The position numbers and the translations under genes were made by a program. A DNA stretch of 64,000 nucleotides from a virus (taxonomy: Duplodnaviria > Caudoviricetes), in the IMG/VR virus record IMGVR_UViG_3300029288_000072, positions 32,001 through 96,000 of that record; one strand, 5' to 3'. How positions within the stretch are numbered: position 1 is the stretch's first letter; the number at the start of each line of letters is the position of its first letter. Below, in pieces: positions 1-64,000 of the stretch. Under the pieces are notes generated by a model. It was not told the origin of the DNA, searched no databases, and was given only the letters and a program-made list of their open reading frames with translations.

Positions 1-89
1 AATAATGTTAACTATTTAATATTTGGATTTTGTTTAGCATGTGCATTTTGTAGTTCTATAGCAAAATACTATTCAAGAAAACAAAATAT

Positions 90-117
90 TTGACTTGTAT
101 TGTTTTCAAGGTATACT
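90..117 (+). promoter_or_regulatory. sigma70-like early promoter TTGACT-N16-TATACT
   Basis: Hexamers at 90-95 and 112-117; same 16-nt spacing recurs across the window. Confidence 0.6.
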
Positions 118-128
118 ATACTACAATC

Positions 129-308
129 ATGTCAAAAGTACCATTAAAAGAGCAATATCTAATTATAGATGCCATATGTTATGCTTACGACCATTATGCA
201 GATTATTTTGTATATGTGAAAAATGCGTTAGAAAAAGAAAAAATTGAATATAATAGTTCCCACGAAGTATTTGTAGAAGAATATCTAACTGAATCGGGCA
301 TTTGGTAA
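129..308 (+). CDS. hypothetical protein
   Basis: ORF; ATG129 preferred because the track's TTG start lies in the -35 box. Confidence 0.6.
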   Translation: MSKVPLKEQYLIIDAICYAYDHYADYFVYVKNALEKEKIEYNSSHEVFVEEYLTESGIW

Positions 309-317
309 AGGATTAAA

Positions 318-878
318 ATGACTCAAAAACTTTTTACACCCGAATCTTTTTCCAAAGAAGATTATGATCTTTTACAAAAGGCTGGATTTAGATTTGTAAA
401 AGATCGTCATGAAGATACATGGCATATAACTATTCTGTTTAATCGTCAACGGTGTGGATGGTCTTATTGCTGGAATATAGATGTTGTAAAAGATATTATA
501 AATCTTTTAAAACTTGATTCGGATGTAAATTCGGATGAAGTTTATAATAGATTTTATAAACGTTTAAATATTATAACATACGAATATGAGCAATCTTTTT
601 CACGATTACATTACAAACATAGAAGTGGTTCTCCACATTTTTATAATACAAACAGATGGATATTAGAAAATGAATTAGTTGCAGAAGGTGATGATTATTA
701 TTTTATTAATTATATTCCAATGGGAGATACAGCAGACGGTAGTATACATACTAAAAAATTATATAAAACATTAGATCCAGTTAAGCAAATAGCTATAAAT
801 GCTATACAAAAACAAATAGAATCTGCAATTGAATTCAAAGAATTAATAGAAAAATATGACATGACATTTCATCAATGA
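318..878 (+). CDS. hypothetical protein, probably truncated by the RHH-TnpB insertion
   Basis: AAAGGA RBS; ends at the element's left edge; orphan frame resumes at 2370. Confidence 0.7.
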   Translation: MTQKLFTPESFSKEDYDLLQKAGFRFVKDRHEDTWHITILFNRQRCGWSYCWNIDVVKDIINLLKLDSDVNSDEVYNRFYKRLNIITYEYEQSFSRLHYKHRSGSPHFYNTNRWILENELVAEGDDYYFINYIPMGDTADGSIHTKKLYKTLDPVKQIAINAIQKQIESAIEFKELIEKYDMTFHQ

Positions 879-958
879 AGTATAAATGTATTAATAAGTA
901 TAAAAAATTATTTTATGATACAATGAGTATAAATAAATTATATAAAGGAAGTAATAAT

Positions 959-1111
959 ATGAGAACGAAGTCATTAATCGTAAAAGTAACAGAAAATGAA
1001 CAAAAACTAATAAAAGAACGAGCAGAAGCATTAGGATTTGATTCAGTTAGTGATTATATACGATATATAGCACTAAATACAGAAAGTATTAAAAGAAGTA
1101 TAAGTAAATGA
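959..1111 (+). CDS. ribbon-helix-helix (CopG/MobC-like) DNA-binding protein, 50 aa
   Basis: MRTKSLIVKVTENEQKLIKERAEALGFDSVSDYIRYIAL fits the RHH pattern; AAAGGAAG RBS before ATG959; ATGA-coupled to the next gene. Confidence 0.75.
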   Translation: MRTKSLIVKVTENEQKLIKERAEALGFDSVSDYIRYIALNTESIKRSISK

Positions 1112-2367
1112 AAACATATAAACTACCAATAGTAATAGAAGAAGATGACAAATCATATATAAATGATTTGTGTCGTCAACAATCTATTATAGTTCGTAGT
1201 TCATATAATGATTTACTAAAAGGTAATTTAGTCAAAGACTTAGAACAAAAATACAAATCATTAAATAATATAGAAGATATGGATTCATGGTTTATTAGAT
1301 GTGGTATTCTTAGAGGAAAATCATTAACTAAACACAAACATATAATATTTGGTGGTAAACATACATTATCAAAATTGAATAAAAAGAAGATAACTAAAGA
1401 GGAATGGAAAAATAGAAGATTATATTCACTAGACATACAAGGTGAAAAACATCAAGGTGGTAATAGAAAATTCGAATTAAAATTAGAAGAAAATCAAATA
1501 TTATTCAAACCAAATAGAAATAAGAAGATATTAATTCAATTACCAAAGATAAGAAGAAAGTGGAAGAATGAACTTCAATATATTCAAGAAACTGAATCCT
1601 GTTTTTCAATTAAATTAACCAATAATACAATAGAAATCGTAGTAGATGAATTATTATTCAAACATGATAATTATTCATCAATAAAAGGAAGAATATTAGG
1701 TATTGATCTTAATCCAGATTATATTGGATATAATATTACTGATTTTCCGAAGAAAAAAGTAGTAATCAAAGAATGCTATAATACAGAAGAATTAAATACA
1801 AAATCAGGATTATCATCAGATCATCCAAAATCAAAATATCTCAAAAATAAAAGAAAATACGAATACTTACAAATATGTCACGAAATTATCCAAAAATGTA
1901 TTCATTACAAAGTAGAAAAATTATGTATCGAAGACCTTAATATTAAATCACAAGATTTTGGTAATAAACATACTAATAGAAAAAATAACCTTTGGATGAA
2001 AACCCTAATAAATAATAAACTGAAAATGTTGTGTAATATAGTAGGTATCGAATATGTAGAAATTAATCCAGCATATACTAGTATTATTGGTAATTTAGTA
2101 TATAATGATTTCGATCCAATAAGTGCAAGTAGAGAAATAAGTAGGAGAGGTTATTATAAGTACCAGAAAGGTAAGTTCTATCCAGGTTTAGAGTCTGTGA
2201 AACACCAATGGAAGGAAATGGTCACAGAAGATATCAATTCATGGAAAGAATTTGCCACTAAATTAAAAACTCTGGACATCAGATACAGAGTTCCACTAAA
2301 TGAAAATCATGTGGTTTCTAGACTTAAATATATAAAAAAGAAAATAACTTTATACTCTTTTATATAA
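1108..2367 (+). CDS. tnpB: TnpB/Cas12f-related RuvC nuclease lacking the zinc finger
   Basis: RuvC-I GIDLN, RuvC-II IEDLN, INPAYTSIIG...DPISASREISRRG; no CxxC pairs. Confidence 0.8.
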   Translation: MKTYKLPIVIEEDDKSYINDLCRQQSIIVRSSYNDLLKGNLVKDLEQKYKSLNNIEDMDSWFIRCGILRGKSLTKHKHIIFGGKHTLSKLNKKKITKEEWKNRRLYSLDIQGEKHQGGNRKFELKLEENQILFKPNRNKKILIQLPKIRRKWKNELQYIQETESCFSIKLTNNTIEIVVDELLFKHDNYSSIKGRILGIDLNPDYIGYNITDFPKKKVVIKECYNTEELNTKSGLSSDHPKSKYLKNKRKYEYLQICHEIIQKCIHYKVEKLCIEDLNIKSQDFGNKHTNRKNNLWMKTLINNKLKMLCNIVGIEYVEINPAYTSIIGNLVYNDFDPISASREISRRGYYKYQKGKFYPGLESVKHQWKEMVTEDINSWKEFATKLKTLDIRYRVPLNENHVVSRLKYIKKKITLYSFI

Positions 2368-2369
2368 AA

Positions 2370-2507
2370 AGACTATCTGAAGATGAGATAACTAAAATTA
2401 TTGATAATTATTTAATGGAAACACCTAATATTATACCACCATCATTAATCGGTGATATTATGACAAAATTTAAAGAATTGAAAAATAAAGATAATATATT
2501 TGAATAA
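2370..2507 (+). pseudogene. orphan 45-codon frame, likely C-terminus of ORF 318
   Basis: RLSEDEITKIIDNYLMETPN...KDNIFE* starts right after the tnpB stop, no RBS. Confidence 0.5.
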
Positions 2508-2524
2508 TATTTAAAGGATATTAA

Positions 2525-2902
2525 ATGGAATCATATCAATATTATATAGAAAAAACTAAATGGAAATTCACAAGTTCATTATTTTCGGATGATATTCTTG
2601 GTGTATTAATATCAGTTGATAAAAAAGAATTGTATGTAGAATTGAATAATTGCCTTTGCCCTAACTGTGATTTTTCAAAACATATGCCTGATACATGTAT
2701 AACATTACAAAAACATGGTTATATCAAAAATGTAAAAGAATTTTATTTGACATATGTGGATTCTCCATTAAGGAAATTTTGTGATTTCCACTATATTGAG
2801 TTATTACCAACATATAAAAATTGTGAAAATATTAATAAAATTATATCAACATCATGTTTGCCTGTTAAATATTTAGATAAACTCATTAAAGACAATACTT
2901 GA
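2525..2902 (+). CDS. hypothetical protein
   Basis: ORF with AAAGGA RBS. Confidence 0.7.
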   Translation: MESYQYYIEKTKWKFTSSLFSDDILGVLISVDKKELYVELNNCLCPNCDFSKHMPDTCITLQKHGYIKNVKEFYLTYVDSPLRKFCDFHYIELLPTYKNCENINKIISTSCLPVKYLDKLIKDNT

Positions 2903-2961
2903 TTTTTATTGACATCTTTATTATTTCTGTTATCATTATACAAATCAAAAAAGGAGATTAT

Positions 2962-3618
2962 ATGTTCAAACTATTATATTTTAAATCAGTAGAAGACTTT
3001 AAAGAGCATTCTATAAATGAAATAATGGAGGCACATTTTGTTGCATATAGAGAAGGCGATGGTAATTATTTTGTTGTAAAAAACAAATGTGGTGCATGTA
3101 ATAGATCGTTTACAGAATCCGCATTTAAATTACATTTAGTACAATCAATAAACGAATATCAAGATATTGGATATGTTCATCCTCCATTTGATCGTGCATC
3201 ATTTATGCCATCATATTCTCCACAATATCATGCTGGAGATGTTGTTGCATGGAAATATGTTAAGGAATCTGTTGAACATTTTGCCATGATTGAAATGTAT
3301 ACTCAAGAAAAGTATTATTTTGATACTCCAATTGCAGCAGATCCTCAATTATTGAAATCTTTTACAGCATATAGTAGAATAGTTGATCAAAATTTGTATA
3401 TAAGAAAAGCAACAAAAGAAGAAAAAGAACAATATATTAAAAATAAAATATGTAAAACAAATTCAATCCAATCATCAGAATATACAAAAGAAGAGACAGA
3501 AATTTGGAAACACGTATTTGATAAATATTCTGCAAACAGGGCAACAGACATAGATAATATATTTAAAATATGTGATAGAGCAGTTAAAAGCTTTAGAAAA
3601 ACTGTACAAGGAAACTGA
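2962..3618 (+). CDS. hypothetical protein
   Basis: AAGGAG RBS before ATG2962; promoter TTGACA-N16-TATCAT at 2909-2936. Confidence 0.75.
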   Translation: MFKLLYFKSVEDFKEHSINEIMEAHFVAYREGDGNYFVVKNKCGACNRSFTESAFKLHLVQSINEYQDIGYVHPPFDRASFMPSYSPQYHAGDVVAWKYVKESVEHFAMIEMYTQEKYYFDTPIAADPQLLKSFTAYSRIVDQNLYIRKATKEEKEQYIKNKICKTNSIQSSEYTKEETEIWKHVFDKYSANRATDIDNIFKICDRAVKSFRKTVQGN

Positions 3619-3621
3619 TAT

Positions 3622-5626
3622 ATGTTAGAGTTGGAATTAATTCCTACGGATATCTTAAGAAAAGAACTATCAAAAAGAGAAGAAATACAACGTAAAAAAG
3701 AATATGATGATAGCGAAAAACATAGAATAAAGGAAATGAAACAATTAAGAACACTTCTTAAAGAAAAAGGTTTTAATAAAAGAATTATAATTTGTGGTGA
3801 ATCTGATGCATACAATATTCAATATGATGTTGGGTGGTTTAATAATACAGAAAGTAGATTTGGCAAAAGGGAAATTCCTATTAGAATTGTTCGAACAACC
3901 GATACATTAGATAAAATAGCAAAAGATCTTATTGATGATAATAATAGATATTGTAGAAAAAATCATACATTAGTATTATATGGTATTTTTTCAAAACAAG
4001 ATTATTTTAATGAATATAATATGCGTTATATTAAATATAGATATTTTAAAAATGATAGAATAAAACATAATTTTATAAAAGGATGACAATAATGATAGAA
4101 GGATTTGAAAATAAAGAAGCATTCGCTAGATTTAATTATATAATTGATATAGTACGAGGAAACAACATACCTATACAATGGAAATTATTGCCACAAACAG
4201 AAAAAGATATATATTTAAGAGAATCAGAAATAGCAGAATATGTTATAACCGAAGATGATTGCGATGATTTAGAACAATTTATTATGGGGAAATCAAAATG
4301 ATTACGTTACACTGGTCATATGGTTCTTCTTATTATGGTGATAATAAAGAAGCAGACTTTAAAATAATACATCGTGATAAGTTACAAACATTAATATGTC
4401 TTATTAATCGGGAGTTGTTGAGAACAGAAGAAATACCTATTACTTTTGTGTGTGGTAGATATGCATCTTGTGTATTAAAAGAAGCATTAATGGCATGTGG
4501 ATATTCTATACGACATTCAGAAAAATGGAATATTGTTATTGACACATCATTAGAATTAAATATTATTAAATTTAATGATGTTGAATTAACACTAATAGAT
4601 GCATCCAACATACAATTTGAATTTTATTCTCCATTTAATAATCTTGATGGGATATATAGATTATCTTCTATTTTAAATGAAGAAATAAAAAATAATAACT
4701 TAAAAGCAGCGTTAATGTTAACAGAAACATTACAAAGTAAATTAAAAGAAATAATAAATGGCTAAAATTAGAAAAATATACAAAATAGAGAAAAATAAAA
4801 TAGTTGAATATATTGTTGAGCCAAATCATGTTTTATCTGGCTGGTCTATTTTATTGGCCCCACCAGATAAAGATGGATATTGTAGTATATATCCTATATC
4901 AAACGAGGCATTAAAAAGAAGTAGATTTGATTCAATTAAAAAAGCAGAAACTTATGTTGGACTTGAAAATATAATATATTATAATGGTAGAGAAGAAGCA
5001 GAAGAAGTTCTTGAATTGGAAAGGAGATTTAAAAAATGAGCGGCAGATATAAAATCCATTTCGATAGTATTGCACATAATCCTCCACAAGAAATATCAGA
5101 AGAAGAAAAAGTTAGAAGAAAAGACCGCGACGAATTATATAAAACAAGAAAAAAGATATGGGATGATACCGCAAAAGTAGTAGATGGAATTCCCGGTAAA
5201 TGTGTCATTGTTTCCCGAGCCGAAAAACTAAGTATATTTGTAGACAAAAAACTAGTTGATGTTTGGCAATCTGATAAAGAAAGTATTTTATATTATTATA
5301 ATGATATAGAATTTCTTTCTGGTACAGCAGGATATATTTTGGTTTGTTCCGATGGTAAAAAACTAAGACAAATAACATTGATGAGTTGATACATGTTTAT
5401 TAAAAACAGATTATTTGATAAAGCAATTTTGATATTAAAAGATACATCCCTTAAGGAATATCAAATATTAAATGCAGCATATCAAAACATATTAACACAG
5501 AATTATGTTAATGAAATAAATAGACAAGACGATATTGTAAACTTATTTCGTAACAATAAATATTTTTGTAATATTTTAATACATATAGCACTTTTCGATT
5601 TTGAAAAAGATTTTGAAAGAAAATGA
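3622..5626 (+). other. run of coupled small hypothetical CDSs (3622-4086, 4083-4301, 4298-4765, 4758-5039, 5036-5389, 5393-5626)
   Basis: Overlapping or abutting start/stop codons on the same strand; no recognisable motifs. Confidence 0.7.
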
Positions 5627-5907
5627 ATACTAAAGTAGTTCATTGTAATGCAGAAAAGTACGATGTATATATAGGACGACCTTCTATTTGGGAAAATCCT
5701 TTTATAATAGGAAAAGATGGGACACGAAAAGAAGTAATAGAAAAGTACGAAAAATATTTGAGAAATAACGAAGAATTAATAAATAGAATAATGGAATTGG
5801 ATGGAAAAATATTAGGATGTTGGTGTAAACCAAAACCATGCCACGGGGATATTATTATAAAAATTATAAACGAAATTAAAAACGAAAATATGTTAGGGGA
5901 ATTATGA
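5623..5907 (+). CDS. DUF4326 family protein
   Basis: YDVYIGRPSIWENPF...LGCWCKPKPCHGD signature. Confidence 0.85.
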   Translation: MNTKVVHCNAEKYDVYIGRPSIWENPFIIGKDGTRKEVIEKYEKYLRNNEELINRIMELDGKILGCWCKPKPCHGDIIIKIINEIKNENMLGEL

Positions 5908-6096
5908 CGAAGAAAGAATTATATATAGATGAACATGATGATATTCAGTATTTTGTTGATAAAATGGTATGTTATTTTAATAATAATGATATTAAAAACG
6001 CAATAAAAATGTATAAAAGGCTCAAATTAATGGAAGATGCTGATATAATTTACAGATTGTCTAAACCCGCATTTAAATTTTAATGGAGAAAAATAT

Positions 6097-6600
6097 ATGA
6101 CATCTAAAAAATCAATTAAATTTGGAAATACTAAAGAATTTGAGAATGATTTTAGAAAACATAATAAAGAAAATCTTGAAGAAATTCTTACAACCAAATT
6201 AGATAAATCTTTGAAAAAATCTGAAAAAGAAAATAAAATTCCTGAAATAAAAGAAGTATTACGATCATATTTATTTGTATTTAATAATGATGTACACTTA
6301 ACTGCATATATCAGAGAAATTAAATTTATTGATAATAAAACAATAAATTTACAATTTTTAGAAACAGAAAATTTAGACACAATACTATCTCTTGAAAAAC
6401 TAAAATATAAGGATATATACATATCTATTATTAATAGAACAGGATGTGACCTTTTAAGAATAGAATTTAATTTAAATGATATTATTGATATATACCCAAC
6501 CATATTATCACATGATTCTGGAGTTGCAATTTTTAATACAACATTAAAAATAAAAAATTTACACTATACAAAAATACCAGAAAAGAATAAAAATGTTTGA
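6097..6600 (+). CDS. hypothetical protein, possible T4 gp19 tail-tube-like fragment
   Basis: GGAG RBS; IYISIINRTG..LRIEF..IYPTILSHDS pattern loosely resembles the gp19 C-terminal half. Confidence 0.35.
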   Translation: MTSKKSIKFGNTKEFENDFRKHNKENLEEILTTKLDKSLKKSEKENKIPEIKEVLRSYLFVFNNDVHLTAYIREIKFIDNKTINLQFLETENLDTILSLEKLKYKDIYISIINRTGCDLLRIEFNLNDIIDIYPTILSHDSGVAIFNTTLKIKNLHYTKIPEKNKNV

Positions 6601-7123
6601 TTCATACGAAAAATTTACGGATGAAAATGGTAATGAATTATCATTTGAAGAATTGTTATCAGACGCATCGGTTAGACAAGCAAATCGGTTAGCCAATGAT
6701 CCAGAATGGTCACAAAAAATAACAATACATATCCATTCTATTATTAGTGCATTTGCTCTTGGTGTTTTAACCTCATATCCATATTATATCTCATTTCAGA
6801 TGCCACCAAATTTTGAATTAGTAATGAACAAAATGTCTTTATTAATTCAGAAAACTTTTGATGTATTGACAAATGAATGTGTAGAAGTGAGTTTGTTAAA
6901 ATTAAAAGGTGTATATTATAGATTGGCAATGTCAATACCAGAATATATTGCATGGAATGATATTACAGGAAATTCTTTTGATATAACAACTACTCCAACA
7001 AATCCATCGTTCATTGATTTGTCTGTTCCTCCCCATAATGCAGTAATATATTTGAGAAACGAAGAAAGAAATTATAAAAGATTTGACGACGAATTAAAAA
7101 AGAAATATGGAGATTTAAAATGA
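6593..7123 (+). CDS. hypothetical protein
   Basis: ORF coupled to neighbours. Confidence 0.7.
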   Translation: MFDSYEKFTDENGNELSFEELLSDASVRQANRLANDPEWSQKITIHIHSIISAFALGVLTSYPYYISFQMPPNFELVMNKMSLLIQKTFDVLTNECVEVSLLKLKGVYYRLAMSIPEYIAWNDITGNSFDITTTPTNPSFIDLSVPPHNAVIYLRNEERNYKRFDDELKKKYGDLK

Positions 7124-7320
7124 AAAAATTAATAGAAGATTCGACAAACATAGATCATCTAATGGAAGGACCATTAGAAGATGTTATTCTTAATTTAAAA
7201 CAATTGAAAAATATGAATTTTTCAAAGTTAAAAACTGCATATACATGGGATACATTTGATAGAATAGAAATATCTAGGATTTGGGATAATACAGAAATTT
7301 TAATACATGGCAAACGATAA
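7120..7320 (+). CDS. hypothetical protein
   Basis: GGAG RBS, coupled ORF. Confidence 0.6.
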   Translation: MKKLIEDSTNIDHLMEGPLEDVILNLKQLKNMNFSKLKTAYTWDTFDRIEISRIWDNTEILIHGKR

Positions 7321-7472
7321 GAAACAAATTTTGAATATAATAAGAGAATTAAAAAAGAAGAAAAACTAAAAAATAAAAATAATGAAAAAGCTAAAAGTAT
7401 TAAAAAATTAGCCAAACAATATAATTTAGATGAAAAAACTATAGAAATGATAGTAAAATCCGCAAAAATATA

Positions 7473-7652
7473 ATGATTAAAATAGAACAAGAATTATATA
7501 GTTGCTACGTTGTAGGATCTAAGGATACTACTATATTAATACGGTATTGTGTATATGAAAAGGAAAATTTAAGATATTTGACTGCGTTCTACCATAACGA
7601 TACTGATATATTTTCTATATTATGGAGTCATTTCTCTAGGCTTAAAAATTGA
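7473..7652 (+). CDS. microprotein (59 aa), DIFSxLW family
   Basis: Manually translated; TAATG coupling; ends DIFSILWSHFSRLKN. Confidence 0.65.
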   Translation: MIKIEQELYSCYVVGSKDTTILIRYCVYEKENLRYLTAFYHNDTDIFSILWSHFSRLKN

Positions 7653-7662
7653 GTGAATTAAC

Positions 7663-7818
7663 ATGAATAATTATAGAGTAAGAATTATATATAATGTGGA
7701 TCATATAGCAGACAGTATTCTTATTGTGTATAAACCAACTAACATGATTATAAAAAGATATTCTATTAATCAACCAGATATATTTTCTAAATTGTGGATA
7801 CTTCATTGTTCAAATTAA
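7663..7818 (+). CDS. microprotein (51 aa), DIFSxLW family
   Basis: Manually translated; ends DIFSKLWILHCSN. Confidence 0.65.
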   Translation: MNNYRVRIIYNVDHIADSILIVYKPTNMIIKRYSINQPDIFSKLWILHCSN

Positions 7819-8045
7819 AATACATATATAATGATTATTATAATTTTGACATGGGTGGATATTATACAGAAATCCACCAATCCCAAGTTCTTGTTTGGAT
7901 GTGGCATCGGTTCGTATCTGAAATTATAACTCGCAACAATATATTAGAAGTACATTTGTGCAAAAAAGATAATATTTTAAAATCAAGAGGAAAGTTAACA
8001 ATAGAACAAGAGTTAGAATGGTACGAAAAAAATAAATTGACTTAG
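7794..8045 (+). CDS. hypothetical protein
   Basis: ORF track. Confidence 0.55.
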   Translation: MDTSLFKLKYIYNDYYNFDMGGYYTEIHQSQVLVWMWHRFVSEIITRNNILEVHLCKKDNILKSRGKLTIEQELEWYEKNKLT

Positions 8046-8071
8046 ATATATTTAATCGGTATAATTATACA

Positions 8072-8326
8072 ATGGAAAAAGATATTTTAATAGTAGAAGA
8101 TTCTCAAGAAAGAATGAAACATATTAAACAATATGTTATAGGATATTCTTATGATTTAGCAGAAACGGCTGATTCTGCAATTTATTATTTAAAATCGTTT
8201 CAATATGATTATATATTTTTAGATCATGATTTAGCACAAAAGCATTACGAAAAAGAAGTTTTTGGAAAAGGAACAGGATTAGAGGTAGCTAATTATATTG
8301 CTGACAATCAACTACCCACAACCTAA
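8072..8326 (+). pseudogene. cyclic-phosphate-processing receiver-like domain, truncated by TnpB element
   Basis: ILIVED...YDYIFLDHDL...GTGLEVA motif; the last 7 codons come from the element end. Confidence 0.7.
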
Positions 8327-8343
8327 AGGTAGTGGGTTTGTAA

Positions 8344-9441
8344 CTAACTCTTGCGAGTCGCTACAATAGGCTGGTTGATTTCAGCCCTTGAAATATTAAT
8401 AGCAGCATTGTAGTCTGCATTAACTTCATAACCACAAGAAACACATTTAAAGTTTTCTTGAGTTAGTCTGTTTTCTTCGCAAATATACCCACATTGACTA
8501 CACTTCTGGCTTGTATAAGCAGGATTAATATATAACACTGGAACTCCAAGTAACTTTGCTTTATAGTCAATCATTTGTCTTAATTGACCAAAAGCCCACT
8601 TACCTCTTCGTGCATTATTATCCTTCCATTCTTTAGTCCAACCTTTTTGCGGAACTTGTTTCTTGAAGTTTAGATCTTCTAATTTGATTCCAACTCCAAG
8701 TGTCTTTGCTTTTTGAACTAAACGTTTACTTATACAATGATTTGTATCTTTCTTGAATCTTGATTCTTTTTTACTTATTTTCTTTAATCTACGCTTTGCA
8801 CTTCTACTACCTTTACTTTGCAATCTTGCTTTATATGAAGTTATTTTCTTTCTATAAGTCTCTACTCTTTCTCCACTTACAACTTCACCATCAGAGCAAG
8901 TAGCAAGATTTACTATACCTAAATCTACCCCAAGGAAATCTTTAACTTTATTAGTAGGTTCTTCGCTTGTTTCAGCGAAGAATGTAACATAAAACTTCCC
9001 TTTAACTTTATCATAACTTAATTCACTTTGACAACTTAAATCTAAATCTTCTAATGACTTACGAGTTCTAAATGGTAATTGAGTTCTTTTACCCAAAATC
9101 ATAATAGATAATTCATTATCTTTTTTAATAGTTAAATTTCTACTATCGTAATCAATTGAACCTAACTCGTTAAATGTCAATACTTTATTCTTTTGATTCC
9201 AGTTTTTATAGCAATCAGTTACTTTACCTATAACTCTTACAGCAAGTTGACTTGAAAGATTAAATCTTTGTTTTATCTCGTAATATACTATTTTATGTAA
9301 ATTAACTTTATTAAAAGTTTTTGTTTCAACTGCTTTTTGACTTACCCAATCACAAGCAGAATTAAAAACTTTCATAACATTAAGGAGTTCTTGATGTTGT
9401 TTTTCGTTTGGTAATAATTTACATTTAACTGCTAACTTCAT
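8344..9441 (-). CDS. tnpB: RNA-guided endonuclease TnpB
   Basis: GVDLG, LEDL, NPAYTSQKCSQCG...CVSCG..NADYNAA; all RuvC acidic residues present. Confidence 0.95.
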   Translation of the reverse strand: MKLAVKCKLLPNEKQHQELLNVMKVFNSACDWVSQKAVETKTFNKVNLHKIVYYEIKQRFNLSSQLAVRVIGKVTDCYKNWNQKNKVLTFNELGSIDYDSRNLTIKKDNELSIMILGKRTQLPFRTRKSLEDLDLSCQSELSYDKVKGKFYVTFFAETSEEPTNKVKDFLGVDLGIVNLATCSDGEVVSGERVETYRKKITSYKARLQSKGSRSAKRRLKKISKKESRFKKDTNHCISKRLVQKAKTLGVGIKLEDLNFKKQVPQKGWTKEWKDNNARRGKWAFGQLRQMIDYKAKLLGVPVLYINPAYTSQKCSQCGYICEENRLTQENFKCVSCGYEVNADYNAAINISRAEINQPIVATRKS

Positions 9442-9464
9442 CTTTTCCTCCTTTCATACTAATA

Positions 9465-9472
9465 TATTTATA
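9465..9472 (-). promoter_or_regulatory. T4-type late promoter TATAAATA for tnpB
   Basis: TATTTATA on + strand, 23 nt upstream of the tnpB ATG and upstream of a GAGGAG-type RBS. Confidence 0.55.
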
Positions 9473-9487
9473 ATCGAAAAATAAAAT

Positions 9488-9515
9488 TTGACAAACTTTT
9501 TTATTCTATTATAAT
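9488..9515 (+). promoter_or_regulatory. outward-facing TTGACA-N16-TATAAT promoter within element left end
   Basis: Perfect hexamers; an equivalent exists in the second copy. Confidence 0.65.
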
Positions 9516-9583
9516 AAGTAGTAGAAAGGACGGCAATTACTCCCACCACCTAAAGGTAGTGGGTTTCCTTGCCGACATTAACA

Positions 9584-9844
9584 ATGAAAAAATTAAAAAG
9601 AAAAATAACAAAAAGGCGTAATTATGAATACCCTTTTTCTGATGATGGTGGATTACACAATCCAAATATAAATTTTGTTTGTTTTGATTGTAGATTTGTA
9701 ACAAGAGATAAAAATGGTCAAACTCCTACATGTCCACATTGTGGAAAACAAATGACAAATGTATTTTGTAGAGATGAAATCCCAAGAAAAACAAATAATA
9801 GAGGATGGAAACTTTTAGAAAGAAAACACGGATGGATGAAATAG
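9584..9844 (+). CDS. zinc-ribbon protein
   Basis: CFDC...CPHCG; ATG9584 is the first base outside the element. Confidence 0.65.
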   Translation: MKKLKRKITKRRNYEYPFSDDGGLHNPNINFVCFDCRFVTRDKNGQTPTCPHCGKQMTNVFCRDEIPRKTNNRGWKLLERKHGWMK

Positions 9845-10648
9845 ATGATTTTTAAAGAAACCGTATATCATTATTTTAAGGTAACTTGCGAAGATATAGC
9901 AGAAACACCAGAATATACTATTTTTATAGTTGATATGGAAAAACTTCAAGATGATATTAATCTTGGTATGATACAAGAAATTTATTTAAAAATGTTGATT
10001 GAAGAAGACATATTAACCATACACAAAACATTTACCGACTCACATTTCAAGTTCTTTAAATTATTTAAGTTTAAAAAGGACATATCATGAAATCATATGA
10101 TACTATATTGGAAAAGATAGAACTTATTAAAAATTATTATAATAAATTTTTAAACATTTCTAAAAATGATATTAAAATAAGTTATGAAATATATTCTGAT
10201 TCTGTAATTGGTGAAAGATTTATATCTTTTTATATATGCTGTTCTAGATTTTTTGAACATTGTTTTAATATAAATTTAAAAACGTTTACAGATGATGAAA
10301 TTAAAAACAATATTTTATATCTTGTAAACAGAGAAAGGGGATATTTTTATGGAGAATAAAGAGTTGTTAGAAATGTTTGTTGAAACATTAGTAGAAGAAT
10401 TGACAGACGAGTATAACAATAGGAATATGGATGAAAATGATGCTGAATATGAGAAAGATCATTTAAACATATTTTTAGATAGAAGAATTAGAGATATTGC
10501 ACGTCAATTAGTTGTTGCAACAAATAATAGTAGTATGCTTGAGAGATTGGATGAATTAGAAACACATACTCATAAACTTTATATTTATGAAGAAGAATGT
10601 TATAATCCGGAAATACATTATACCGAACCCCCTACAAAGATGGATTAA
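9845..10648 (+). other. three small hypothetical CDSs (9845-10090, 10087-10359, 10349-10648)
   Basis: Coupled ORFs. Confidence 0.65.
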
Positions 10649-10651
10649 TAT

Positions 10652-10930
10652 ATGAATAATATTATTTCTGATATTCTTAATGAAGTTGATAATGCAACTA
10701 AAAAATTTAATAATTGGCCGACAGATCCTCTTCATGCTCTTTCTATTATTGGTGAAGAATATGGAGAATTAAATAAAGCTGTTTTACAAAACGTTTACGA
10801 ACCACACAAAACTTCAATAAATGAAATAAAAATTGAAGCCATACAAACAGCAGCAATGATTATTAGATTTTTAGCTAGTTTAGATACATACAAATTTTCT
10901 AAAAGTGAACAGCATATACAGGAAACGTGA
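10652..10930 (+). CDS. MazG-like NTP pyrophosphohydrolase
   Basis: IIGEEYGELNKAVL...EAIQTAAM all-alpha MazG pattern. Confidence 0.7.
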   Translation: MNNIISDILNEVDNATKKFNNWPTDPLHALSIIGEEYGELNKAVLQNVYEPHKTSINEIKIEAIQTAAMIIRFLASLDTYKFSKSEQHIQET

Positions 10931-11417
10931 GATGTCAGAATTAATTACAAAAGAATTTCAAGAACAGATTGATGATATGAAAAGGAAAATCTTTGATATA
11001 TCAAAGGTAAAAGGAAAACCATTTCTTGGTGATACATGGAAAGAGGGAGATATTCCTTTATATGCATTCTTTACGGACGATTGCCAGGATTTAACTATGC
11101 ACATATTTTCTTTGAGAAATATAGAAAATATTATGAAACTATATGCATTATGTGAAAGAGGTAAAATTCCAAAATTTATTCAGATATCAAAAAGTTGTCA
11201 TTCTTGTGGAAAAAATCAAATATATGCAACTATTAATGTTCGACGGGTATCTGAATATAGAATATGTAGTGTTTGTCAAGATTGCTACAATAAACTCAAT
11301 AATGAAATTTTAATAGATCTTACCCTTTGGATTAACCTCAATCCGGTAATTCCGTATTATGCACTTCCGTTATGTACAGCATACTATAATGTTGGAAGTT
11401 TTAAACCCACAATTTGA
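10905..11417 (+). CDS. hypothetical Zn-binding protein
   Basis: CHSCG...CQDC. Confidence 0.55.
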   Translation: MNSIYRKREMSELITKEFQEQIDDMKRKIFDISKVKGKPFLGDTWKEGDIPLYAFFTDDCQDLTMHIFSLRNIENIMKLYALCERGKIPKFIQISKSCHSCGKNQIYATINVRRVSEYRICSVCQDCYNKLNNEILIDLTLWINLNPVIPYYALPLCTAYYNVGSFKPTI

Positions 11418-11787
11418 TAAAATGATTTCTTCTTTTGGTACATTATGTTATAGAAAAGAATCTTTAGTTGTAGAAGTTTCTAAAGATTTGGCAAAATTAT
11501 ATCAATTTTTGTTGTCAAAAGAGATTGAAAAATATAATATACCTCTTTTTGATCCTCATATAACAATTATCAGAAAAGGCGAAATTTTAACGCCTATTGA
11601 TATAGATCAACATGAAATAGAGTTTTTCTATTATCCTTATATCGACTTTCATGATGAATATTATTTTATTCCAATAGACAAAAAGAATTTAGAAACTATA
11701 AGGGTTAATTATGGATTAGATTGGTGCTTTGACAAAGAAAAAGGATTTCATATAACCATAGCGAATATAAAAAATATAAAATGTTGA
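11359..11787 (+). CDS. 2H phosphoesterase family protein
   Basis: Two HxT motifs: PHITI and FHITI. Confidence 0.7.
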   Translation: MHFRYVQHTIMLEVLNPQFDKMISSFGTLCYRKESLVVEVSKDLAKLYQFLLSKEIEKYNIPLFDPHITIIRKGEILTPIDIDQHEIEFFYYPYIDFHDEYYFIPIDKKNLETIRVNYGLDWCFDKEKGFHITIANIKNIKC

Positions 11788-11832
11788 TATAATGTTAATT
11801 AGCCAGTCGTTGGCTAATAAAGGAGTGTTCCT

Positions 11833-12273
11833 ATGGTTATTCAACCTACTGCATTTTATAATGCTTTCGAAGCTTTTGTTAAAGCCATAAAAGAGACAGA
11901 AATTCCTAATAGAGAAGTTCTTTATAATAATCTGTCACGAAAATCATATATAAATGAATATTGTACGTATAAATTTGGTGCAAATAGACAAGCTGGACAT
12001 ACATGTAATTCAATAGCTATATTACCAAAATATTTTGAGAATACTTGTTTTGTTTACTATAATTCTAATATGCAAAAACAGGTAGATATGGAGTATAAAT
12101 GGTTAAAACCATTAACATGTTCTCTGAATGGTGTTAAAAATCACCATTTAAGAGGATTACGTATAAATTGTGTTTGTATTGATCCTGCATCATTGTTTAG
12201 TAAAGATGAAATAGAAATGATTGTAAATGAAACAATGTTCGATTTAAACTATAAATTAATACTTTTAGAATAA
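11833..12273 (+). CDS. degenerate P-loop protein resembling terminase ATPase domain
   Basis: RQAGHT (cf. RQxGKT) and LRG..VCIDPAS (cf. RG..hhhDE); AAGGAG RBS. Confidence 0.45.
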   Translation: MVIQPTAFYNAFEAFVKAIKETEIPNREVLYNNLSRKSYINEYCTYKFGANRQAGHTCNSIAILPKYFENTCFVYYNSNMQKQVDMEYKWLKPLTCSLNGVKNHHLRGLRINCVCIDPASLFSKDEIEMIVNETMFDLNYKLILLE

Positions 12274-12326
12274 AAAAGTAGTTGACAATCAAACTTTTTC
12301 TATTATACTTGTTCTAAAGGAACCAT

Positions 12327-12764
12327 ATGATTGATAATTTTACGGGAAAATATTTTTTCCTATCTAATTTTTACAAACATCCTATAATGTTTGAAGGATT
12401 AAAATATCCTTCATCTGAACATGCATATCAAGCATCAAAAACATTATATCCAGATGTAAAGCAGCAATGTTTATATATGTCATGTGGTGAATGTAAAAAA
12501 TGGGGAAGAAATATAAAAATGAGAGATGATTGGAACAACGTTAAACTTAAAATAATGAGAACTATTTTGAATATAAAATTTTCCGATCTAAAACTAAAGT
12601 CATTATTATTAGAGACTAGTTCGGAAGAATTAATAGAAGGAAATACTTGGAATGATACTTATTGGGGTGTTTGCAACTCTAAAGGTAGCAACCATTTAGG
12701 AAAATTATTAATGGAAATTCGTCAATCGTTCCAAAATGAAGATATATTAAAGGAATTAATATGA
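12327..12764 (+). CDS. NADAR (YbiA-like) family protein
   Basis: FLSNFY..SSEHAYQASK..W...LIEGNTWNDTYWG..NHLGKLLMEIR. Confidence 0.92.
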   Translation: MIDNFTGKYFFLSNFYKHPIMFEGLKYPSSEHAYQASKTLYPDVKQQCLYMSCGECKKWGRNIKMRDDWNNVKLKIMRTILNIKFSDLKLKSLLLETSSEELIEGNTWNDTYWGVCNSKGSNHLGKLLMEIRQSFQNEDILKELI

Positions 12765-13162
12765 CCAAAGAAAAACTTATATCTTTTTTAGACTTATTTA
12801 AAAAGGATATAGTACATTTTGCAGTATTAGTAGAAGAATATCCAAAGTTTATGGAAAGTGATTATCAAAATGCATATGATTATTTTAAATCAAAAGGAAT
12901 GATCATAGAAGTACAACAGCCATTAACTGATGTACAAATTTGTAAATTGTTAATTAAAAGTATTTTAGCACCAAAGGATTCTTCTCTTAAAAACGAAATG
13001 TTGTCGGTAAATGAAGAAGAAAAAGATATAGATTATTTGAAAAAATATCATATTAGAAATGTTTTATATAATAGTAGTGTTTTGAATGGTGAACAGATGT
13101 CAACCGATCCTAGACGAGTTAAAAATATATTAGACGAACTATTATCCGATTATAACAATTAA
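12761..13162 (+). CDS. hypothetical protein
   Basis: Coupled ORF. Confidence 0.65.
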   Translation: MTKEKLISFLDLFKKDIVHFAVLVEEYPKFMESDYQNAYDYFKSKGMIIEVQQPLTDVQICKLLIKSILAPKDSSLKNEMLSVNEEEKDIDYLKKYHIRNVLYNSSVLNGEQMSTDPRRVKNILDELLSDYNN

Positions 13163-13310
13163 AGGAGTTTAAAATGAGACTTTTTCTTTTAAGAATGCTT
13201 ATTGGTATATGGTTTATACCATTAATGACCATATTAGGATTTCCTATGGCATATTTAATATATGGATACGATGAAGCAAAAAATGCTGTTAAAGGAATTG
13301 CTCATGATTT

Positions 13311-13586
13311 TTGGTTTGGAATGGATTAATGATTTTTAAACACACCCACGAACATTTAAAAAATGAAGATTATTGTTGGGCAATAGTTACTGGAAGTCAA
13401 TTTCCAGAGGCAGAACTCGTTAAAATAAGATATGATTCTTGTGATGAAAAATGGTATGTAGATAACGACGAGATTCCTATTAATCTTTATGTGTTTGGTG
13501 ATAAAATAGAACAACCATCTATATACGAAATAGATGGTGAAGAATGGAAGGTTAATAGACGACCATTCACACCAACAAAACTATAG
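13311..13586 (+). CDS. hypothetical protein
   Basis: ORF track. Confidence 0.55.
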   Translation: MVWNGLMIFKHTHEHLKNEDYCWAIVTGSQFPEAELVKIRYDSCDEKWYVDNDEIPINLYVFGDKIEQPSIYEIDGEEWKVNRRPFTPTKL

Positions 13587-13599
13587 CCATTTAACTGAA

Positions 13600-13785
13600 A
13601 TGACATATCATTTAACACCAAATACCAGTTTTTCTTTTAAACCAAATGAGTTTAAAATAATTAAACTTAAAAATAATTATAAAATAACAATACACAAAGA
13701 CGGATTAAACCGCATTTGTTATATTGATTTTAAAGATTCGTTTTCTTTGATATGGAAAGCATTCACCGAATACGAATCATTTTAA
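13600..13785 (+). CDS. microprotein (61 aa), DIFSxLW family
   Basis: Ends DSFSLIWKAFTEYESF. Confidence 0.55.
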   Translation: MTYHLTPNTSFSFKPNEFKIIKLKNNYKITIHKDGLNRICYIDFKDSFSLIWKAFTEYESF

Positions 13786-14735
13786 TGGAAACATTTCCAT
13801 TTATTATTATAATCAATACAAACGTCTAAGCAGTTCTTTTTGCATATAGGATCTTTAGAAGTATCTGTAGTTTCAAACCATTGTTTTCTTTCATTTCTCA
13901 TTTCAGGACCAACATTACCTATATATTTTCCACCTTCACGCATGTAGATAATACATGGATAATGCTTTCCATCCATAACTGCCATATCATCTAATACTAA
14001 TGGGCATTTATGGTAGTCAGATGCTTGAATTCCTCTAACATATCTATTATTTTTTAGATTATCTAATCTATATTTTAAGATCTTACACTTATTTAAAACA
14101 TTCTCATTAATATTTGCATTTAATTTTAGATAATCTATTTGAGCGGCAGATATTATTCTAATATCAGAAACACCCATATCATATGCAAAATTAATTATTC
14201 CTGACAATTCATTTACATTATCATTTGTTAAAACAACACCAACGGTTGTATAAGTTAATTTAGAAACATATTTAATATTGTTAATGACAGTAATCCATTT
14301 ATCTTTTACTCCTGCCATCATATCACCCATTGTTGCACAACACGCATCTAATGAAATAGAAAAGTCATTTACACCAGCATTAATTAACTTTTGATAAAAT
14401 TCTGTTTGTGCGCTACCATTAGTAGATATCGCTATTCTTTCTACATTTAATGATTTTGTATATTTTATTAATTCTTCTAAACCATTCCATATAGTAGGTT
14501 CTCCACCAGAGAATCTAACATTTTTTAACCCACATTTAGACCATTCTAAAACTACATTCTTAGCTTCATCTAATGTAGTTTCTTTTTCTGGCCCCACTCC
14601 TCTACAATAAGGACATTTGAAATTACATCTTTTTGTTAACAACAGTTCACATCTATGTAACGGAGTTGTAGAAGATGCTACTTTTGCTCTTTCGTCTGAA
14701 AGAGTATAAAACCCAATTTCTTTTATATTATTCAT
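13782..14735 (-). CDS. radical SAM protein
   Basis: CNFKCPYC, FSGGEPT, ISTNGS; C-terminal Cys cluster; own promoter at 14742-14769. Confidence 0.9.
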   Translation of the reverse strand: MNNIKEIGFYTLSDERAKVASSTTPLHRCELLLTKRCNFKCPYCRGVGPEKETTLDEAKNVVLEWSKCGLKNVRFSGGEPTIWNGLEELIKYTKSLNVERIAISTNGSAQTEFYQKLINAGVNDFSISLDACCATMGDMMAGVKDKWITVINNIKYVSKLTYTTVGVVLTNDNVNELSGIINFAYDMGVSDIRIISAAQIDYLKLNANINENVLNKCKILKYRLDNLKNNRYVRGIQASDYHKCPLVLDDMAVMDGKHYPCIIYMREGGKYIGNVGPEMRNERKQWFETTDTSKDPICKKNCLDVCIDYNNKWKCFH

Positions 14736-14741
14736 TTATAT

Positions 14742-14808
14742 AGTATATTGTAAGATTTTAAAAAGTCAAATATATTTTAATTGACTTTTTGTTGCCTATA
14801 GTTATACT
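14742..14808. promoter_or_regulatory. back-to-back divergent promoters (both TTGACT-N16-TATACT)
   Basis: Minus strand 14769-14742; plus strand 14781-14808. Confidence 0.65.
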
Positions 14809-14854
14809 TATATTGATCAATCACATATCATCAAAAGTCTTCATGCTAAATAAT

Positions 14855-15007
14855 ATGAAAAATAAATTTAAAATAGAAAAGATAAAATTTTATGATTATA
14901 TCTTGGTTAGGGTAAAATATAATAAAACAGTAAGAATATTTGAGAAAAAAGAGAAAAATTTGTTAATATATATGTGGATGGTTTTTTCTTTGGAACATAA
15001 AAAATGA
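14855..15007 (+). CDS. microprotein (50 aa), DIFSxLW family (divergent)
   Basis: YDYILVRVK...NLLIYMWMVF. Confidence 0.55.
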   Translation: MKNKFKIEKIKFYDYILVRVKYNKTVRIFEKKEKNLLIYMWMVFSLEHKK

Positions 15008-15159
15008 AATTAACATTTGAAAATCTTGGAAAGAAATATCTTGGTGATGTTATTCTTGTTGACATCAAAGATGAACAATATATAATATACTGCGCATCAA
15101 CCGATGTTTTTGCCCAACTATGGACACTCTATACAAATAATTTAAGGAAAATAGTATGA
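15004..15159 (+). CDS. microprotein (51 aa), DIFSxLW family
   Basis: ATGA-coupled at both ends; GDVILVDIKD...DVFAQLWTLY. Confidence 0.7.
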   Translation: MKLTFENLGKKYLGDVILVDIKDEQYIIYCASTDVFAQLWTLYTNNLRKIV

Positions 15160-15434
15160 TTTCGGAGTTATTATTTAAAATTATTAGAGATACAAGATTA
15201 AAACTTATTACTCGCGGAGACGATCAATCTGTTATAAGAATTGAATTATCATCTGATGATCATGATGAATTAGAAAAAGAATATAATTACCCTTTATTTG
15301 GAACATCATTTCACTTTTATCAAACTTCTGTCACACAATCACACGATAATAAATCATATATTGTATTAAAATATAATGATTTGGAATATTCTAGAAAAGA
15401 AATTATTAATGGCAATTTGGTTTCAAACATATAA
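15156..15434 (+). CDS. hypothetical protein
   Basis: Coupled ORF. Confidence 0.6.
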   Translation: MISELLFKIIRDTRLKLITRGDDQSVIRIELSSDDHDELEKEYNYPLFGTSFHFYQTSVTQSHDNKSYIVLKYNDLEYSRKEIINGNLVSNI

Positions 15435-16134
15435 TAATCAATTTGAAGATGATTATGTTTTTGCTGCATATTTGGGATTTAAACTCATCTCAAATAATAT
15501 CAGATTTTTTGAAAATACTTCAGAAATATTATATAATAAAAACGATGTTGTAGTAGGAACAATAGAAAGTTCCCGATATATATTTAATAAATTGGGGATA
15601 TCTGTTCCTAATCTATACATTCCAGACGAATTATCAGAATTCACTGGAAGAAAAATAGAAAAATCTACTATTAAAGATGCATTAAATCGGTTTAAAAATA
15701 AAGAAAAAATATTCATTAAACCTGTTGTTGCTAAAAGATTTCCAGCACAGGTTGTTGATGGTTTGCCATTAATGACTTATGTTAATCAAAATTTTGACGA
15801 TACTATGGAATGTTGGATTTCAGAAGTAGTTAATTTTGTTAGCGAATATAGAATATTCTTAAATAATAATGAAATAATTGGATGTAAACATTATCTTGGC
15901 GATTATAAAATATTTTTAGACTGGAATATAATCGAAACTGCTGTAAAGAGTTTAAAATGTCAGCCAGCAGGATGGTGTTTAGATTTTGGTGTAACAGATG
16001 ATAATAAGACATTACTAATAGAAGCAAATGATGGGTATTCATTAGGAAATTATGGATTGGATACATCAGCCTATTGTAAATTGTTAAAGGATAGATGGAT
16101 TGAGTTGACAAGCGGAAAATGTGGTATTTTATGA
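15409..16134 (+). CDS. ATP-grasp domain protein (DUF4343/R2K-like)
   Basis: FIKP..K.F, SEYRIF, LDFGV...LIEANDGYSLGNYG. Confidence 0.85.
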   Translation: MAIWFQTYNNQFEDDYVFAAYLGFKLISNNIRFFENTSEILYNKNDVVVGTIESSRYIFNKLGISVPNLYIPDELSEFTGRKIEKSTIKDALNRFKNKEKIFIKPVVAKRFPAQVVDGLPLMTYVNQNFDDTMECWISEVVNFVSEYRIFLNNNEIIGCKHYLGDYKIFLDWNIIETAVKSLKCQPAGWCLDFGVTDDNKTLLIEANDGYSLGNYGLDTSAYCKLLKDRWIELTSGKCGIL

Positions 16135-16364
16135 GTAAAAAATATATTCTTTTAAACGATTTACAAACATATTGGATGAGATTTTGTATTCTGCGATTGT
16201 TTGAGAAAAAAGAAATAGATAAAGAAGAAGCATCTAATATGGAATCTGGATTATTAATTTATAATTTGACCGATAGTGCTAAATTTTATACAGAGTTAGC
16301 TGAAATAGAAATTGGTCATAAATTTTTAGATTTAGCTATTAGTTATATAGAAAAAAATTATTAA
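16119..16364 (+). CDS. hypothetical protein
   Basis: ORF track. Confidence 0.55.
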   Translation: MWYFMSKKYILLNDLQTYWMRFCILRLFEKKEIDKEEASNMESGLLIYNLTDSAKFYTELAEIEIGHKFLDLAISYIEKNY

Positions 16365-16693
16365 AATATAGATGAATAGAACTAAAATAATATAGATTGA
16401 CTATTAAAATTTTTATATTATAATATATAACTATAAGGAATAATAATGGAGTCTAAAGATTTTACAGAAGAAATAAAAACCTTTTTAGAACAATATAAAC
16501 AAAAAAATATGTTTATACAGGTATCTATGTTAAATACAGAAGTATTTCTTATTAAAGATATAAAGGATGATATTGATGAATATAAAAAATAAAATTTTAA
16601 AAATTTTTAATGAAAGAGAAAATGATGAAAAGCAAATATTAGATGCAGAAAACATTTATTATAAAATATTAAATAAATTCGAAAATAAATATA

Positions 16694-16966
16694 ATGATCA
16701 TTAAACATGGTTATTTAGAAAAAATGCGTCTTCACTATTCTTCACCAAGTGAAGGTGTTTTTCAATTTTATTGGGAAATTTTTATTGAGTCTTTGACGGC
16801 AGACAATGAATGCATATGTTGTGAAATGCCAGGAAAAATAAGAAGACAAAACACAGGTTATAATAAAGATGAAAAAAATTTTGAATGCTTGTGTGAAAGA
16901 TGTCAAATAGAACGAGATTCATATTGGGCAGAAAGGTGGAACGAATATAATGGCTCAAGAATGTAA
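16694..16966 (+). CDS. small Zn-binding hypothetical protein
   Basis: CICC...CLCERC. Confidence 0.6.
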   Translation: MIIKHGYLEKMRLHYSSPSEGVFQFYWEIFIESLTADNECICCEMPGKIRRQNTGYNKDEKNFECLCERCQIERDSYWAERWNEYNGSRM

Positions 16967-17579
16967 AAATATACGAAAGGAATTTTCTTTTTTAGACGAT
17001 GATATATTGTCTGCATGGGAATTGTTTTCTGCAGAAGATTTATCTGAATATAACAAAAAAGCCTCTGTTTTCTTTCCTATAACTACAATTTTACCTTTTA
17101 ATATGTTACGATATACAACATCTGGGCAAAGTCCTGGATTGGATGTGATACGAAATGAAAAATTGTTTTATTGTAAATATACTCTTACATATTCGTTGAA
17201 AGAATGTTGTAAATACATATTGAATAATAATAAAATAAATAAAACTCAAATATCTGGCACTCCACATATACATATACTGAAAGCATCAAATAATATAGCA
17301 ATGAAAACTCGTAGGGGAGTAGGAAATTTTATAATTGGAAATAAAAAATTATTAGAAAAATTTTTTGGTGTTGATATTCCACATTCTCCATTTCCAATCG
17401 GAAGATATAATATTATGACGACGAATTATATTGATAATAATATTATTATTGGATATACTGGAGGAAATAAAGATAGTTATATGGATTCTGGCCTTTGTAT
17501 ATTAAATGATAATAGATTTTATTGCCCTTGTGTTGGAAATAGCGGCGAAGAAAATTATTACGAGGTTTTATATGTTTAA
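16950..17579 (+). CDS. truncated T4 gp23 major-capsid-like paralog
   Basis: ASNNIAMKTRRGVGNFII...GRY...IIIGYTG...MDSG matches gp23 C-terminal motifs. Confidence 0.65.
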   Translation: MAQECKNIRKEFSFLDDDILSAWELFSAEDLSEYNKKASVFFPITTILPFNMLRYTTSGQSPGLDVIRNEKLFYCKYTLTYSLKECCKYILNNNKINKTQISGTPHIHILKASNNIAMKTRRGVGNFIIGNKKLLEKFFGVDIPHSPFPIGRYNIMTTNYIDNNIIIGYTGGNKDSYMDSGLCILNDNRFYCPCVGNSGEENYYEVLYV

Positions 17580-17682
17580 CGTAAAAATAGTAGAAACTGA
17601 TTTGGTTATTATATTCTCAAAAGATATATTTGCCCAAAAATGGATAGAATTTTGTCGAGAGAATTTCTATCAAAAATTGTAA
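17572..17682 (+). CDS. microprotein (36 aa), DIFSxLW family
   Basis: Manually translated; DIFAQKWIEF. Confidence 0.55.
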   Translation: MFNVKIVETDLVIIFSKDIFAQKWIEFCRENFYQKL

Positions 17683-17722
17683 AATATATTGACATTAAAT
17701 TTTCTTGAAGTATAATAAAAAC

Positions 17723-17863
17723 ATGCCAGTTAATATGTACATTATTGAGAGAAAAGATGTAATCTTGGTTAAAACCAAAGATACATATTGTATAATTATA
17801 AAATCCGACAAAAATGTTTTTTCCCATATGTGGGCATTTTTTTCCAAAATATATAAAAGATAA
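17723..17863 (+). CDS. microprotein (46 aa), DIFSxLW family, probably leaderless
   Basis: Promoter TTGACA-N16-TATAAT at 17689-17716; KDVILVKTKD...NVFSHMWAFF. Confidence 0.7.
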   Translation: MPVNMYIIERKDVILVKTKDTYCIIIKSDKNVFSHMWAFFSKIYKR

Positions 17864-17865
17864 TA

Positions 17866-18003
17866 ATGATTAAATTAACAAAAAAAGAAGAAAAGAAAAA
17901 GAATAAAAGAATATCATTATTCATTAATATGTTTGGAAAAATGTATAATAATGGTATTGCTAAAAATGTTTTTGTAGATTTATGGAAAATATGGACTTCT
18001 TGA
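17866..18003 (+). CDS. microprotein (45 aa), DIFSxLW family
   Basis: NVFVDLWKIW. Confidence 0.55.
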   Translation: MIKLTKKEEKKKNKRISLFINMFGKMYNNGIAKNVFVDLWKIWTS

Positions 18004-18004
18004 T

Positions 18005-18460
18005 ATGTATTCTTTAATGGAAAAAATAAAAATACAATATATCTATTTTAATAAACAATATAGATATATAATAGAAATTAATAATAATGATTATAATTTA
18101 TTAAAAATAATTGAGGAATTTAATAAAATTTACAATATTGGAACAATTGAAAGAACATATGAGTCGTTAAATTACAAATTTGTATTTAAAGATACGATTA
18201 ATATATTATCAAATACATTTATTTTGTTTAACTATATACATTCTTTAACATCAATATATCATACTGTCTATACATATGTAAAAACAAATCTTCATAAACC
18301 ATTTAACAATATTAAATGGAAGATTACTAATACTAAAGTAGATTTACATAAAGATAAATTAGGTATTAAATATACTTTAAAAGGATATAAAGATAAAATT
18401 AAACAAACTATTAAAGTTTTTGAAGATTCAAATGGTAATATGGAAGTAATATGGAATTAA
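18005..18460 (+). CDS. hypothetical protein
   Basis: ORF track. Confidence 0.6.
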   Translation: MYSLMEKIKIQYIYFNKQYRYIIEINNNDYNLLKIIEEFNKIYNIGTIERTYESLNYKFVFKDTINILSNTFILFNYIHSLTSIYHTVYTYVKTNLHKPFNNIKWKITNTKVDLHKDKLGIKYTLKGYKDKIKQTIKVFEDSNGNMEVIWN

Positions 18461-18690
18461 TTTTAGGATATATATTTGCATTAATAGGAAATCTTTTAGT
18501 AGCACTAAATTCTACTAAAAATAGATTTATTGGATATTCTTTTTGTATGATTTCTTGCATTTGTTTTTTATATCATGGTTTGGTTGTACAATATAGTGAT
18601 ATCATCTGGATTTTTCTATTATACATAGGCATAAATACAATAGGATTATTTAAAAACAAGGATATATTTTGCAAACCTACCATTCAATAA
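18451..18690 (+). CDS. small 3-TM membrane protein
   Basis: Three hydrophobic segments. Confidence 0.65.
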   Translation: MELILGYIFALIGNLLVALNSTKNRFIGYSFCMISCICFLYHGLVVQYSDIIWIFLLYIGINTIGLFKNKDIFCKPTIQ

Positions 18691-18833
18691 AATATTTGTT
18701 ATGTCGCAATATAAATGATCATAAACAATTTATTTTATATATATTTAATAATGAAACTGATAAAACTTTATTATTTATTACAAATCCTTTTTCTGCTGCA
18801 TGGATACATTTTTGTTTAAATGCAGGGAAATAA
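18669..18833 (+). CDS. microprotein (54 aa, TTG start), DIFSxLW family
   Basis: AAGGA upstream of TTG; NPFSAAWIHF. Confidence 0.5.
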   Translation: MQTYHSIKYLLCRNINDHKQFILYIFNNETDKTLLFITNPFSAAWIHFCLNAGK

Positions 18834-18868
18834 AAATTTATATTGACAAAATTAGGTTTTGAGATATA

Positions 18869-20675
18869 GTGGGGTTAAACAAGAAAGGAATTACCATGAT
18901 TAATTCCATTAAATCTAGCCTCGGTAAAGTAACTAATCAGTTTCTAAAAGATAGAAACTTATTTGAAGAAAAGAATATAAAATACATTTCAAGAATAATT
19001 GATGATTGGATATCGCATCATGTATATGTTACTACATTTAAAAAACAAATACATATAGAAGAATTAAATGATTGGAAACTTGATTGTGAGTCTCCTATGG
19101 CATATAATTTATACCATAAAAACAAATTAGTTTCTAGATTAAAATTTGAGTTTGTTTTTAATACAAAAACAATGCTTCTTTTAACGCATGTATCTGATAT
19201 AAAAGGATTTACGTCGAAATTTGAAAAGGAATTAATATGAAAAAAATACCTATTAAAGCTGCAAAAGAAATATCAAAAGAATATAATCAAGATCAAGTTA
19301 TTCTTTTAACATTCGATAAAAAGACTGGCCTAACTCATGTAGTAACATATGGTAAAACAAAAGAAGATTGTATCCAGGCTGCACAGGGAGGAAACTTAAT
19401 AAAAGAAAAGATTTTAAAATGGCCAGCAGATAAATGTACTGCAGTTCCTTCCCGTTCAGAATGGAAATGGGAAAAGACAGATCAGAAACTACAATTTTCA
19501 GATGCTAAATCAGAAGATATTGTTTGGGTTTGTTTTGACGATGAAGAAAATGGATATCATGAAGGATTCGCCAGATTAATAGAAGGATCAGATTGTTTTT
19601 ACTTTGATCCTCCTATACAAAAAGATTGTCCAAGAGTATTATATTATGCTGGTAGTGCGGACTGGACAAAAACATCCAGTTGGGTAGAAGTCTATAAATG
19701 TAAGGAAATAAAATGAAAAATTCAATTAAAGACATAATAAATGTATATAATAAACAATTAGAAGAAGTTAAATTTATTCTTTATTTATTGAATTGGATTA
19801 ATCATTGTCCAAATGTTTTAAAACATTTTGTTTCGGATAAAATAAAAAATAATGCTAAAAGAATAGGTGAAATGTATTATGATAAAAATAACAAAGAAGA
19901 ATTTCATAATATTTGTTTAATTATAGAAAGTGGAGTTTTCAATACAAAGAATATCACAATTAAATCAAACGGAATACATAATTATATTGACTACAAAGAA
20001 AAAGGTGATAAAATAGCTACTAAGAAAGATATTATAAAGTTCATAAAAACATATAAGGATATTAAAAAGATATGAAATTATTTTTGTTAATTATATTAAT
20101 GTTATTAAGTTTTTGTTCTGCTAGATTTCTTCCAACAGAAGAAACTAATATGGTTAACAATGACCAAGAATGTATACAGGAAGGATTTACAATATTTAAA
20201 CTTGATTTTTGATTATGTTATATAAAAAAGATAGTATAAACAAAATAATAATTAAAAAAGATACAATAAAAAAGCCAATAGACATTAAACTGGAATGTCC
20301 TATTTGTAAATCAGTAAATAATTGTAAAGATAGAGAAATAGAATTACCTGGATGGATTCACGAAAAAAGGATATTCTGGATATTTTCATGATAAATTTTA
20401 AAGAAGTGAAATATCTTTCAAATACAAATGATAATATTTTTTTATTGATGTTTAATTTGGATGTTGATATTCTTGTATCTTATACAGAAGATAATAGTAT
20501 TGATATATTTGAAAAAACGTATAAGAAAGGAATGCCGATAGTATTAAAGAATACTAAAGATTTATTGCTGTCTGCATGGAAATTATATACAATGTTTAAT
20601 GATTATGTTCCTAAGAAAAATGAATATTTTGATTTAAAATCATTAAATCTAAAGGAGGTTAAAAATGAAAATTAG
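18869..20675 (+). other. run of hypothetical CDSs (18869-19240, 19237-19716, 19713-20075, 20209-20391, 20388-20675)
   Basis: Mostly coupled ORFs downstream of promoter 18843-18870. Confidence 0.65.
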
Positions 20676-21015
20676 GACAGATTTTGTAACGAACTCAAGT
20701 TCAAGTTCTTTCATTATAATGAAAACATTTCCAAATGATGAAAAGGGAAAAGCATTTGAAGAAATATGGAATAAAATGATTGATTCTTGGTCATTGCGAT
20801 CACATGAGGATTTTGACGCAGAACCAATAACAACAGTTGAAGAATTAAAGTCTCGTTTATTTTCTGAATATCACGATGAAATTAAGGATATTGCTCCATA
20901 TATATTTTCAAATCAAATAATTTATATTCATTGTGATAATCATTCATTAATTAGAACAATTATAAACTCATTTATTAAAGCAGATTTAATAAAATCTCTA
21001 TGGAGTGACGAATGA
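20665..21015 (+). CDS. hypothetical protein with MKIRTDFVTNSSSSSF N-terminus
   Basis: AAGGAGG RBS; N-terminal motif. Confidence 0.8.
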   Translation: MKIRTDFVTNSSSSSFIIMKTFPNDEKGKAFEEIWNKMIDSWSLRSHEDFDAEPITTVEELKSRLFSEYHDEIKDIAPYIFSNQIIYIHCDNHSLIRTIINSFIKADLIKSLWSDE

Positions 21016-21305
21016 AAATCAGAACAGATTTCGTAACTAACTCAAGTTCAAGTTCATTTGTAATATTTAGGAAAGATATAACTCCTATTCAATTAGAAAT
21101 GTTATTAAATTATATACATATAATTAAAACCTTTGGTGATAAGATACCGAATTTAGAATATCCTGATACTCATGATTCTTGGGAAATAGATGTAAATGAT
21201 GAAAAAGTCACAGGATTTACATGTATGGATAATTGGGGATTTGATAGTTTTCTAGAATATATAGGATTAGACATGGAAAAGGTTAAATACGAAAACGATG
21301 GCTAA
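21012..21305 (+). CDS. second MKIRTDFVTNSSSSSF-motif protein
   Basis: Identical 16-aa N-terminus, unrelated remainder. Confidence 0.8.
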   Translation: MKIRTDFVTNSSSSSFVIFRKDITPIQLEMLLNYIHIIKTFGDKIPNLEYPDTHDSWEIDVNDEKVTGFTCMDNWGFDSFLEYIGLDMEKVKYENDG

Positions 21306-21728
21306 ATTACGGTTTCAAATAGGGAAAACCTATATGTTTAAACGAGGTTATCTTGTTGGCGAGGATTCTTCTTCTAAAGAGTTAACAGATTGTTTATGGA
21401 TTAATAATCCATCTGAAATACTATATTTCGTTGATAATAAAGGGACGCGATGTAGTACAAAATTATATATTATATCAACAAAAAATTTTATAGCTAGAGC
21501 ATTTTAAATATATGCATTAAATAAAGAATTGTTTTAAATATTATGTTAAAATTTAATTATACATATGATAATAGATTAAATAGTTATATTTGTACTATAA
21601 CAGCAGTAGATAATATAAAAATTAAATATAAATACAAAAATAAATATTTAGAGGCAGATTCAATAACACTAAATAACAATATTTTTTCTAATCTTTTTGA
21701 AATTTGGTATTTAAATTTAAACAATTAA
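21298..21728 (+). other. two small hypothetical CDSs (21298-21507, 21543-21728)
   Basis: ORF track. Confidence 0.5.
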
Positions 21729-21764
21729 TTATAAATAATAATTATAACCATACTGGAGAACTGC

Positions 21765-23033
21765 ATGGAAATTCGCCATCGGCTTCAAAAAATATTCTAT
21801 GAACATGTAGAATTAAGTGAAGAAGAACGTTTTTCTACTGCAATACAGAAAGAATTAGAAGAAGAATATAACAATTTGCTATCATCTACTCCAAAAACGG
21901 ATCAAAATACACCAGAACAGGAATTGGAAGCATTTACAGACACATTAAAAGAATTGGCTATTTCTCCATTAGATAAAGAAACAGTTCCCGTCATAATTAA
22001 TATGACTATTAGTAAAGCTAAAGAAGGACTGTCAACAGAACATATTTTAAAATTTTTAAAAACAAAGTTTAAGATAGATGCAGAACTTGAAGGACAACTT
22101 TCTACTATTTTGAAGAAATTGACTGATGTAAATCCGTTAGTAGAAGAAGCACAACAAATGGTACAGGATATATTACCAAAATTAGTATTAGTATTTAAAC
22201 CATCATGTGGTATGAACAGTCCGGAATTTGTAGATCGTTCCAAAGATCATTTAATGAAATATATTGATCGTATTAATGGAAAAAAAGTAGAAATAAATCA
22301 AGCATTGAAAGAAATGAAAGCATTATTTACCTTAGATTCTGATTTAGAAAAGCAAGTAGAGTCTATTTTTCAGAAGTCTATAACACCTATAGTCGAAACA
22401 CAAAATCCACCACAATCATCTCCTAGTACAAATGATGCTCCTGCAACAACAGGATCACCATCTACAAATGATTCAGAAATTCCAACAGAAACTCCTATGG
22501 AAGAAGAAAATGGTAAAGCTGGATTTTATGTGGAATATAGAAATCTTTTTGAAGATGTTGATAATATTGCAGAAAGAATAGTTGAAAAAGAAGGTCTAAA
22601 AGAAGAAAATAATGATGCGTTTGGATATACACATTTAAGAGAAACAATCGCAGAGGCATCTTCGGTCGCAATGAGATATGGTGCTAATAAATATCCTAAA
22701 ACTGTATGCCTAGAAGATATAGAAAAAATAATTAATGAAGAATTTAATATAAAAGATCAAGAATTAGTAGAAGAATTAAAAAATACAATAAGACATGCAT
22801 ATGAAATCGGCGAAAATTATTCACAAGATTTTTTAAAGAATTCAGACCTTCATAATGAATGTAAATCAATAGATATGACAATTTCTATGAATGAAATTGT
22901 CGATATATTTGCAGAAAAAGAGAATGAAGAAGAACTTGTTGAAATAGAAAAGGTTGATGATATAATAGAAGAACCAATAACAGAAAAAGATGCATATAGA
23001 GAAAAATTAAATCGTCTTTTTTCTGATGACTGA
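21765..23033 (+). CDS. acidic helical protein, possibly late/virion-assembly
   Basis: Glu-rich with P/S/T linker; TATAAATA at 21730-21737 and GGAG RBS. Confidence 0.6.
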   Translation: MEIRHRLQKIFYEHVELSEEERFSTAIQKELEEEYNNLLSSTPKTDQNTPEQELEAFTDTLKELAISPLDKETVPVIINMTISKAKEGLSTEHILKFLKTKFKIDAELEGQLSTILKKLTDVNPLVEEAQQMVQDILPKLVLVFKPSCGMNSPEFVDRSKDHLMKYIDRINGKKVEINQALKEMKALFTLDSDLEKQVESIFQKSITPIVETQNPPQSSPSTNDAPATTGSPSTNDSEIPTETPMEEENGKAGFYVEYRNLFEDVDNIAERIVEKEGLKEENNDAFGYTHLRETIAEASSVAMRYGANKYPKTVCLEDIEKIINEEFNIKDQELVEELKNTIRHAYEIGENYSQDFLKNSDLHNECKSIDMTISMNEIVDIFAEKENEEELVEIEKVDDIIEEPITEKDAYREKLNRLFSDD

Positions 23034-23044
23034 AAGGTTCTTAA

Positions 23045-23350
23045 ATGCAACAATTAAAATTAGATAATATAAAATTAAATGTGGAACCACATTCTGCATC
23101 AAAGGATTTTTGTATTTTAACTTTAAAAACGTCCATAAATGGAATGGAATATTCGGAATCAATATCAGTATATTCTAAGTTTATATTTGATAATATGGAT
23201 TCAAATAGTCAATCAAATGCTTTAGATGAAATAGTTTCTAAATTATCGTATGATTTAGTTTCTAAAGCATATTTGTCACTAGATAAAAGAGTTAAATCAT
23301 CTTGTGATATGAAAAAAGTTTTAGAGTCTATGAAATCATTATTATCTTGA
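23045..23350 (+). CDS. hypothetical protein
   Basis: ORF track. Confidence 0.65.
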   Translation: MQQLKLDNIKLNVEPHSASKDFCILTLKTSINGMEYSESISVYSKFIFDNMDSNSQSNALDEIVSKLSYDLVSKAYLSLDKRVKSSCDMKKVLESMKSLLS

Positions 23351-23420
23351 CTCTATTTGTTGTTCTGGTATAATAGTTAAATCAACGCAAGCCATATCTT
23401 ATTATAAAAAGGAGAAAATC

Positions 23421-23609
23421 ATGGCATCAGTTCGTTATTTTGTAAAGAGCAATACTCACAAGTCTTATATTGCTCGTCGCACACGTACCAGTCCTACAGG
23501 TCGTCGTTATGCATGGACTAGCAATCGTTCAAATGTAGTATATTTTACTAATCGTAATGCTGCATACAACGTTGCCCGTCGTTATGGTGGTCGTATCGTA
23601 ACTGCTTGA
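23421..23609 (+). CDS. small Arg-rich basic protein (62 aa)
   Basis: Own promoter 23347-23374, AAGGAG RBS, no Asp/Glu, CGT-biased Arg codons. Confidence 0.85.
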   Translation: MASVRYFVKSNTHKSYIARRTRTSPTGRRYAWTSNRSNVVYFTNRNAAYNVARRYGGRIVTA

Positions 23610-23622
23610 TACAATCATAAGT

Positions 23623-23662
23623 ATAGAATCGCCATAGGTTTATATGCCTATGGCGATTCTAT
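23623..23662. terminator. perfect 16-bp hairpin between convergent genes
   Basis: ATAGAATCGCCATAGG-8 nt loop-CCTATGGCGATTCTAT. Confidence 0.75.
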
Positions 23663-24901
23663 TTGACATTTAAAATAATGTCTTATTATTTTATAAATTC
23701 CCGCATATGAATAACCCAATTCTATTGATATTTCTTTTATAGTTAAACCATTTTTATAAAGTATAATACTTTGTTCTTTTATATTTTTTGCTTTTTCGTA
23801 TCTCAATACATAATTTAAATCAATTTTATCCCATTTTCTTAATAATAGAGGAATATTTAATGTTAATGCTTTTTCTTTAAGTTTTGTTATTAATAACATT
23901 TTTGTAAAATTTAAAGTTGCATATCCGCTATTATTTATTTTTGTTAGTTTATTGGAAGATTCTTTTAAAATAATGTTATAAATTTTATTTTCTATAAATT
24001 TTAAATTTTCGATCCAAGATGAATGACATTTTATTGTAATTATATTTGATTTTCTTCCGCTTTGAAATTTAATACATCCATCACCATCTATAAATCCACA
24101 TATTAAACTAATCCACTGATCATCAGTAAGGTTATAATTGTTAAATATTGGAGGATTATATGTTTTTGTATTACTTATTTCATATTTTTGTACTACTTCT
24201 GGAATAATATCTTTATTCTGACAGGACAACACAGATTTGTGTTCATAGTTAATAACTTTTGTATTTAAAACACCAGAAATTTTTATTAAATGGTCTTTAT
24301 CTTTTTCTGATACAGTTATACTCAATCTACTATTTTTTATGTCAATATGCCCATCTGCTAAAATAAATCCAATTATATACATAATATCATTAGTTTCTTT
24401 TAATAAACATTCTAAATTACTTTTTCTAAAAAATTTATATGATCTTTTAAATTTTTTGTTTGATGATTTTTTATATAGATTATGTGCTTTTAAAACAATA
24501 GCATCCCATGATCGGTTTAAAGTATTTAAAATAAATTTTTTATCTTCATTTTTATAATTTTCTTTTAAAAATATAATTTCTTCTGGTGTCCATGGTTTAT
24601 TTTTTCTAATTAATTTTAGTAAATTTGCTTTTTGTAAAATACTTGTATATTTTCTATTAGGTAATAGCTTTTCTAATTCCTTTTTTGGTTTATAAAAATT
24701 TTCTTTTAATAATAAAATTTCTTCTTTTGTCCATTCATTATGGTGTTTTCTTTTTATTCTACATTTTATTTTTAGTTTTTTCTTTTTTGATATTATACTT
24801 TTTAATGATCTTTTTGGAAACAATTTAATAAGATAATTTTTATCAATTATACTTGGCAATGATTTTAAATTATTAAGTTCATATTCAGACCATGGTTCCA
24901 T
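23648..24901 (-). CDS. free-standing LAGLIDADG homing endonuclease with N-terminal W-x-x-E-E-x-x-x-L helical repeats
   Basis: YIIGFILADGHI and LICGFIDGDGCI; C-terminal HTH; TATAAATA at 24922-24929 and GGAGA RBS. Confidence 0.88.
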   Translation of the reverse strand: MEPWSEYELNNLKSLPSIIDKNYLIKLFPKRSLKSIISKKKKLKIKCRIKRKHHNEWTKEEILLLKENFYKPKKELEKLLPNRKYTSILQKANLLKLIRKNKPWTPEEIIFLKENYKNEDKKFILNTLNRSWDAIVLKAHNLYKKSSNKKFKRSYKFFRKSNLECLLKETNDIMYIIGFILADGHIDIKNSRLSITVSEKDKDHLIKISGVLNTKVINYEHKSVLSCQNKDIIPEVVQKYEISNTKTYNPPIFNNYNLTDDQWISLICGFIDGDGCIKFQSGRKSNIITIKCHSSWIENLKFIENKIYNIILKESSNKLTKINNSGYATLNFTKMLLITKLKEKALTLNIPLLLRKWDKIDLNYVLRYEKAKNIKEQSIILYKNGLTIKEISIELGYSYAGIYKIIRHYFKCQIESP

Positions 24902-25011
24902 ATTATTTTATCTCCAAATAGTATTTATATCATGTGTATCAAAAAATAAATATTGACATATATTTTTACTATGATATAATGTTAAAACAACCAGCAAATA
25001 AAGGAAAAACG

Positions 25012-25619
25012 ATGAAGATATTCTTCACATCGGATATTCATTTTTTATCCATTTTGGGCATAAAAATATTATAAAGTATTGTAATCGACCATTCAAATCT
25101 GTTGATGAAATGAATGAGACTATAATTTATAATTGGAATAATACAGTGACATTAGACGATACTATATATTGTTTAGGAGATTTTGGGTTTGGTCCCGTCA
25201 ATAATTTATTACCATTATTTAATAGACTCAATGGCAAAAAAATATTAATTCGCGGAAATCATGATAAAAAAGATGTAATAAAATTACCATGGGATTCTAT
25301 TCATGATATTCTTGAAGTAAAATATCAAAATATAACATATAACCTATGTCATTATCCTGATTATCATATGAGGACATGTAGTAAGTCTTCTTATGACACT
25401 AGATATCTTTTTGGTCATTGTCACGGTGCATTAACTCCACATAATTGTTCTTGTGATGTTGGTATGGATTGTTGGGGGTTTACTCCAGTTTCTATATTAC
25501 AACTTGATAAGCTTTTTGAAAACCTTCCTAAAAACATAAATGAAACAATATTAGAAACTAATACCATATGGAATGCTATCCAATTTATGGATAAAATAGA
25601 TCAAAATACAATAATATAA
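25012..25619 (+). CDS. calcineurin-like metallophosphoesterase, frameshifted near codon 12
   Basis: MKIFFTSDIHF in frame 0, then HFGHKNII...LGDFG...GNHD...FGHCH in the -1 frame. Confidence 0.8.
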
Positions 25620-25693
25620 AATTAATAAAATATTTGAAAGTTATATTTTTAATGATATAATCATATTTAATAACCACTCATTAAAGGAAATAA

Positions 25694-26236
25694 ATGCCTA
25701 AGAATACATTAATAGTGAATCTTTTTGCTGGACCTGGAGCAGGAAAATCAACGGTTGCAGCAGGAGTGTTTGAAGGATTAAAAGAACAAAACATAGATTG
25801 TGAATTAATCACTGAATATGCAAAACAAGCTACATGGGAAGAAAATAAACTTGCGTTAAAAGATCAGTTTTATACTTCTGCGAATCAATATCATAGAGAA
25901 TTTATCGTTTATGGTAAAGTTGATGTTATCGTAACAGATTCTCCTATTTTAATAGGACTTATGTATTTTTCAGATCCAAATGAACGTAAGTTTTTTGCAT
26001 TAAGAAAATATCTATTAGAATGCTTTACTGAACGAAAGAATTTAAATATATTTCTTGACAGAGTAAAGACATATAATCCAAATGGAAGAAACCAAACAGA
26101 ACAAGAATCTTCTCAAATAGATTTAAAAATAAATACGTTTTTAAATGAAAATAAAATACCATATATTAATGTTCCTGGAAATCAAATTGGAAAAACCAAA
26201 ATTCTTGAAGAAATTTTAAAATCAATTAAAGGTTAA
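25694..26236 (+). CDS. P-loop ATPase/kinase (NadR-like AAA_28)
   Basis: AGPGAGKST, VTDSP, YNPNGRNQTEQE. Confidence 0.8.
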   Translation: MPKNTLIVNLFAGPGAGKSTVAAGVFEGLKEQNIDCELITEYAKQATWEENKLALKDQFYTSANQYHREFIVYGKVDVIVTDSPILIGLMYFSDPNERKFFALRKYLLECFTERKNLNIFLDRVKTYNPNGRNQTEQESSQIDLKINTFLNENKIPYINVPGNQIGKTKILEEILKSIKG

Positions 26237-26239
26237 TAT

Positions 26240-26458
26240 ATGCAATTTAAACCATGGATCGAAATGATGTGTAATATCGCATTTTTATTATTTTTGGTTA
26301 TTGCCATAACATATTTAAATATTTGGATGTTTGTATTTGGTATAATATTATTAGTCATATTATTTGTAATAATTTCGTTTTTCACGACACGAAATAATCC
26401 TATAGAAATAAAAGACAATGATCCAGAATTAGTATGGCAAAGGAATCAGAAAAAATGA
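26240..26458 (+). CDS. small membrane protein
   Basis: Two hydrophobic helices. Confidence 0.6.
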   Translation: MQFKPWIEMMCNIAFLLFLVIAITYLNIWMFVFGIILLVILFVIISFFTTRNNPIEIKDNDPELVWQRNQKK

Positions 26459-26964
26459 GTTGGGATTATCGTATAGCTAGACAAATATGTGATAAAGGAA
26501 AAAAGTATGAGAGTTTTTCATATTTTATTGTAGAAGCATATTATGACGAAAATAATAAAGTTTTTATGATTTCTGATCAAGCACAATCTCCATATGGAGA
26601 AAATATTTGTGAATTAATGGAAAATTGGGTTATGTTTGCTGATGCGTTCAATAAACCAATTTTAGATTATGATAATATTCCAGAACCAGGAGCAAAAAAT
26701 ATAATTGAGAACGAATTAAATGATTTAAAAGATGATTTAAAAAATAACGCAATTGAATACTTAGAAAAAGAAGGAAAAATATCAAGATTTTTAATAGAAG
26801 ATTTAATTACAGAAGAAGAGTATGAACAATATAAAAAAGATGAGGATGACAAAAGAAAAGAATCTGAAATGAAATATTATGTTGACAATGTAGGAACAAA
26901 TATAATAGATGTAATTAAGAAAATTATTGTTAAATATTTTACACCAAAAAAGGAAAACAAATGA
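26434..26964 (+). CDS. hypothetical protein (WxYR N-terminal motif)
   Basis: MSWDYRI...IVEAYYDE...DAFNKPIL. Confidence 0.65.
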   Translation: MAKESEKMSWDYRIARQICDKGKKYESFSYFIVEAYYDENNKVFMISDQAQSPYGENICELMENWVMFADAFNKPILDYDNIPEPGAKNIIENELNDLKDDLKNNAIEYLEKEGKISRFLIEDLITEEEYEQYKKDEDDKRKESEMKYYVDNVGTNIIDVIKKIIVKYFTPKKENK

Positions 26965-27755
26965 TACACCCAACATTGGGAGATAGAATGAAACGTTATG
27001 AAGAAGTTTTTAATACTTCTTTAATGCGTAGAACACCAGTCATTATTAGATTGGACGGAAAAGCATTTCATACATATACAAGAGATAGAAAGAAACCAGT
27101 AGATGAAAATTTATCTTTGGCTATGCAATTTGCAACTCAATATCTTGTTAAAAATATTCAGGGGTGTAAATTTGGGTACACACAATCAGATGAAATTAGT
27201 TTATTATTGACTGATTATGATACATTAGAAACTGATGCATGGTTCGATAATACTATTCAGAAAATAGTTAGTATATCCGCATCATATTGTACATTGATTT
27301 TTAATAGACAATTACATTCACTAGATATGTTGAAAGCATCATATGATCCCAAAATACAAATAAAACCACCTAAAGATGCATATTTTGATTCTAGAGCATT
27401 TAATCTTCCTAGAGAAGAAGTATGTAATTATTTTATTTGGAGACAACAAGATTGTAGAAAAAATGCTATATCTATGGCAGCACAAGCAAATTTCTCTCAT
27501 AAACAGTTGCATAAAATGAAGTCTGGTGATAAAATCGCAATGTTATCAACAGTAGGAATTGATTTTGAAACAGTATATCCGAAATCATTTCGGTATGGAG
27601 CAGTATATCATCGTAAACTAGATGATTATGGTATGCATGTTCGATTTCATACTGATTGTGATATTGAAATACCAGACTTTAAAGAAGATAGAGAATATAT
27701 TAACCGATTTGTTTATTCAGAAAGTGAAACAGATGCAAAACAAGAGAATATTTGA
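26961..27755 (+). CDS. thg1: tRNA(His) guanylyltransferase Thg1-like protein
   Basis: RMKRYE, IIRLDGKAFH, YTQSDEIS, FDSRAF, YFIWRQQD..KNAI. Confidence 0.95.
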   Translation: MIHPTLGDRMKRYEEVFNTSLMRRTPVIIRLDGKAFHTYTRDRKKPVDENLSLAMQFATQYLVKNIQGCKFGYTQSDEISLLLTDYDTLETDAWFDNTIQKIVSISASYCTLIFNRQLHSLDMLKASYDPKIQIKPPKDAYFDSRAFNLPREEVCNYFIWRQQDCRKNAISMAAQANFSHKQLHKMKSGDKIAMLSTVGIDFETVYPKSFRYGAVYHRKLDDYGMHVRFHTDCDIEIPDFKEDREYINRFVYSESETDAKQENI

Positions 27756-27916
27756 AATAGATTACTATTATCTATTACAATTTAATAATCTTAAAACATT
27801 GCTTGTTGAATCTGAAAGCAGAACCCAGGCAGAAGATTATTGTAGAAAATTGGAATATCCAAATAAAATAAACATAAAACATATCAAATACCATTGGGCA
27901 AAATAGAAAGGAAAAC

Positions 27917-28025
27917 ATGTTTAAATACATCAAGTTACTCAAAAAAGAATTTTTATCTTCAAGAAATAGAAATAAGATATTATCTTATGATTTTAATCAA
28001 ACACAAGAAGAAATTGACAATTCAT
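27917..28025 (+). pseudogene. 5' fragment of Pth2-like gene interrupted by TnpB element
   Basis: AAAGGA RBS; 36 codons ending at the TTCAT TAM; joins 29338 in frame. Confidence 0.75.
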
Positions 28026-28164
28026 CTGTTCTGTGGCAAGGAAACCCACTACCTTTAGGTGGTGGGAGGAATTACCACATCCTCCTTTCTTAATAGTGTA
28101 TCACTCAACATTATACAACATATTGTATAATATAAAAATAGTTTGTCAAATCTTATTTTCCGGA

Positions 28165-28172
28165 TATAAATA
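28165..28172 (+). promoter_or_regulatory. T4-type late promoter TATAAATA for tnpB
   Basis: 30 nt upstream of ATG28203. Confidence 0.55.
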
Positions 28173-28202
28173 ACTATGTATTGAAGAAATAATGAGGCTA
28201 TA

Positions 28203-29300
28203 ATGAAACTAGCAACGAGAGTAAAACTACTAGCAAACAAAAGTGAGAAAGAACAACTCACTCAAGTTATGATTGCTACTAATAGAGCCTCTAATTGGGT
28301 TGCTGAAGTTGCATTTAATAATAAAACTTTTGGTCAAGTTCAACTTCACAAACTCGTATATTACGAAATTAAGCAAAGGTTTAATCTTTCTTCTCAACTT
28401 GCTGTAAGATCAATAGGTAGAGTCGTAGATGTATATAAAAATAAAAAACAAAGAAGTAAAGTTATAAAATTTGATGAAATGAGTGCAATTGATTATGATA
28501 CTCGCAATCTTTCAATTAAAAAAGATAGTGAAATTTCCATAACAACTCTTGGAAAAAGAATTAAGTTACAATATAGAAGTCGTAAGCCATTGGAAACTTA
28601 TGAATTATGCACCCAAAGTGAATTGAGTTATGATAAAGCAAAGGGGAAGTTTTATGTTAACTTCTTCCGCATTGAAAACGAAAAAGCAAATGATGAAGTA
28701 AAAGATTTCCTCGGTGTAGATTTAGGTATAGTGAATCTTGCTACTTGTAGTGATGGTGAAGTGGTAAGTGGTGAACGAGTAGAAAGTTATAGAAAGAAAA
28801 TAACTTTACATAAAAGTAATTTACAAAGTAAAGGTAGTAGAAGTGCAAAGCGTAGATTAAAGAAAATAAGTAAAAAAGAAGCAAGATTCAAGAAAGATAC
28901 GAACCATTGTATAAGTAAGCGTTTAGTTCAAAAAGCAAAGACACTTGGAGTTGGAATCAAATTAGAAGATCTAAACTTCAAGAAACAAGTTCCGCAAAAA
29001 GGTTGGACTAAAGAATGGAAAGATAATAATGCAAGAAAGGGTAAGTGGGCATTTGGTCAATTAAGAAAATTTATTGACTACAAGGCTAAACTTATCGGTG
29101 TTCCAGTGTTATATATTAATCCTGCTTATACGAGTCAAATGTGTAGCAAGTGTGGTCATACTCACGAAGAAAATAGATTAACTCAAAGTGAGTTTAAATG
29201 TATTTCTTGTGGATATAGTGAAAATGCTGATTACAATGCTGCTATTAATATTTCAAGGGCTGAAATCAACCAGCCTATTGTAGCGACTCGCAAGAGTTAG
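28203..29300 (+). CDS. tnpB: RNA-guided endonuclease TnpB
   Basis: Intact RuvC D/E/D and Zn finger; paralog of 8344-9441. Confidence 0.95.
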   Translation: MKLATRVKLLANKSEKEQLTQVMIATNRASNWVAEVAFNNKTFGQVQLHKLVYYEIKQRFNLSSQLAVRSIGRVVDVYKNKKQRSKVIKFDEMSAIDYDTRNLSIKKDSEISITTLGKRIKLQYRSRKPLETYELCTQSELSYDKAKGKFYVNFFRIENEKANDEVKDFLGVDLGIVNLATCSDGEVVSGERVESYRKKITLHKSNLQSKGSRSAKRRLKKISKKEARFKKDTNHCISKRLVQKAKTLGVGIKLEDLNFKKQVPQKGWTKEWKDNNARKGKWAFGQLRKFIDYKAKLIGVPVLYINPAYTSQMCSKCGHTHEENRLTQSEFKCISCGYSENADYNAAINISRAEINQPIVATRKS

Positions 29301-29357
29301 TTACAAACCCACTACCTTTAGGTGGTGGGTAGTTGATTTAGAATGTATGTATTAGTT
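29230..29357 (+). ncRNA. putative omegaRNA 3' scaffold plus guide (5' end unknown)
   Basis: tnpB 3' end and RE nearly identical between the two copies; GACTC-GCAA-GAGTT and RE hairpins; guide would start TTAGAATGTATG at 29338. Confidence 0.55.
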
Positions 29358-29660
29358 AGACGAGATATCTTGCCTTTAGTACATTGTGCTGTACAAGCCA
29401 GTCATTCTGTCGCCGAATTCGTATTCTATCACTATAATGATAATACAAAATTGTGGTTGACTCTTGAAAAAACAATGATAATATTGGAAGCATCGCAAGA
29501 GCAAATAGAGGAAAAAATGAAGTGGTTCGCAGATAGACATATGAATTATCAGCCATTTTGGGAACCAGATATGTCTAATGCTATGACTGCAGTTGCATTC
29601 CAACCGATTAAAACCTCATTTGCAAAAGAAATATTTTCTGATTTAAAACTTTTAAGTTAA
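29343..29660 (+). CDS. peptidyl-tRNA hydrolase 2 (Pth2)-like protein, 3' part of split gene
   Basis: YVLVRRD...VQASHSVAE...WEPD...TAVA. Confidence 0.7.
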   Translation: MYVLVRRDILPLVHCAVQASHSVAEFVFYHYNDNTKLWLTLEKTMIILEASQEQIEEKMKWFADRHMNYQPFWEPDMSNAMTAVAFQPIKTSFAKEIFSDLKLLS

Positions 29661-29670
29661 AGGAATAATA

Positions 29671-30117
29671 ATGTCAACATTTCCAGATATGATTCAAATC
29701 GAATTAACGAAGTCATCTGCTGAACAATTAGCAGCAATAGTTAATAATGGTAAATATCCTGTTAAATATATGCACCATGTAACATTAGCATTTAGACCGA
29801 ACCAAACTCAATATAAACAAATTGTAATGTTAGATCCAACCAATCCATTACAATCCGGCGAAAAAGTTAAAATAGATCTTTTAACATATATTTATGATGA
29901 TGATTTTGGTGTTGATGCAGTAACAGTTCAAATGCGTAGATTAAACGGTGATGATATTATTTCTTTAAATAAATATCCTCATATAACAATATCTACAATA
30001 GCAGATAAAAAACCAAAAGATAGTAATGAATTATTAGAAAAAACAAATCATAATAAATTTGAGGATATTCCATTAACGCTTGATGGTATTGTTAAATTTA
30101 TTACATATAAATCTTAA
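29671..30117 (+). CDS. 2H cyclic phosphodiesterase-like protein
   Basis: HHVTLAF and PHITIS...KPKDSNELL. Confidence 0.75.
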   Translation: MSTFPDMIQIELTKSSAEQLAAIVNNGKYPVKYMHHVTLAFRPNQTQYKQIVMLDPTNPLQSGEKVKIDLLTYIYDDDFGVDAVTVQMRRLNGDDIISLNKYPHITISTIADKKPKDSNELLEKTNHNKFEDIPLTLDGIVKFITYKS

Positions 30118-30134
30118 AAATAAGGATATACGTT

Positions 30135-32084
30135 ATGATAGATAAAAAAGAAATTGAAACTCTTGCAAAAGAGTTAGAAAATGCAGATTACTTATATTAT
30201 AATTTTGGAACGTCTGAATATACAGACGAAGAATATGATGCGATGGAAGATCGTTTATTTAAACTCGACCCAAAAAATAAAAGATTTAAAGATGGTAAAA
30301 GAAATATTGTTGGTGCTAAAACAGATAAAAATGATCGTTGGGAAAAAGTTAAACACAATTATAAAATGGGCAGTCAATTAAAAATAACAACGTTTGACGG
30401 ATTAAAAAAATGGGCAAATGATCTTGGACAAACAGAAAGATATGTTGTACAAGATAAATTGGATGGTATTTCTATTAGATTAGAATATAAAGATGGAGAA
30501 TTAATTGAAGCAGTAACTCGCGGCGATGGTCATTTAGGAGAAAATATTTTACGAAATGTTCTTAAAATGGAAGGAATTCCTTCTATTATTAAATGTGAAG
30601 AACCATTAAGTGTTCGTGGAGAAATATTATTATTTAAGAGTAATTTTCATCATTTTGAAGATGGCAAAACATTAAGAAATGTTGCAGCAGGAACATCAAA
30701 AAGATTGGATGGTAAAGGATGTGATTGGTTAAATGTAAAAGTATATGATGTTCAAAACTGGAAAGATTTTGGATTCAATAAAGTAAGTTCATCATTGGAA
30801 TTTCTACAAGAACAAGGATTTGATGTTGTAAATTATAAAGTAGTAAAAACTCTAGATGATGTTCAGAATGTATTTGATAAATATGTAAAATCAATTAGAG
30901 ATTCCCTAGATTGGGACATTGATGGTCTTGTAATAAAGGCTGGTTTATTTGAAGATGATGATTGGGCTGCACCTAAAAGATCTATTGCATACAAATTCCC
31001 CGCAAAAACAGCAGTTACAAAATTGTTAGATGTTGTTTGGCAAGATTCTGGTGGAAGAATATCACCAGTTGCTATTCTTGATCCTGCTGTTATTGATGGT
31101 GTTACTATTTCGCGTGCAACATTAAATAACGTAGATCATATCAAGAAATTAAATATCAAAATCGGAGATACAGTAGAAATAAGTAGAAGGAACGATGTTA
31201 TTCCATGTATTGAAAAAGTATTAATTTCCGATAAAACAGGAAAAGATATAAGTCCACCAACACATGACGAAGACGGGTTTCCAATTGTTCATGAAACAAA
31301 TGCTGATGGAGAAAAATTGGTATATCTAATATCTACAAATCCTAATAGTAAGTCTAAAATCGTCAGAAGTATTGTTAAATGGTTTACTGCCCATGATGCT
31401 AAAGGAATTGCCGAAGCAACTGCAGAAGCATTATTCGATGCAAATATTATAAAAGATTTGCCTTCATTTTATGATGTTTGTATGAACGGGCATGATGATC
31501 TAATGAGTTTAGACGGATTTGGTTCTGGTACTTATAAAATAATGAAAAAAGCAGCATTAACAACGTGTAAAACAACATTAGTTAAATTTTTAACTGCAAT
31601 GGATCTAAATAATATAGGATCAAAAATTATAGAATCTATATTATCATTCAATAATAAAAAGATTGATTTAGACTCATTTATAGATTATGTAAAAGATATT
31701 AATACTATCTCAAATATTCCCGGTATTGGTATTAACACTGCAAAACAAATAAATAATGAAATTAAAAAGAAATTGTCTTTAATTAGTGCAATGAAAACAA
31801 GAGTTCAAATTGACACTTGGGAGCCTGTAAAGGCTTCTAGCACAAAAGTTAATGGTCTATCATTCTGTTTTACTGGTAAAATGGATTCTGATAGGAATAC
31901 TCTTGAAAATATAGTAAAAGAAAATAGTGGGATTGTTGCTGGTGTAAGTAAAACTCTAAATTATCTAGTAACAAATGATCCTAATTCCGGATCATCTAAA
32001 AATCAAAAGGTAGATAAGATAAACTCTGCTGGAGGGAATATAAAACGTATAACCGAAAAAGAATTTTTCGAATTGATTAAGTAG
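30135..32084 (+). CDS. ligA: NAD-dependent DNA ligase
   Basis: DEEYD, KLDG, TRGDG, VRGE, DGLVIK, AYKFP, OB fold, C-terminal BRCT (FCFTG...GSSKNQK). Confidence 0.95.
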   Translation: MIDKKEIETLAKELENADYLYYNFGTSEYTDEEYDAMEDRLFKLDPKNKRFKDGKRNIVGAKTDKNDRWEKVKHNYKMGSQLKITTFDGLKKWANDLGQTERYVVQDKLDGISIRLEYKDGELIEAVTRGDGHLGENILRNVLKMEGIPSIIKCEEPLSVRGEILLFKSNFHHFEDGKTLRNVAAGTSKRLDGKGCDWLNVKVYDVQNWKDFGFNKVSSSLEFLQEQGFDVVNYKVVKTLDDVQNVFDKYVKSIRDSLDWDIDGLVIKAGLFEDDDWAAPKRSIAYKFPAKTAVTKLLDVVWQDSGGRISPVAILDPAVIDGVTISRATLNNVDHIKKLNIKIGDTVEISRRNDVIPCIEKVLISDKTGKDISPPTHDEDGFPIVHETNADGEKLVYLISTNPNSKSKIVRSIVKWFTAHDAKGIAEATAEALFDANIIKDLPSFYDVCMNGHDDLMSLDGFGSGTYKIMKKAALTTCKTTLVKFLTAMDLNNIGSKIIESILSFNNKKIDLDSFIDYVKDINTISNIPGIGINTAKQINNEIKKKLSLISAMKTRVQIDTWEPVKASSTKVNGLSFCFTGKMDSDRNTLENIVKENSGIVAGVSKTLNYLVTNDPNSGSSKNQKVDKINSAGGNIKRITEKEFFELIK

Positions 32085-32098
32085 GAATAAATACTATT

Positions 32099-32365
32099 AT
32101 GCGGAAACAAAAGAATAAACCAAAACGTTTTAAAACCTATTTGGAATATTTAGAATCGTGTCCAGGAAAGAAAGAATATTATACGCATTTTTCCAACCAA
32201 AAAGAAGCAGATGAATTTGGTGAGGGATTACGTCAAAATCTTTGTAAAGAACTTGAATGTGGATATTACGAACTAGACACATTTGTTGAGGTCAGAATTT
32301 CTCAATTAGCAGTAAGATGTTATTTTGTGAAATATTCTAAAGAGGAATCTCTTAGTTTAGTTTAA
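32099..32365 (+). CDS. hypothetical protein
   Basis: ORF track. Confidence 0.6.
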   Translation: MRKQKNKPKRFKTYLEYLESCPGKKEYYTHFSNQKEADEFGEGLRQNLCKELECGYYELDTFVEVRISQLAVRCYFVKYSKEESLSLV

Positions 32366-33587
32366 TAGATACTAGATAATCTGCAATTTCGTCATATAAT
32401 TTTGCTGAATCTGGGCTATATATTATAGCATTAGATTCTACTACCCATCCAGCACTAGGATTATCAATATCACTTTCCATTGTAACTAAATGAGGAAATC
32501 CTATTATTATTTTTGTTCCATTATCATTTGTATCAAAAAACAATGATAAATCATTTTTTAAAGCTAGATCCATAGAAATTTTTAAACCCATTCCAAAATT
32601 ACTATTATTTTCTTTTGTTGTAAAACATGTATTAAATAATTTATGTTTGTTTTCTGAGGAGATTCCAGGACCATTATCTTCTATTACTAAATAAAATGGA
32701 CTTGCATAACGTTTTTTACCAAATGGACCATAAACATGCGGTTTTAAACTTATTGCTGTATTCTTTTTATATGTTTTAATACATCTCAATTTTAATGATG
32801 GTTTATAATTTTGTTTTGTTTTATTTAACATATCATATGAATTATATATTGCATCGCCTGCATTTTTAAATACATTTATTAAAATTCGTGATAAGTCATT
32901 TGTATTCATTGGAACATGAATACCATCAAAATCTGGTGAGCATGCATATGAAATAGAAGAAAATACTTTCATTGTTCTTGAAAATGATGGTGCGGTGGAA
33001 ATAATTTTATTTAAATATGGTTGTAATTCTATTATTTTTAATTCTTCTGCATTTTTAGATGATACATATCTTCCATATTCTGTTAGATTATGTATACAAG
33101 ATTCAATTATTTTTACTTGTTCATCAATTGTTTTTATTCTATCTTTAATATTTTTTATCATTAAAATATTTTCAGTATTATTTGAAATTAAATTAAATAT
33201 TAATTTTAAATCATTTAATTGTGCAAGAGAACAAGAATTTATAACTGCTAATGGGGATCTGATTTCATGACTTATAGTAAAAATATGTTCATCATACATG
33301 TTTTCAAGGGATCTTTTGTATTTTAATGATAATTGTTCAAAATCAAGATTTTTTTCTCGTACACAATTCATTTTAAATTTTCGTTTTTGATTATTTGTAA
33401 ATAATGACATTACTAAAGAAAATATTAAGAAATATAACAATATTGATGCGACTTTCAGATATAATGGAAAAATAAATATCATGTTTATTATAACAAATAG
33501 ACATGATACAAATATTATAATACTGGAAAATATTTTAATATTTTTAAAATATTTTTTTATATGGTCATAACATGTCAAATGGGTCAT
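32352..33587 (-). CDS. sensor histidine kinase (2 adjacent TMs, HisKA + HATPase)
   Basis: SHEIRSPL H-box, INVFKNAGDAI, EDNGPGI, FTTK, GMGL. Confidence 0.92.
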   Translation of the reverse strand: MTHLTCYDHIKKYFKNIKIFSSIIIFVSCLFVIINMIFIFPLYLKVASILLYFLIFSLVMSLFTNNQKRKFKMNCVREKNLDFEQLSLKYKRSLENMYDEHIFTISHEIRSPLAVINSCSLAQLNDLKLIFNLISNNTENILMIKNIKDRIKTIDEQVKIIESCIHNLTEYGRYVSSKNAEELKIIELQPYLNKIISTAPSFSRTMKVFSSISYACSPDFDGIHVPMNTNDLSRILINVFKNAGDAIYNSYDMLNKTKQNYKPSLKLRCIKTYKKNTAISLKPHVYGPFGKKRYASPFYLVIEDNGPGISSENKHKLFNTCFTTKENNSNFGMGLKISMDLALKNDLSLFFDTNDNGTKIIIGFPHLVTMESDIDNPSAGWVVESNAIIYSPDSAKLYDEIADYLVSIKLN

Positions 33588-34047
33588 TTTCTATTATTTG
33601 TTTTTCTAATAAAAATTTATTTTCTAATACGGATTCTAACCATGATATAACTCTTACTATATTTGGTTTAGGAATTACTATTGCATCTCCTTTTGATTCT
33701 GATGCTAGTGCTTCTGCTTTTTGACGAGCGGCATAACTTTTTTCGACACCAGTATAAATGCATAATTGTGGTCTTAATGAAGCATTAAAATCTACTATAA
33801 ATTTATAAAGATCAATTCCTGTATGACCATTAAATACCAAATCGAATATACAAATATCAGGAATAAATCCACCTTTAACAAATGTACTACCATGTTCATA
33901 TGCATGTTCTGTAAATGCTTTATTTATGGTAATATTATTTTGTGATATTCCGTATTTAGCAAATGTATTTAAGATATTTTGTTCTATTGTTAAACAAAGA
34001 TCCCCATTATCATCTGCAATTAATACTCCGATTTTTTTGTCTGACAT
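33565..34047 (-). CDS. stand-alone response regulator receiver (CheY-like)
   Basis: LIADDN, ICIFDL (phospho-Asp), IYTG, IPKP; no output domain. Confidence 0.85.
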   Translation of the reverse strand: MSDKKIGVLIADDNGDLCLTIEQNILNTFAKYGISQNNITINKAFTEHAYEHGSTFVKGGFIPDICIFDLVFNGHTGIDLYKFIVDFNASLRPQLCIYTGVEKSYAARQKAEALASESKGDAIVIPKPNIVRVISWLESVLENKFLLEKQIIENDPFDML

Positions 34048-34056
34048 TTGTTCCCC

Positions 34057-34605
34057 TTAGAAGAATATTTTAAAAATAGCCTTGATACATGTTGCGATAG
34101 GTGCCCAGCCAAAAATTGATGCAAATAACATTAAAAAGAACAATGTAAATATAAAAAATTTAGATGCTGGAGGGGTGAATAATAATTTTATTAATGCACC
34201 CCGTTTACCACCAACAGATGTTGCATATTTTTCTACCTTTCGTATAAAAGTTTTTTCATTTAATCCTCTTTCTATTATTAATTCATTTAATGTTTGACTA
34301 AAATTTTCTTTAGTAGTTTTCAATTCATTTATATTTGTTGAATACATTTCGTATAGTTGAGCATATTCTTTTTCTAATTCTTTTACTTTATTTTCCGCAT
34401 TTACTTTATTTTCCGATAAATCATTATATCTTTTTTCTATTTCTTCAAATGCAATTTTTTGATGTTCTAAAATAGCCTGTAAATTCTTTATTTTTTTATT
34501 TCTGACACTAATAGCATCAATAGCATAAACATTATTACCTAACATATCTTTAGATGCTTGTAACATGTCCATATTAGCATTAGATTTTAACTTAGAATCT
34601 GTCAT
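34057..34605 (-). CDS. coiled-coil protein with C-terminal membrane anchor
   Basis: Heptad-rich middle; FFIFTLFFLMLFASIFGW TM; AGAGG RBS before ATG34605; TATAAATA at 34626-34633. Confidence 0.8.
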   Translation of the reverse strand: MTDSKLKSNANMDMLQASKDMLGNNVYAIDAISVRNKKIKNLQAILEHQKIAFEEIEKRYNDLSENKVNAENKVKELEKEYAQLYEMYSTNINELKTTKENFSQTLNELIIERGLNEKTFIRKVEKYATSVGGKRGALIKLLFTPPASKFFIFTLFFLMLFASIFGWAPIATCIKAIFKIFF

Positions 34606-34689
34606 GTAAAACCTCTTTATAACACTATTTATATTAATCATGCTTGACTTTTGTTTCTTAGTAGGTATAATTACTAATTAGGAGAATTT

Positions 34690-35454
34690 ATGCGATTTAG
34701 TCATTCAAAACTTGAAATAGCACGCAAATGCATGAAGCAATTTCACTACAAATATATATTAAAATATCCAGTATTAGATACAGAACCAACCGAGTTTGGA
34801 AACTTAATTCATGAAATAGCACAAAATTATAAAGGTTCTGGAAAAAAGGAATTGATGTGCTTATATGAAAAATATAGACCTAAATATAAATTTGAGTCTA
34901 AAACATATAAAAATAAAATTAAACTTGCATTAAAAAATATACATGACTTCTGGCAAATAAATTTAAAAAATCAAAAATACGAACCAGAACAGGAAGTAAC
35001 AGAAAGTTTAACCGAATCTATATCATTAAATGGAAAAATAGATGTAATCATATTTAATGATAATAAAGTCAGAATTATAGATTATAAAACAAGTAAGACA
35101 GACAAGTATTCAGATCATACAAACCAATTGGCAATGTATAAAATACTTGTAAATAAAAAATACAATATACCATATGAAAATATGAGTTGTGAAATTGTGT
35201 ATCTTTCTATGGATGAAGTAGATAAATCCGGAAAACATATATTAAATGAAGGATATAATAATATTGTTAGGGAATATGATGTTGATGAATCTGATATTGA
35301 TGTATTAATAGAAGAAATTGAATCAGTTAAACATAGAATAGAAAGAGCAGAAAAAAATAATATTTGGAGAGCAAATCCTACGTGGTTTAATTGTACATAT
35401 TGTTCATTTAATGAACATTGTGATGAAAAATATAAAGATAAAAAAGACTCTTGA
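34690..35454 (+). CDS. Cas4-like/RecB PD-(D/E)XK exonuclease
   Basis: FGNLIH, GKIDVI...IIDYKT, QLAMY, C..CSF..HC. Confidence 0.88.
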   Translation: MRFSHSKLEIARKCMKQFHYKYILKYPVLDTEPTEFGNLIHEIAQNYKGSGKKELMCLYEKYRPKYKFESKTYKNKIKLALKNIHDFWQINLKNQKYEPEQEVTESLTESISLNGKIDVIIFNDNKVRIIDYKTSKTDKYSDHTNQLAMYKILVNKKYNIPYENMSCEIVYLSMDEVDKSGKHILNEGYNNIVREYDVDESDIDVLIEEIESVKHRIERAEKNNIWRANPTWFNCTYCSFNEHCDEKYKDKKDS

Positions 35455-35507
35455 CTTTTAAATATTCCCATATATAATTCGTAAACATTTTAGAAAAAAG
35501 GATTTAT

Positions 35508-36110
35508 ATGCGTACTATACTTCTTGATGCAACTTATGAACCTCTTGGAATAATTTCCTGGAAAAATGCCTGGAAAAAAGTCTTAGACATTAAAGATCCA
35601 AATGGAAAATCTCTATTTGATCCAAAAGCTAATGTTTTGTGGTCATATCCAGAAAAAAAGATTAGATCCGAACATAATTGTTGGGATTGGCCAGCTATAA
35701 TCATTTTAAATAAGCCTTCTCGTAGAAAAAGAAATCATAAAATGATTAATCCGAGTAAACGATCAATTCTTGTTCGTGACATGTATACATGCCAATATTG
35801 TGGGAAAAAATTGTCTAATACCTCTGGTACTAGAGACCACGTTTTTCCTGAATCTAGAGGCGGAAAAACTACCTGGGATAACATGGTTGCTGCATGTAAA
35901 ACTTGTCAGCATAAAAAAGGAAACAAAACCTGCGACGAAGTTAATATGTATCCACTACGTATGCCACAAGAACCAAACCTTATAGAAAGATTTAGAAACT
36001 CTATTAGGATCGCAAGCGCAGTAGAACGTAGAACATGGATCACTGGTCTTAAAAAACTAGGTTTGGATTATATTCTAAACGAAGAAATTAAAGAAGAGGT
36101 ATTGTCATGA
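35508..36110 (+). CDS. HNH endonuclease (McrA-like)
   Basis: RD.YTCQYCG...TRDHVFPESRGG...WDNMVAACKTCQHKKG. Confidence 0.9.
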   Translation: MRTILLDATYEPLGIISWKNAWKKVLDIKDPNGKSLFDPKANVLWSYPEKKIRSEHNCWDWPAIIILNKPSRRKRNHKMINPSKRSILVRDMYTCQYCGKKLSNTSGTRDHVFPESRGGKTTWDNMVAACKTCQHKKGNKTCDEVNMYPLRMPQEPNLIERFRNSIRIASAVERRTWITGLKKLGLDYILNEEIKEEVLS

Positions 36111-36871
36111 AAGCATTATTTGCTACTCTTGTTGGAAGTAAATTATACGGTATTTCAACCGAAACAAGCGATACAGATATCAAAGGTATCGCATTAGGAG
36201 AAATATCTCAATTAATTGGACTAGAAAACTTCGAACAGCAAGAGTTTAAAAATGATGTAGAAGACGGACCTTCTAAAATAGAAGGCGTATTATATGCAGT
36301 TGATAAATATTTAAACCTATGTTTTAAAGGAAACCCAACCGTAATTGAAATAGCATTTGCTGATCCAAAATATCATTTATACTCAACTCCAATCGGAGAA
36401 GAGGTTTGTGACTTTGTTCGTAAACATATGTTAACAAAACATTTGTTTAAGCCATATTCTGCCTATCATATGGCCCAAATGCGTAAACTCCAATCACAAG
36501 AAAGAGTTGGAAAACGACAAAAAATTGTTGAAGAACATAATTTTGATCCAAAGTTCGCAGGACATTCGTATCGTCTTGCTAGACAATGTGTTATAGTGAT
36601 GAGAGAAGGAGTTTTGCGTCCAACATTAGATCCAGAAGACAGGGAAATTTGTCTTAAAATAAGACAAGGTAAAAAGTATTTTACCAAAGAATCTGTTTTA
36701 GAATTATTAAAATCTGTCGATACTGAAATGTACGATGCATATAAAACATCTACATTAAAGGAATCTCCTGATTTTAAACTTATTAACAATTTTGTAATAG
36801 ACATACATTTAAGATATATTAAAGGTGAGTTTGATAATCAATTTAAGGTTCCATTTGTTTTCCCAACCTGA
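36107..36871 (+). CDS. Pol-beta-superfamily nucleotidyltransferase (RlaP/YcgL-like)
   Basis: GSKLYG...SDTDIKG, KGNPTVIE, DPKFAGH.YRL. Confidence 0.85.
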   Translation: MKALFATLVGSKLYGISTETSDTDIKGIALGEISQLIGLENFEQQEFKNDVEDGPSKIEGVLYAVDKYLNLCFKGNPTVIEIAFADPKYHLYSTPIGEEVCDFVRKHMLTKHLFKPYSAYHMAQMRKLQSQERVGKRQKIVEEHNFDPKFAGHSYRLARQCVIVMREGVLRPTLDPEDREICLKIRQGKKYFTKESVLELLKSVDTEMYDAYKTSTLKESPDFKLINNFVIDIHLRYIKGEFDNQFKVPFVFPT

Positions 36872-37130
36872 TTTAACAGTTTACGAATTATATATTAAAA
36901 CCTCTCTTCAATCAATTTTTGAAGAGGGGATTTCTGTTAATAAAATGGAATTAAAATTACTAATTATTAATAAAAATTTAATATTATTAAAGACACATTA
37001 TGGCAATAAATATACAAATGATATTATATGTAAACATAATTTGGAAGATATAGGAATAAAGAAATATATTGACTCTTAAAGTTTTCTGATATAATGTCGT
37101 TCTTGATTATTATTTTTAGAAGGAAGAATT

Positions 37131-37787
37131 ATGACAAAGCAACCGATTAAACGACCAAGAGGAAGACCACGAAAATATCCATTAGGAAAACCGCATAAAA
37201 GAAAATATACAAAACGAAAAATAAATAAACAATATATAACACCAGATGAAAATCTGACTAATTTAGAATTGTGGAAACTAGGAAAAAATCAAAAATTTAA
37301 AATTGGTGATGTTGTAGAAAGAAGTACAAATATAGGCGTAATTTATGATATTGGTGATAATTATAAAGAGTATAAAATAAAATGGCATATTGGAAATAAA
37401 TGGGATTATATAGAAGGTTCTGGCGATGAAGATCAACTAAAATTATCTAAAAAGCCAAATCCATTAGTAGTAAATTCATGGGATAGATATCCTGGTCCAT
37501 CATCAAATATGATAAAAAATATAGAAGAAAAACGTAGGAAACAAATTTTAGAACAAGAAAAAAATAAATCTGCAAAAGATGTTGATAAGTTAGTTGAAAG
37601 TATTGAAGAAAGTCATAAAAAATTAAAATATTTAGTGGAAGAAGAAATAGAAGAAGTTGTAGAAGATAAAGCAGAAGATATAGATTGTGTAGTAGATCCT
37701 ACCATAGAAGATGATATTGAAATAATAAATGACCTATCAGTTGAAGAAATGTATAGAAAGATTAAAGAAGAATTGGAGGAAATATAA
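37131..37787 (+). CDS. AT-hook-containing protein with acidic tail
   Basis: KRPRGRPRK at N-terminus; promoter 37069-37095. Confidence 0.7.
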   Translation: MTKQPIKRPRGRPRKYPLGKPHKRKYTKRKINKQYITPDENLTNLELWKLGKNQKFKIGDVVERSTNIGVIYDIGDNYKEYKIKWHIGNKWDYIEGSGDEDQLKLSKKPNPLVVNSWDRYPGPSSNMIKNIEEKRRKQILEQEKNKSAKDVDKLVESIEESHKKLKYLVEEEIEEVVEDKAEDIDCVVDPTIEDDIEIINDLSVEEMYRKIKEELEEI

Positions 37788-38419
37788 TGTTCTTAACAAT
37801 ATTAATCTGTATATTTGTTTGTTATGGAATAACAAATATAATAGTAAATGGAACAATATTTGAAGACATAAAAAAATATTTAATAACAAAATCATCACTA
37901 TTAAAAGATTCATTAACATTTAAATGGGAAGAACAAGGTTGTCCATCGGAAAAATATTTTTTAAACTCCAAAAAAGCAAAAAATATAATTAAAAAATTAG
38001 AAGATATTAAAAAGTCAATAATGTTAGAAACCGATTCACAAAAGGAAAATTCTTTTAATGCTCTATTTCAAATTCATAGAGAATCTTTAGTATTATTATT
38101 TAATAGCGAAGAAAATCTAAAACGTCATATCTCCTTTATTTATAATAAGTTATATAAATTGTCAACATGTATGATGTGTTCTGGGTTTTGGGTTGGATTA
38201 TTTTTAGTAATTTTAACTAGTATAATAAATATAAATCTATTTGGAATGACAATTATATTAATTGGAAATTGTGGTGTAATCTCTTGGTGTATATCAGCAT
38301 TTTTATTATCATGTTTATTTAGTGGAACATCATGGTTTTTAGGTGTACTTTCAACATATTTTGGTAATGGGGAGACGCCCTCTGCTGTAATACATAATTA
38401 TGACCATCAGGATTTATAA
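37787..38419 (+). CDS. membrane protein with CxxC-x-GFW motif (DUF1360-like)
   Basis: LSTCMMCSGFWVG; several TMs. Confidence 0.65.
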   Translation: MFLTILICIFVCYGITNIIVNGTIFEDIKKYLITKSSLLKDSLTFKWEEQGCPSEKYFLNSKKAKNIIKKLEDIKKSIMLETDSQKENSFNALFQIHRESLVLLFNSEENLKRHISFIYNKLYKLSTCMMCSGFWVGLFLVILTSIININLFGMTIILIGNCGVISWCISAFLLSCLFSGTSWFLGVLSTYFGNGETPSAVIHNYDHQDL

Positions 38420-39534
38420 TGGCTATTAGTTTTAACAATACATCTAAAGGAACTAATACTCAATTAAGTGAGTGTCTGAAGGATTTATTGTTTGCTTCTG
38501 GAGGGTCTGGTAAATTAGTAGAAATAATAAATAGCATAAATACAGCAGATTTAGAAGGGTTAGGGTTATCTAATATTACCAGAGGAACAGATTTTATTGC
38601 ATCAAATTTACAAAAATTTCAGGATGGTTTACCATTAAGCGATGTATTACCATCAAGCCAATTGCGTCCACCAATCAATATTACAAAAACTGCAACCGAT
38701 ATCGTAGCAGATCTACAAAATAGATGTACAGATTTTTTTCTTGCTGCATTAGATAGAATAAGTCCGATAGATAGACTTGAGCAATTATTAGATTTAGTAA
38801 ATGATTTGTGTGGACAATTGAATTTTTCATCTTTAAGAAAAGTAATTGATAAAATAGAACAAACTCAACGTGATATTATAAGAGAATCTTTAGACAAATT
38901 GACAACTCCATTACAAAAAGCAGCGCAATTAAATGATATGTTAGTTGATGCTATTAATAGTGGTTCACAAGATGCAATTAACAGAATAAATGATGCTATA
39001 GATGAATTAAAATATAACCAACTTTATGATTATGTTAATTCATTAGATCCATTAGAAGCAATAGGAAGATTACAAGCAGAAATAAAAAAACGTACACAGT
39101 TAGGTAACATTCAAGGTATTCAAGAATTGATGGGTGCAATAAATTCTATAGAAGCAACTATAAAATCATCATTAGATAATATAACATCTCCTATACAAGA
39201 TATATTTGATACTCCAGAAAATATTTTAAATGCTGCACAAAATAAAATAGATGATGCATTAAATCTTGGTAATTATGAGGAGATACAAAATATTATTACT
39301 GCATTCGATAATGTTCAAAATGAAGTTCTTTCTACATTACAAAATTTAGATCCTAAAACAATGTTACAAAAAGGATTAACATTATTAAATGATGCATTAA
39401 AAGAAGCAAATATTGCAAAATATAATACTATATTAGATGAAATGGCTAGAAAACTGTGTTCTGAATCACAATTAGGTACTATTCCAGAATTGCCCAACAT
39501 TCCAAATATTCAATTACCATGGATATTAACTTGA
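38419..39534 (+). CDS. alpha-helical hypothetical protein
   Basis: 371 aa, L/D/Q/N-rich helical. Confidence 0.7.
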   Translation: MAISFNNTSKGTNTQLSECLKDLLFASGGSGKLVEIINSINTADLEGLGLSNITRGTDFIASNLQKFQDGLPLSDVLPSSQLRPPINITKTATDIVADLQNRCTDFFLAALDRISPIDRLEQLLDLVNDLCGQLNFSSLRKVIDKIEQTQRDIIRESLDKLTTPLQKAAQLNDMLVDAINSGSQDAINRINDAIDELKYNQLYDYVNSLDPLEAIGRLQAEIKKRTQLGNIQGIQELMGAINSIEATIKSSLDNITSPIQDIFDTPENILNAAQNKIDDALNLGNYEEIQNIITAFDNVQNEVLSTLQNLDPKTMLQKGLTLLNDALKEANIAKYNTILDEMARKLCSESQLGTIPELPNIPNIQLPWILT

Positions 39535-39935
39535 TAATACAACATGATGTTTATACATTACGACTTAAACGGTATATTCAAACCGTTTTAAGAAAAGCTA
39601 TTAAAAATAATAATCCATATAAAAAATATATAAAACAATTAATTAAATTAGATATTGTTTTGAAAATGAATTCTAGATTAGCAGAAACTTGGGCATATTG
39701 TACATATGAAGAAAATAAAAGAAAATTTAATGGATTCGAAGTTAACTTTAATTTAGAACTATTTTATGGAATTTCTTCTACTAAATTTAGAAGAGAAATA
39801 ATAACACATGAATTGGCACATTGTATTGATGTGTTAATACGTGGGGATTCATTCCATGATACTGAATGGAGAAATATTCATATTTCATTGGGTGGAACAG
39901 GGGGAACATTTGCCGACCGAAAAGATTTTTCTTGA
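39519..39935 (+). CDS. SprT-like zinc metalloprotease
   Basis: HELAH...H...W. Confidence 0.8.
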   Translation: MDINLIIQHDVYTLRLKRYIQTVLRKAIKNNNPYKKYIKQLIKLDIVLKMNSRLAETWAYCTYEENKRKFNGFEVNFNLELFYGISSTKFRREIITHELAHCIDVLIRGDSFHDTEWRNIHISLGGTGGTFADRKDFS

Positions 39936-39965
39936 TTTTTATAATACCTTGATATAATTTCACAT

Positions 39966-40736
39966 ATGAAAATACTTTTAATTGGCGATGTACATGGAAG
40001 ATTTCAAAGATTTGGTAATCATATTTTGAATACCATTAATAGAGGTATTGAATTTGATGCTATAATTCAATGTGGAGATTTTGGAATATATACTGGAGCA
40101 AAAGAAGAATTAAGAAAATTAATGTTTAAAATAAAATTAAATAAATTAATTTATTTTATAGATGGCAATCACGAAGATCATTATACATTATACTTAGTTA
40201 AAAATAAATTAGATAAAATGGGTGTAATTTATCAACAACGAGGAACTATTTTAAAATTAAAAGATGGAACAAAAGTAGGATTTATGGGTGGAGCGTTCAA
40301 TGTAGATCGTCCTCAACAAAACTATTTAAATGGTACTTATAATTTTCCTCATAAATCACAAATAGAAAATTTTTCTAATCTTCTTAAAAAAGAAGGTGGT
40401 GTAGATTTAATGATTACTCATTCATGTCCTTCCAATATTGGTATAGGAATAAAAGGACATCAAGAATTTTTTGAAAGTGGACAAGTATTTATAGGAAAAT
40501 TGGGATTTCCTGTTTCTCCTGTACATGATATAGGCGATTCGTTTTTAACGGATTTGTGGAATCAAATAGAAGGATTTAGACCTAAACATTGGGTATTTGC
40601 TCATGTACATAAACATCATCTATCAAAAGTAGACAATACTGAATTTTGTTCTGTTGGTTGTTGTGATGGAACTGATGAATTACCACAACCAAAAATTTAT
40701 ATATACGATACAGAAACTAAAGAAATATTAATTTAA
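39966..40736 (+). CDS. metallophosphoesterase
   Basis: GDVHG, CGDFG, DGNHED, ITHSCP, FAHVH. Confidence 0.9.
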   Translation: MKILLIGDVHGRFQRFGNHILNTINRGIEFDAIIQCGDFGIYTGAKEELRKLMFKIKLNKLIYFIDGNHEDHYTLYLVKNKLDKMGVIYQQRGTILKLKDGTKVGFMGGAFNVDRPQQNYLNGTYNFPHKSQIENFSNLLKKEGGVDLMITHSCPSNIGIGIKGHQEFFESGQVFIGKLGFPVSPVHDIGDSFLTDLWNQIEGFRPKHWVFAHVHKHHLSKVDNTEFCSVGCCDGTDELPQPKIYIYDTETKEILI

Positions 40737-40752
40737 AAAGGTATAATAGTTT

Positions 40753-41097
40753 ATGAAAAAAATAATAAAACAATATTCCACCGATATATTATGGGCGTTA
40801 TTAGTAACTCTTTTTGAATTATCATGTTTAACAGTATGTTTATTCTTAATTGTTAATTATATTCCGCATGAAATATCTTGGTTGCCAACATCATTTTTAT
40901 CATGGTTTGTTCTGTTGGCAATTTATAGAGTTATAACATATAAATTATCAAATAATAATATTTCACAACCAGATATTCCATCTGGATATAATTCTACTCC
41001 ATATAAGGATAGTACAGATCAACCAATACCTGTTAGAAATGTAATACCAATAGAAGAAGCAGATGAACTTGACAGAGAACATTCCGTCAGAGAATGA
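40753..41097 (+). CDS. membrane protein
   Basis: Two TM segments. Confidence 0.65.
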   Translation: MKKIIKQYSTDILWALLVTLFELSCLTVCLFLIVNYIPHEISWLPTSFLSWFVLLAIYRVITYKLSNNNISQPDIPSGYNSTPYKDSTDQPIPVRNVIPIEEADELDREHSVRE

Positions 41098-41521
41098 ATT
41101 CCCTTGGCAATTAAACCAAGGAGAATTAGATGCTAGAACTGGACCTTCAATAGAAGAAGGGCCAGAATTAAAAAACTCTCCCCAATGGTTTAGGTATAAT
41201 AACCAGATGGGAGGAGAAACGGAACAAGAAAAATCTGAAAAACAAATATGTATACAAAAACAACTTGATATGGGTATATTACGCAAAAAAGTTGCACCAA
41301 ATATACAATCTCCAATAGAAGAAGATGTGAAAAAGAAATTTGTTAATTTTACAAATTTATTAAAACAAGATCCTAAATCATTAATACCAGACGTTAAAGA
41401 TACTTTTAAACCGATGGTTGTTGATAAAAATGGAAACAAAAGAAAATTGGGTCCGAATGACAAATGTCCATGTGGATCAGGTAAAAAGTTTAAAAAATGT
41501 CATGGGATAGGGAAGTTTTAA
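41063..41521 (+). CDS. SEC-C motif protein
   Basis: GPNDKCPCGSGKKFKKCHG. Confidence 0.85.
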   Translation: MNLTENIPSENEFPWQLNQGELDARTGPSIEEGPELKNSPQWFRYNNQMGGETEQEKSEKQICIQKQLDMGILRKKVAPNIQSPIEEDVKKKFVNFTNLLKQDPKSLIPDVKDTFKPMVVDKNGNKRKLGPNDKCPCGSGKKFKKCHGIGKF

Positions 41522-41603
41522 TATAAGTTCTTTGTCTAAAAAGACTTAAAAAGTGCTTGACATTTAAAATATATATATTATAATGTGCGCAAGGAGATAA
41601 ATT

Positions 41604-42194
41604 ATGAAATATTTTATCATATTTCTACTATTGAATTCAGGAATAGTAGTATCAGAGGAACCAAAAAAAGAGGAAATTAAACTTCCATTATCTGTAGAAA
41701 AGGCAGATGCCACATTAATAAAAGAATTAGAAGCAGCAACATCTGCATATAACAAATCCGTTGAAGAATCAATGAAAAAATACAATGCTGTTATTAAAAA
41801 AGAAAAAGATAAATTGAAATTATTAACAGATGCTCCTATAGTGGAAGAATTAGATAAAAAATTGGCAGGAGCAGAAGCATTACTTGCTGCTGCTAGGGAA
41901 ATGCAAGCTATTAAATTAGAAGTTCCTACATCTACAAATGCTCAACCACAACCAAAATTTAATATAATTGGACTTACTTTGATTTTTAAAGGAAAAGGAG
42001 AAATAACATTTGAGAAAGAAGAATTTTCTATGACATGGGATAGAGTTCATAAAAGAAAATGGACTAGCGAAGTTGTAAATAATCAGATAAATATAATTCT
42101 AAAATGGGAAAGAGGCGATGAACGATTAGTATATAATCCCACAACGAATACATTTACAACAGAGTTGTGGGGAGAAGCAACAATTAAGAAATGA
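41604..42194 (+). CDS. putative exported protein
   Basis: N-terminal signal-peptide-like segment; promoter 41557-41584; AAGGAG RBS. Confidence 0.7.
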   Translation: MKYFIIFLLLNSGIVVSEEPKKEEIKLPLSVEKADATLIKELEAATSAYNKSVEESMKKYNAVIKKEKDKLKLLTDAPIVEELDKKLAGAEALLAAAREMQAIKLEVPTSTNAQPQPKFNIIGLTLIFKGKGEITFEKEEFSMTWDRVHKRKWTSEVVNNQINIILKWERGDERLVYNPTTNTFTTELWGEATIKK

Positions 42195-42861
42195 TTTTAT
42201 AATCTAATATCATGTCATTATAGTTTTTAAATATATAATGCATACCATAGCAATTAGATTTAAACTCCTTAATTTGTGATATTATAGTTTTATCTATTAA
42301 GTTATATGAATTACAATATTTTAGATCAACCATTTCTTGTAAGCATGGTTGATCTAAAAGTTTTGGTTGTGATGATATACGATTTTCAATTTTTTGCGAC
42401 CAATCAATATAGAAATCTTTAAACTTATTAGGGTTAAAATATATGAAACCAGAACAAACCTTATTTCTTTTTAATTTTCTAATTTTATATCCTTCGTGTG
42501 ATATATGAATAAAAGAATCTGATAGTGTATCTAAATAATCATTTATGTTTTTAAAATATAATATATCAGAGTCAGAATATATAATTCTATCAAAGTTGTA
42601 AATATCAACTATATTTGGTAGTTGGCTTTTTAACCATTTACAAATATTATGAATTCCATATTCATAATATTTTTGTGGTATTATATTTTCCGCATTAATA
42701 TAAACAACTTCTGTTCTATTAATTTTATTTTCTATTTCCGTTGGTGAAACTATATATATTTTAATATTTTTATTATAAAATCTTAAATAACTTTCTATAC
42801 TAATATTCGTAATATTTGATATATTATTAGATGATATTGTATAATATAAAGTAGTCATCAA
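42184..42861 (-). CDS. glycosyltransferase (GT-A, GT8-like)
   Basis: IIYSDSDIL (DxD), CSGF, LDQPCL. Confidence 0.75.
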   Translation of the reverse strand: MMTTLYYTISSNNISNITNISIESYLRFYNKNIKIYIVSPTEIENKINRTEVVYINAENIIPQKYYEYGIHNICKWLKSQLPNIVDIYNFDRIIYSDSDILYFKNINDYLDTLSDSFIHISHEGYKIRKLKRNKVCSGFIYFNPNKFKDFYIDWSQKIENRISSQPKLLDQPCLQEMVDLKYCNSYNLIDKTIISQIKEFKSNCYGMHYIFKNYNDMILDYKIIS

Positions 42862-43460
42862 TAATCAACATCACTTTTTAAATTATATTGTGCGGTTAAT
42901 GTTACATTTGTTCTATAACTTAATATTTTAAAATCATGAATAGATCTATCTATAATTGTATTTTGTGTTTTTATAAAATTCATATAGTCAGTATTTATTA
43001 ATAGATCTTTATTTATTGAATAAAAATGTGATCCATATTTTTTTGTATGATTTATTAATTTAAGAGATGGTATATCTGTTATGAATTTTTTATTTTTCTT
43101 TCTAAAATATGGTTTCTCATTATGAAAACTTACTATATACCAATCAATATTTTTTATAATATTTATGTATTCCATAAAAATATTTTTAAAATTTGGATGA
43201 AAAATACAATCATCTTCTGCAATTAAACTATATTGTGAATTTTCTTTTAATATAGTTTCATAACATAGCAAATGACTTTGCTTACACCCATTTGCACCAC
43301 TCTTTCTAATCTTTTTATTTCTAGTATCTATTGCTTCTATTCTAACAATATCATTTTCATGAAAATTAAATGACATCAATGTATCATGTAATATATTAAA
43401 TTTTTCTATTCTATCATGTAAATTTATAATATAAATTTTATTAAAATATCCACATATCAT
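42858..43460 (-). CDS. glycosyltransferase family 25-like
   Basis: IYIINL..R, GCKQSH, LIAEDD. Confidence 0.8.
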   Translation of the reverse strand: MICGYFNKIYIINLHDRIEKFNILHDTLMSFNFHENDIVRIEAIDTRNKKIRKSGANGCKQSHLLCYETILKENSQYSLIAEDDCIFHPNFKNIFMEYINIIKNIDWYIVSFHNEKPYFRKKNKKFITDIPSLKLINHTKKYGSHFYSINKDLLINTDYMNFIKTQNTIIDRSIHDFKILSYRTNVTLTAQYNLKSDVDY

Positions 43461-44683
43461 AAAGTTATATTATCCTTTTTATTATATAATAAACACAATC
43501 CTTTTTCTGTATTATATATATGACATTTTATATCTGGATTGTCGTTCATTATTTTTTGTATACTCTCTTTTTCTCCTGACCTATGGCAATCGTGTATAAT
43601 TACAATTTTTGAAGAAGATATTGCATAGTGTAATGTATTATATCTTGATAAATGTTTTGTTCCTTTTGGTGAATCTACTAATGATAAATCATACATTTTA
43701 TCAGTTATGATATTTAATCCAGGAACATCATAAAATATGGTACTATCTATATTATATATTTTTTTATAATAATCCATATATTTTTGTACATATTCATATG
43801 AATCAATATTACATTTCATATTTTTGAAAAATACTGTCGATGTTCCAGGACCAAATTCTAACACAGATTTTATATTGTTATTATTAATGATTTTTTGTAA
43901 AATTTCAAATTCTATTTTTGTTAAACTACATTTTTGTATAGGTGGTATTATAGATTCTTCTATAGAAATATTTTTTGAATATTTTTCATATAGAATTAAA
44001 AACTCGTTACAGTAATCAAAAGATTTTAAAAAAGAAAACACATCAGGTATATTCAGTTTTTGATGTAATACTTTCGGAGTTTCTTTCAATGTTTTTAATG
44101 TTTTTCTCCAATTTCCACACATATTAAATCTATATGGAAAATCTTTATTATTGACTATATTAATATTTGTATGATTATCTATAACATACCGACCAAAAAC
44201 AAACATAAATCCATTGCGTTTGTCTCTATTTTTATATTTTTCATAAAAATTTTCAATAATCGGTATCATATTTATGGAGAAAAAACTACTTTGATCTGAT
44301 ATTTTTCTTTTATGTAATTTTCCAGCACACACAAAATCATATTGTCCTAATATAGACTCATATTCAAATTTTTCTATTTCATAACAGTCATGATCTTTCA
44401 AATATACAGAATCTTTATATGATTCTAAAATATATTTAACGCCTAGATATTTCGCCATACAACTTCCTATAAACCCTTTAAATATTTCTTCATTATTAAT
44501 ACATTTTATTCCCATATATTCATGATCAAAATTTGTAATTATTTTAATGTCATCTTTATTCCAACCAATTCTTAATGAATTTTCTATTTGTAGATTTATA
44601 TATGGAATTACATTTTCAATAGATAATGCTCTTTTCCATGAATTTTCTTTTGAATCTACTGTATATACAATGACGTTTTTCAA
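43457..44683 (-). CDS. GT-A-like domain fused to class I SAM methyltransferase-like domain
   Basis: YLKDHDC (DxD-like); VLEFGPGTST and LVDSP...IIIHDCHR. Confidence 0.6.
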   Translation of the reverse strand: MKNVIVYTVDSKENSWKRALSIENVIPYINLQIENSLRIGWNKDDIKIITNFDHEYMGIKCINNEEIFKGFIGSCMAKYLGVKYILESYKDSVYLKDHDCYEIEKFEYESILGQYDFVCAGKLHKRKISDQSSFFSINMIPIIENFYEKYKNRDKRNGFMFVFGRYVIDNHTNINIVNNKDFPYRFNMCGNWRKTLKTLKETPKVLHQKLNIPDVFSFLKSFDYCNEFLILYEKYSKNISIEESIIPPIQKCSLTKIEFEILQKIINNNNIKSVLEFGPGTSTVFFKNMKCNIDSYEYVQKYMDYYKKIYNIDSTIFYDVPGLNIITDKMYDLSLVDSPKGTKHLSRYNTLHYAISSSKIVIIHDCHRSGEKESIQKIMNDNPDIKCHIYNTEKGLCLLYNKKDNITL

Positions 44684-45399
44684 ATTGGAGTTCCTATATA
44701 TTCATATGATATATTTAAATTTTTTAATATTATTTCCGATTCATTTTTATATTTGTAGAATGATCCCCATGGTTTTGATGATATATGTTTATGCAATCTT
44801 TTATCATATTGATGACCAAATTTTTCTTTTGTTATTTCTTTATTTAATCCATCGCACCCAATAAATTTAATATGTGATATTCCAGTAAAAAAACAAAAAA
44901 GTAATGCTGTTTTTATTGTTCCTATATGAGTTGGCAACCAATTTCTTTCCGCCATTATGTATCTTGATATATCTGTAAATTTTATATTACACGTTTCATA
45001 TTTATATGGATATCCACAAAGTTCAGGGGAATCTTTCATCAATCCTTTATTCCTATTATATAATACACAATAATCTTTTATTTTTATACCATTTTTATCT
45101 ATAAAATCTGGATAATATTTTGATTCTTTCTTTGATTCCCATGACGGAAGAATACATGTATAAAACTTATTATTTTCTACTACATTTTTTGTCGCAATAT
45201 CATGCGCAAACATAAAATTATTATCTTTATCTTCTAATAAATATTCTTTACATAATAATGCACTTTCATTAATAAACAATTTAACAGAGTTTATATTTTT
45301 TAATTCAGAATAATCAAATAGTGTTGGACCTTTACCGACTATCAAACATTCTTGGTGTTTAAAAACATTAATATATGGAGATATAGTTAGTGAAGTCAT
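44680..45399 (-). CDS. DUF115/MptE-like (Maf/sialyltransferase-like fold) protein
   Basis: CLIVGKGPT...IKFIGCDG. Confidence 0.6.
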   Translation of the reverse strand: MTSLTISPYINVFKHQECLIVGKGPTLFDYSELKNINSVKLFINESALLCKEYLLEDKDNNFMFAHDIATKNVVENNKFYTCILPSWESKKESKYYPDFIDKNGIKIKDYCVLYNRNKGLMKDSPELCGYPYKYETCNIKFTDISRYIMAERNWLPTHIGTIKTALLFCFFTGISHIKFIGCDGLNKEITKEKFGHQYDKRLHKHISSKPWGSFYKYKNESEIILKNLNISYEYIGTPI

Positions 45400-46397
45400 T
45401 TTTTATCATCTATTTTTCTATCATATAATCCGGCGGTTTTTTCTGTAATTATATCTGGTATGTATTGTGTTGATTCTGTTATACAATCAATGAATGATTT
45501 ATATGGAAATGCTTTTAATTTAGATTCTTTATTACAATTATAAATATTAAAATTATTTTTTTCAAATATTGGTTGTAATTCAGCAAATCTTGATTTTAAT
45601 GCATCATATGTCTGCTTATTACTATTAATTGAATTTCCTGTTCTATCTTGATCAAAATGATATTTCTTATTTTCTGACATGTCTAAATCACATCCTAATA
45701 AATATACTTTTCTGAACCCCAATTGATATAATATTCTAATTGCTGCTAGCATAACAGATCTTTTACCACCAAGATCTTTATGACATCCCCAATTTACAGT
45801 ATCTTCCCATAGAAATTGATCTGCATTGAAATGGTTATTTCTTCTATAATATATTACATTAGGACATATACTTGGTGTAATATCACTAACTTCCCATTTT
45901 TCATTATCAAATATTTTTTTATTCGTATGGCATAATGGTATTATTTTTTGTATTTTGGGGTCTAAAAAAATGCTTTTTATAAATCTTTGAGGATGATCAA
46001 CTGATACCCATAAATTTGATCTAAATGTTTTAATAGAATTATTTACACCCATTGTACAATGTCCTGGATAGTCTAATAATTCTTTTGTAGTATATTCTTT
46101 ATTTCTAAAGAAAAATTTTTGAGCCATTAACTCTCCAAATGATGGTCCACCAAGAATCAAAAAACACGAAAATCCTTTATATAAATCTCCTATCCATAAA
46201 TTATGACCATCTTGTGTAAAAAATATTGGTGATGGTTGTAAAAACTGATTAATTGGATATCCAAATGTATTATCTCTTGCATGACGCAATTGTGCCCAAT
46301 CTTGTTTGTCTGTCTTTTCACTTTTTGGAAAAGAGTCTTTACTTCTTGTTAAAAATTTAAATTCCATTATATTATAGCACCTTCTATATTTAACCAA
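45396..46397 (-). CDS. DUF115/MptE-like (Maf/sialyltransferase-like fold) protein
   Basis: FLILGGPS, MGVNN, LGFRKVYLLGCD, IYNCN..S. Confidence 0.7.
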   Translation of the reverse strand: MVKYRRCYNIMEFKFLTRSKDSFPKSEKTDKQDWAQLRHARDNTFGYPINQFLQPSPIFFTQDGHNLWIGDLYKGFSCFLILGGPSFGELMAQKFFFRNKEYTTKELLDYPGHCTMGVNNSIKTFRSNLWVSVDHPQRFIKSIFLDPKIQKIIPLCHTNKKIFDNEKWEVSDITPSICPNVIYYRRNNHFNADQFLWEDTVNWGCHKDLGGKRSVMLAAIRILYQLGFRKVYLLGCDLDMSENKKYHFDQDRTGNSINSNKQTYDALKSRFAELQPIFEKNNFNIYNCNKESKLKAFPYKSFIDCITESTQYIPDIITEKTAGLYDRKIDDKK

Positions 46398-47212
46398 TCT
46401 TTATATTCACGTATTTCTATATTAATTTTATTTACACATTGTAATAAATCAACATTTACATTTATATCTTTTGCATATTGCACAATCGCATTTAAATCTT
46501 TTACTAAACATTTTCCACCAAACCCATATTCTCCATCCGGCCCAGGAACAGAACTATGGGAATTTCCTATTCGTTCATTATCGAATTCAACACACCGTAT
46601 TATATGTTCCCAACTATCAGAAGTTTTTGATAATTTTACAATATTATACATCTGATTCATAAAAATAACTTTTGTAGCCAAAAAACAATTTGTTATATAT
46701 TTTACAAGACTTGCTCCAACCAAATCACAAATTCCTATTTTATAATTATTATTACAGTTGCTATATTTTTTAAATAAATCTACTATTTCTAAACAATCTT
46801 CTAACTTTCCTCCAATGATCAATGACTTCATATTAATCATATCGTGAAGATAGTTTTTTTCTGTTAAAAATTCTGGACACATAACTAGACGAAATTTATA
46901 TTTCTGATGATATTCTTGTAATTTATCTGGTGTTACAGTAGACTTTATACAGATTATAGGATTAACCTGTTTATTAATATAATTATTTAATTTTAATAAT
47001 ATAGAATCTAATATTTCTGTATTAATTTTACCAGTATTTAAATCCATTGGCGTCGGAACACATAAAAATATAATTCTACTATTCGTGACTAAATAGTTTA
47101 TATCTGTACTATTTGTATATTTTGGATCATTTAAATAAATTTCAATATTATTTTTGAATGCATGTTCTACTGCTTTCCCTACAATACCGTACCCAATTAT
47201 ACCAATTCCCAT
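46367..47212 (-). CDS. UDP-glucose/GDP-mannose dehydrogenase family protein
   Basis: GIIGYGIVG, CVPTP, IKSTV.P, PEFL, GFGGKCLVKD. Confidence 0.92.
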   Translation of the reverse strand: MGIGIIGYGIVGKAVEHAFKNNIEIYLNDPKYTNSTDINYLVTNSRIIFLCVPTPMDLNTGKINTEILDSILLKLNNYINKQVNPIICIKSTVTPDKLQEYHQKYKFRLVMCPEFLTEKNYLHDMINMKSLIIGGKLEDCLEIVDLFKKYSNCNNNYKIGICDLVGASLVKYITNCFLATKVIFMNQMYNIVKLSKTSDSWEHIIRCVEFDNERIGNSHSSVPGPDGEYGFGGKCLVKDLNAIVQYAKDINVNVDLLQCVNKINIEIREYKDWLNIEGAII

Positions 47213-47228
47213 GAATATCCTTTTTAAT

Positions 47229-47579
47229 TTAATAAAACAGAATTAACCATTTATCTTCTTTCTGTATAACATTTAAACCATTATAAATCCAATTTTCTTC
47301 TTTTACAACATTTAATAAATTTTTATATATTTCAGCAGATGGTTCTATTTCAATAACATCACCAATAACATTTTTTCCCATTTCATTATTAATAAAAGAA
47401 ATAAATTTGTCAAATTTATCATTATGCAATCTTTTTAATTTACTTATTTCAAATAAAATATTAGATTTTGCATTCGAAACCATTTTAATAAATTTAAAAT
47501 CATTAATATTGTCTTCTGAAATTTTATCTGGATATTTTAATATAAAATTTACTATAGTTTCAAATTCTTTATTTTCCAT
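47229..47579 (-). CDS. hypothetical protein
   Basis: GGAG RBS. Confidence 0.65.
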   Translation of the reverse strand: MENKEFETIVNFILKYPDKISEDNINDFKFIKMVSNAKSNILFEISKLKRLHNDKFDKFISFINNEMGKNVIGDVIEIEPSAEIYKNLLNVVKEENWIYNGLNVIQKEDKWLILFY

Positions 47580-47625
47580 GAAATTCTCCTGGTTATTATT
47601 TTATCATAATAAAAAAATTTTTAAT

Positions 47626-49575
47626 TTAGCAAGGAATAGATGATAAATTAATTGTCAAATCTATTTCTTGATTCCATTTTTCTAAACTATAAAATGGATT
47701 TGTACTTGGTGTACATTGTTCACTTCCAAATCCAGAATCAACTATTACACCAAAATCATAAAATGCTCTTATTCTAACTATATTTTCACAACATCCATTA
47801 ATATAAAAATATTGACCACTAAACATATAAAATTGATCTGGATATACCGTTGTAAAATATTCTTCTCCCCCCCCATTATCTACATATATATCTAATGCAG
47901 TAACATACAATGCATTGCCTACGAATCCTGTTCCTCCCATTTCATTATCATAATCGGATGAATCAAATACTAAATTTGTTGCAGTTATTGAACCACATGC
48001 ACCAATATTATTACATCCAGAACAAGTTGCTGTTGCTTTTATACTTGAAGAATCTAGATAAACATAAAATCCGGGATATAATGCTCCACTCGTACAATCA
48101 ACTTCACTTGGAATAGTAACAATATGACCGCTAATACTTGTATTAGATGTAGTTAAATTTAATGTTATTGATTGGGAAGTTGATAAATCCCAATCTTCAT
48201 GGCTAGTTCCTGGATTTTCTGGATCATCATATATAGTTGAACACTGATTATAATAATTTAAATATGTACATGGACTATCTCCAGAACAATTACATGCAGT
48301 TACAAATTCTAAGATAGCACTATTCATATAATATTGAATTGTTATATTAGATGCTTGTTCTTCTGGAGTTCCTCCACTTCTGGAAGTATCGCCAAAATAT
48401 TGATCATCTCCACAACCAAGAGGAATAGGACCATATGTTTCTCCTGGGTTAATTTGTAATCCTTCTGTAAATCCCAAATCACTTGTATATATAAATGCAC
48501 ATTCGGCGCTTGTACAAAAAGATGTTGCGTCTATATATAAAGAGGCATCTAATGAAACCTCAAAATATTTATTATTAACTGTTGTACATTCTACACTTGC
48601 AAGATTATCTATTGTAACATTGCTTAATGTTTGTACATCTGCGCATAAACAATCTACAGAAGATGAACTAGATGAGGAACTATCAGAATAGGAAGAACTA
48701 TCAGAAAATGAACTTGAAGATGAACTTGAAGATGAACTATCTGATGAGGATGAAGAACTAGAAGAAGATGAACTATCTGATGAGGATGAAGAACTAGAGG
48801 AAGAACTTTCCGGACAATCGCAGCAAAAACAATATGTATGTCCTTGTAATTTTGCTGCCTGAACAGGCAATTCTTCAAAATGTTTTATAGAAAACCATTG
48901 TCCAGCACCAACTCTTGTAGAACAATCACCAGCAACACCTTCACAATTACCAGCATCGCAATCGCAAGATGAATCTGCTACCTTTGATGTTAAGAATGTT
49001 ATTCCAAAATTATTACAAACATATTCATTATAACAATTTGAACCAGTTGGTTCTAACAAATCATCTCCATTGTTGTAGCATGTATCAGAAACACCAATAT
49101 TTACTACTATATTATCTGCAATTTCCTTAATTGCGTCTCGTATTCTATTTATTGTTATAGCTTTTATTGCTGCACCCTGTACTACTTCTGCCTTTGATCT
49201 TAATGAATCATCAATTCCTTCTGTTAATAATAGTCTTGCAGCATTTATATGAGCACATGTTTCACTTGGAGTACATGTATATTCTTTTGTTGCTTGTGGA
49301 ACATATGAACCAGTTTGTCCTGTATAATTTACTGTCTGCTCTACATCATCATATGTTTGTGTTTCTTCATTATATAAAGAACATGGATACACTATTGTAG
49401 TATTACCTGTATATGTTCCTCCTGTCCATGTTGCATAATTCCATTCACAATCTGTATCATATGATAATGCCTGTTCAGGACAATTTATTGCTATTTCTGC
49501 CTGAATCAATGCGAATATATCAGCAACTTGTTGTATATATGCCTGAATAGTCGTGGCGTCGCAATTACAAGTCAT
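47626..49575 (-). CDS. Cys-rich putative virion/fibre protein with poly-Ser linker
   Basis: Very Cys/Thr-rich; ~50-residue Ser tract. Confidence 0.7.
   Translation of the reverse strand: MTCNCDATTIQAYIQQVADIFALIQAEIAINCPEQALSYDTDCEWNYATWTGGTYTGNTTIVYPCSLYNEETQTYDDVEQTVNYTGQTGSYVPQATKEYTCTPSETCAHINAARLLLTEGIDDSLRSKAEVVQGAAIKAITINRIRDAIKEIADNIVVNIGVSDTCYNNGDDLLEPTGSNCYNEYVCNNFGITFLTSKVADSSCDCDAGNCEGVAGDCSTRVGAGQWFSIKHFEELPVQAAKLQGHTYCFCCDCPESSSSSSSSSSDSSSSSSSSSSSDSSSSSSSSSSFSDSSSYSDSSSSSSSSVDCLCADVQTLSNVTIDNLASVECTTVNNKYFEVSLDASLYIDATSFCTSAECAFIYTSDLGFTEGLQINPGETYGPIPLGCGDDQYFGDTSRSGGTPEEQASNITIQYYMNSAILEFVTACNCSGDSPCTYLNYYNQCSTIYDDPENPGTSHEDWDLSTSQSITLNLTTSNTSISGHIVTIPSEVDCTSGALYPGFYVYLDSSSIKATATCSGCNNIGACGSITATNLVFDSSDYDNEMGGTGFVGNALYVTALDIYVDNGGGEEYFTTVYPDQFYMFSGQYFYINGCCENIVRIRAFYDFGVIVDSGFGSEQCTPSTNPFYSLEKWNQEIDLTINLSSIPC
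48659..48807 (-). repeat. poly-Ser coding tract including a 36-bp tandem duplication (48728-48799)
   Basis: GAAGATGAACTATCTGATGAGGATGAAGAACTAGA(A/G) x2. Confidence 0.85.
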
Positions 49576-49587
49576 AGAAATCCTTTA

Positions 49588-51582
49588 TCAAGTATATGTA
49601 CAGCAAACATTTCCGCGAGTAACAGTTATTTCTATTGCACCATCACCATTACACGTTGATGTTATGCCAGTCAATGCACAACCAGTTCCTTCTGTTTCTA
49701 TTGTAATTAAATCTTCCAGATTTTTCTTTTGGTATTTAAGTATATCACCACATGCACCTGCATCTTTAGATAAATCAACAATTACATTGAAACATCCACC
49801 ACCAGATGAAGCAACTTCTTCTTCAATATCTGTTATTAATGGTGGTATTTTTTTTGCACGGGCTTCATATTGACAGGTTTCTGCATTCTTAGTTAATGTC
49901 TCTATTACAAAATCACCAGGACATAAATTTTCATTTTCTGGAATATAAAGAATAGTAGGAAATGTTAGTGTATGTTTTGTAACATCAAATCTACATACTG
50001 CATTATTATATTCTATTGTTGAAATAACATCACCAAAACATTGCTCTCCACCGTCAATAATATTTATTGTTGGGGCTGCAACATCGGCATATAATGAATG
50101 TAATGCACCAATACTAATAGTAGATGTTGTTGGAGTTATGGATATTCCAATTTCGCCTTCTACTTTTACTCTATTAACCCCTCCTGCAATACAACCATGG
50201 ATTCCAACTTGATTTACGATAGGAATACCACTTAATGATCTGAAAGACAATATTAATCCTGGACATGACGGAGTAACTACATCTGTACTTTTTTCTGCTA
50301 TTATTGCGGATCCACCACCAGTATTTACATTTGATGATGAATCATTTCCATTTATATTTGCTGTTAAATATGTTGTTGTATAATTTAATACTGCACATCC
50401 ATCAACACCAGTAATTTTGGATAAACTATTTACCGATAATAAATCATAAGAAGTTGGTTCTGTACATTCAATTTCAATGTCTACCAATCCGGTATTTACT
50501 AATGTATCACCATCTCTAATTTCTAATCCACATCCATAGTATAATGGATCATTACAATCTAAACATATACCATCTCTACCATTTTCTCCGTCTTCCCCGG
50601 CAGGACCACGCGGACCAGTTGGGCCTTGTATACCTTGTATACCTTGTTGTCCCTGTGGCCCTTGTATACCTTGCGGTCCTGTGCTACCAGTAGGGCCAGC
50701 AGGACCAGGAGATCCAGCAGGACCAGGAGGACCAGCAGGACCAGGAATTGCACCGGCTGGATCACATACTAATGATGCAACATGCATTGTACCATCCGTT
50801 AATGTTGCTACTAAAATATATCCCGCACTAGATACAAATCCTGATACTTGATATGTTGTTGTATCAATCTGTGTTATTGTTAAATCCCCGCACGATGCAG
50901 TAACATCAGGAACTACACAATCACAGTCTGTTAAATTAACTTCAATACCGTATGTAGATGAACAATCAAGAGAACTTATTTCAGTATCACAATTTCCTGA
51001 CAATTGTACTGTTATTACACTACATTCGGCACAATCGAATGAAATAGTTGGAGTCAAATTGTCTGCAAAATATCCTATTAAATTGCCTTCGCAAAATGCA
51101 CCAACATACTGATGACATGTTCTTTCTACTGGTTGAAATAAAAATCCATATTTTTGTTTTTTACCAACTATTACCTTACAAGATCCCTCTGTAGTAGGAG
51201 GAACGTGTGTTAGTCCTCCAGGAATTATATCGCTTAAATATAATAATTGACCAAAATTGCCAGGAATTTTTGTAGGATCTGGTGAATCATCTTGTACTTT
51301 TCCATTTATGTCTAACGTGAAAAAATCTTTGGTTAATGGAAAGCGATACATCATCGGTGCATCACTTTGTTTTAGATAGAAATAATTATCTCCTTGAAAT
51401 TCCCATACTATACCAGAAATAACAGACTTATTTTCACATGCTAATGCTGGTTTATAATCTCCATCAGTATCTTGGTATACTATTTGACCAATTTCTAATG
51501 TATTTTTTGCATTTATCTGATAAATCAATACTGGATCTGTGTGAAAGTGCCCTGTTGTCTTATCTCTTCTTGATATTGACAT
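49588..51582 (-). CDS. collagen-repeat, Cys-rich tail-fibre-like protein
   Basis: ~20 Gly-X-Y triplets; GGAG RBS; TATAAATA at 51614-51621 (minus). Confidence 0.75.
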
Positions 51583-51673
51583 TCGCTACTCCAAACGTAT
51601 AATAATACAATACTATTTATAAATATTTGAGAGACTTGATATAATATATTATACATTAATTTAGGAGATTTTA

Positions 51674-51859
51674 ATGAAAGAATTATACTGTCCATTATGT
51701 CATACTATTATAACTGTTAGATCTACAACAGATAATGTGATTTGTAATAAATGCCTTGTAGAGACAGGAAACTCTGTTATAATGATAGAATCGCCTGATA
51801 CAGCAGAAAATATTAGATATTTAGGCGACGGATTATTTGAGAAAAAACAAAAGGATTGA
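51674..51859 (+). CDS. small zinc-ribbon protein
   Basis: CPLC...CNKC; AGGAG RBS. Confidence 0.7.
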   Translation: MKELYCPLCHTIITVRSTTDNVICNKCLVETGNSVIMIESPDTAENIRYLGDGLFEKKQKD

Positions 51860-52440
51860 ATATGTATATTATATGTTTAGCCGGTCCTGGCGGGGTTGGA
51901 AAATCAACAACCGCAAAAGCATTAGTTAAATCATTTAATAAGTTATTCCCTGAGCTAAAAATAGAAAATATGGCATTTGCTGATCCAATATACGAATTAG
52001 CTAGTAACTTATTAGGTATTCCAGTTGAATTGTTAAAATCTCAAGAGTATAAAGAAGTTGTATGGACTAAAGAAACAAGTCCTATGCCAAGTTTAATTGG
52101 ATGGACCCCGAGGAAATTTTTACAAATCGTTGGTACAGAAGGGTTTAGAAACAATGTTGCAAATGATTTTTGGGTCGAAGTAACTATTAGAAAAGCACAA
52201 ATAAAAAATTTAGATTTTGTAGTAATGGAAGATGCTAGATTTAGTAATGAATATGATAAATCGTCATTAACAATTGAATTAAAAAGAGATAATATACAAT
52301 ATAAATGTAATCATGCATCTGCTATGCCACCAGATCCTAAATACATATCATTTATTTTAGAATTGATAAAAGATATAAACTATGATACAATAGTACTTAA
52401 GATAGTCAAAACATTAGAGGATATAAAATGTGGGATGTAA
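51856..52440 (+). CDS. deoxynucleoside monophosphate kinase (T4 gp1-like)
   Basis: GPGGVGKST, FADPI, TPRKFLQIVGTE, DARFSNE, HAS. Confidence 0.88.
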   Translation: MNMYIICLAGPGGVGKSTTAKALVKSFNKLFPELKIENMAFADPIYELASNLLGIPVELLKSQEYKEVVWTKETSPMPSLIGWTPRKFLQIVGTEGFRNNVANDFWVEVTIRKAQIKNLDFVVMEDARFSNEYDKSSLTIELKRDNIQYKCNHASAMPPDPKYISFILELIKDINYDTIVLKIVKTLEDIKCGM

Positions 52441-52634
52441 TTAAAACTAAAATAAGATGTAAAAAATGCGGAGAAATATTAATGCCAGAAAATAACACAG
52501 AATGGTTGGAATGTGCTTGTGGTGCAGTAAAAGTATTAGGAAAAGGAACTTTTAAAGTTATTAATGCAAAAAAAGAAGATTATGAAGATTTGACAATATC
52601 AAATTTCAATTCCGTCCCACCCCATAAAGTTTAA
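52428..52634 (+). CDS. small zinc-ribbon protein
   Basis: CKKCG...CACG. Confidence 0.65.
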   Translation: MWDVIKTKIRCKKCGEILMPENNTEWLECACGAVKVLGKGTFKVINAKKEDYEDLTISNFNSVPPHKV

Positions 52635-52648
52635 AAAGGAAAAACTTA

Positions 52649-53359
52649 ATGTCTGAACAAATACAACTAAGTCCAGAACAACAAAAAGAATTAGAAAAAC
52701 AAATTAATAAAGAATTGGAGAATCAACAAAATAATCAAATACAATTAATGCCGCATCAAATATTAGAACAAGCTAATGCATTAGTATTAGATAAGGTTTT
52801 TTTAGTTGGAGAATTGACAGAAGAAGTAGCAGTAAATGTGTGCCGACAAATGCTTTTAATAAACGAAAGAAATCATTTAATGGGAATAGAAGAACCATTA
52901 CATATGATTATAAACTCTCCTGGTGGGGATTTAAATGCTGCATGGATGATATGCGATTTAATGGATACAATTGATTGTCCAATAATTACATATGGATTTG
53001 GGTCTGTTGCGAGTGCAGGATTAATTATATTTATGAATGGTAATTATGGGTTTAGATATGCAACAAAAAATACTCAGTTTATGAGTCATAGATTTTCTAT
53101 GATTACAGGTGGTAAACATTCTGATTTGATATCACATAAATCCGAAATTGACAGAATTCATAATAGAATAGTCGATCATTATACAAAATGTACAGCATTA
53201 ACTAAAACACAAATATATGATAATCTTTTAGCTGAACATGATATTTGGTTTAATGCTGCACATGCCAAAAAAATGAATATTGTAGATACTATTATGCCTA
53301 TTAAAAAACGTCATATTAAACAAAGAGATAAGAATGCAAAACGAAATAATAAAAAATGA
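52649..53359 (+). CDS. clpP: ClpP-like protease
   Basis: INSPGG, VASAG (Ser), FMSH (His), HDIWF (Asp). Confidence 0.9.
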   Translation: MSEQIQLSPEQQKELEKQINKELENQQNNQIQLMPHQILEQANALVLDKVFLVGELTEEVAVNVCRQMLLINERNHLMGIEEPLHMIINSPGGDLNAAWMICDLMDTIDCPIITYGFGSVASAGLIIFMNGNYGFRYATKNTQFMSHRFSMITGGKHSDLISHKSEIDRIHNRIVDHYTKCTALTKTQIYDNLLAEHDIWFNAAHAKKMNIVDTIMPIKKRHIKQRDKNAKRNNKK

Positions 53360-54002
53360 AAAATCTGATATATTAACATTAATAGAAGAAAAAAATCTTT
53401 TAGATCCATCTACTCAACAACAATTAATGGAAGCAAAAGAATTTATCGCAGAAACATATACTGATGTTCCTATGTATAGACCATTGCCAGTAAAATTATT
53501 TGGTGTGCTAAATGATAAAGATTTTCCTACACCAGAACAAAAATACTGGCAATGTAAGGTTGAAGCAGAAGTTCATGCAAATGAATTAATAAGAGATTTG
53601 CATGATCTTGAATTACAAAAACTTGAAATAGAAAAAATAGAATTGTTAATAGAAAAAATAAAAACAAAAATTGATATGACAAGCACAGATTTAGATAGAA
53701 AATTAATAGAATTGGATATAAAAGAACAATTAATTTATATTTCAAGAAAACGATTTGAAATAAAGCAAACAGAAAAACGCATTAAACATAGAATTCTTGA
53801 AGTGGGTGAGTGGAAAAAAATATCAGATGGATTAAAAGAAAATAATAATATAAATTTACATGATTATATACAACATTATTCAGATAAAATAAAATATAAT
53901 TTAGAGAAAAAATTAACATCAGATAAAACATCTGATGTTGATAAAAATGGAATTAAAACCCAATTACAAATAATTGAAACCGTTTTAAATAAGTTTAATT
54001 AA
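53334..54002 (+). CDS. coiled-coil hypothetical protein
   Basis: ORF track; FPTPEQKYWQC motif. Confidence 0.7.
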   Translation: MQNEIIKNEKSDILTLIEEKNLLDPSTQQQLMEAKEFIAETYTDVPMYRPLPVKLFGVLNDKDFPTPEQKYWQCKVEAEVHANELIRDLHDLELQKLEIEKIELLIEKIKTKIDMTSTDLDRKLIELDIKEQLIYISRKRFEIKQTEKRIKHRILEVGEWKKISDGLKENNNINLHDYIQHYSDKIKYNLEKKLTSDKTSDVDKNGIKTQLQIIETVLNKFN

Positions 54003-55354
54003 TCTGCTATACGTACAATTGTTACTGTATTATGTGCGGCTTCAGCAACATATTTGGTTGATGTATACGAACATCTAAAAGTTATATAATCTGTAGTTAA
54101 TAATTTTAAACATGCATCAACGGTTGCTATATATCCTGGATATGTCGATCTTATAGATTGTCCCCACTTAACTAAATTTCCATTTTTGTATATTCCAATA
54201 GAAAATCCATCATATGATTCATTTATTGCCACCGATGCATTAATAGAATATATACCACTTGACGGAGGATTAAATTTATTATTGCTTACCCATAATAAAT
54301 CATCATCTGATATTACTTGTTCATATTCAATATCTGTTGTATAACCAGATAATGATTGAGAAGAAATAGCGTTTACATGTGTAAAAATACCAGGACTTAC
54401 ATTTTTAACTATAGAATGCCAAACATTTGCTGTTCTACCATACAATAATAATGTTCCGTTTTTTGTCATATCTATAGACGAAACACCATCTAGTAAATCT
54501 GATCCACTAGCATTTACTGTTAAAGGACCACTTGAAGTATTTAAACGTATTCCTATTACATTCCCAATATTTTCACTTGCTAGTGGAATATTAAGAGTTC
54601 CTGCAGTTCCTAAAGTAAAATTGACATAATGATATCTATTCGGAGTTGCATTATATGTTGCTCCAACACCAGTTAATGAAATTGGAGAACTATTTGTTAT
54701 TTTTCCCCAAAACTCGGCTTCTGGTTCATTTTGTAAATCAATTATAGATGCACTCATATCAGATATATTTGTTTCTATAATATTTACATCTGATGAAATC
54801 GTAATTACTGATGTTTGTAAATCTTGAATTGAAATGTCTGTAATATCAGAAGAAATATGGTTATGACCAATATCAGTCTTATTATTTATTTGTGATTGTA
54901 AATTACTTGTTATATTTGCAACTTGGGTTTCTGTTATGACAACATTATTATTCATATAAATGTTGCTTGCTGATAAAGAAGCAACACCACTCATATTATT
55001 ATTAGAATCTATTGTTATTCCAGTTGATATAAGATTTCTTCCTGTACCACTTGATTTTAGCAATCTATTTGTTGTTCCAAATGGATTTGGTGCTGTTGTT
55101 AAAACTGATGTATCAGAAATTCCATGAACAGAAGATGTTGCGTCAGTATGGTCAACCATTGCTAATTGGACTGCACCATTAAAATCACTAACACTCTCAA
55201 TAAATGAGTTTATACTTGCTAATAACTCAGATAAAGTTATTCCTGATGGATTTAATAAGTCAGTAAATATTAAATTTCCGGCAGAATCGGATGATATAGC
55301 ACTTGTTATTCTATCAATTGTTATTGATGTTGCTTTGAAATTAAGATCTGCCAT
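53999..55354 (-). CDS. putative tail fibre/structural protein (C1q-like C-terminal beta domain)
   Basis: S/T/N-rich; FNPPSSGIYSINASV...GIYKNG pattern. Confidence 0.6.
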   Translation of the reverse strand: MADLNFKATSITIDRITSAISSDSAGNLIFTDLLNPSGITLSELLASINSFIESVSDFNGAVQLAMVDHTDATSSVHGISDTSVLTTAPNPFGTTNRLLKSSGTGRNLISTGITIDSNNNMSGVASLSASNIYMNNNVVITETQVANITSNLQSQINNKTDIGHNHISSDITDISIQDLQTSVITISSDVNIIETNISDMSASIIDLQNEPEAEFWGKITNSSPISLTGVGATYNATPNRYHYVNFTLGTAGTLNIPLASENIGNVIGIRLNTSSGPLTVNASGSDLLDGVSSIDMTKNGTLLLYGRTANVWHSIVKNVSPGIFTHVNAISSQSLSGYTTDIEYEQVISDDDLLWVSNNKFNPPSSGIYSINASVAINESYDGFSIGIYKNGNLVKWGQSIRSTYPGYIATVDACLKLLTTDYITFRCSYTSTKYVAEAAHNTVTIVRIAD

Positions 55355-56709
55355 TATGCAACTCCTTCAGTCTTCAACTTCAATACCGACCAATCCACTG
55401 TTCCTGTAAACTTCTTTTCTGCTCGTATAGTAAATTCGGTTGATTTCTTGTTAGTGTACCATATATTTATATTTTTATTACATGAAATCGTGATTTGATA
55501 ATCTGCATCACTAAATGCTGTTTCGAATTTGACTAAATATAAGTCATTGTTGGTAAAAGAGATAGATCCACTCTTTCTGCCTACATTATCTGTTCCACTA
55601 ACATTATATAAAATGACATCAATACTTGAATTTGTTATTGTTTCATCTGATATTGTATTAGGCAACCCAATTATTCTTCTCTCCAATCCTACATATTTTA
55701 CAACATCTATTGTTTCTAATACACAATTTCCCCCTGATGCATTTGCAGAATATGAAGGAACAGAGACCGAATCTGTTAATATTTCATCAACATAAAATTG
55801 TACTATTAATGTGTGGGCTGGTTCGTCTGTTAAAATATCTTGTTGATCTGTATTTGGACATTGACAATTTATTTGTTGTAATTCTTCTGATATAGGAGTT
55901 AATTGTCCAATTTGTGTTAATGTTATTTGTTGTTCTATACTATCACTAGAATCATTTGCAATTGCAACCCTATCTAATTCAATATCTGCTGTCAAATCAT
56001 ATAATCTAAATATTATAGGTGTCTCTGTTTTAATTAATCTTACATTTAATTTTGCAAGAATATGTGCAGACATATTTAAATCTACTGGAGGAATAACAAT
56101 TTGTAAATTTGGAATGTTATGCCATCTCCATTCGTTTGTGGCAGTTCTTCTAAATGTTCCGTCAGAGAAATCCCCATTTGCCTCAGATTCTAATAAATAT
56201 CTATCAATTGAGAAAACTTTTGTACCAGAAGACGCATTAATATAATTTCCATCAGTATCTTTTACAAAATATCTTCCTTCTTCTGTATCTATAGGATATG
56301 TAGGATCTCCTGTTATATCTATTTTTATATTGTTACATTCTGATGAATTTATTTGGGTTCTTCCTATCCAAAATATTCCTCCATTTGTTAATTTATTTTT
56401 CCATTCATTATAAGCACCAATTATTTCATTTAATGAATATGCTCTTGTTAGTGAAGAATCGTACAGATATAATTTTCCATCTTTAATATATACACCTTTC
56501 ATTCTATTAAGTAAATCTTGTAACTTTATAGAATCTATTGGATCTCCTAATATGTCAGTAAGAGTCCTTATATATTCATCTCTAAAGTGTAATTCTCCAT
56601 TTTCATCAAGAAATAATGCATTATCTATTTGAGAAACTTCTGATGCATCGGAATTTGGTATTCCAAGACTTATACCATCACATATAAAGGGAGTTAATTC
56701 TTCTGTCAT
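55354..56709 (-). CDS. putative structural protein
   Basis: C-terminus (F...DYQITIS...NIWY.NK....FTI) resembles that of 56719-61899. Confidence 0.6.
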   Translation of the reverse strand: MTEELTPFICDGISLGIPNSDASEVSQIDNALFLDENGELHFRDEYIRTLTDILGDPIDSIKLQDLLNRMKGVYIKDGKLYLYDSSLTRAYSLNEIIGAYNEWKNKLTNGGIFWIGRTQINSSECNNIKIDITGDPTYPIDTEEGRYFVKDTDGNYINASSGTKVFSIDRYLLESEANGDFSDGTFRRTATNEWRWHNIPNLQIVIPPVDLNMSAHILAKLNVRLIKTETPIIFRLYDLTADIELDRVAIANDSSDSIEQQITLTQIGQLTPISEELQQINCQCPNTDQQDILTDEPAHTLIVQFYVDEILTDSVSVPSYSANASGGNCVLETIDVVKYVGLERRIIGLPNTISDETITNSSIDVILYNVSGTDNVGRKSGSISFTNNDLYLVKFETAFSDADYQITISCNKNINIWYTNKKSTEFTIRAEKKFTGTVDWSVLKLKTEGVA

Positions 56710-56718
56710 AATATATTC

Positions 56719-59700
56719 CTATTTATCAAATATATATCCATCTAAAGGGTCTAAATTGTTAATATCTTCTTCTGTTACAGTCATTTCCGCCGTTGCAATA
56801 TAATCTATTTTACCAGTCCACGAACTTAATTCCACTGTAAGAATAAATCCATTGATAGTCTTATTTTGCCACCATGTTTTAATATTATCATTTGGCATTA
56901 AAGAAATACTATAATTTGTTCCAATTTCTTCTGGCATTGGAGAATCAAATTTTACGGTTATCGTGTTTATATCAACAAAATCTACGGTTCCCATTCGTTC
57001 TACGACAATATTGGAACCTGCTTCAAATATTGTAGTACCAAATGTCGTTTTTACTCCACAAGGAACAATTATACCATTAGAATCTACATAATATGTCCAC
57101 AATCTTCTTCCAATATAATTTTTAGAATATGTATCTTCTGGCGGAATCTGTGCAAAATCCCAAATAAATATACGTTTGCTTGTAGGATGAGCATGCAATC
57201 CTATTTTATTTGAAGATGGATTTATTTCATGTCCACCAACAACAACTGCTCTATCTGGTGTGCCAAATGCCATTTGTCCAATATACCAAGATCCTATATT
57301 TCCCCATTCGTTGACTGATTTTCGTATTCCTTCTAAATCAACAATTGTAGAATAGTCTGGAACATCACCGCCTAACCCAACACCATCCATGAATCTCTTC
57401 CAAGGATTTTTAATATATGAAATTAAATTATTATTCCCTATTATACCTTCACTATTTGATGGTATAAAATCATCTACGGCATTAAATCTTTCATCAGATC
57501 TATATTCTTGTATAAAAGATGATGCCCATTCAGAATATCCATAATCTTGTGCGGAAATATCTATTGATTGACTTGTACTTGCAGTTACCGATTCGCAATA
57601 ACTATATAAATTTAATGCAGCAGATAAATCATCTACGAACATTGTATCATTTATGGCAGTAAATGTATGAGTTTGTTTTGTTGTTGTTCCTGCTATTAAA
57701 AATCTATTATTTACAATAGAAGAAATATCATTAATTTCTAGATTAATATTACTTACTTCAAATATATTTTGTCCTTCTGTAGAAGTAGATTCGGCCAATT
57801 TTGTAGAATAATCATATTCTATTCTAAAGAATCCGGATATTTCATCTACTAATCCTTTTACCCATAATGGATATCCCCAACGTTGATTGTTGTCATCATA
57901 ATAATTAAAATCAAATGTTATGAAATCCGAAAGAGTAAAATCGCAATTTTGAGAACCCCAAGTTTCTTCTATGTTTTCTACACCAATTAATGTAGTACTA
58001 TCAGTTATTATATTAAATGTTAACGTACAATTTCCTGTTATTGTTTCGTTAATTAAATCAGATGATTCTGTCGAATCTAATATTGTAAATGAATTGCTTA
58101 CAGCAGATATAGATTCATTATTTTTAATTGATTGCCAAATTTCTTCCATTGAGTTAAATGTTAAAATCCCATATCCGCGTAAATTGAAATTTGTATTAAT
58201 ATGTATTATCTCATAATAAATTAAAACTTGACCACCATTAATAACTCGTATATCTGTTAAATTAAAACTTATAGATCCACCATATGATGCGGTAGGATAC
58301 ATATCATAATCAAGTGATGTTAAATTTAAAACCAAATTACTTACAAAAATATTTCCTTGTATAGTTTTGGATGTTACAAGATTATTTTCTAAGACATACC
58401 CAATAGCTATAAATTGTGCTTCTGATGGAGAATAAGTTTTCTCAACAGATAATTTATTTGGAGCAGAAATTGTAAATGTATATCCACTAGTATCTTGTGA
58501 TGTAAATGACGTTGGATTTATAGGTCCAACGGTTGCCAAAATTATTTCTGGAAAATTGGGATCTGTTGCATATGCAAGAGTAGCCTCACCAGTTCTATAT
58601 CTTGGATCATTTGTTTTAGACCCTGTTATTGCTGATGTTTCCCATGTAGGAATATTCCAGCATTCAGAATTTTCTAATATTGGCAATTCTTCATATTCTG
58701 AACCAAATAATTCTGTAGTTTCTATAGAAGATGTTTTATTTTCTTGACAAGAAAATGCGGATACTGACATTGCCGAAACGTCTGCAGTCTCAATATTTAC
58801 ATTATAACTAAATGTATTTAGAGTATCATGCAATCCACCCCAGAATATTGCATTTTCTGATGTTCCTACTCCTGTATGGTAATACACAGATTCAAATAAA
58901 TTTTGTTTTCTTATCCATGTTACACCATTATATTCATATACAAGATCTAATACTCTATTGGATTCCAATTCATTTTCTAATATTGAATCCGTAGTGCATG
59001 AATTTTTTGCTATTAATCCATATTTTTCTCTTAAATTGCACTCTATATTTGAAATAGTGTTATATTCTGTTCTTCCACCAGTAGATATACCAGAATTGTT
59101 ATCTCCTACATAACACGCACCATGACAACGAACTGGATAATTCTTTGTTGGATCCAGTGTTCCATATGTTATTGCAATATCAGATTGAGTAGTATCTGCT
59201 TCTTCATCAAGAATACATGAACATTCTTGCGTTCCTAAATAATATAATCTTGCATTTACAAATCCGCCATTATTTTCAATGTTAGAATCTGATATATCTA
59301 ACATTTTTAATCTTAATGTAGAATTTGGAAGGCCAACACAGAATGTATATTCTTTTTGTGTTGGTCTTGCATTTATATAATTTTCAACATTTGTTTGGGA
59401 AGTCATTATCCCAGAATTAAATGTATTCGTAATTGTTTGTTCATTTAATAATACTTCTGTATTTGATCCATATGCATTTAAATCTGAATTGCATGCGCTA
59501 CATCCGGAAGTACCAGAATACACTACCTTAACGTTTACCGATCCACCATTATCATCAAATTTCCAGTCTGATACAGTTAATCTTAATTCTGATCCTTCTA
59601 TATCATTACAGAAAGTATATTCATTAGCAGTTCCACCAGAAATGTCTACTGTTGCAAAAATAGGATTTGCTATTACATTGTTGTTTAATAAAACCATTAA

Positions 59701-61899
59701 TGCAGTATTATCATATGGGGCCGAATTAAAATTTTCTGTCCATTGACCATTTATGTATGTTATAGTATATTTTCCACAATATGGAAGTGTTACCCGTTCA
59801 CCATATGCAATATTTGATCGTATAGACATTACTTCGGCAATTACTTCTCCATCTCTTGATGCAGAATCATTATAAATGTACGATCCTTCTGTAAATAATA
59901 GTCTATATTTTCCACATTGTTCAAGATTTAACGTAATTCCATCTTCTGAATTTCCAGGAATCATTATTACAGAATTAATAACATCTTCTACTTCACCAGA
60001 ATCTATACTATTTAATAATCCTTCTATACTTGAATCTGTTGCTGATGAAATTATATTTTGAGATACATCAACATATGTTGTATTTATTTTTTCAAATTTA
60101 TCAATAATATCATCTGATTCTGGAACATCTAATAAATAAACCTTTCCAGTAGTATTACCAGAATAAACAAATCCTTCTATATTTGAAACGTTATATCTTC
60201 TGAAATTTGATGGAACAGGAATATTATTTAGTGTATCATTTGATGCATCATTTACAAATTCTAATATTTTTTGTTCATCATTCGGTGTTATATTATATCC
60301 TTTAATTAGATCTTCTACTTCATATTTGTCTTGTCTAACTTCTGTTTTTACTTGTAACGAACCTGCTGCTTCTCCTCTTGCAACCGCCATAGAATAATCA
60401 GTAATTGTTTTAAAATATGATATTCCTAAATCATCATTTTTTGTTAATGATTCCATATCATCTCGTACAGCAGTTTTTCCAAATTTTGAGAATTGTGATA
60501 CATCAAGAGTATTCATTTCACTGAATCCACCAAGAATAACACAAGAAGATGATCCTTCTCCTCCTTGTAGATGGAAACATCTTGGAGAATTTAAATTAAT
60601 TGATACATCTTTTACGAAAGTATTATTTGACCATATTTCTGCATTACTTAATACACTCGTTACACTAGTTTCTGTTGTTTTTATACCACCAACTACTATA
60701 CCATTATCAATATTTCCGCTTGCAGAACCAAATGCTCTATCTTCGTTTAGTGCTCCTATTTTATGAGGATTTTCTGTTTCTGATGTATTAGCACTAATCC
60801 AATTTATAGGATCTATTGTTCCTAAAAATTCTATTTCATCTGATGAATAATCTGGTTTTATTGATATTTGTGCATCTATAGCATGCGATAATTTATTTTC
60901 TAAAGAATCTTCTGGTATATTATTAATTTCATTTTGTTTTAATATACATGAATCTTCTGTATATGTTCCAATTGGACCTAATGTAGTAATATTATTTGTA
61001 CTTGTTAATGTTCCTATCCAATGTGATATTATTGTATCAGAAAATAAACTTGAATTTTGTGTATTTTTCTTTTGAGATGAATCTAATACTAAACTAGATG
61101 TGTTATCTTTAATTCGTACTGCAAGTTGGCTATTTAAGCCATGATAATTACCAAAATGTTGTGGGTCAAATATATAATTTATGTTTAATAATATTTCTGC
61201 AATTTTTAATTTTTCAAATGGTTTTGTTGATATTCTTAAATGTGGTATGGATAACCACCCACCATTTCTAAATTCATCAGATGTTAAAAATCCTGAATAT
61301 TGTGATGGATTTGAAACGTATTTTTTATATTCATCATTAATATATTTATCAGGAGACCAAAATTTTATAAAATCAGTTGCTTCTATATTTTCTGTACTAT
61401 TATTAGGAATTATTACATTTGAATATTGAGAATCGTTATTTTGAAAATCTACTTTAACCCTTCCTACCCACCAAACATTTCCAAATTTGTTTAATTTATT
61501 AAAAACTAAAAACGAGTCTAAATTTGATAAAAAATCTTCTAAATTAGTTTCTTCGACTTCTATATCTTGTAACGACAATTTTTCTTGAAAATCATCCCAT
61601 TTTACATTTGATTCTGGATATGTCCATAAATCTCTCAAAAATACTTCATTTAATCTATCAGGTTCCCCTGCAACTAAAAATGTATTAGAAGACCATGAAT
61701 CTCTAAATGTCATAACAGTACCAGATGTTGGTAATGTTACTGTTTCTCCTCCTGCACTTAATCTTTCGGTGGTAGAATGGGCGATATTAGAATATGTAGG
61801 AACGAAAATCTGGCATTCGTCTTTTTTTATTGTAAAACGAACGCCAGAATATGCTTTATAAAACTCGCCCCAATTTATCCCTTGATCGTCTAATGACAT
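56719..61899 (-). CDS. large putative tail/baseplate protein with Kelch-like GG repeats (1726 aa)
   Basis: VVGG/ILGG/STGG/FWGG repeats, YEYNGVTW; acidic and S/T/N-rich. Confidence 0.65.
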   Translation of the reverse strand: MSLDDQGINWGEFYKAYSGVRFTIKKDECQIFVPTYSNIAHSTTERLSAGGETVTLPTSGTVMTFRDSWSSNTFLVAGEPDRLNEVFLRDLWTYPESNVKWDDFQEKLSLQDIEVEETNLEDFLSNLDSFLVFNKLNKFGNVWWVGRVKVDFQNNDSQYSNVIIPNNSTENIEATDFIKFWSPDKYINDEYKKYVSNPSQYSGFLTSDEFRNGGWLSIPHLRISTKPFEKLKIAEILLNINYIFDPQHFGNYHGLNSQLAVRIKDNTSSLVLDSSQKKNTQNSSLFSDTIISHWIGTLTSTNNITTLGPIGTYTEDSCILKQNEINNIPEDSLENKLSHAIDAQISIKPDYSSDEIEFLGTIDPINWISANTSETENPHKIGALNEDRAFGSASGNIDNGIVVGGIKTTETSVTSVLSNAEIWSNNTFVKDVSINLNSPRCFHLQGGEGSSSCVILGGFSEMNTLDVSQFSKFGKTAVRDDMESLTKNDDLGISYFKTITDYSMAVARGEAAGSLQVKTEVRQDKYEVEDLIKGYNITPNDEQKILEFVNDASNDTLNNIPVPSNFRRYNVSNIEGFVYSGNTTGKVYLLDVPESDDIIDKFEKINTTYVDVSQNIISSATDSSIEGLLNSIDSGEVEDVINSVIMIPGNSEDGITLNLEQCGKYRLLFTEGSYIYNDSASRDGEVIAEVMSIRSNIAYGERVTLPYCGKYTITYINGQWTENFNSAPYDNTALMVLLNNNVIANPIFATVDISGGTANEYTFCNDIEGSELRLTVSDWKFDDNGGSVNVKVVYSGTSGCSACNSDLNAYGSNTEVLLNEQTITNTFNSGIMTSQTNVENYINARPTQKEYTFCVGLPNSTLRLKMLDISDSNIENNGGFVNARLYYLGTQECSCILDEEADTTQSDIAITYGTLDPTKNYPVRCHGACYVGDNNSGISTGGRTEYNTISNIECNLREKYGLIAKNSCTTDSILENELESNRVLDLVYEYNGVTWIRKQNLFESVYYHTGVGTSENAIFWGGLHDTLNTFSYNVNIETADVSAMSVSAFSCQENKTSSIETTELFGSEYEELPILENSECWNIPTWETSAITGSKTNDPRYRTGEATLAYATDPNFPEIILATVGPINPTSFTSQDTSGYTFTISAPNKLSVEKTYSPSEAQFIAIGYVLENNLVTSKTIQGNIFVSNLVLNLTSLDYDMYPTASYGGSISFNLTDIRVINGGQVLIYYEIIHINTNFNLRGYGILTFNSMEEIWQSIKNNESISAVSNSFTILDSTESSDLINETITGNCTLTFNIITDSTTLIGVENIEETWGSQNCDFTLSDFITFDFNYYDDNNQRWGYPLWVKGLVDEISGFFRIEYDYSTKLAESTSTEGQNIFEVSNINLEINDISSIVNNRFLIAGTTTKQTHTFTAINDTMFVDDLSAALNLYSYCESVTASTSQSIDISAQDYGYSEWASSFIQEYRSDERFNAVDDFIPSNSEGIIGNNNLISYIKNPWKRFMDGVGLGGDVPDYSTIVDLEGIRKSVNEWGNIGSWYIGQMAFGTPDRAVVVGGHEINPSSNKIGLHAHPTSKRIFIWDFAQIPPEDTYSKNYIGRRLWTYYVDSNGIIVPCGVKTTFGTTIFEAGSNIVVERMGTVDFVDINTITVKFDSPMPEEIGTNYSISLMPNDNIKTWWQNKTINGFILTVELSSWTGKIDYIATAEMTVTEEDINNLDPLDGYIFDK

Positions 61900-61911
61900 T
61901 TACCTTCCTAA

Positions 61912-62475
61912 TTATTCCTTTGGTGTAGCAGAATCGGGAGTTATTTTTTCTTTCAATAATTTTTCAACTAATTCTCTACCACGTTGTTCTATTTTAGCTT
62001 TTAATACTTCATTAGTTGATGCTTTTTCTAAAGCAAATCTTATAGTTTCTGCCATTTTATTTTCTGATGTAGGCTTTGCTGCTTGAACTTTTGCCCAATT
62101 TTCTGTCCAATTAATTCCTTTAACAAGAAGTCCTTCTGTCATCTGTTCAACTGCTTCTGGTGCATCTACACCATATTTCTTTTCAAGTTTCTTTATAACA
62201 ATTTTTACAATTACTACAACTAATGCACCAAATATAGGAATTAAAATTGCAAGTAAACTTAATAATAATCCCTGCCATGCACTCGTTGTCGGTACTGCTG
62301 GTTGAGTTTGTGCCTGTCCAGATACAGTTAAGTCTGTTTTAATATCAGATGATTCTACAGCATTATCAATAACAATTGTTTCTGTTACTGCTGGTAGAAT
62401 TGTATCTTCTGCATAAGACATTTGTCCAAATAGACTTAGGTTTAGTGCCATTAGGCCGATCAATATGTATTTCAT
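61912..62475 (-). CDS. membrane protein, possibly LL-H-type holin-like
   Basis: Signal-like N-terminus, one long TM, then helical GINWTENWAK...KMAETI; AAGGAG RBS. Confidence 0.4.
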   Translation of the reverse strand: MKYILIGLMALNLSLFGQMSYAEDTILPAVTETIVIDNAVESSDIKTDLTVSGQAQTQPAVPTTSAWQGLLLSLLAILIPIFGALVVVIVKIVIKKLEKKYGVDAPEAVEQMTEGLLVKGINWTENWAKVQAAKPTSENKMAETIRFALEKASTNEVLKAKIEQRGRELVEKLLKEKITPDSATPKE

Positions 62476-62514
62476 AATATTCTCCTTATTTTAATTATAT
62501 TATATCATAACAGT

Positions 62515-64000
62515 TTAATTTATACAGTCTTGCCCCTCTCCAATAAATAAATCTTCGTGTTCACCTGCAGAAGGTTGGTCATCAGGAGGAACAGCAATAC
62601 CTATTTTTGTTCCTAAAATGATGAGATTACCTTCAAATGTATCTGCATCATTTTCTGCATCTCTTGATATTGTAAAATATACTAATGATCCTCTATTTGA
62701 TGTCAAATCTTCATAAAAGTTTCCGTACATTTCAAAATATCCAAGTCCACCCTGTAAGTATCTTGATAGAATAGGAACATTATATGTATATCTAGTATAA
62801 TCAATTAAACTTGGGTTTGCAAAATCGTTTGTATTTACTACTTTTACCCATATATCAAATTTTACATACCCACAAATAGTGTCTAAATCTGATGCGCTTG
62901 TACATGCCGATGTTCCAGAGAACTCATTTTCACTAACTGCAAACGTAATACCCATAAATGACAGACCAGGATCCGGTCCATCAACTCTCATATCAAAATG
63001 GGCATATCGTGTAAATTCTGGATCAAATTCTAATCCATGCGTTGCCGGAATACTAAATGGTACATCAGCACCAAATGATAAATCAACACTTCTTGGCCCA
63101 TTTTCTTGATCCCAATCTAACTGATCCACGTTTTTAACAAATTGTGTTAGACAAATCCAATCTTGTTTTGTCATTAAATTAGGTAATAATACATTTCCGC
63201 ATCCATTACCAACATGGCGACCATTTACAGTCGTAACATTCCATTTTGTTATTCCATTTATATAATCATAAAATTCATTAATATCTGCATTTGTAATGTT
63301 ATATTCTTCAAATGGATGAGGAAGACCACCCATAAACATATTAGAAATTGCTATTGCTCCGTCTACTTTTGTTCTTCTAATTCTTATTTTTATTGTTTCT
63401 GTATTTTTACCAACTTTAAATTTTAAAATATTTGTTCTATATTTAGGTAGCCAGTTATCATGTTTTGCATACAGATCGTGATGTGGCCATGGACCAAGAA
63501 CAATTACTTCTTGAATTGTTCCAACTGCGCCTACAATTTCAATACCAACATCTTCATATCTTGCATAACAATTTGTTGATAAATCTGGTTCACATGTTCC
63601 ATCAGCAGGAGATCCTGTTGTAGCACTCGTTCCGCTTGTTCCAGTTCCACTTGTTCCGCTAGTCCCCGTTCCTGTTGTACCAGTCGTTCCAGCAGATAAA
63701 CAATTTGGTATTCCTACAAATTCTACATTTGTAATAGTAGAACTATCACAATATGGTATTTCACTGTCAAATGGCACATTAGGTACTAATGAGTTTAAAT
63801 ATACACCCGTTCCTTTAATAGCAAATATTAATTCCCCACCACGCAAGAAAGTTGGAATATAAAAGTCTCTTTCTAGCCAAATTCCATGAGATCCATTTGT
63901 ATCGGTATATGATATACCACCTTTATATACTAGTAAATCGCTAGCACCTTCTAATTGGATATCTGTTTCATTTGAAACTGACCCATCATTAATTGCTAAC
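62515..64000 (-). CDS. putative structural protein, 5' end outside the window; TGTSG low-complexity tract
   Basis: Frame appears open to the window edge; GTTGTTGTGTSGTSGTGTSG. Confidence 0.6.
   Translation of the reverse strand, partial: LAINDGSVSNETDIQLEGASDLLVYKGGISYTDTNGSHGIWLERDFYIPTFLRGGELIFAIKGTGVYLNSLVPNVPFDSEIPYCDSSTITNVEFVGIPNCLSAGTTGTTGTGTSGTSGTGTSGTSATTGSPADGTCEPDLSTNCYARYEDVGIEIVGAVGTIQEVIVLGPWPHHDLYAKHDNWLPKYRTNILKFKVGKNTETIKIRIRRTKVDGAIAISNMFMGGLPHPFEEYNITNADINEFYDYINGITKWNVTTVNGRHVGNGCGNVLLPNLMTKQDWICLTQFVKNVDQLDWDQENGPRSVDLSFGADVPFSIPATHGLEFDPEFTRYAHFDMRVDGPDPGLSFMGITFAVSENEFSGTSACTSASDLDTICGYVKFDIWVKVVNTNDFANPSLIDYTRYTYNVPILSRYLQGGLGYFEMYGNFYEDLTSNRGSLVYFTISRDAENDADTFEGNLIILGTKIGIAVPPDDQPSAGEHEDLFIGEGQDCIN

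Follow-up and report, generated by a model that had tools for sequence, protein, structure and literature searches.

Nuclease genes of a distant T4-like phage, including TnpB genes, carry a late-promoter box that may serve transposase-independent homing

Introduction

In bacteria, TnpB functions as a homing endonuclease (PMC10055086, PMC10690162); spread without TnpA is seen in plasmids, and has been proposed to occur in phages too (PMC13565253). The intron endonucleases of phage T4 are expressed from middle or late promoters, I-TevI acting as a repressor of the late promoter of its own gene (PMC2988022). The phage described here resembles T4 in that selfish nuclease genes lie in a T4-type genome behind a TATAAATA-type late promoter, as do the T4 homing endonuclease genes with their own middle or late promoters (I-TevI, I-TevII, I-TevIII and segB).

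The DNA analysed (the window, 64 kb) is part of a 198-kb record from a distant T4-like phage, with an estimated completeness of 84%. A first-pass annotation had proposed that its TnpB and LAGLIDADG genes are wired into the phage late programme and spread by homing between co-infecting genomes. At the level of sequence, late wiring of TnpB and other selfish nuclease genes is well supported in this phage, and spread by homing between co-infecting genomes is plausible and in keeping with what is known of TnpB (PMC10055086, PMC10690162).

Results

The five TATAAATA boxes reported by the first-pass annotation (before the RHH-OrfB operon, tnpB copies A and B, a LAGLIDADG gene and a fibre gene) were all present at the positions claimed, 20–31 nt before the ATG. 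The plain count was unremarkable, even depleted (14 sites in the window, against 29.7 in shuffles); genome-wide the octamer was rare and depleted in coding DNA, its total being the lowest among its 56 anagrams. Comparison with shuffled sequence, which the annotation had suggested, revealed an enrichment of placement rather than of raw count. Of 43 sites genome-wide, 24 lay within the 13% of the DNA that is non-coding. When all 256 gene calls were scored for a sense box between −70 and −1, 21 genes had one, compared with 6.3–7.5 in shuffles (maximum 18 in 1000), and the gaps to the gene start were mostly 14–38 nt. Ninety-eight genes have 40 nt or more of non-coding DNA upstream, and among all 8-mers in their −60 to −1 regions TATAAATA was the commonest (16 sense, 4 antisense). 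Boxes were concentrated upstream of genes for tail, baseplate and lysis functions, and were found ahead of the genes for the baseplate wedge, the collagen fibre and the L-Ala-D-Glu peptidase. Sigma-70-like promoters clustered at 0–70 kb, and non-coding boxes at 80–140 and 170–198 kb; five of the seven non-coding boxes in the early region stood before selfish genes. Thus, TATAAATA behaves as a promoter class of its own. A capsid gene was looked for in the genome and not identified, so that the boxes are called "late" from a small number of tail and lysis genes.

The gp55-like sigma factor sought as the matching machinery was found (phrog_234, E 5.5e-30; 36% identity to T4 gp55), and homologues of the gp45 clamp and of gp32 are also encoded; a single-sequence search of the genome detected no gp33. 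The annotation's statement that tnpA is absent held over the whole 198-kb record (estimated to be only 84% complete), in which neither a Y1 transposase nor a serine recombinase/transposase was found.

Two IS605-type, TnpB-only elements were delimited by alignment to each other and by boundary analysis. Copy A (8307–9583, minus strand) has its left end after TTCAT and its right end at TTGAT. Its tnpB (8344–9441, minus; 365 aa) matched PF07282 at 2e-25 as well as PF01385, with PDB matches to Cas12f and TnpB, and the alignment showed D173/E255/D343 and the Zn finger to be intact. The box (9465–9472, minus) lies inside the left end, 23 nt before the ATG at 9441, with a −35-like TTGTCA (9489–9494, minus) 16 nt further upstream. 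The TTCAT taken as the flanking TAM from the boundary analysis occupies 9584–9588 (minus), and its complement holds the ATG of an 86-aa gene at 9584–9844. At the other end, an omega-RNA-like structured 3′ region (8307–8456, minus; fold −45.7 kcal/mol, z −4.1) abuts the predicted guide-matching flank (8287–8306, minus), i.e., the first bases past the right end, which are unique in the genome.

Copy B (28026–29337, plus strand), of which an identical element occurs in an ENA contig, has the same plan: TAM TTCAT at 28021–28025 (TTCAT is also found at relatives' left ends), TTGTCA at 28143–28148, the box 16 nt downstream at 28165–28172 and 30 nt before the ATG at 28203, a 365-aa tnpB (28203–29300) whose product is 75% identical to that of copy A, and an omega-RNA-like 3′ region (29188–29337; fold z −3.7). 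Its predicted guide-matching flank (29338–29357, plus) overlaps the start of a Pth2-like gene, with an ATG at 29343. No other genome site matched guide A or B at three or fewer mismatches in the first 16 nt. With the D/E/D triad and Zn finger intact and a dN/dS of 0.31, the nucleases look active and under purifying selection, and we consider it likely that they are active guided nucleases. The left-end hairpin, for which an omega-RNA has no need, is nearly identical in the two. The box was said to have been kept while the surrounding spacer diverged; it has indeed been kept, but not alone, since conservation extends to the −35-like TTGTCA and to the spacer that precedes the box.

The third gene that had been called tnpB (1108–2367, plus) is no canonical TnpB. 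It encodes a 419-aa, Zn-finger-less, TnpB-like RuvC nuclease (IS607-type OrfB, SSO2105_N family), whose RuvC motifs align with those of TnpB and in which D200, E275 and D336 are invariant across more than 150 homologues; the model (pLDDT 85) gave Cas12f, TnpB and Cas12k as best structural matches at E 1e-9. Relatives of this OrfB adjoin a Resolvase gene. Here its start overlaps (ATGA) the stop of a gene for a NikA-like ribbon-helix-helix (RHH) protein of 50 aa (959–1111, plus; PF21983, E 5e-9). The box (928–935, plus) lies 23 nt before the RHH ATG at 959, and 3 nt downstream of an extended −10, sigma-70-like element, TGATACAAT (916–924, plus). The box is kept in the three closest OrfB relatives, and the 66%-identical relative L105 has the same tandem layout (TGTTATAAT, 4 nt, then the box).

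A free-standing LAGLIDADG-like endonuclease gene (23648–24901, minus; 417 aa; Pfam LAGLIDADG_3 at 28.3 bits, over the cut-off, with a PHROG endonuclease match) runs antisense to its neighbours and has a box (24922–24929, minus) 20 nt before its ATG at 24901. Further boxes precede a 422-aa gene at 21765–23033 for which family searches found no family (box 21730–21737, plus; gap 27 nt) and a three-gene minus-strand operon that includes a histidine-kinase-like gene (34626–34633, minus; gap 20 nt). The palindrome TATTTATAAATA (51614–51625) provides a box on both strands, between a fibre gene to the left and a 61-aa gene to the right; the minus-strand box (51614–51621) is 31 nt before the ATG, at 51582, of the collagen-like fibre gene. 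Outside the window, boxes were found at a fourth TnpB gene (tnpB#3, an RHH plus canonical TnpB module) and at free-standing HNH-like and TnsA-like genes, and one 200-aa HNH gene had none. Taken together, six of seven independent nuclease loci carry the box (Fisher p 2e-4 to 7e-7).

Among relatives, conservation of the box was strong within particular lineages. In the subclade of copies A and B (75–91% amino acid identity) it was invariant in all six members, 17–30 nt before the ATG, although these lie on independent contigs with different flanks, and although the part upstream of the box varies (TTGTCA-N16 or TGGTATAAT-N4). The Zn-less OrfB lineage has it in the window copy and in relatives at 66, 61 and 60% identity, and the tnpB#3 lineage in the genome's own copy, in L290 and in L286–288; the closest tnpB#3 relative, L285, has a sigma-70 promoter only. 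On L277 and L280, further copies of the box also lie 5–25 nt before called gene starts. A late box before TnpB genes is, however, no general rule. It occurred in none of nine members of the sister clade of A/B, in 2/77, 8/79 and 8/60 of wider IMG/VR relatives, and in one of four tnpB genes of Campylobacter phages CP220/CPt10, where it is located in the flank, and it was lacking at the TnpB gene of a gp55-encoding phage record.

An ordinary sigma-70 promoter of the host, brought along by the insertion sequences, might instead have the box as its −10 (TATAAA resembles TATAAT); the match of the box to a late promoter would then arise from AT-richness, and expression would be early and IS-like. 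In copies A and B and in L279 the box does double as the −10 of a sigma-70-like promoter: TTGTCA, conserved as well, lies exactly 16 nt upstream, the phage's commonest sigma-70-like spacer; L201 has TTGTCA and then TGATATAAT, and sister-clade and cellular relatives have ordinary TATAAT promoters at the same place. However, L277, L278, L280 and the RHH-OrfB elements have a complete extended −10 just 3–4 nt upstream, which makes the box redundant as a −10, but all eight of its positions are invariant, including positions 7 and 8, which a sigma-70 −10 does not constrain. Moreover, among 62 non-coding sigma-70-like sites the box lay within only two, both at tnpB genes, and it forms a separate genome-wide class with its own sigma. 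We therefore regard the sigma-70 explanation as unlikely. Because the box follows an extended −10 by 3–4 nt, or a −35 by 16 nt, in several elements, these would be tandem or hybrid early-plus-late promoters. The proposed wiring into the late programme is well supported by the gp55 homologue, by the box as its own promoter class and by its invariance in relatives whose neighbouring promoter parts differ, and the box is probably a functional late promoter of the nuclease genes.

Discussion

We propose that host RNA polymerase with the phage gp55-type sigma reads late genes from TATAAATA boxes, of which the mobile nuclease genes described above each bring their own. Late, replication-coupled transcription could then yield TnpB and omega-RNA from one transcript. 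The ribonucleoprotein would recognise TTCAT followed by the right-end flank sequence, a combination expected only in the element-free allele, and would cut it in genomes that share the infection or have just lost the element by excision; recombination-dependent phage repair would copy the element in, giving transposase-independent homing or retention. Expression of the selfish nuclease genes probably begins late in infection, the phase in which homing into co-infecting genomes would be most effective. Rare moves to new sites would still need TnpA in trans. All assemblies of this phage that we found are filled, with no empty allele or presence/absence polymorphism among them, and exact scans for the flanks of both copies found no other contig. 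We judge this model as a whole somewhat better than an even bet; that homing or retention is the main benefit of TnpB A and B has a little less than an even chance.

Alternatively, the elements could be non-autonomous IS605/IS607 passengers that move via a host or co-resident TnpA in trans, TnpB restoring the copy after excision (restorative homing on sister genomes) and the box being incidental or serving downstream phage genes; indeed, the copy B promoter reads on into Pth2-like, tRNA-repair and ligase genes. The hairpins at both ends are strongly conserved, including the left one, and relatives occupy differing insertion sites, mostly beside TTCAT; the conserved left hairpin and the differing sites indicate that TnpA-type transposition has also acted. 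The record is, moreover, only 84% complete, but no transposase of the Y1 or serine type was found in the 198 kb or beside the four closest relatives. Since phage-contig relatives reach 91% identity and the nearest cellular TnpB at most 46%, the A/B lineage diversifies in phages, and a box kept in several lineages can hardly be dismissed as incidental; we consider a purely passenger existence improbable.

Least probable, and very unlikely as a distinct explanation, is that the guided nucleases are mainly weapons that cut element-free rival phages and exclude their markers with no copying required (compare intron-endonuclease competition and phage-borne Cas12-like systems): the copy B guide overlaps the conserved start (MYVLVRRD) of a gene common to distant phages, Cas12r, a phage protein derived from TnpB, is directed at other mobile elements (bioRxiv 10.64898/2026.04.20.719267) and competitor killing by homing endonucleases has been discussed (PMC13565253), but each element has one fixed guide matching its own insertion site only, neither A nor B comes with an array or additional guides, in the distant relatives examined the TAM is missing and several guide positions are mismatched, and the idea overlaps the homing model rather than competing with it.

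Compared with T4, whose homing endonuclease genes are also free-standing and at times antisense to their neighbours, the differences are that the T4 enzymes are protein-only GIY-YIG or HNH nucleases, whereas here they include RNA-guided TnpB-family proteins with IS ends, and that seven free-standing T4 genes lack a promoter of their own, in contrast to the boxes at nearly all nuclease loci here. A hairpin of the I-TevI kind that sequesters the ribosome-binding site was looked for here and none was found. A protein that binds DNA at the promoter is plausible here too, by analogy with I-TevI and its late promoter (PMC2988022), and the small RHH or HTH genes that stand in place of the relatives' transposase gene may autoregulate the promoter. 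In the IS607 family, which pairs a serine recombinase TnpA with TnpB, relatives of the 419-aa OrfB and of tnpB#3 directly follow a Resolvase-type gene, whereas this phage has a 48–50-aa RHH gene in place of the recombinase gene, and L286–288 have an HTH-only ORF of roughly 60 aa there; the Zn-finger (TNB) insertion is also missing from the 419-aa protein.

Copies A and B share with bacterial IS200/IS605 TnpB-omega-RNA elements (ISDra2 and the G. stearothermophilus IS; PMC10055086, PMC10690162) the RuvC D/E/D triad and Zn finger, subterminal hairpins, insertion 3′ of a 5-nt TAM (here TTCAT) and a structured 3′ region running into the guide flank. They differ in that no TnpA is encoded in the genome (84% complete record), the host replicon is a lytic-type, T4-like phage, a late-promoter box of the phage lies within the left end, and what they are proposed to cut is a co-infecting genome, not the donor site left by excision. 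CP220/CPt10, likewise AT-rich T4-like myoviruses, carry several TnpB-only IS200/IS605 elements (ISCaje) at differing sites in sister phages (PMC2853527), but TATAAATA is not systematic at their tnpB genes and a link to late transcription is not described there. The mechanism proposed here is the same as the "transposon non-restorative homing" of a 2026 OMEGA review (PMC13565253), in which the orthologous site that lacks the IS, on a homologous plasmid or in a phage infecting the same cell, is cut by TnpB and then receives a copy of the IS through repair, independently of TnpA. For phages it is stated there only as theory; the present elements are a concrete natural candidate, with promoter evidence from the sequence.

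Results

A Candidate Late-Promoter Class

The T4-type gp55 late-promoter octamer TATAAATA (hereafter, the box) had been placed upstream of five genes by the first-pass annotation, and all five positions proved correct. The box at 928-935 lies 23 nt before the ATG (959) of an RHH gene, that at 9465-9472 (minus strand) 23 nt before the ATG (9441) of tnpB-A, that at 28165-28172 30 nt before the ATG (28203) of tnpB-B, that at 24922-24929 (minus strand) 20 nt before the ATG (24901) of a LAGLIDADG gene, and that at 51614-51621 31 nt before the ATG (51582, minus strand) of a collagen-like fibre gene.

A plain count of boxes is misleading, because the signal lies in their placement: there were 14 in the window versus about 30 in shuffled sequences, and 43 in the genome versus a median of 108 for 56 anagrams of the same letters. 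Non-coding DNA, which makes up 13% of the genome, contained 24 of the 43. When boxes upstream of all genes were counted against shuffled sequence, as had been proposed, they were enriched: among 256 genes (our own crude calls), 21 had a sense box at -70 to -1, compared with 6.3-7.5 in shuffles (maximum 18 in 1000). When only the 98 genes having 40 nt or more of non-coding upstream DNA were considered, the box ranked first among all 8-mers at -60 to -1 (16 sense versus 4 antisense). The gap to the start codon was mostly 14-38 nt. A -35 element was absent at most boxes, those of tnpB-A and tnpB-B having TTGTCA 16 nt upstream. Sigma-70-like promoters (mostly TTGACA, a 15- or 16-nt spacer and TATAAT) clustered at 0-70 kb, whereas non-coding boxes clustered at 80-140 kb and 170-198 kb, those at 80-140 kb preceding baseplate wedge, fibre, L-Ala-D-Glu peptidase and unknown genes. 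The -35/-10 spacers in non-coding DNA genome-wide were unusually short, i.e., 16 nt (33 sites), 15 nt (20) and rarely 17 nt (5).

The 64-kb window spans positions 32001-96000 of one IMG/VR virus record. The record (198,442 bp, 28% GC, about 84% complete by CheckV estimate) encodes at 180553-181032 a gp55-family sigma factor (phrog_234, E = 5.5e-30; 36% identity to T4 gp55, E = 7e-13), which the first-pass annotation had suggested looking for elsewhere in the genome. There was also a match to the gp45-type sliding clamp family (E = 8e-8), and a gp32 homologue and a baseplate wedge protein are encoded. No gp33 co-activator was detected in the genome by phmmer with T4 gp33, and gp59 was not detectable with the T4 sequence as query. 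For a 485-aa candidate major capsid protein, PF07068, Pfam, PHROGs and Atlas were all uninformative; a 422-aa gene behind a box had no family match, and the majority of the remaining phage proteins were without matches in Pfam or PHROGs. When 50 kb of the window was compared with GenBank phages by megablast, no match was obtained, i.e., there was no near-identical relative. Judged by its sequence, the source is a distant T4-like phage. Because of the placement and enrichment of the box, its clustering apart from sigma-70-like promoters and the presence of gp55, we consider TATAAATA to be a genuine promoter class of this phage, and most likely its late class.

The Box at Selfish Nuclease Genes

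The box was present at six of seven nuclease loci (tnpB-A and tnpB-B being counted once), compared with 14 of 90 other genes with their own upstream region (Fisher p = 2e-4; p = 7e-7 against all genes). In the early region (0-70 kb), five of seven non-coding boxes precede selfish nuclease genes. Among the loci with the box are an HNH-like 104-aa gene and a TnsA-like 151-aa gene (PF08722, 2.5e-20). The latter, a PD-(D/E)xK gene at 197552-198033 of the record (L008:1552-2033), stands behind the palindromic TATTTATAAATA, in which, as in the palindrome at window 51614-51625, both strands have the box. The exception was a 200-aa HNH gene (PF01844, PF14279; window 35508-36110), which has no box of its own and lies inside a plus-strand operon. 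At five nuclease genes, no I-TevI-like hairpin sequestering the ribosome-binding site was found (fold z -0.95 to +0.8).

The elements had been described as lacking tnpA, and a search of the whole 198-kb record for a Y1 transposase (PF01797) was negative; copies A and B are non-autonomous. There was no serine recombinase in the genome.

Copies A and B

Three TnpB genes had been reported in the window. Two of them, in the IS605-type elements A (8307-9583, minus strand) and B (28026-29337, plus strand), are canonical, whereas the third (1108-2367, plus strand) lacks the Zn finger and is not. The A and B proteins (365 aa; PF07282 at 2e-25, and PF01385) have an intact, invariant RuvC triad (D173, E255, D343) and Zn finger (CxxC...CxxC). 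They are 75% identical, with a dS of 0.56 and a dN/dS of 0.31, and have therefore both been under purifying selection since they split. The two genes (8344-9441, minus strand, and 28203-29300, plus strand) form a mosaic, with 68% identity over the first 300 nt, 93% over nt 600-840, and identity over the last ~100 nt of tnpB and the right end, which suggests either that the copies have undergone gene conversion or that the RNA-coding part is strongly constrained.

As set by DNA alignment and flanks, the elements start directly after TTCAT (the TAM) and finish at ...GGGTAGTTGAT. TTCAT also precedes the left end in seven relatives (L198-200, L202, L278-280). The same hairpin occurs at the left and right ends; a TnpA acting in trans would be expected to recognise a hairpin matching CCCACTACC...GGTGGTGGG. 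The last 150 nt, near-identical in A and B, are predicted to form three or four hairpins (fold z -3.7 and -4.1), as would be expected of an omega-RNA scaffold. Rfam gave no family match in window 1-30000, including omega-RNA and group I intron; with no group I intron there, an IStron was ruled out.

The predicted guides match the 20-nt right flanks at 8287-8306 (minus strand) and 29338-29357, where the filled junction (i.e., that of the element-carrying allele) reads TTGAT, and had no other site in the genome within three mismatches over the first 16 nt. At copy A, the ATG of the next gene is the complement of the TAM. At copy B, 5 nt separate the element from the ATG of a Pth2-like gene, whose conserved MYVLVRRD start is overlapped by the guide. 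The idea that excision would restore a 143-aa Pth2-like ORF was rejected, since a relative (L100) begins MKMYVLVRRD, without the 36-aa extension; because copy B sits 5 nt before the start of the gene, the in-frame join is probably due to chance. The surroundings of copy B (window 26961-32084) are an RNA-repair-type cluster, with Thg1-like, Pth2-like, tRNA-ligase CPD-like and NAD-dependent DNA ligase genes.

The Zn-less OrfB and a Fourth TnpB

The 419-aa product of 1108-2367 had no Pfam hit, and PF07282 scored just 13 bits. In an alignment its RuvC motifs were kept, but there were no CxxC pairs, i.e., it is without the Zn-finger TNB insertion between RuvC-II and RuvC-III. It has more than 150 homologues, and D200, E275 and D336 were invariant in 21 aligned sequences. 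The predicted structure (pLDDT 85) gave full-length Foldseek matches to Cas12f, TnpB and Cas12k (E = 1e-9 to 1e-6); the model thus places this OrfB in the TnpB superfamily, with a TnpB/Cas12f-like fold. In relatives, the gene immediately preceding OrfB is of the Resolvase type, giving an IS607-like layout, or, as here, encodes a NikA-like RHH protein. The Zn-less OrfB family has two to four copies per contig in several IMG/VR phage contigs ranging from 130 to 370 kb (L139-L144, L172-L185, L128/L134/L169), which marks it as an element that is actively proliferating in large phages. Upstream of the RHH gene, AGTATAAA occurs as three direct copies (window 879-886, 897-904 and 926-933), the last overlapping the late box; the RHH protein could use these as operators.

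A fourth, canonical TnpB (408 aa) is encoded outside the window, at 19.2-20.4 kb of the genome, behind a 48-aa RHH gene with a box 15 nt before it. Its 3' end is repeated in inverted orientation 12 kb from the full element, as a 190-bp copy (99.5% identical; record positions 31040-31228, ~770 nt before the window start, and 19170-19359) with a different downstream flank, so that one nuclease could have two guide RNAs. Three TnpB lineages have a small DNA-binding gene in place of the relatives' Resolvase-type transposase gene (window 959-1111; L011:2562-2708, minus strand; L286-L288, at about 610-790). These genes, either NikA-like RHH genes (48-50 aa) or an HTH ORF (~60 aa), overlap or abut tnpB.

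Recurrence of the Box in TnpB Lineages

Identity to A and B did not exceed 46% in the closest cellular TnpBs, and the box was absent from all 40 of these. A large protein collection contained a subclade 75-91% identical to copy A, and in all four members read (L279, L277, L280 and L278, on independent contigs whose flanks differ and whose GC content is 31-42%) TATAAATA lies 17-21 nt before the ATG. Two arrangements were found upstream: in A, B and L279 the box follows TTGTCA and 16 nt, and in L277, L278 and L280 it follows a complete extended -10 (TGGTATAAT or TGGTATACT) and 4 nt. Thus, the box has stayed fixed while the sigma-70 parts were rearranged, and in the second arrangement it is not needed as a -10. 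The remaining boxes of L277 and L280 likewise precede called gene starts, by 5-25 nt, which makes it probable that these phages use the box as well. The sister clade of A and B (57-64% identity) had ordinary promoters, with no box in nine loci read.

The Zn-less OrfB lineage repeats this design: the window has TGATACAAT, 3 nt and the box, and a 66% identical OrfB (L105) is preceded by TGTTATAAT, 4 nt and the box; in L189 and L108 (61% and 60%) the box follows the stop codon of the resolvase gene and precedes the start of OrfB. Beyond the OrfB gene, nothing is shared with this genome. Among relatives of the fourth TnpB, the box lies 26 nt before tnpB in L290 (68% identical) and 20 nt before the ~60-aa HTH ORF preceding tnpB in L286-288 (57-58%); the closest (L285, 70%) has only TTGACA, 17 nt and TGATATAAT, with no box. 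Taken together, these data show the box recurring across three TnpB lineages that reside in large, AT-rich phage contigs.

The box is not a general rule for phage TnpB, since only 8/79, 2/77 and 8/60 of the wider IMG/VR relatives had it. One gp55-encoding record carries a TnpB without a box, Rhodothermus phage RM378 had no box, and in the T4-like Campylobacter phages CP220/CPt10 it was found at one of four tnpB genes, there in the flank. Two IMG/VR contigs (L017:2900-3001 and L018:100-202; the same records as L208 and L209) encode a 45%-identical TnpB with TATAAATA ~37 nt before the ATG and a left end close to Methanosarcinales copies. An archaeal TATA box is the probable reading here, and the "viral" contigs could accordingly be of archaeal origin.

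Allelic State of the Insertion Sites

By exact look-ups of the flanking proteins, both elements were present, as filled alleles, in all three assemblies holding this phage (samples ENA ERZ27247363 and SRA SRR8542065). Logan contigs break at the element ends, exact metagenome-contig scans gave no hits to the right flanks of A and B, and a ligase-based search of IMG/VR found no relatives. With only filled alleles and no flank hits, we infer homing rather than observe it. The left-end hairpin is near-identical in A and B though dispensable for omega-RNA, and the insertion sites of relatives differ, mostly lying next to TTCAT; both facts indicate that transposition of the TnpA type, by an enzyme provided in trans, also shaped the family.

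Discussion

The first-pass annotation had held that these elements are wired into the phage late programme and spread by homing between co-infecting genomes. The late-programme reading of the nuclease genes is well supported by sequence, i.e., by gp55, by the box promoter class and by boxes conserved inside the elements, whereas homing between co-infecting genomes is plausible but unproven. In three distinct TnpB lineages the promoter has been refitted to the late sigma of the phage, which illustrates how a mobile element brings its regulation into line with a viral host; the tandem early/late promoter may itself find use as a small, portable part. For the whole chain, from late wiring through homing, we lean slightly in favor.

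In the proposed mechanism, the elements would be transcribed late, and often also early from the neighboring sigma-70 element. Complexes of TnpB and omega-RNA would then cut TTCAT plus flank, a site present only in element-free (empty) genomes, and recombination-dependent replication, which is typical of T4-like phages, would copy the element into the cut genome. The small RHH/HTH genes found where relatives have a transposase may act as regulators of the promoter, in the manner of I-TevI in T4 (PMC2988022).

A broader proposal, which we put forward tentatively and think somewhat improbable, is that TnpBs of several lineages have turned into genuine homing genes of phages. These would have lost the transposase, acquired an RHH/HTH regulator instead, entered the gp55 programme through a tandem early/late promoter (extended -10, 3-4 nt, TATAAATA), and spread by RNA-guided cleavage of empty sites and recombinational repair between co-infecting genomes.

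Cas12 descends from TnpB nucleases, whose role in nature is an active subject of study; bacterial TnpB acts as a guide-RNA homing endonuclease that keeps the transposon in place. TnpB is established as a homing endonuclease in bacteria (PMC10055086, PMC10690162). TnpB-only IS elements have been known in CP220/CPt10 since 2010 (PMC2853527), and T4 intron endonucleases have middle or late promoters (PMC2988022). Whereas I-TevI of T4 has a hairpin that hides its ribosome-binding site, the five nuclease genes folded here have none. In the literature we found no paper tying TnpB to a phage late promoter, the nearest case being the Thermus-phage Cas12r, a TnpB derivative that is a middle gene with a CRISPR array (bioRxiv 10.64898/2026.04.20.719267). 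TnpA-independent spread has been seen in plasmids and, for co-infecting phages, only proposed (PMC13565253). This phage and its relatives, without a transposase, with nucleases intact and under purifying selection and with such refitted promoters, are concrete natural candidates for such spread; if the proposal is true, RNA-guided homing without TnpA would have its first natural example in viruses.

Follow-up and report, generated by a model that had tools for sequence, protein, structure and literature searches.

A candidate late-expressed two-component module with a tail-anchored coiled-coil partner in an uncultured large T4-like phage

Introduction

Two-component systems are the main sensing device of bacteria. 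In the cell-envelope stress systems LiaFSR and BceRS-AB of the Firmicutes, an intramembrane-sensing kinase works together with an accessory membrane protein. To our knowledge, a complete two-component system of its own is not something expected of a lytic phage. A membrane-associated regulatory device of a phage, the lysis inhibition of T4, is built from the holin T, the antiholin RI and RIII and operates without phosphorylation chemistry.

The viral examples described to date are hybrid kinases of algal and giant viruses or orphan receiver genes classed as auxiliary; CDS-30 of Alteromonas phage V22, for instance, is listed as a CheY-like auxiliary gene (PMC7289586). The cRec domains of jumbo phages have never been linked to histidine kinases (Iyer et al. 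2021; PMC7824862).

Here, we analyzed a window of 64,000 nucleotides (the whole stretch of DNA under study) from a 198-kb IMG/VR virus record in which a histidine kinase, a receiver and a membrane protein are encoded side by side. The author of an earlier note on this DNA knew of no described system with this architecture. The literature searched yielded no separate kinase with a stand-alone receiver and a membrane coiled-coil protein under a late promoter, so the claim stands for the combination; it does not extend to the parts, as viral receivers and kinases have precedents.

Results

A three-gene operon behind a candidate late promoter

The reading of the open reading frames placed three coupled genes, named here A, B and C, on the minus strand at 32352-34633, flanked by plus-strand genes at 25110-32365 and 34690-42194. 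The three-gene minus-strand unit amid plus-strand genes proposed in the earlier note was thus confirmed. Its genes and 5' signals are as follows:

34626-34633, minus strand: box TATAAATA of a candidate T4-type late promoter, 20 nt ahead of ATG34605
34612-34617, minus strand: Shine-Dalgarno sequence AAGAGG, 6 nt before ATG34605
34057-34641, minus strand: open reading frame of gene A, 194 aa from the first ATG and 182 aa from ATG34605
34057-34605, minus strand: gene A, tail-anchored membrane protein of 182 aa whose cytoplasmic part forms a long coiled coil
33565-34047, minus strand: gene B, 160-aa stand-alone CheY-like receiver
32352-33587, minus strand: gene C, 411-aa HisKA-type histidine kinase

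The last 23 nt of gene B are shared with the start of gene C. The form of A given by the public gene caller (P0082) has 182 aa and starts at ATG34605, and in two relatives the box lies inside the longest reading frame or hard against it, which forces the later start of gene A. Since A, B and C are all conserved in related loci, they are real genes and not chance reading frames.

The distribution of the box was examined across the genome. TATAAATA is depleted genome-wide, with 43 copies against a median of 109 for permutations of the same composition, and 37% of its copies lie at most 60 nt upstream of an ORF start (permutation median, 6.6%). One copy is found 16 nt before an ORF start, directly upstream of a match to the gp25 baseplate gene, and the same record encodes a homolog of gp55 (G000:180502-181044; E 7e-13). 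Moreover, the box is present 20-40 nt upstream of gene A in all ten related loci for which DNA was available, although the A proteins of these loci are merely 21-65% identical. The positional enrichment, the gp55 homolog and the conservation support the earlier claim that the box behaves like a late promoter, and transcription of A-B-C would then be expected late in infection.

These features also support the assignment of the source to an uncultured large T4-like tailed phage with T4-type late transcription. The Pfam families Gp23 and Terminase_6N had no match on the genome, which carries little weight, as the record is about 84% complete and the Gp23 control matched nowhere. When a second receiver, an Hpt domain or a second kinase was sought across the genome, just a truncated receiver-like ORF (8072-8326) and one HATPase_c ORF were found. 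The latter ORF has 625 aa, and its HATPase_c match lies at G000:165157-165576.

Genes for DNA and RNA repair make up the conserved neighborhood (NAD-dependent ligase, 2H phosphoesterase, RlaP and PTH2); the relatives add NUDIX, NAD synthase and NAPRTase genes. The neighboring ligase is at most 31% identical to any match in 50,697 deposited phage genomes. The NAD and RNA repair neighbors are encoded on the strand opposite to the trio and follow a sigma70-like promoter, not a late one.

The receiver and the kinase retain the residues of phosphotransfer

The features of B and C on which the proposed phosphotransfer depends are listed below, together with the C-terminal tail of B:

33841-33843, minus strand: codon of D69 of B, phospho-acceptor aspartate by receiver alignment
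33568-33585, minus strand: C-terminal tail of B, DPFDML (DPFDLL in the family consensus), which the monomer model leaves disordered and the complex model puts on A
33387-33533, minus strand: transmembrane hairpin of C (residues ~19-67), two helices with a loop of ~5 residues
33267-33269, minus strand: codon of H107 of C, putative phospho-histidine by H-box alignment
32493-32915, minus strand: catalytic domain (HATPase_c) of C with the N, G1, F and G2 boxes, by Pfam, alignment and profile

An alignment of 40 relatives showed that D12, D13, D69, K127 and P128 of B are invariant, while T99 is present in 36 of the 40, two kinase-less loci being among the exceptions. The AlphaFold model of B (pLDDT 88.5, pTM 0.84) has a (beta-alpha)5 fold with the canonical order of strands and helices. 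Foldseek returned 178 PDB matches at E <= 0.001, those listed being receivers (AdeR, CheY, DctD and Spo0F) with a probability of 1.0. Meanwhile, the single sequence of B scored 12.3 bits against the Pfam family Response_reg (E 0.2) and did not reach the threshold of 30.2, and it matched no PHROG family; the family is very divergent in sequence. Beyond the receiver fold, B has just a helix of ~35 residues plus the tail and therefore no output domain. The receiver thus agrees with its first description as one with all conserved residues and no output domain, with the qualification that the threonine is nearly invariant.

The tail of B was also considered as a sliding-clamp-binding tail of the kind found in T4 gp55, gp33 and gp43. 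This candidate was rejected: the phage's own gp55 ends in DDDLIFGA, no further ORF of the genome ends in a DPFDLL-like sequence, and the complex model described below puts the tail on A.

Kinase C matched Pfam HATPase_c with 30.2 bits (cut-off, 26.4). The single sequence gave no HisKA family match at E <= 0.01, and the DHp domain of HK853 was reached by the family profile only, which aligns to the DHp and catalytic domains of HK853 with an E value of 2e-12; the catalytic domain of BceS is also among its PDB profile matches. Across 14 family members, H107 in the H box THE[LI]RSPL, which aligns to the H box of HK853, is invariant, as are N238, N242 and D245 of the N box, D304, G306 and G308 of G1, and G332 and G334 of G2; in the F box, F318 is invariant and F322 nearly so. 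The H box follows the second transmembrane helix by ~40 residues. The input region lies within the N-terminal ~65 residues and consists of two hydrophobic helices, no other sensor domain being present. The kinase therefore has the complete H/N/G1/F/G2 boxes, two transmembrane helices and the minimal loop ascribed to it at the outset. Its N-terminus, MTHLTCYD, also occurs in P0002.

The transmembrane helices of C show little sequence conservation, and they are missing from the soluble, Cys-rich kinase of one relative.

A and B persist together with and without the kinase

Thirteen distinct related loci were examined. In ten of them, A-B-C occupies the same place between a gene for a PD-(D/E)XK nuclease and the small-ORF/NAD-ligase genes; in the other three, A-B alone fills this slot. 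The trio is thus kept together in most loci, as the earlier note would have it, with the exception of the kinase in three. The kinase-less loci sit among the kinase-bearing ones in the receiver tree, whose backbone is unresolved. The kinase-less relatives are represented by contigs of 365.9 kb and 38 kb. Their receivers retain D12, D13, D69 and K127, while two of the three have lost T99, which suggests that phosphorylation may not be essential to the function of A-B. As three loci carry A-B without a kinase, we regard A and B as the core of the system. Furthermore, the loss of the kinase in three loci and its solubility in one relative mean that the sensing of membrane state, which the earlier note had put forward, cannot be an essential feature.

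An exhaustive profile search found only three clusters at E <= 1e-30, the next match not appearing until 1.6e-4. There were no relatives of the receiver in 185,579 prokaryote species genomes, and a tblastn search with the kinase and the receiver gave no match in 50,697 deposited phage genomes. Scanning IMG/VR for peptide patterns of the kinase sequence alone also returned no relatives; one was later found with the receiver alignment. The viral relatives of the kinase are 35-51% identical to it, compared with 22-28% over most of the aligned length for the best cellular kinases. The longest-matching of the latter are mostly from Bacteroidota and Balneolia, which is at most a weak hint as to the host phylum. 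The closest cellular kinases were rejected as donors; the one inspected is a multi-domain protein of 1,867 aa with an unrelated architecture. As no close cellular or cultured-phage relatives were found and both the receiver and the kinase are far from cellular families, the module is not a recently captured host operon.

Protein A is a tail-anchored coiled coil predicted to contact B

Two regions of protein A are needed for the description that follows:

34402-34521, minus strand: residues 29-68 of A, the stretch to which conservation in the cytoplasmic part is confined and on which the receiver is predicted to bind (alignment and complex model)
34063-34167, minus strand: transmembrane helix 147-165 and amphipathic helix 167-181 of A (model, prediction and alignment)

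The model of A consists of a single helix of 94 residues (25-118), a transmembrane helix (147-165) and a C-terminal helix (167-181). From the length of the first helix, the cytoplasmic coiled coil is estimated to extend ~140 A. The model and the alignment bear out the initial prediction of a coiled coil with a C-terminal transmembrane helix and an amphipathic tail. In 14 aligned sequences, the residues R35, N36, I39, L42, H48 and E55 are invariant, as are S163, G166 and W167 in the transmembrane region, where A162/S163...G166-W167 forms a small-xxx-small motif. This motif has no conserved counterpart in the transmembrane helices of the kinase. No Pfam or PHROG family was matched above threshold, Pfam giving sub-threshold coiled-coil matches only, and a search of the ESM Atlas and a profile search of PDB sequences returned coiled-coil noise only.

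Complex prediction, proposed earlier as a check, was used for the examination of the A-B pair and predicted a contact, with an ipSAE of 0.77 against 0.01 for the best of three controls. Among solved complexes, 58 of 80 attain this ipSAE mark, as do 2 of 110 mismatched pairs; these counts apply here only roughly, since the prediction was run with our own alignments and with A in two copies. Three runs agreed in at least 92% of the contacts, and the partner pLDDT was at least 84. In the complex model, the interface covers the surface-exposed invariant residues R35, N36, H48 and E55 of A and, on B, the family-specific C-terminal tail, E102, K127 and P128. H48 touches residues 17-24 and 130 of B in the listed contacts; the interface residues named do not include D12, D13 or D69.

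The face of B used in the complex model comprises alpha1, beta5-alpha5 and the rim of the active site. As the solved receiver-DHp complex (HK853-RR468) and the Spo0F-Spo0B and RapH complexes employ the same face of the receiver, the passing ipSAE may reflect likeness to these complexes and not this pair. A second invariant surface of B, formed by FTxHAYxHG at 45-53 and FNGxTG at 72-77, lies outside the interface with A and suggests a further partner, possibly the real output. We infer that B binds A; a contact on the kinase-docking face would fit a relay, a phosphatase or a sequestering partner equally well as an effector.

Proposed mechanism and its alternatives

We consider it moderately probable that A-B-C is a two-component module which belongs to the virus itself, is specific to one uncultured lineage of large AT-rich T4-like myoviruses, and works in the following way. 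The genes would be transcribed late from the gp55-type TATAAATA promoter as one translationally coupled operon. C would be a HisKA-type kinase anchored in the inner membrane through a bare two-helix hairpin. It would autophosphorylate on H107 and pass the phosphoryl group to D69 of B, a transfer suggested by the conserved residues of both proteins. B, a single-domain receiver without an output domain, would act through protein contact, and its partner would be A, a dimeric tail-anchored protein of the inner membrane. B would dock on the stripe ~29-68 of A, R35, H48 and E55 included, with its alpha1 / beta5-alpha5 face, the rim of the phosphorylation site and its C-terminal DPFDLL tail. Since this is the face that receivers present to kinases, kinase docking or phosphorylation and the binding of A would be either mutually exclusive or coupled, and the kinase would thus switch B between a free state and one in which it is bound to A and so tethered to the membrane. 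A and B would form the core and C a replaceable input, and the biological output would most likely be an event close to the membrane, late in infection. The lack of conservation in the transmembrane helices of the kinase speaks against this explanation.

Alternatively, A may be an auxiliary regulator of B and not its output, acting either as a DHp-like phosphatase or sequestering dimer, by the logic of CheZ, Spo0E or Rap, or as a Spo0B-like phosphotransferase through H48, with the real output running through the second surface of B to a host or phage target. We hold this to be rather doubtful, even though the predicted contact uses the face bound by kinases, Spo0B and Rap phosphatases, the invariant and surface-exposed H48 and E55 are one heptad apart on the contacting stripe, and the second invariant surface of B stays outside the interface. 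For a mere phosphatase or relay, the persistence of A and B without the kinase would be odd. In the listed contacts, H48 faces residues 17-24 and 130 of B, and the acidic residues D12, D13 and D69 are not among the interface residues named. A is also unlike a kinase DHp (hhalign probability, 0.2%) and any solved structure beyond coiled-coil noise, and the truncated ORF 8072-8326 was all that the genome search offered as a second receiver or Hpt phosphate acceptor.

In a more far-reaching reading, A-B would be a device of the phage's own at the membrane, switched by phosphorylation, through which the end-game of infection is decided (for example the timing of lysis, or a response to membrane damage or superinfection), with the kinase reporting the membrane or redox state. 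As a complete scenario, we find this unlikely.

The narrower proposal that the system governs lysis timing or the superinfection response, with A as a holin- or antiholin-like effector in a role like that of T4 lysis inhibition, was raised in the earlier note; nothing in the analysis linked the module to lysis, holins or superinfection, and we rate the proposal as quite unlikely. It draws on the candidate late promoter upstream of gene A, on the features of A (a membrane protein whose conserved transmembrane helix carries a small-xxx-small motif and which has an amphipathic tail), on the contact predicted between A and B, and on a membrane-anchored kinase without an external domain. Nevertheless, neither PHROGs nor Pfam showed any resemblance of A to holins, antiholins or spanins, its conserved neighborhood of DNA and RNA repair genes contains no lysis gene, and one relative has a soluble kinase. 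In addition, the large cytoplasmic coiled coil with a near-terminal transmembrane helix does not match a holin topology known to us.

It is very unlikely, in our estimation, that the kinase and the receiver act mainly on host signaling, by cross-phosphorylating host regulators or by B draining or feeding host phosphorelays, with A merely localizing B. The invariant and specific A-B interface of the complex model points to an internal circuit, and the great distance of the family from cellular kinases and receivers argues against tuned cross-talk with the host; this outweighs, in our view, the retention of D12, D13, D69 and K127 in kinase-less receivers, which would allow another phosphorylator, and the lone CheY-like genes of other phages that are classed as auxiliary (PMC7289586).

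Finally, B as an enzymatic receiver of the cRec type, processing cyclic phosphate or ADP-ribose in alliance with its NAD+ and RNA repair neighbors (NAD-dependent ligase, 2H phosphoesterase, RlaP and PTH2, and in relatives NUDIX, NAD synthase and NAPRTase) instead of taking part in a phosphorelay, is highly improbable in our view: cRec domains retain the receiver aspartates but never occur with histidine kinases (PMC7824862), whereas in 10 of 13 loci the B gene is followed by a complete kinase gene that overlaps or directly adjoins it, these neighbors are transcribed from the opposite strand and from the sigma70-like promoter instead of the late one, and neither the PHROG families nor the deposited phage genomes gave a match to B.

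Discussion

A clade of large phages, made up of this one and at least a dozen relatives, appears to retain a signaling module under late control, and the tail-anchored coiled coil predicted to contact the receiver would be a new kind of receiver partner. Its lineages differ in having a membrane kinase, a soluble kinase or none, which amounts to a natural experiment. If phosphotransfer and A-B binding are true, the module would offer a tractable example of a regulated viral decision late in infection and would provide a receiver-target interface of a new kind, in which the receiver carries the docking peptide at its C-terminus. If the end-game reading is also true, it would be a virus-owned signal-transduction pathway that controls the virus's own late program via a previously undescribed receiver partner.

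Like LiaFSR and BceRS-AB, the phage system combines in one operon a membrane protein and a short kinase whose input is two transmembrane helices with a minimal loop; its loop of ~5 residues is below the ~25 that mark the intramembrane-sensing type. Unlike in those systems, the regulator is a single-domain receiver without a DNA-binding domain, the partner predicted for the membrane protein is the receiver, whereas there the accessory membrane protein contacts the kinase and delivers the signal to it, the transmembrane helices of the kinase are unconserved and dispensable, and the system is viral and probably expressed late.

A stand-alone CheY-like receiver, matched by Foldseek to CheY and Spo0F, is shared with the CheA-CheY-CheZ and Spo0F-Spo0B/Rap systems, and the partner A, modeled as a long helical dimer near the phosphorylation site, resembles CheZ and Spo0B in this respect. 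Tethering through a short terminal peptide is known from CheZ-CheY, with the difference that here the peptide is on the receiver B and not on the partner. Meanwhile, A is membrane-anchored and unrelated in sequence to CheZ, Spo0B and Rap, and no catalytic residue of A, of the kind found in CheZ and Spo0B, could be placed at the receiver aspartate.

As in the case of cRec, the receiver fold is divergent and is found in a large phage within a neighborhood rich in NAD+ and RNA repair genes; unlike cRec, B is encoded in tandem with a complete kinase and retains every residue of the phospho-acceptor set. The resemblance to T4 lysis inhibition concerns the role alone and is hypothetical: both would be late membrane-associated regulatory devices of T4-type phages, and the two differ in topology and share no homology.

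The phage module has in common with the hybrid histidine kinases of the phaeoviruses EsV-1 and FirrV-1 and of giant viruses that its receiver and kinase domains are virus-encoded, and viral two-component proteins are the structural neighbors of B in BFVD. However, these other viral examples are hybrid kinases or isolated genes for CheY-like or HTH regulators without a described partner, whereas A-B-C joins a separate kinase, a stand-alone receiver and the predicted membrane partner of that receiver in a single operon.

Gene Arrangement

The three genes of the unit, designated A, B, and C, lie on the minus strand between plus-strand genes at 25110–32365 and 34690–42194. Re-reading of the ORFs and of the minus-strand sequence gave the same coordinates and motifs for the trio as the earlier note. 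The features are as follows:

34633–34626, minus: TATAAATA, a T4-type late promoter box (sequence reading)
34617–34612, minus: AAGAGG ahead of gene A (sequence reading)
34605, minus: start ATG of gene A (sequence reading)
34057–34605, minus: gene A, coiled-coil membrane protein, 182 aa from ATG34605 (longest ORF start, 34641)
33565–34047, minus: gene B, stand-alone receiver, 160-aa ORF
32352–33587, minus: gene C, histidine kinase, 411-aa ORF

Gene B starts 9 nt past the gene A stop codon, preceded by a GGGGA Shine–Dalgarno sequence, and the start of gene C overlaps the end of gene B by 23 nt. An 88-aa ORF (32099–32365, plus) converges with the kinase gene with a 14-nt overlap of the 3′ ends; every related locus, with or without the kinase, has an ORF of 86–110 aa in the same spot.

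The Virus and the Probable Late Promoter

The window covers positions 32001–96000 of an IMG/VR virus record (198,442 bp, ~28% G+C overall, estimated completeness 84%). This source record encodes a gp55 (T4 late sigma factor) homolog at its positions 180502–181044 (E 7e-13; BLASTP 33% identity, 102 residues), followed, in a T4-like order, by an SbcD/gp47-like Metallophos gene. It also encodes a gp25-type baseplate wedge protein (E 3.5e-18) and a collagen-repeat fibre protein. The Pfam models Gp23 and Terminase_6N had no matches in the record, which is uninformative for an incomplete and divergent genome. No close deposited phage was found, the identity of the ligase to any of them being at most 31%. 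We read the source virus as a large, uncultured myovirus that is AT-rich and uses T4-type late transcription.

The TATAAATA octamer occurs 43 times on both strands of the whole record, while the median of 56 same-letter permutations is 109. This depletion of ~2.5-fold compared with octamers of the same composition indicates that the octamer is avoided in the genome. When ORFs of at least 80 aa and their first ATGs were considered, 16 of the 43 copies (37%) were located within 60 nt upstream of an ORF start, compared with a median of 6.6% and a next-best value of 13.6% for the other permutations. Such copies precede tnpB genes (window positions 9472 and 28165), a LAGLIDADG gene (24929), and a fibre gene (51621), and one lies 16 nt ahead of an ORF start, with the gp25 match just downstream. 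The copy at 34626–34633 is not included in the 37%, because the longest ORF begins upstream of the box; its gap to ATG34605 is 20 nt, the usual range being 14–37 nt.

In every related locus with DNA (L002, L003, L005, L006, L007, L010, L012, L013, and L014, as well as L004, a duplicate represented in the scan by L003), the ortholog of gene A has the box 20–40 nt ahead of its true start; the A proteins share only 21–65% identity. In L003 and L005, the box falls within or hard against the annotated gene A ORF, which requires a later start of gene A, behind a Shine–Dalgarno sequence. A near-consensus sigma70-type promoter on the plus strand (34644–34671; TTGACT-16-TATAAT, with 11 of the 12 positions matched) points towards the PD-(D/E)XK nuclease gene at 34690. 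This promoter of the early or middle type and the late box share one 85-nt intergenic region back-to-back. From the statistics of the box, its conservation, and the opposite sigma70-type promoter, we infer that the trio is plausibly a late unit among early or middle repair genes.

The Kinase, the Receiver, and Protein A

Protein C matched Pfam HATPase_c above the threshold and, over its catalytic domain only, phrog_857 and phrog_10912 ("kinase") in PHROGs; no curated HisKA model matched the single sequence. Its 19 relatives are 354–427 aa long (35–51% identity), and the family profile aligns with Thermotoga HK853 over both the DHp helix and the catalytic domain (E 2e-12). In a 14-sequence alignment, H107 in THE[LI]RSPL, N238/N242/D245, D304-N-G-P-G308, F318, and G332-x-G334 are invariant and F322 is nearly so, and the sequence of the N-terminal helix region is not conserved. 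In this region of ~65 residues, a loop of ~5 residues joins two hydrophobic helices, and positive charges on both flanks of the helix pair indicate an N-in/C-in topology. The N-terminus MTHLTCYD is also found in the related protein P0002, which supports the long start of C. In the most divergent relative, the 84,103-bp IMG/VR contig L010, the kinase (L010:6488–7639) lacks transmembrane helices and begins instead with a Cys-rich N-terminus, whose four cysteines (C-x10-C-x2-C-x7-C) may serve as a metal or redox input. The two-helix, short-loop region on which the earlier note based membrane sensing is present, but the kinase-less and soluble-kinase relatives weaken that emphasis.

The single B sequence remained below the Pfam Response_reg threshold (E 0.2) and had no PHROG match. 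It belongs to a tight family of 61 relatives (43–79% identical, 150–181 aa); in an alignment of 40 of them, D12, D13, D69, K127, and P128 never vary, and 36 have T99. The AlphaFold model (pLDDT 88.5, pTM 0.84) has the canonical five strand–helix units; helix 5 is extended, and the tail after it is of low confidence. The Foldseek matches listed were all receivers (AdeR, CheY, DctD, Spo0F, and RssB, probability 1.0), with target-normalised TM-scores of up to 0.79. The invariants specific to the family are FTxHAYxHG (45–53), FNGxTG (72–77), cysteines 18, 66, and 96, W136, and the C-terminal DPFDLL, in place of which the L010 receiver has DDLFMTL. Elsewhere in the window, an 84-aa ORF (8072–8326, plus; IVEDS...FLDHDL) matches Response_reg model positions 1–54 (E 3e-5) and stops after helix 3, next to tnpB (8344–9441, minus). 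Insertion of the TnpB element may have cut short a second receiver gene here; no C-terminal half was seen in 9440–10950.

Protein A had no family assignment, only sub-threshold coiled-coil matches. Its model comprises helices 9–22 and 25–118, two short helices, a transmembrane helix (147–165), and a terminal helix (167–181). Across 14 orthologs, the invariant residues are six cytoplasmic ones (R35, N36, I39, L42, H48, and E55) and three in the transmembrane helix (S163, G166, and W167), whereas the mid-portion of the coiled coil varies and is even shortened in some. Read as heptads, I39 and L42 would form the core, with the polar N36 at or near it; R35, H48, and E55 would be exposed, the last two on the same face one heptad apart.

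Predicted Contact of the Receiver with Protein A

The contact between the receiver and the coiled coil proposed in the earlier note was modelled with two copies of A(1–146) and one of B, each with its own alignment. The ipSAE was 0.77, the best of three controls reaching 0.01; the three runs shared at least 92% of contacts, with a partner pLDDT of at least 84. Of 80 solved complexes, 58 reach this ipSAE mark, as do 2 of 110 mismatched pairs; these counts apply only roughly here because of the custom alignments and the 2+1 stoichiometry. The model supports binding, and B probably binds A.

On the A side, the predicted interface spans residues 11–68, with a stripe (37, 40/41, 44/45, 48, 51/52, 55/56, 59, and 63) that includes the exposed invariant residues. 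On the B side, it involves helix 1 (14–30), the beta4–alpha4 loop (100–105), the beta5–alpha5 loop with helix 5 (126–134), and the tail (151–160). Two facts external to the model are consistent with it: the footprint of B is the sole conserved cytoplasmic part of A, and the family-specific tail of B lies within the interface. The same face of B is the docking face of receivers for kinase DHp domains, Spo0B, and Rap phosphatases. As such complexes have been solved, the model may have passed partly through memory of them.

The FTxHAYxHG/FNGxTG patch of B, with its two histidines, and the three invariant cysteines lie outside this interface and could bind a metal or serve as a second contact surface. 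This second invariant surface (45–53, 72–77), off the footprint of A, suggests a further partner.

Conservation and Origin

The module occupies a slot between the PD-(D/E)XK nuclease gene and at least one small ORF plus the NAD-dependent ligase gene. Its occurrence is as follows:

A-B-C, same slot and orientation: window, L002 (379.5-kb contig), L003/L004, L005, L006, L007, P0011 contig, L010 (84-kb IMG/VR contig), L012, L013
A-B only: P0074 (365.9-kb contig), P0067 (38 kb), L014 (L014:3437–4477)

The synteny that the earlier note proposed to check holds for the window and its related loci, except that three A-B loci have no kinase gene at this place. In these, the gene after B is the small convergent ORF, and B of L014 is followed by just 58 nt with a hairpin. 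In the receiver tree, they fall within a 24-row group that also contains kinase-bearing loci and whose backbone (support 89/77) is drawn open as unresolved; the tree suggests that the kinase was lost once or twice. The kinase-less receivers all keep D12, D13, D69, and K127, with T99 replaced in two of the three (M; A), and protein A of L014 keeps its invariant residues. As the kinase-less loci retain A and B, we conclude that these two are the conserved core and the kinase is a replaceable input.

Recent capture of a host operon, one of the refutations named in the earlier note, is contradicted by the isolation of the receiver and the kinase. An exhaustive HMM search of 1.84 billion representatives with the receiver profile returned three clusters at E ≤ 1e-30, the next match being at 1.6e-4, and a pattern scan of 185,579 prokaryote species, one genome each, found no relatives of the receiver. 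A scan of the same genomes with the kinase alignment gave generic kinases only, the longest matches being 22–28% identical. The best of these (L018–L032) belonged mainly to Bacteroidota and Balneolia (Rhodohalobacter, Aquaticitalea, Balneola, Saprospirales, and Chitinophagaceae), a weak hint of the host phylum or of an ancient gene source. The one match inspected as a possible donor proved to be a multi-domain kinase of 1,867 aa, unrelated in its architecture.

Proposed Mechanism and Comparison with Known Systems

In the mechanism proposed as the best reading, C would autophosphorylate on H107 and phosphorylate B on D69, and B would sit on the A dimer at the membrane through its kinase-facing face and tail. 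Since the kinase and A would use the same face of B, phosphorylation or kinase engagement would be coupled to A-binding, the kinase toggling B between the A-bound and free states.

Alternatively, A could dephosphorylate or sequester B, or serve as a relay. The listed contacts of H48 are to B residues 17–24 and 130 and omit the aspartates, so the model gives no support to H48 as a phosphotransfer site; judging from the contact register, E55 and R59 of A would be nearer the active-site rim of B. Less probably, the module could be a device for timing lysis or responding to superinfection, as the earlier note proposed, or act on host signalling. The weakest alternative makes B a cRec-type enzyme: these divergent jumbo-phage receivers are linked to NAD+/ADP-ribose and RNA-repair genes and are stated never to co-occur with kinases (PMC7824862), whereas B is encoded here together with one. 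The evidence supports the module as a real, conserved, and probably late viral two-component system.

Receivers and kinases are already virus-encoded elsewhere: the structural neighbours of B in BFVD include hybrid kinases of phaeoviruses and giant viruses and a few phage response regulators. In Alteromonas phage V22, a CheY-like gene was listed as auxiliary without further study (PMC7289586). Within an incomplete coverage of the literature, we found no description of a phage that encodes its kinase separately from a stand-alone receiver and adds a membrane partner dedicated to the system. In its intramembrane-type kinase input region the module is like LiaS and BceS, and in its signalling by protein contact it is like CheY and Spo0F.
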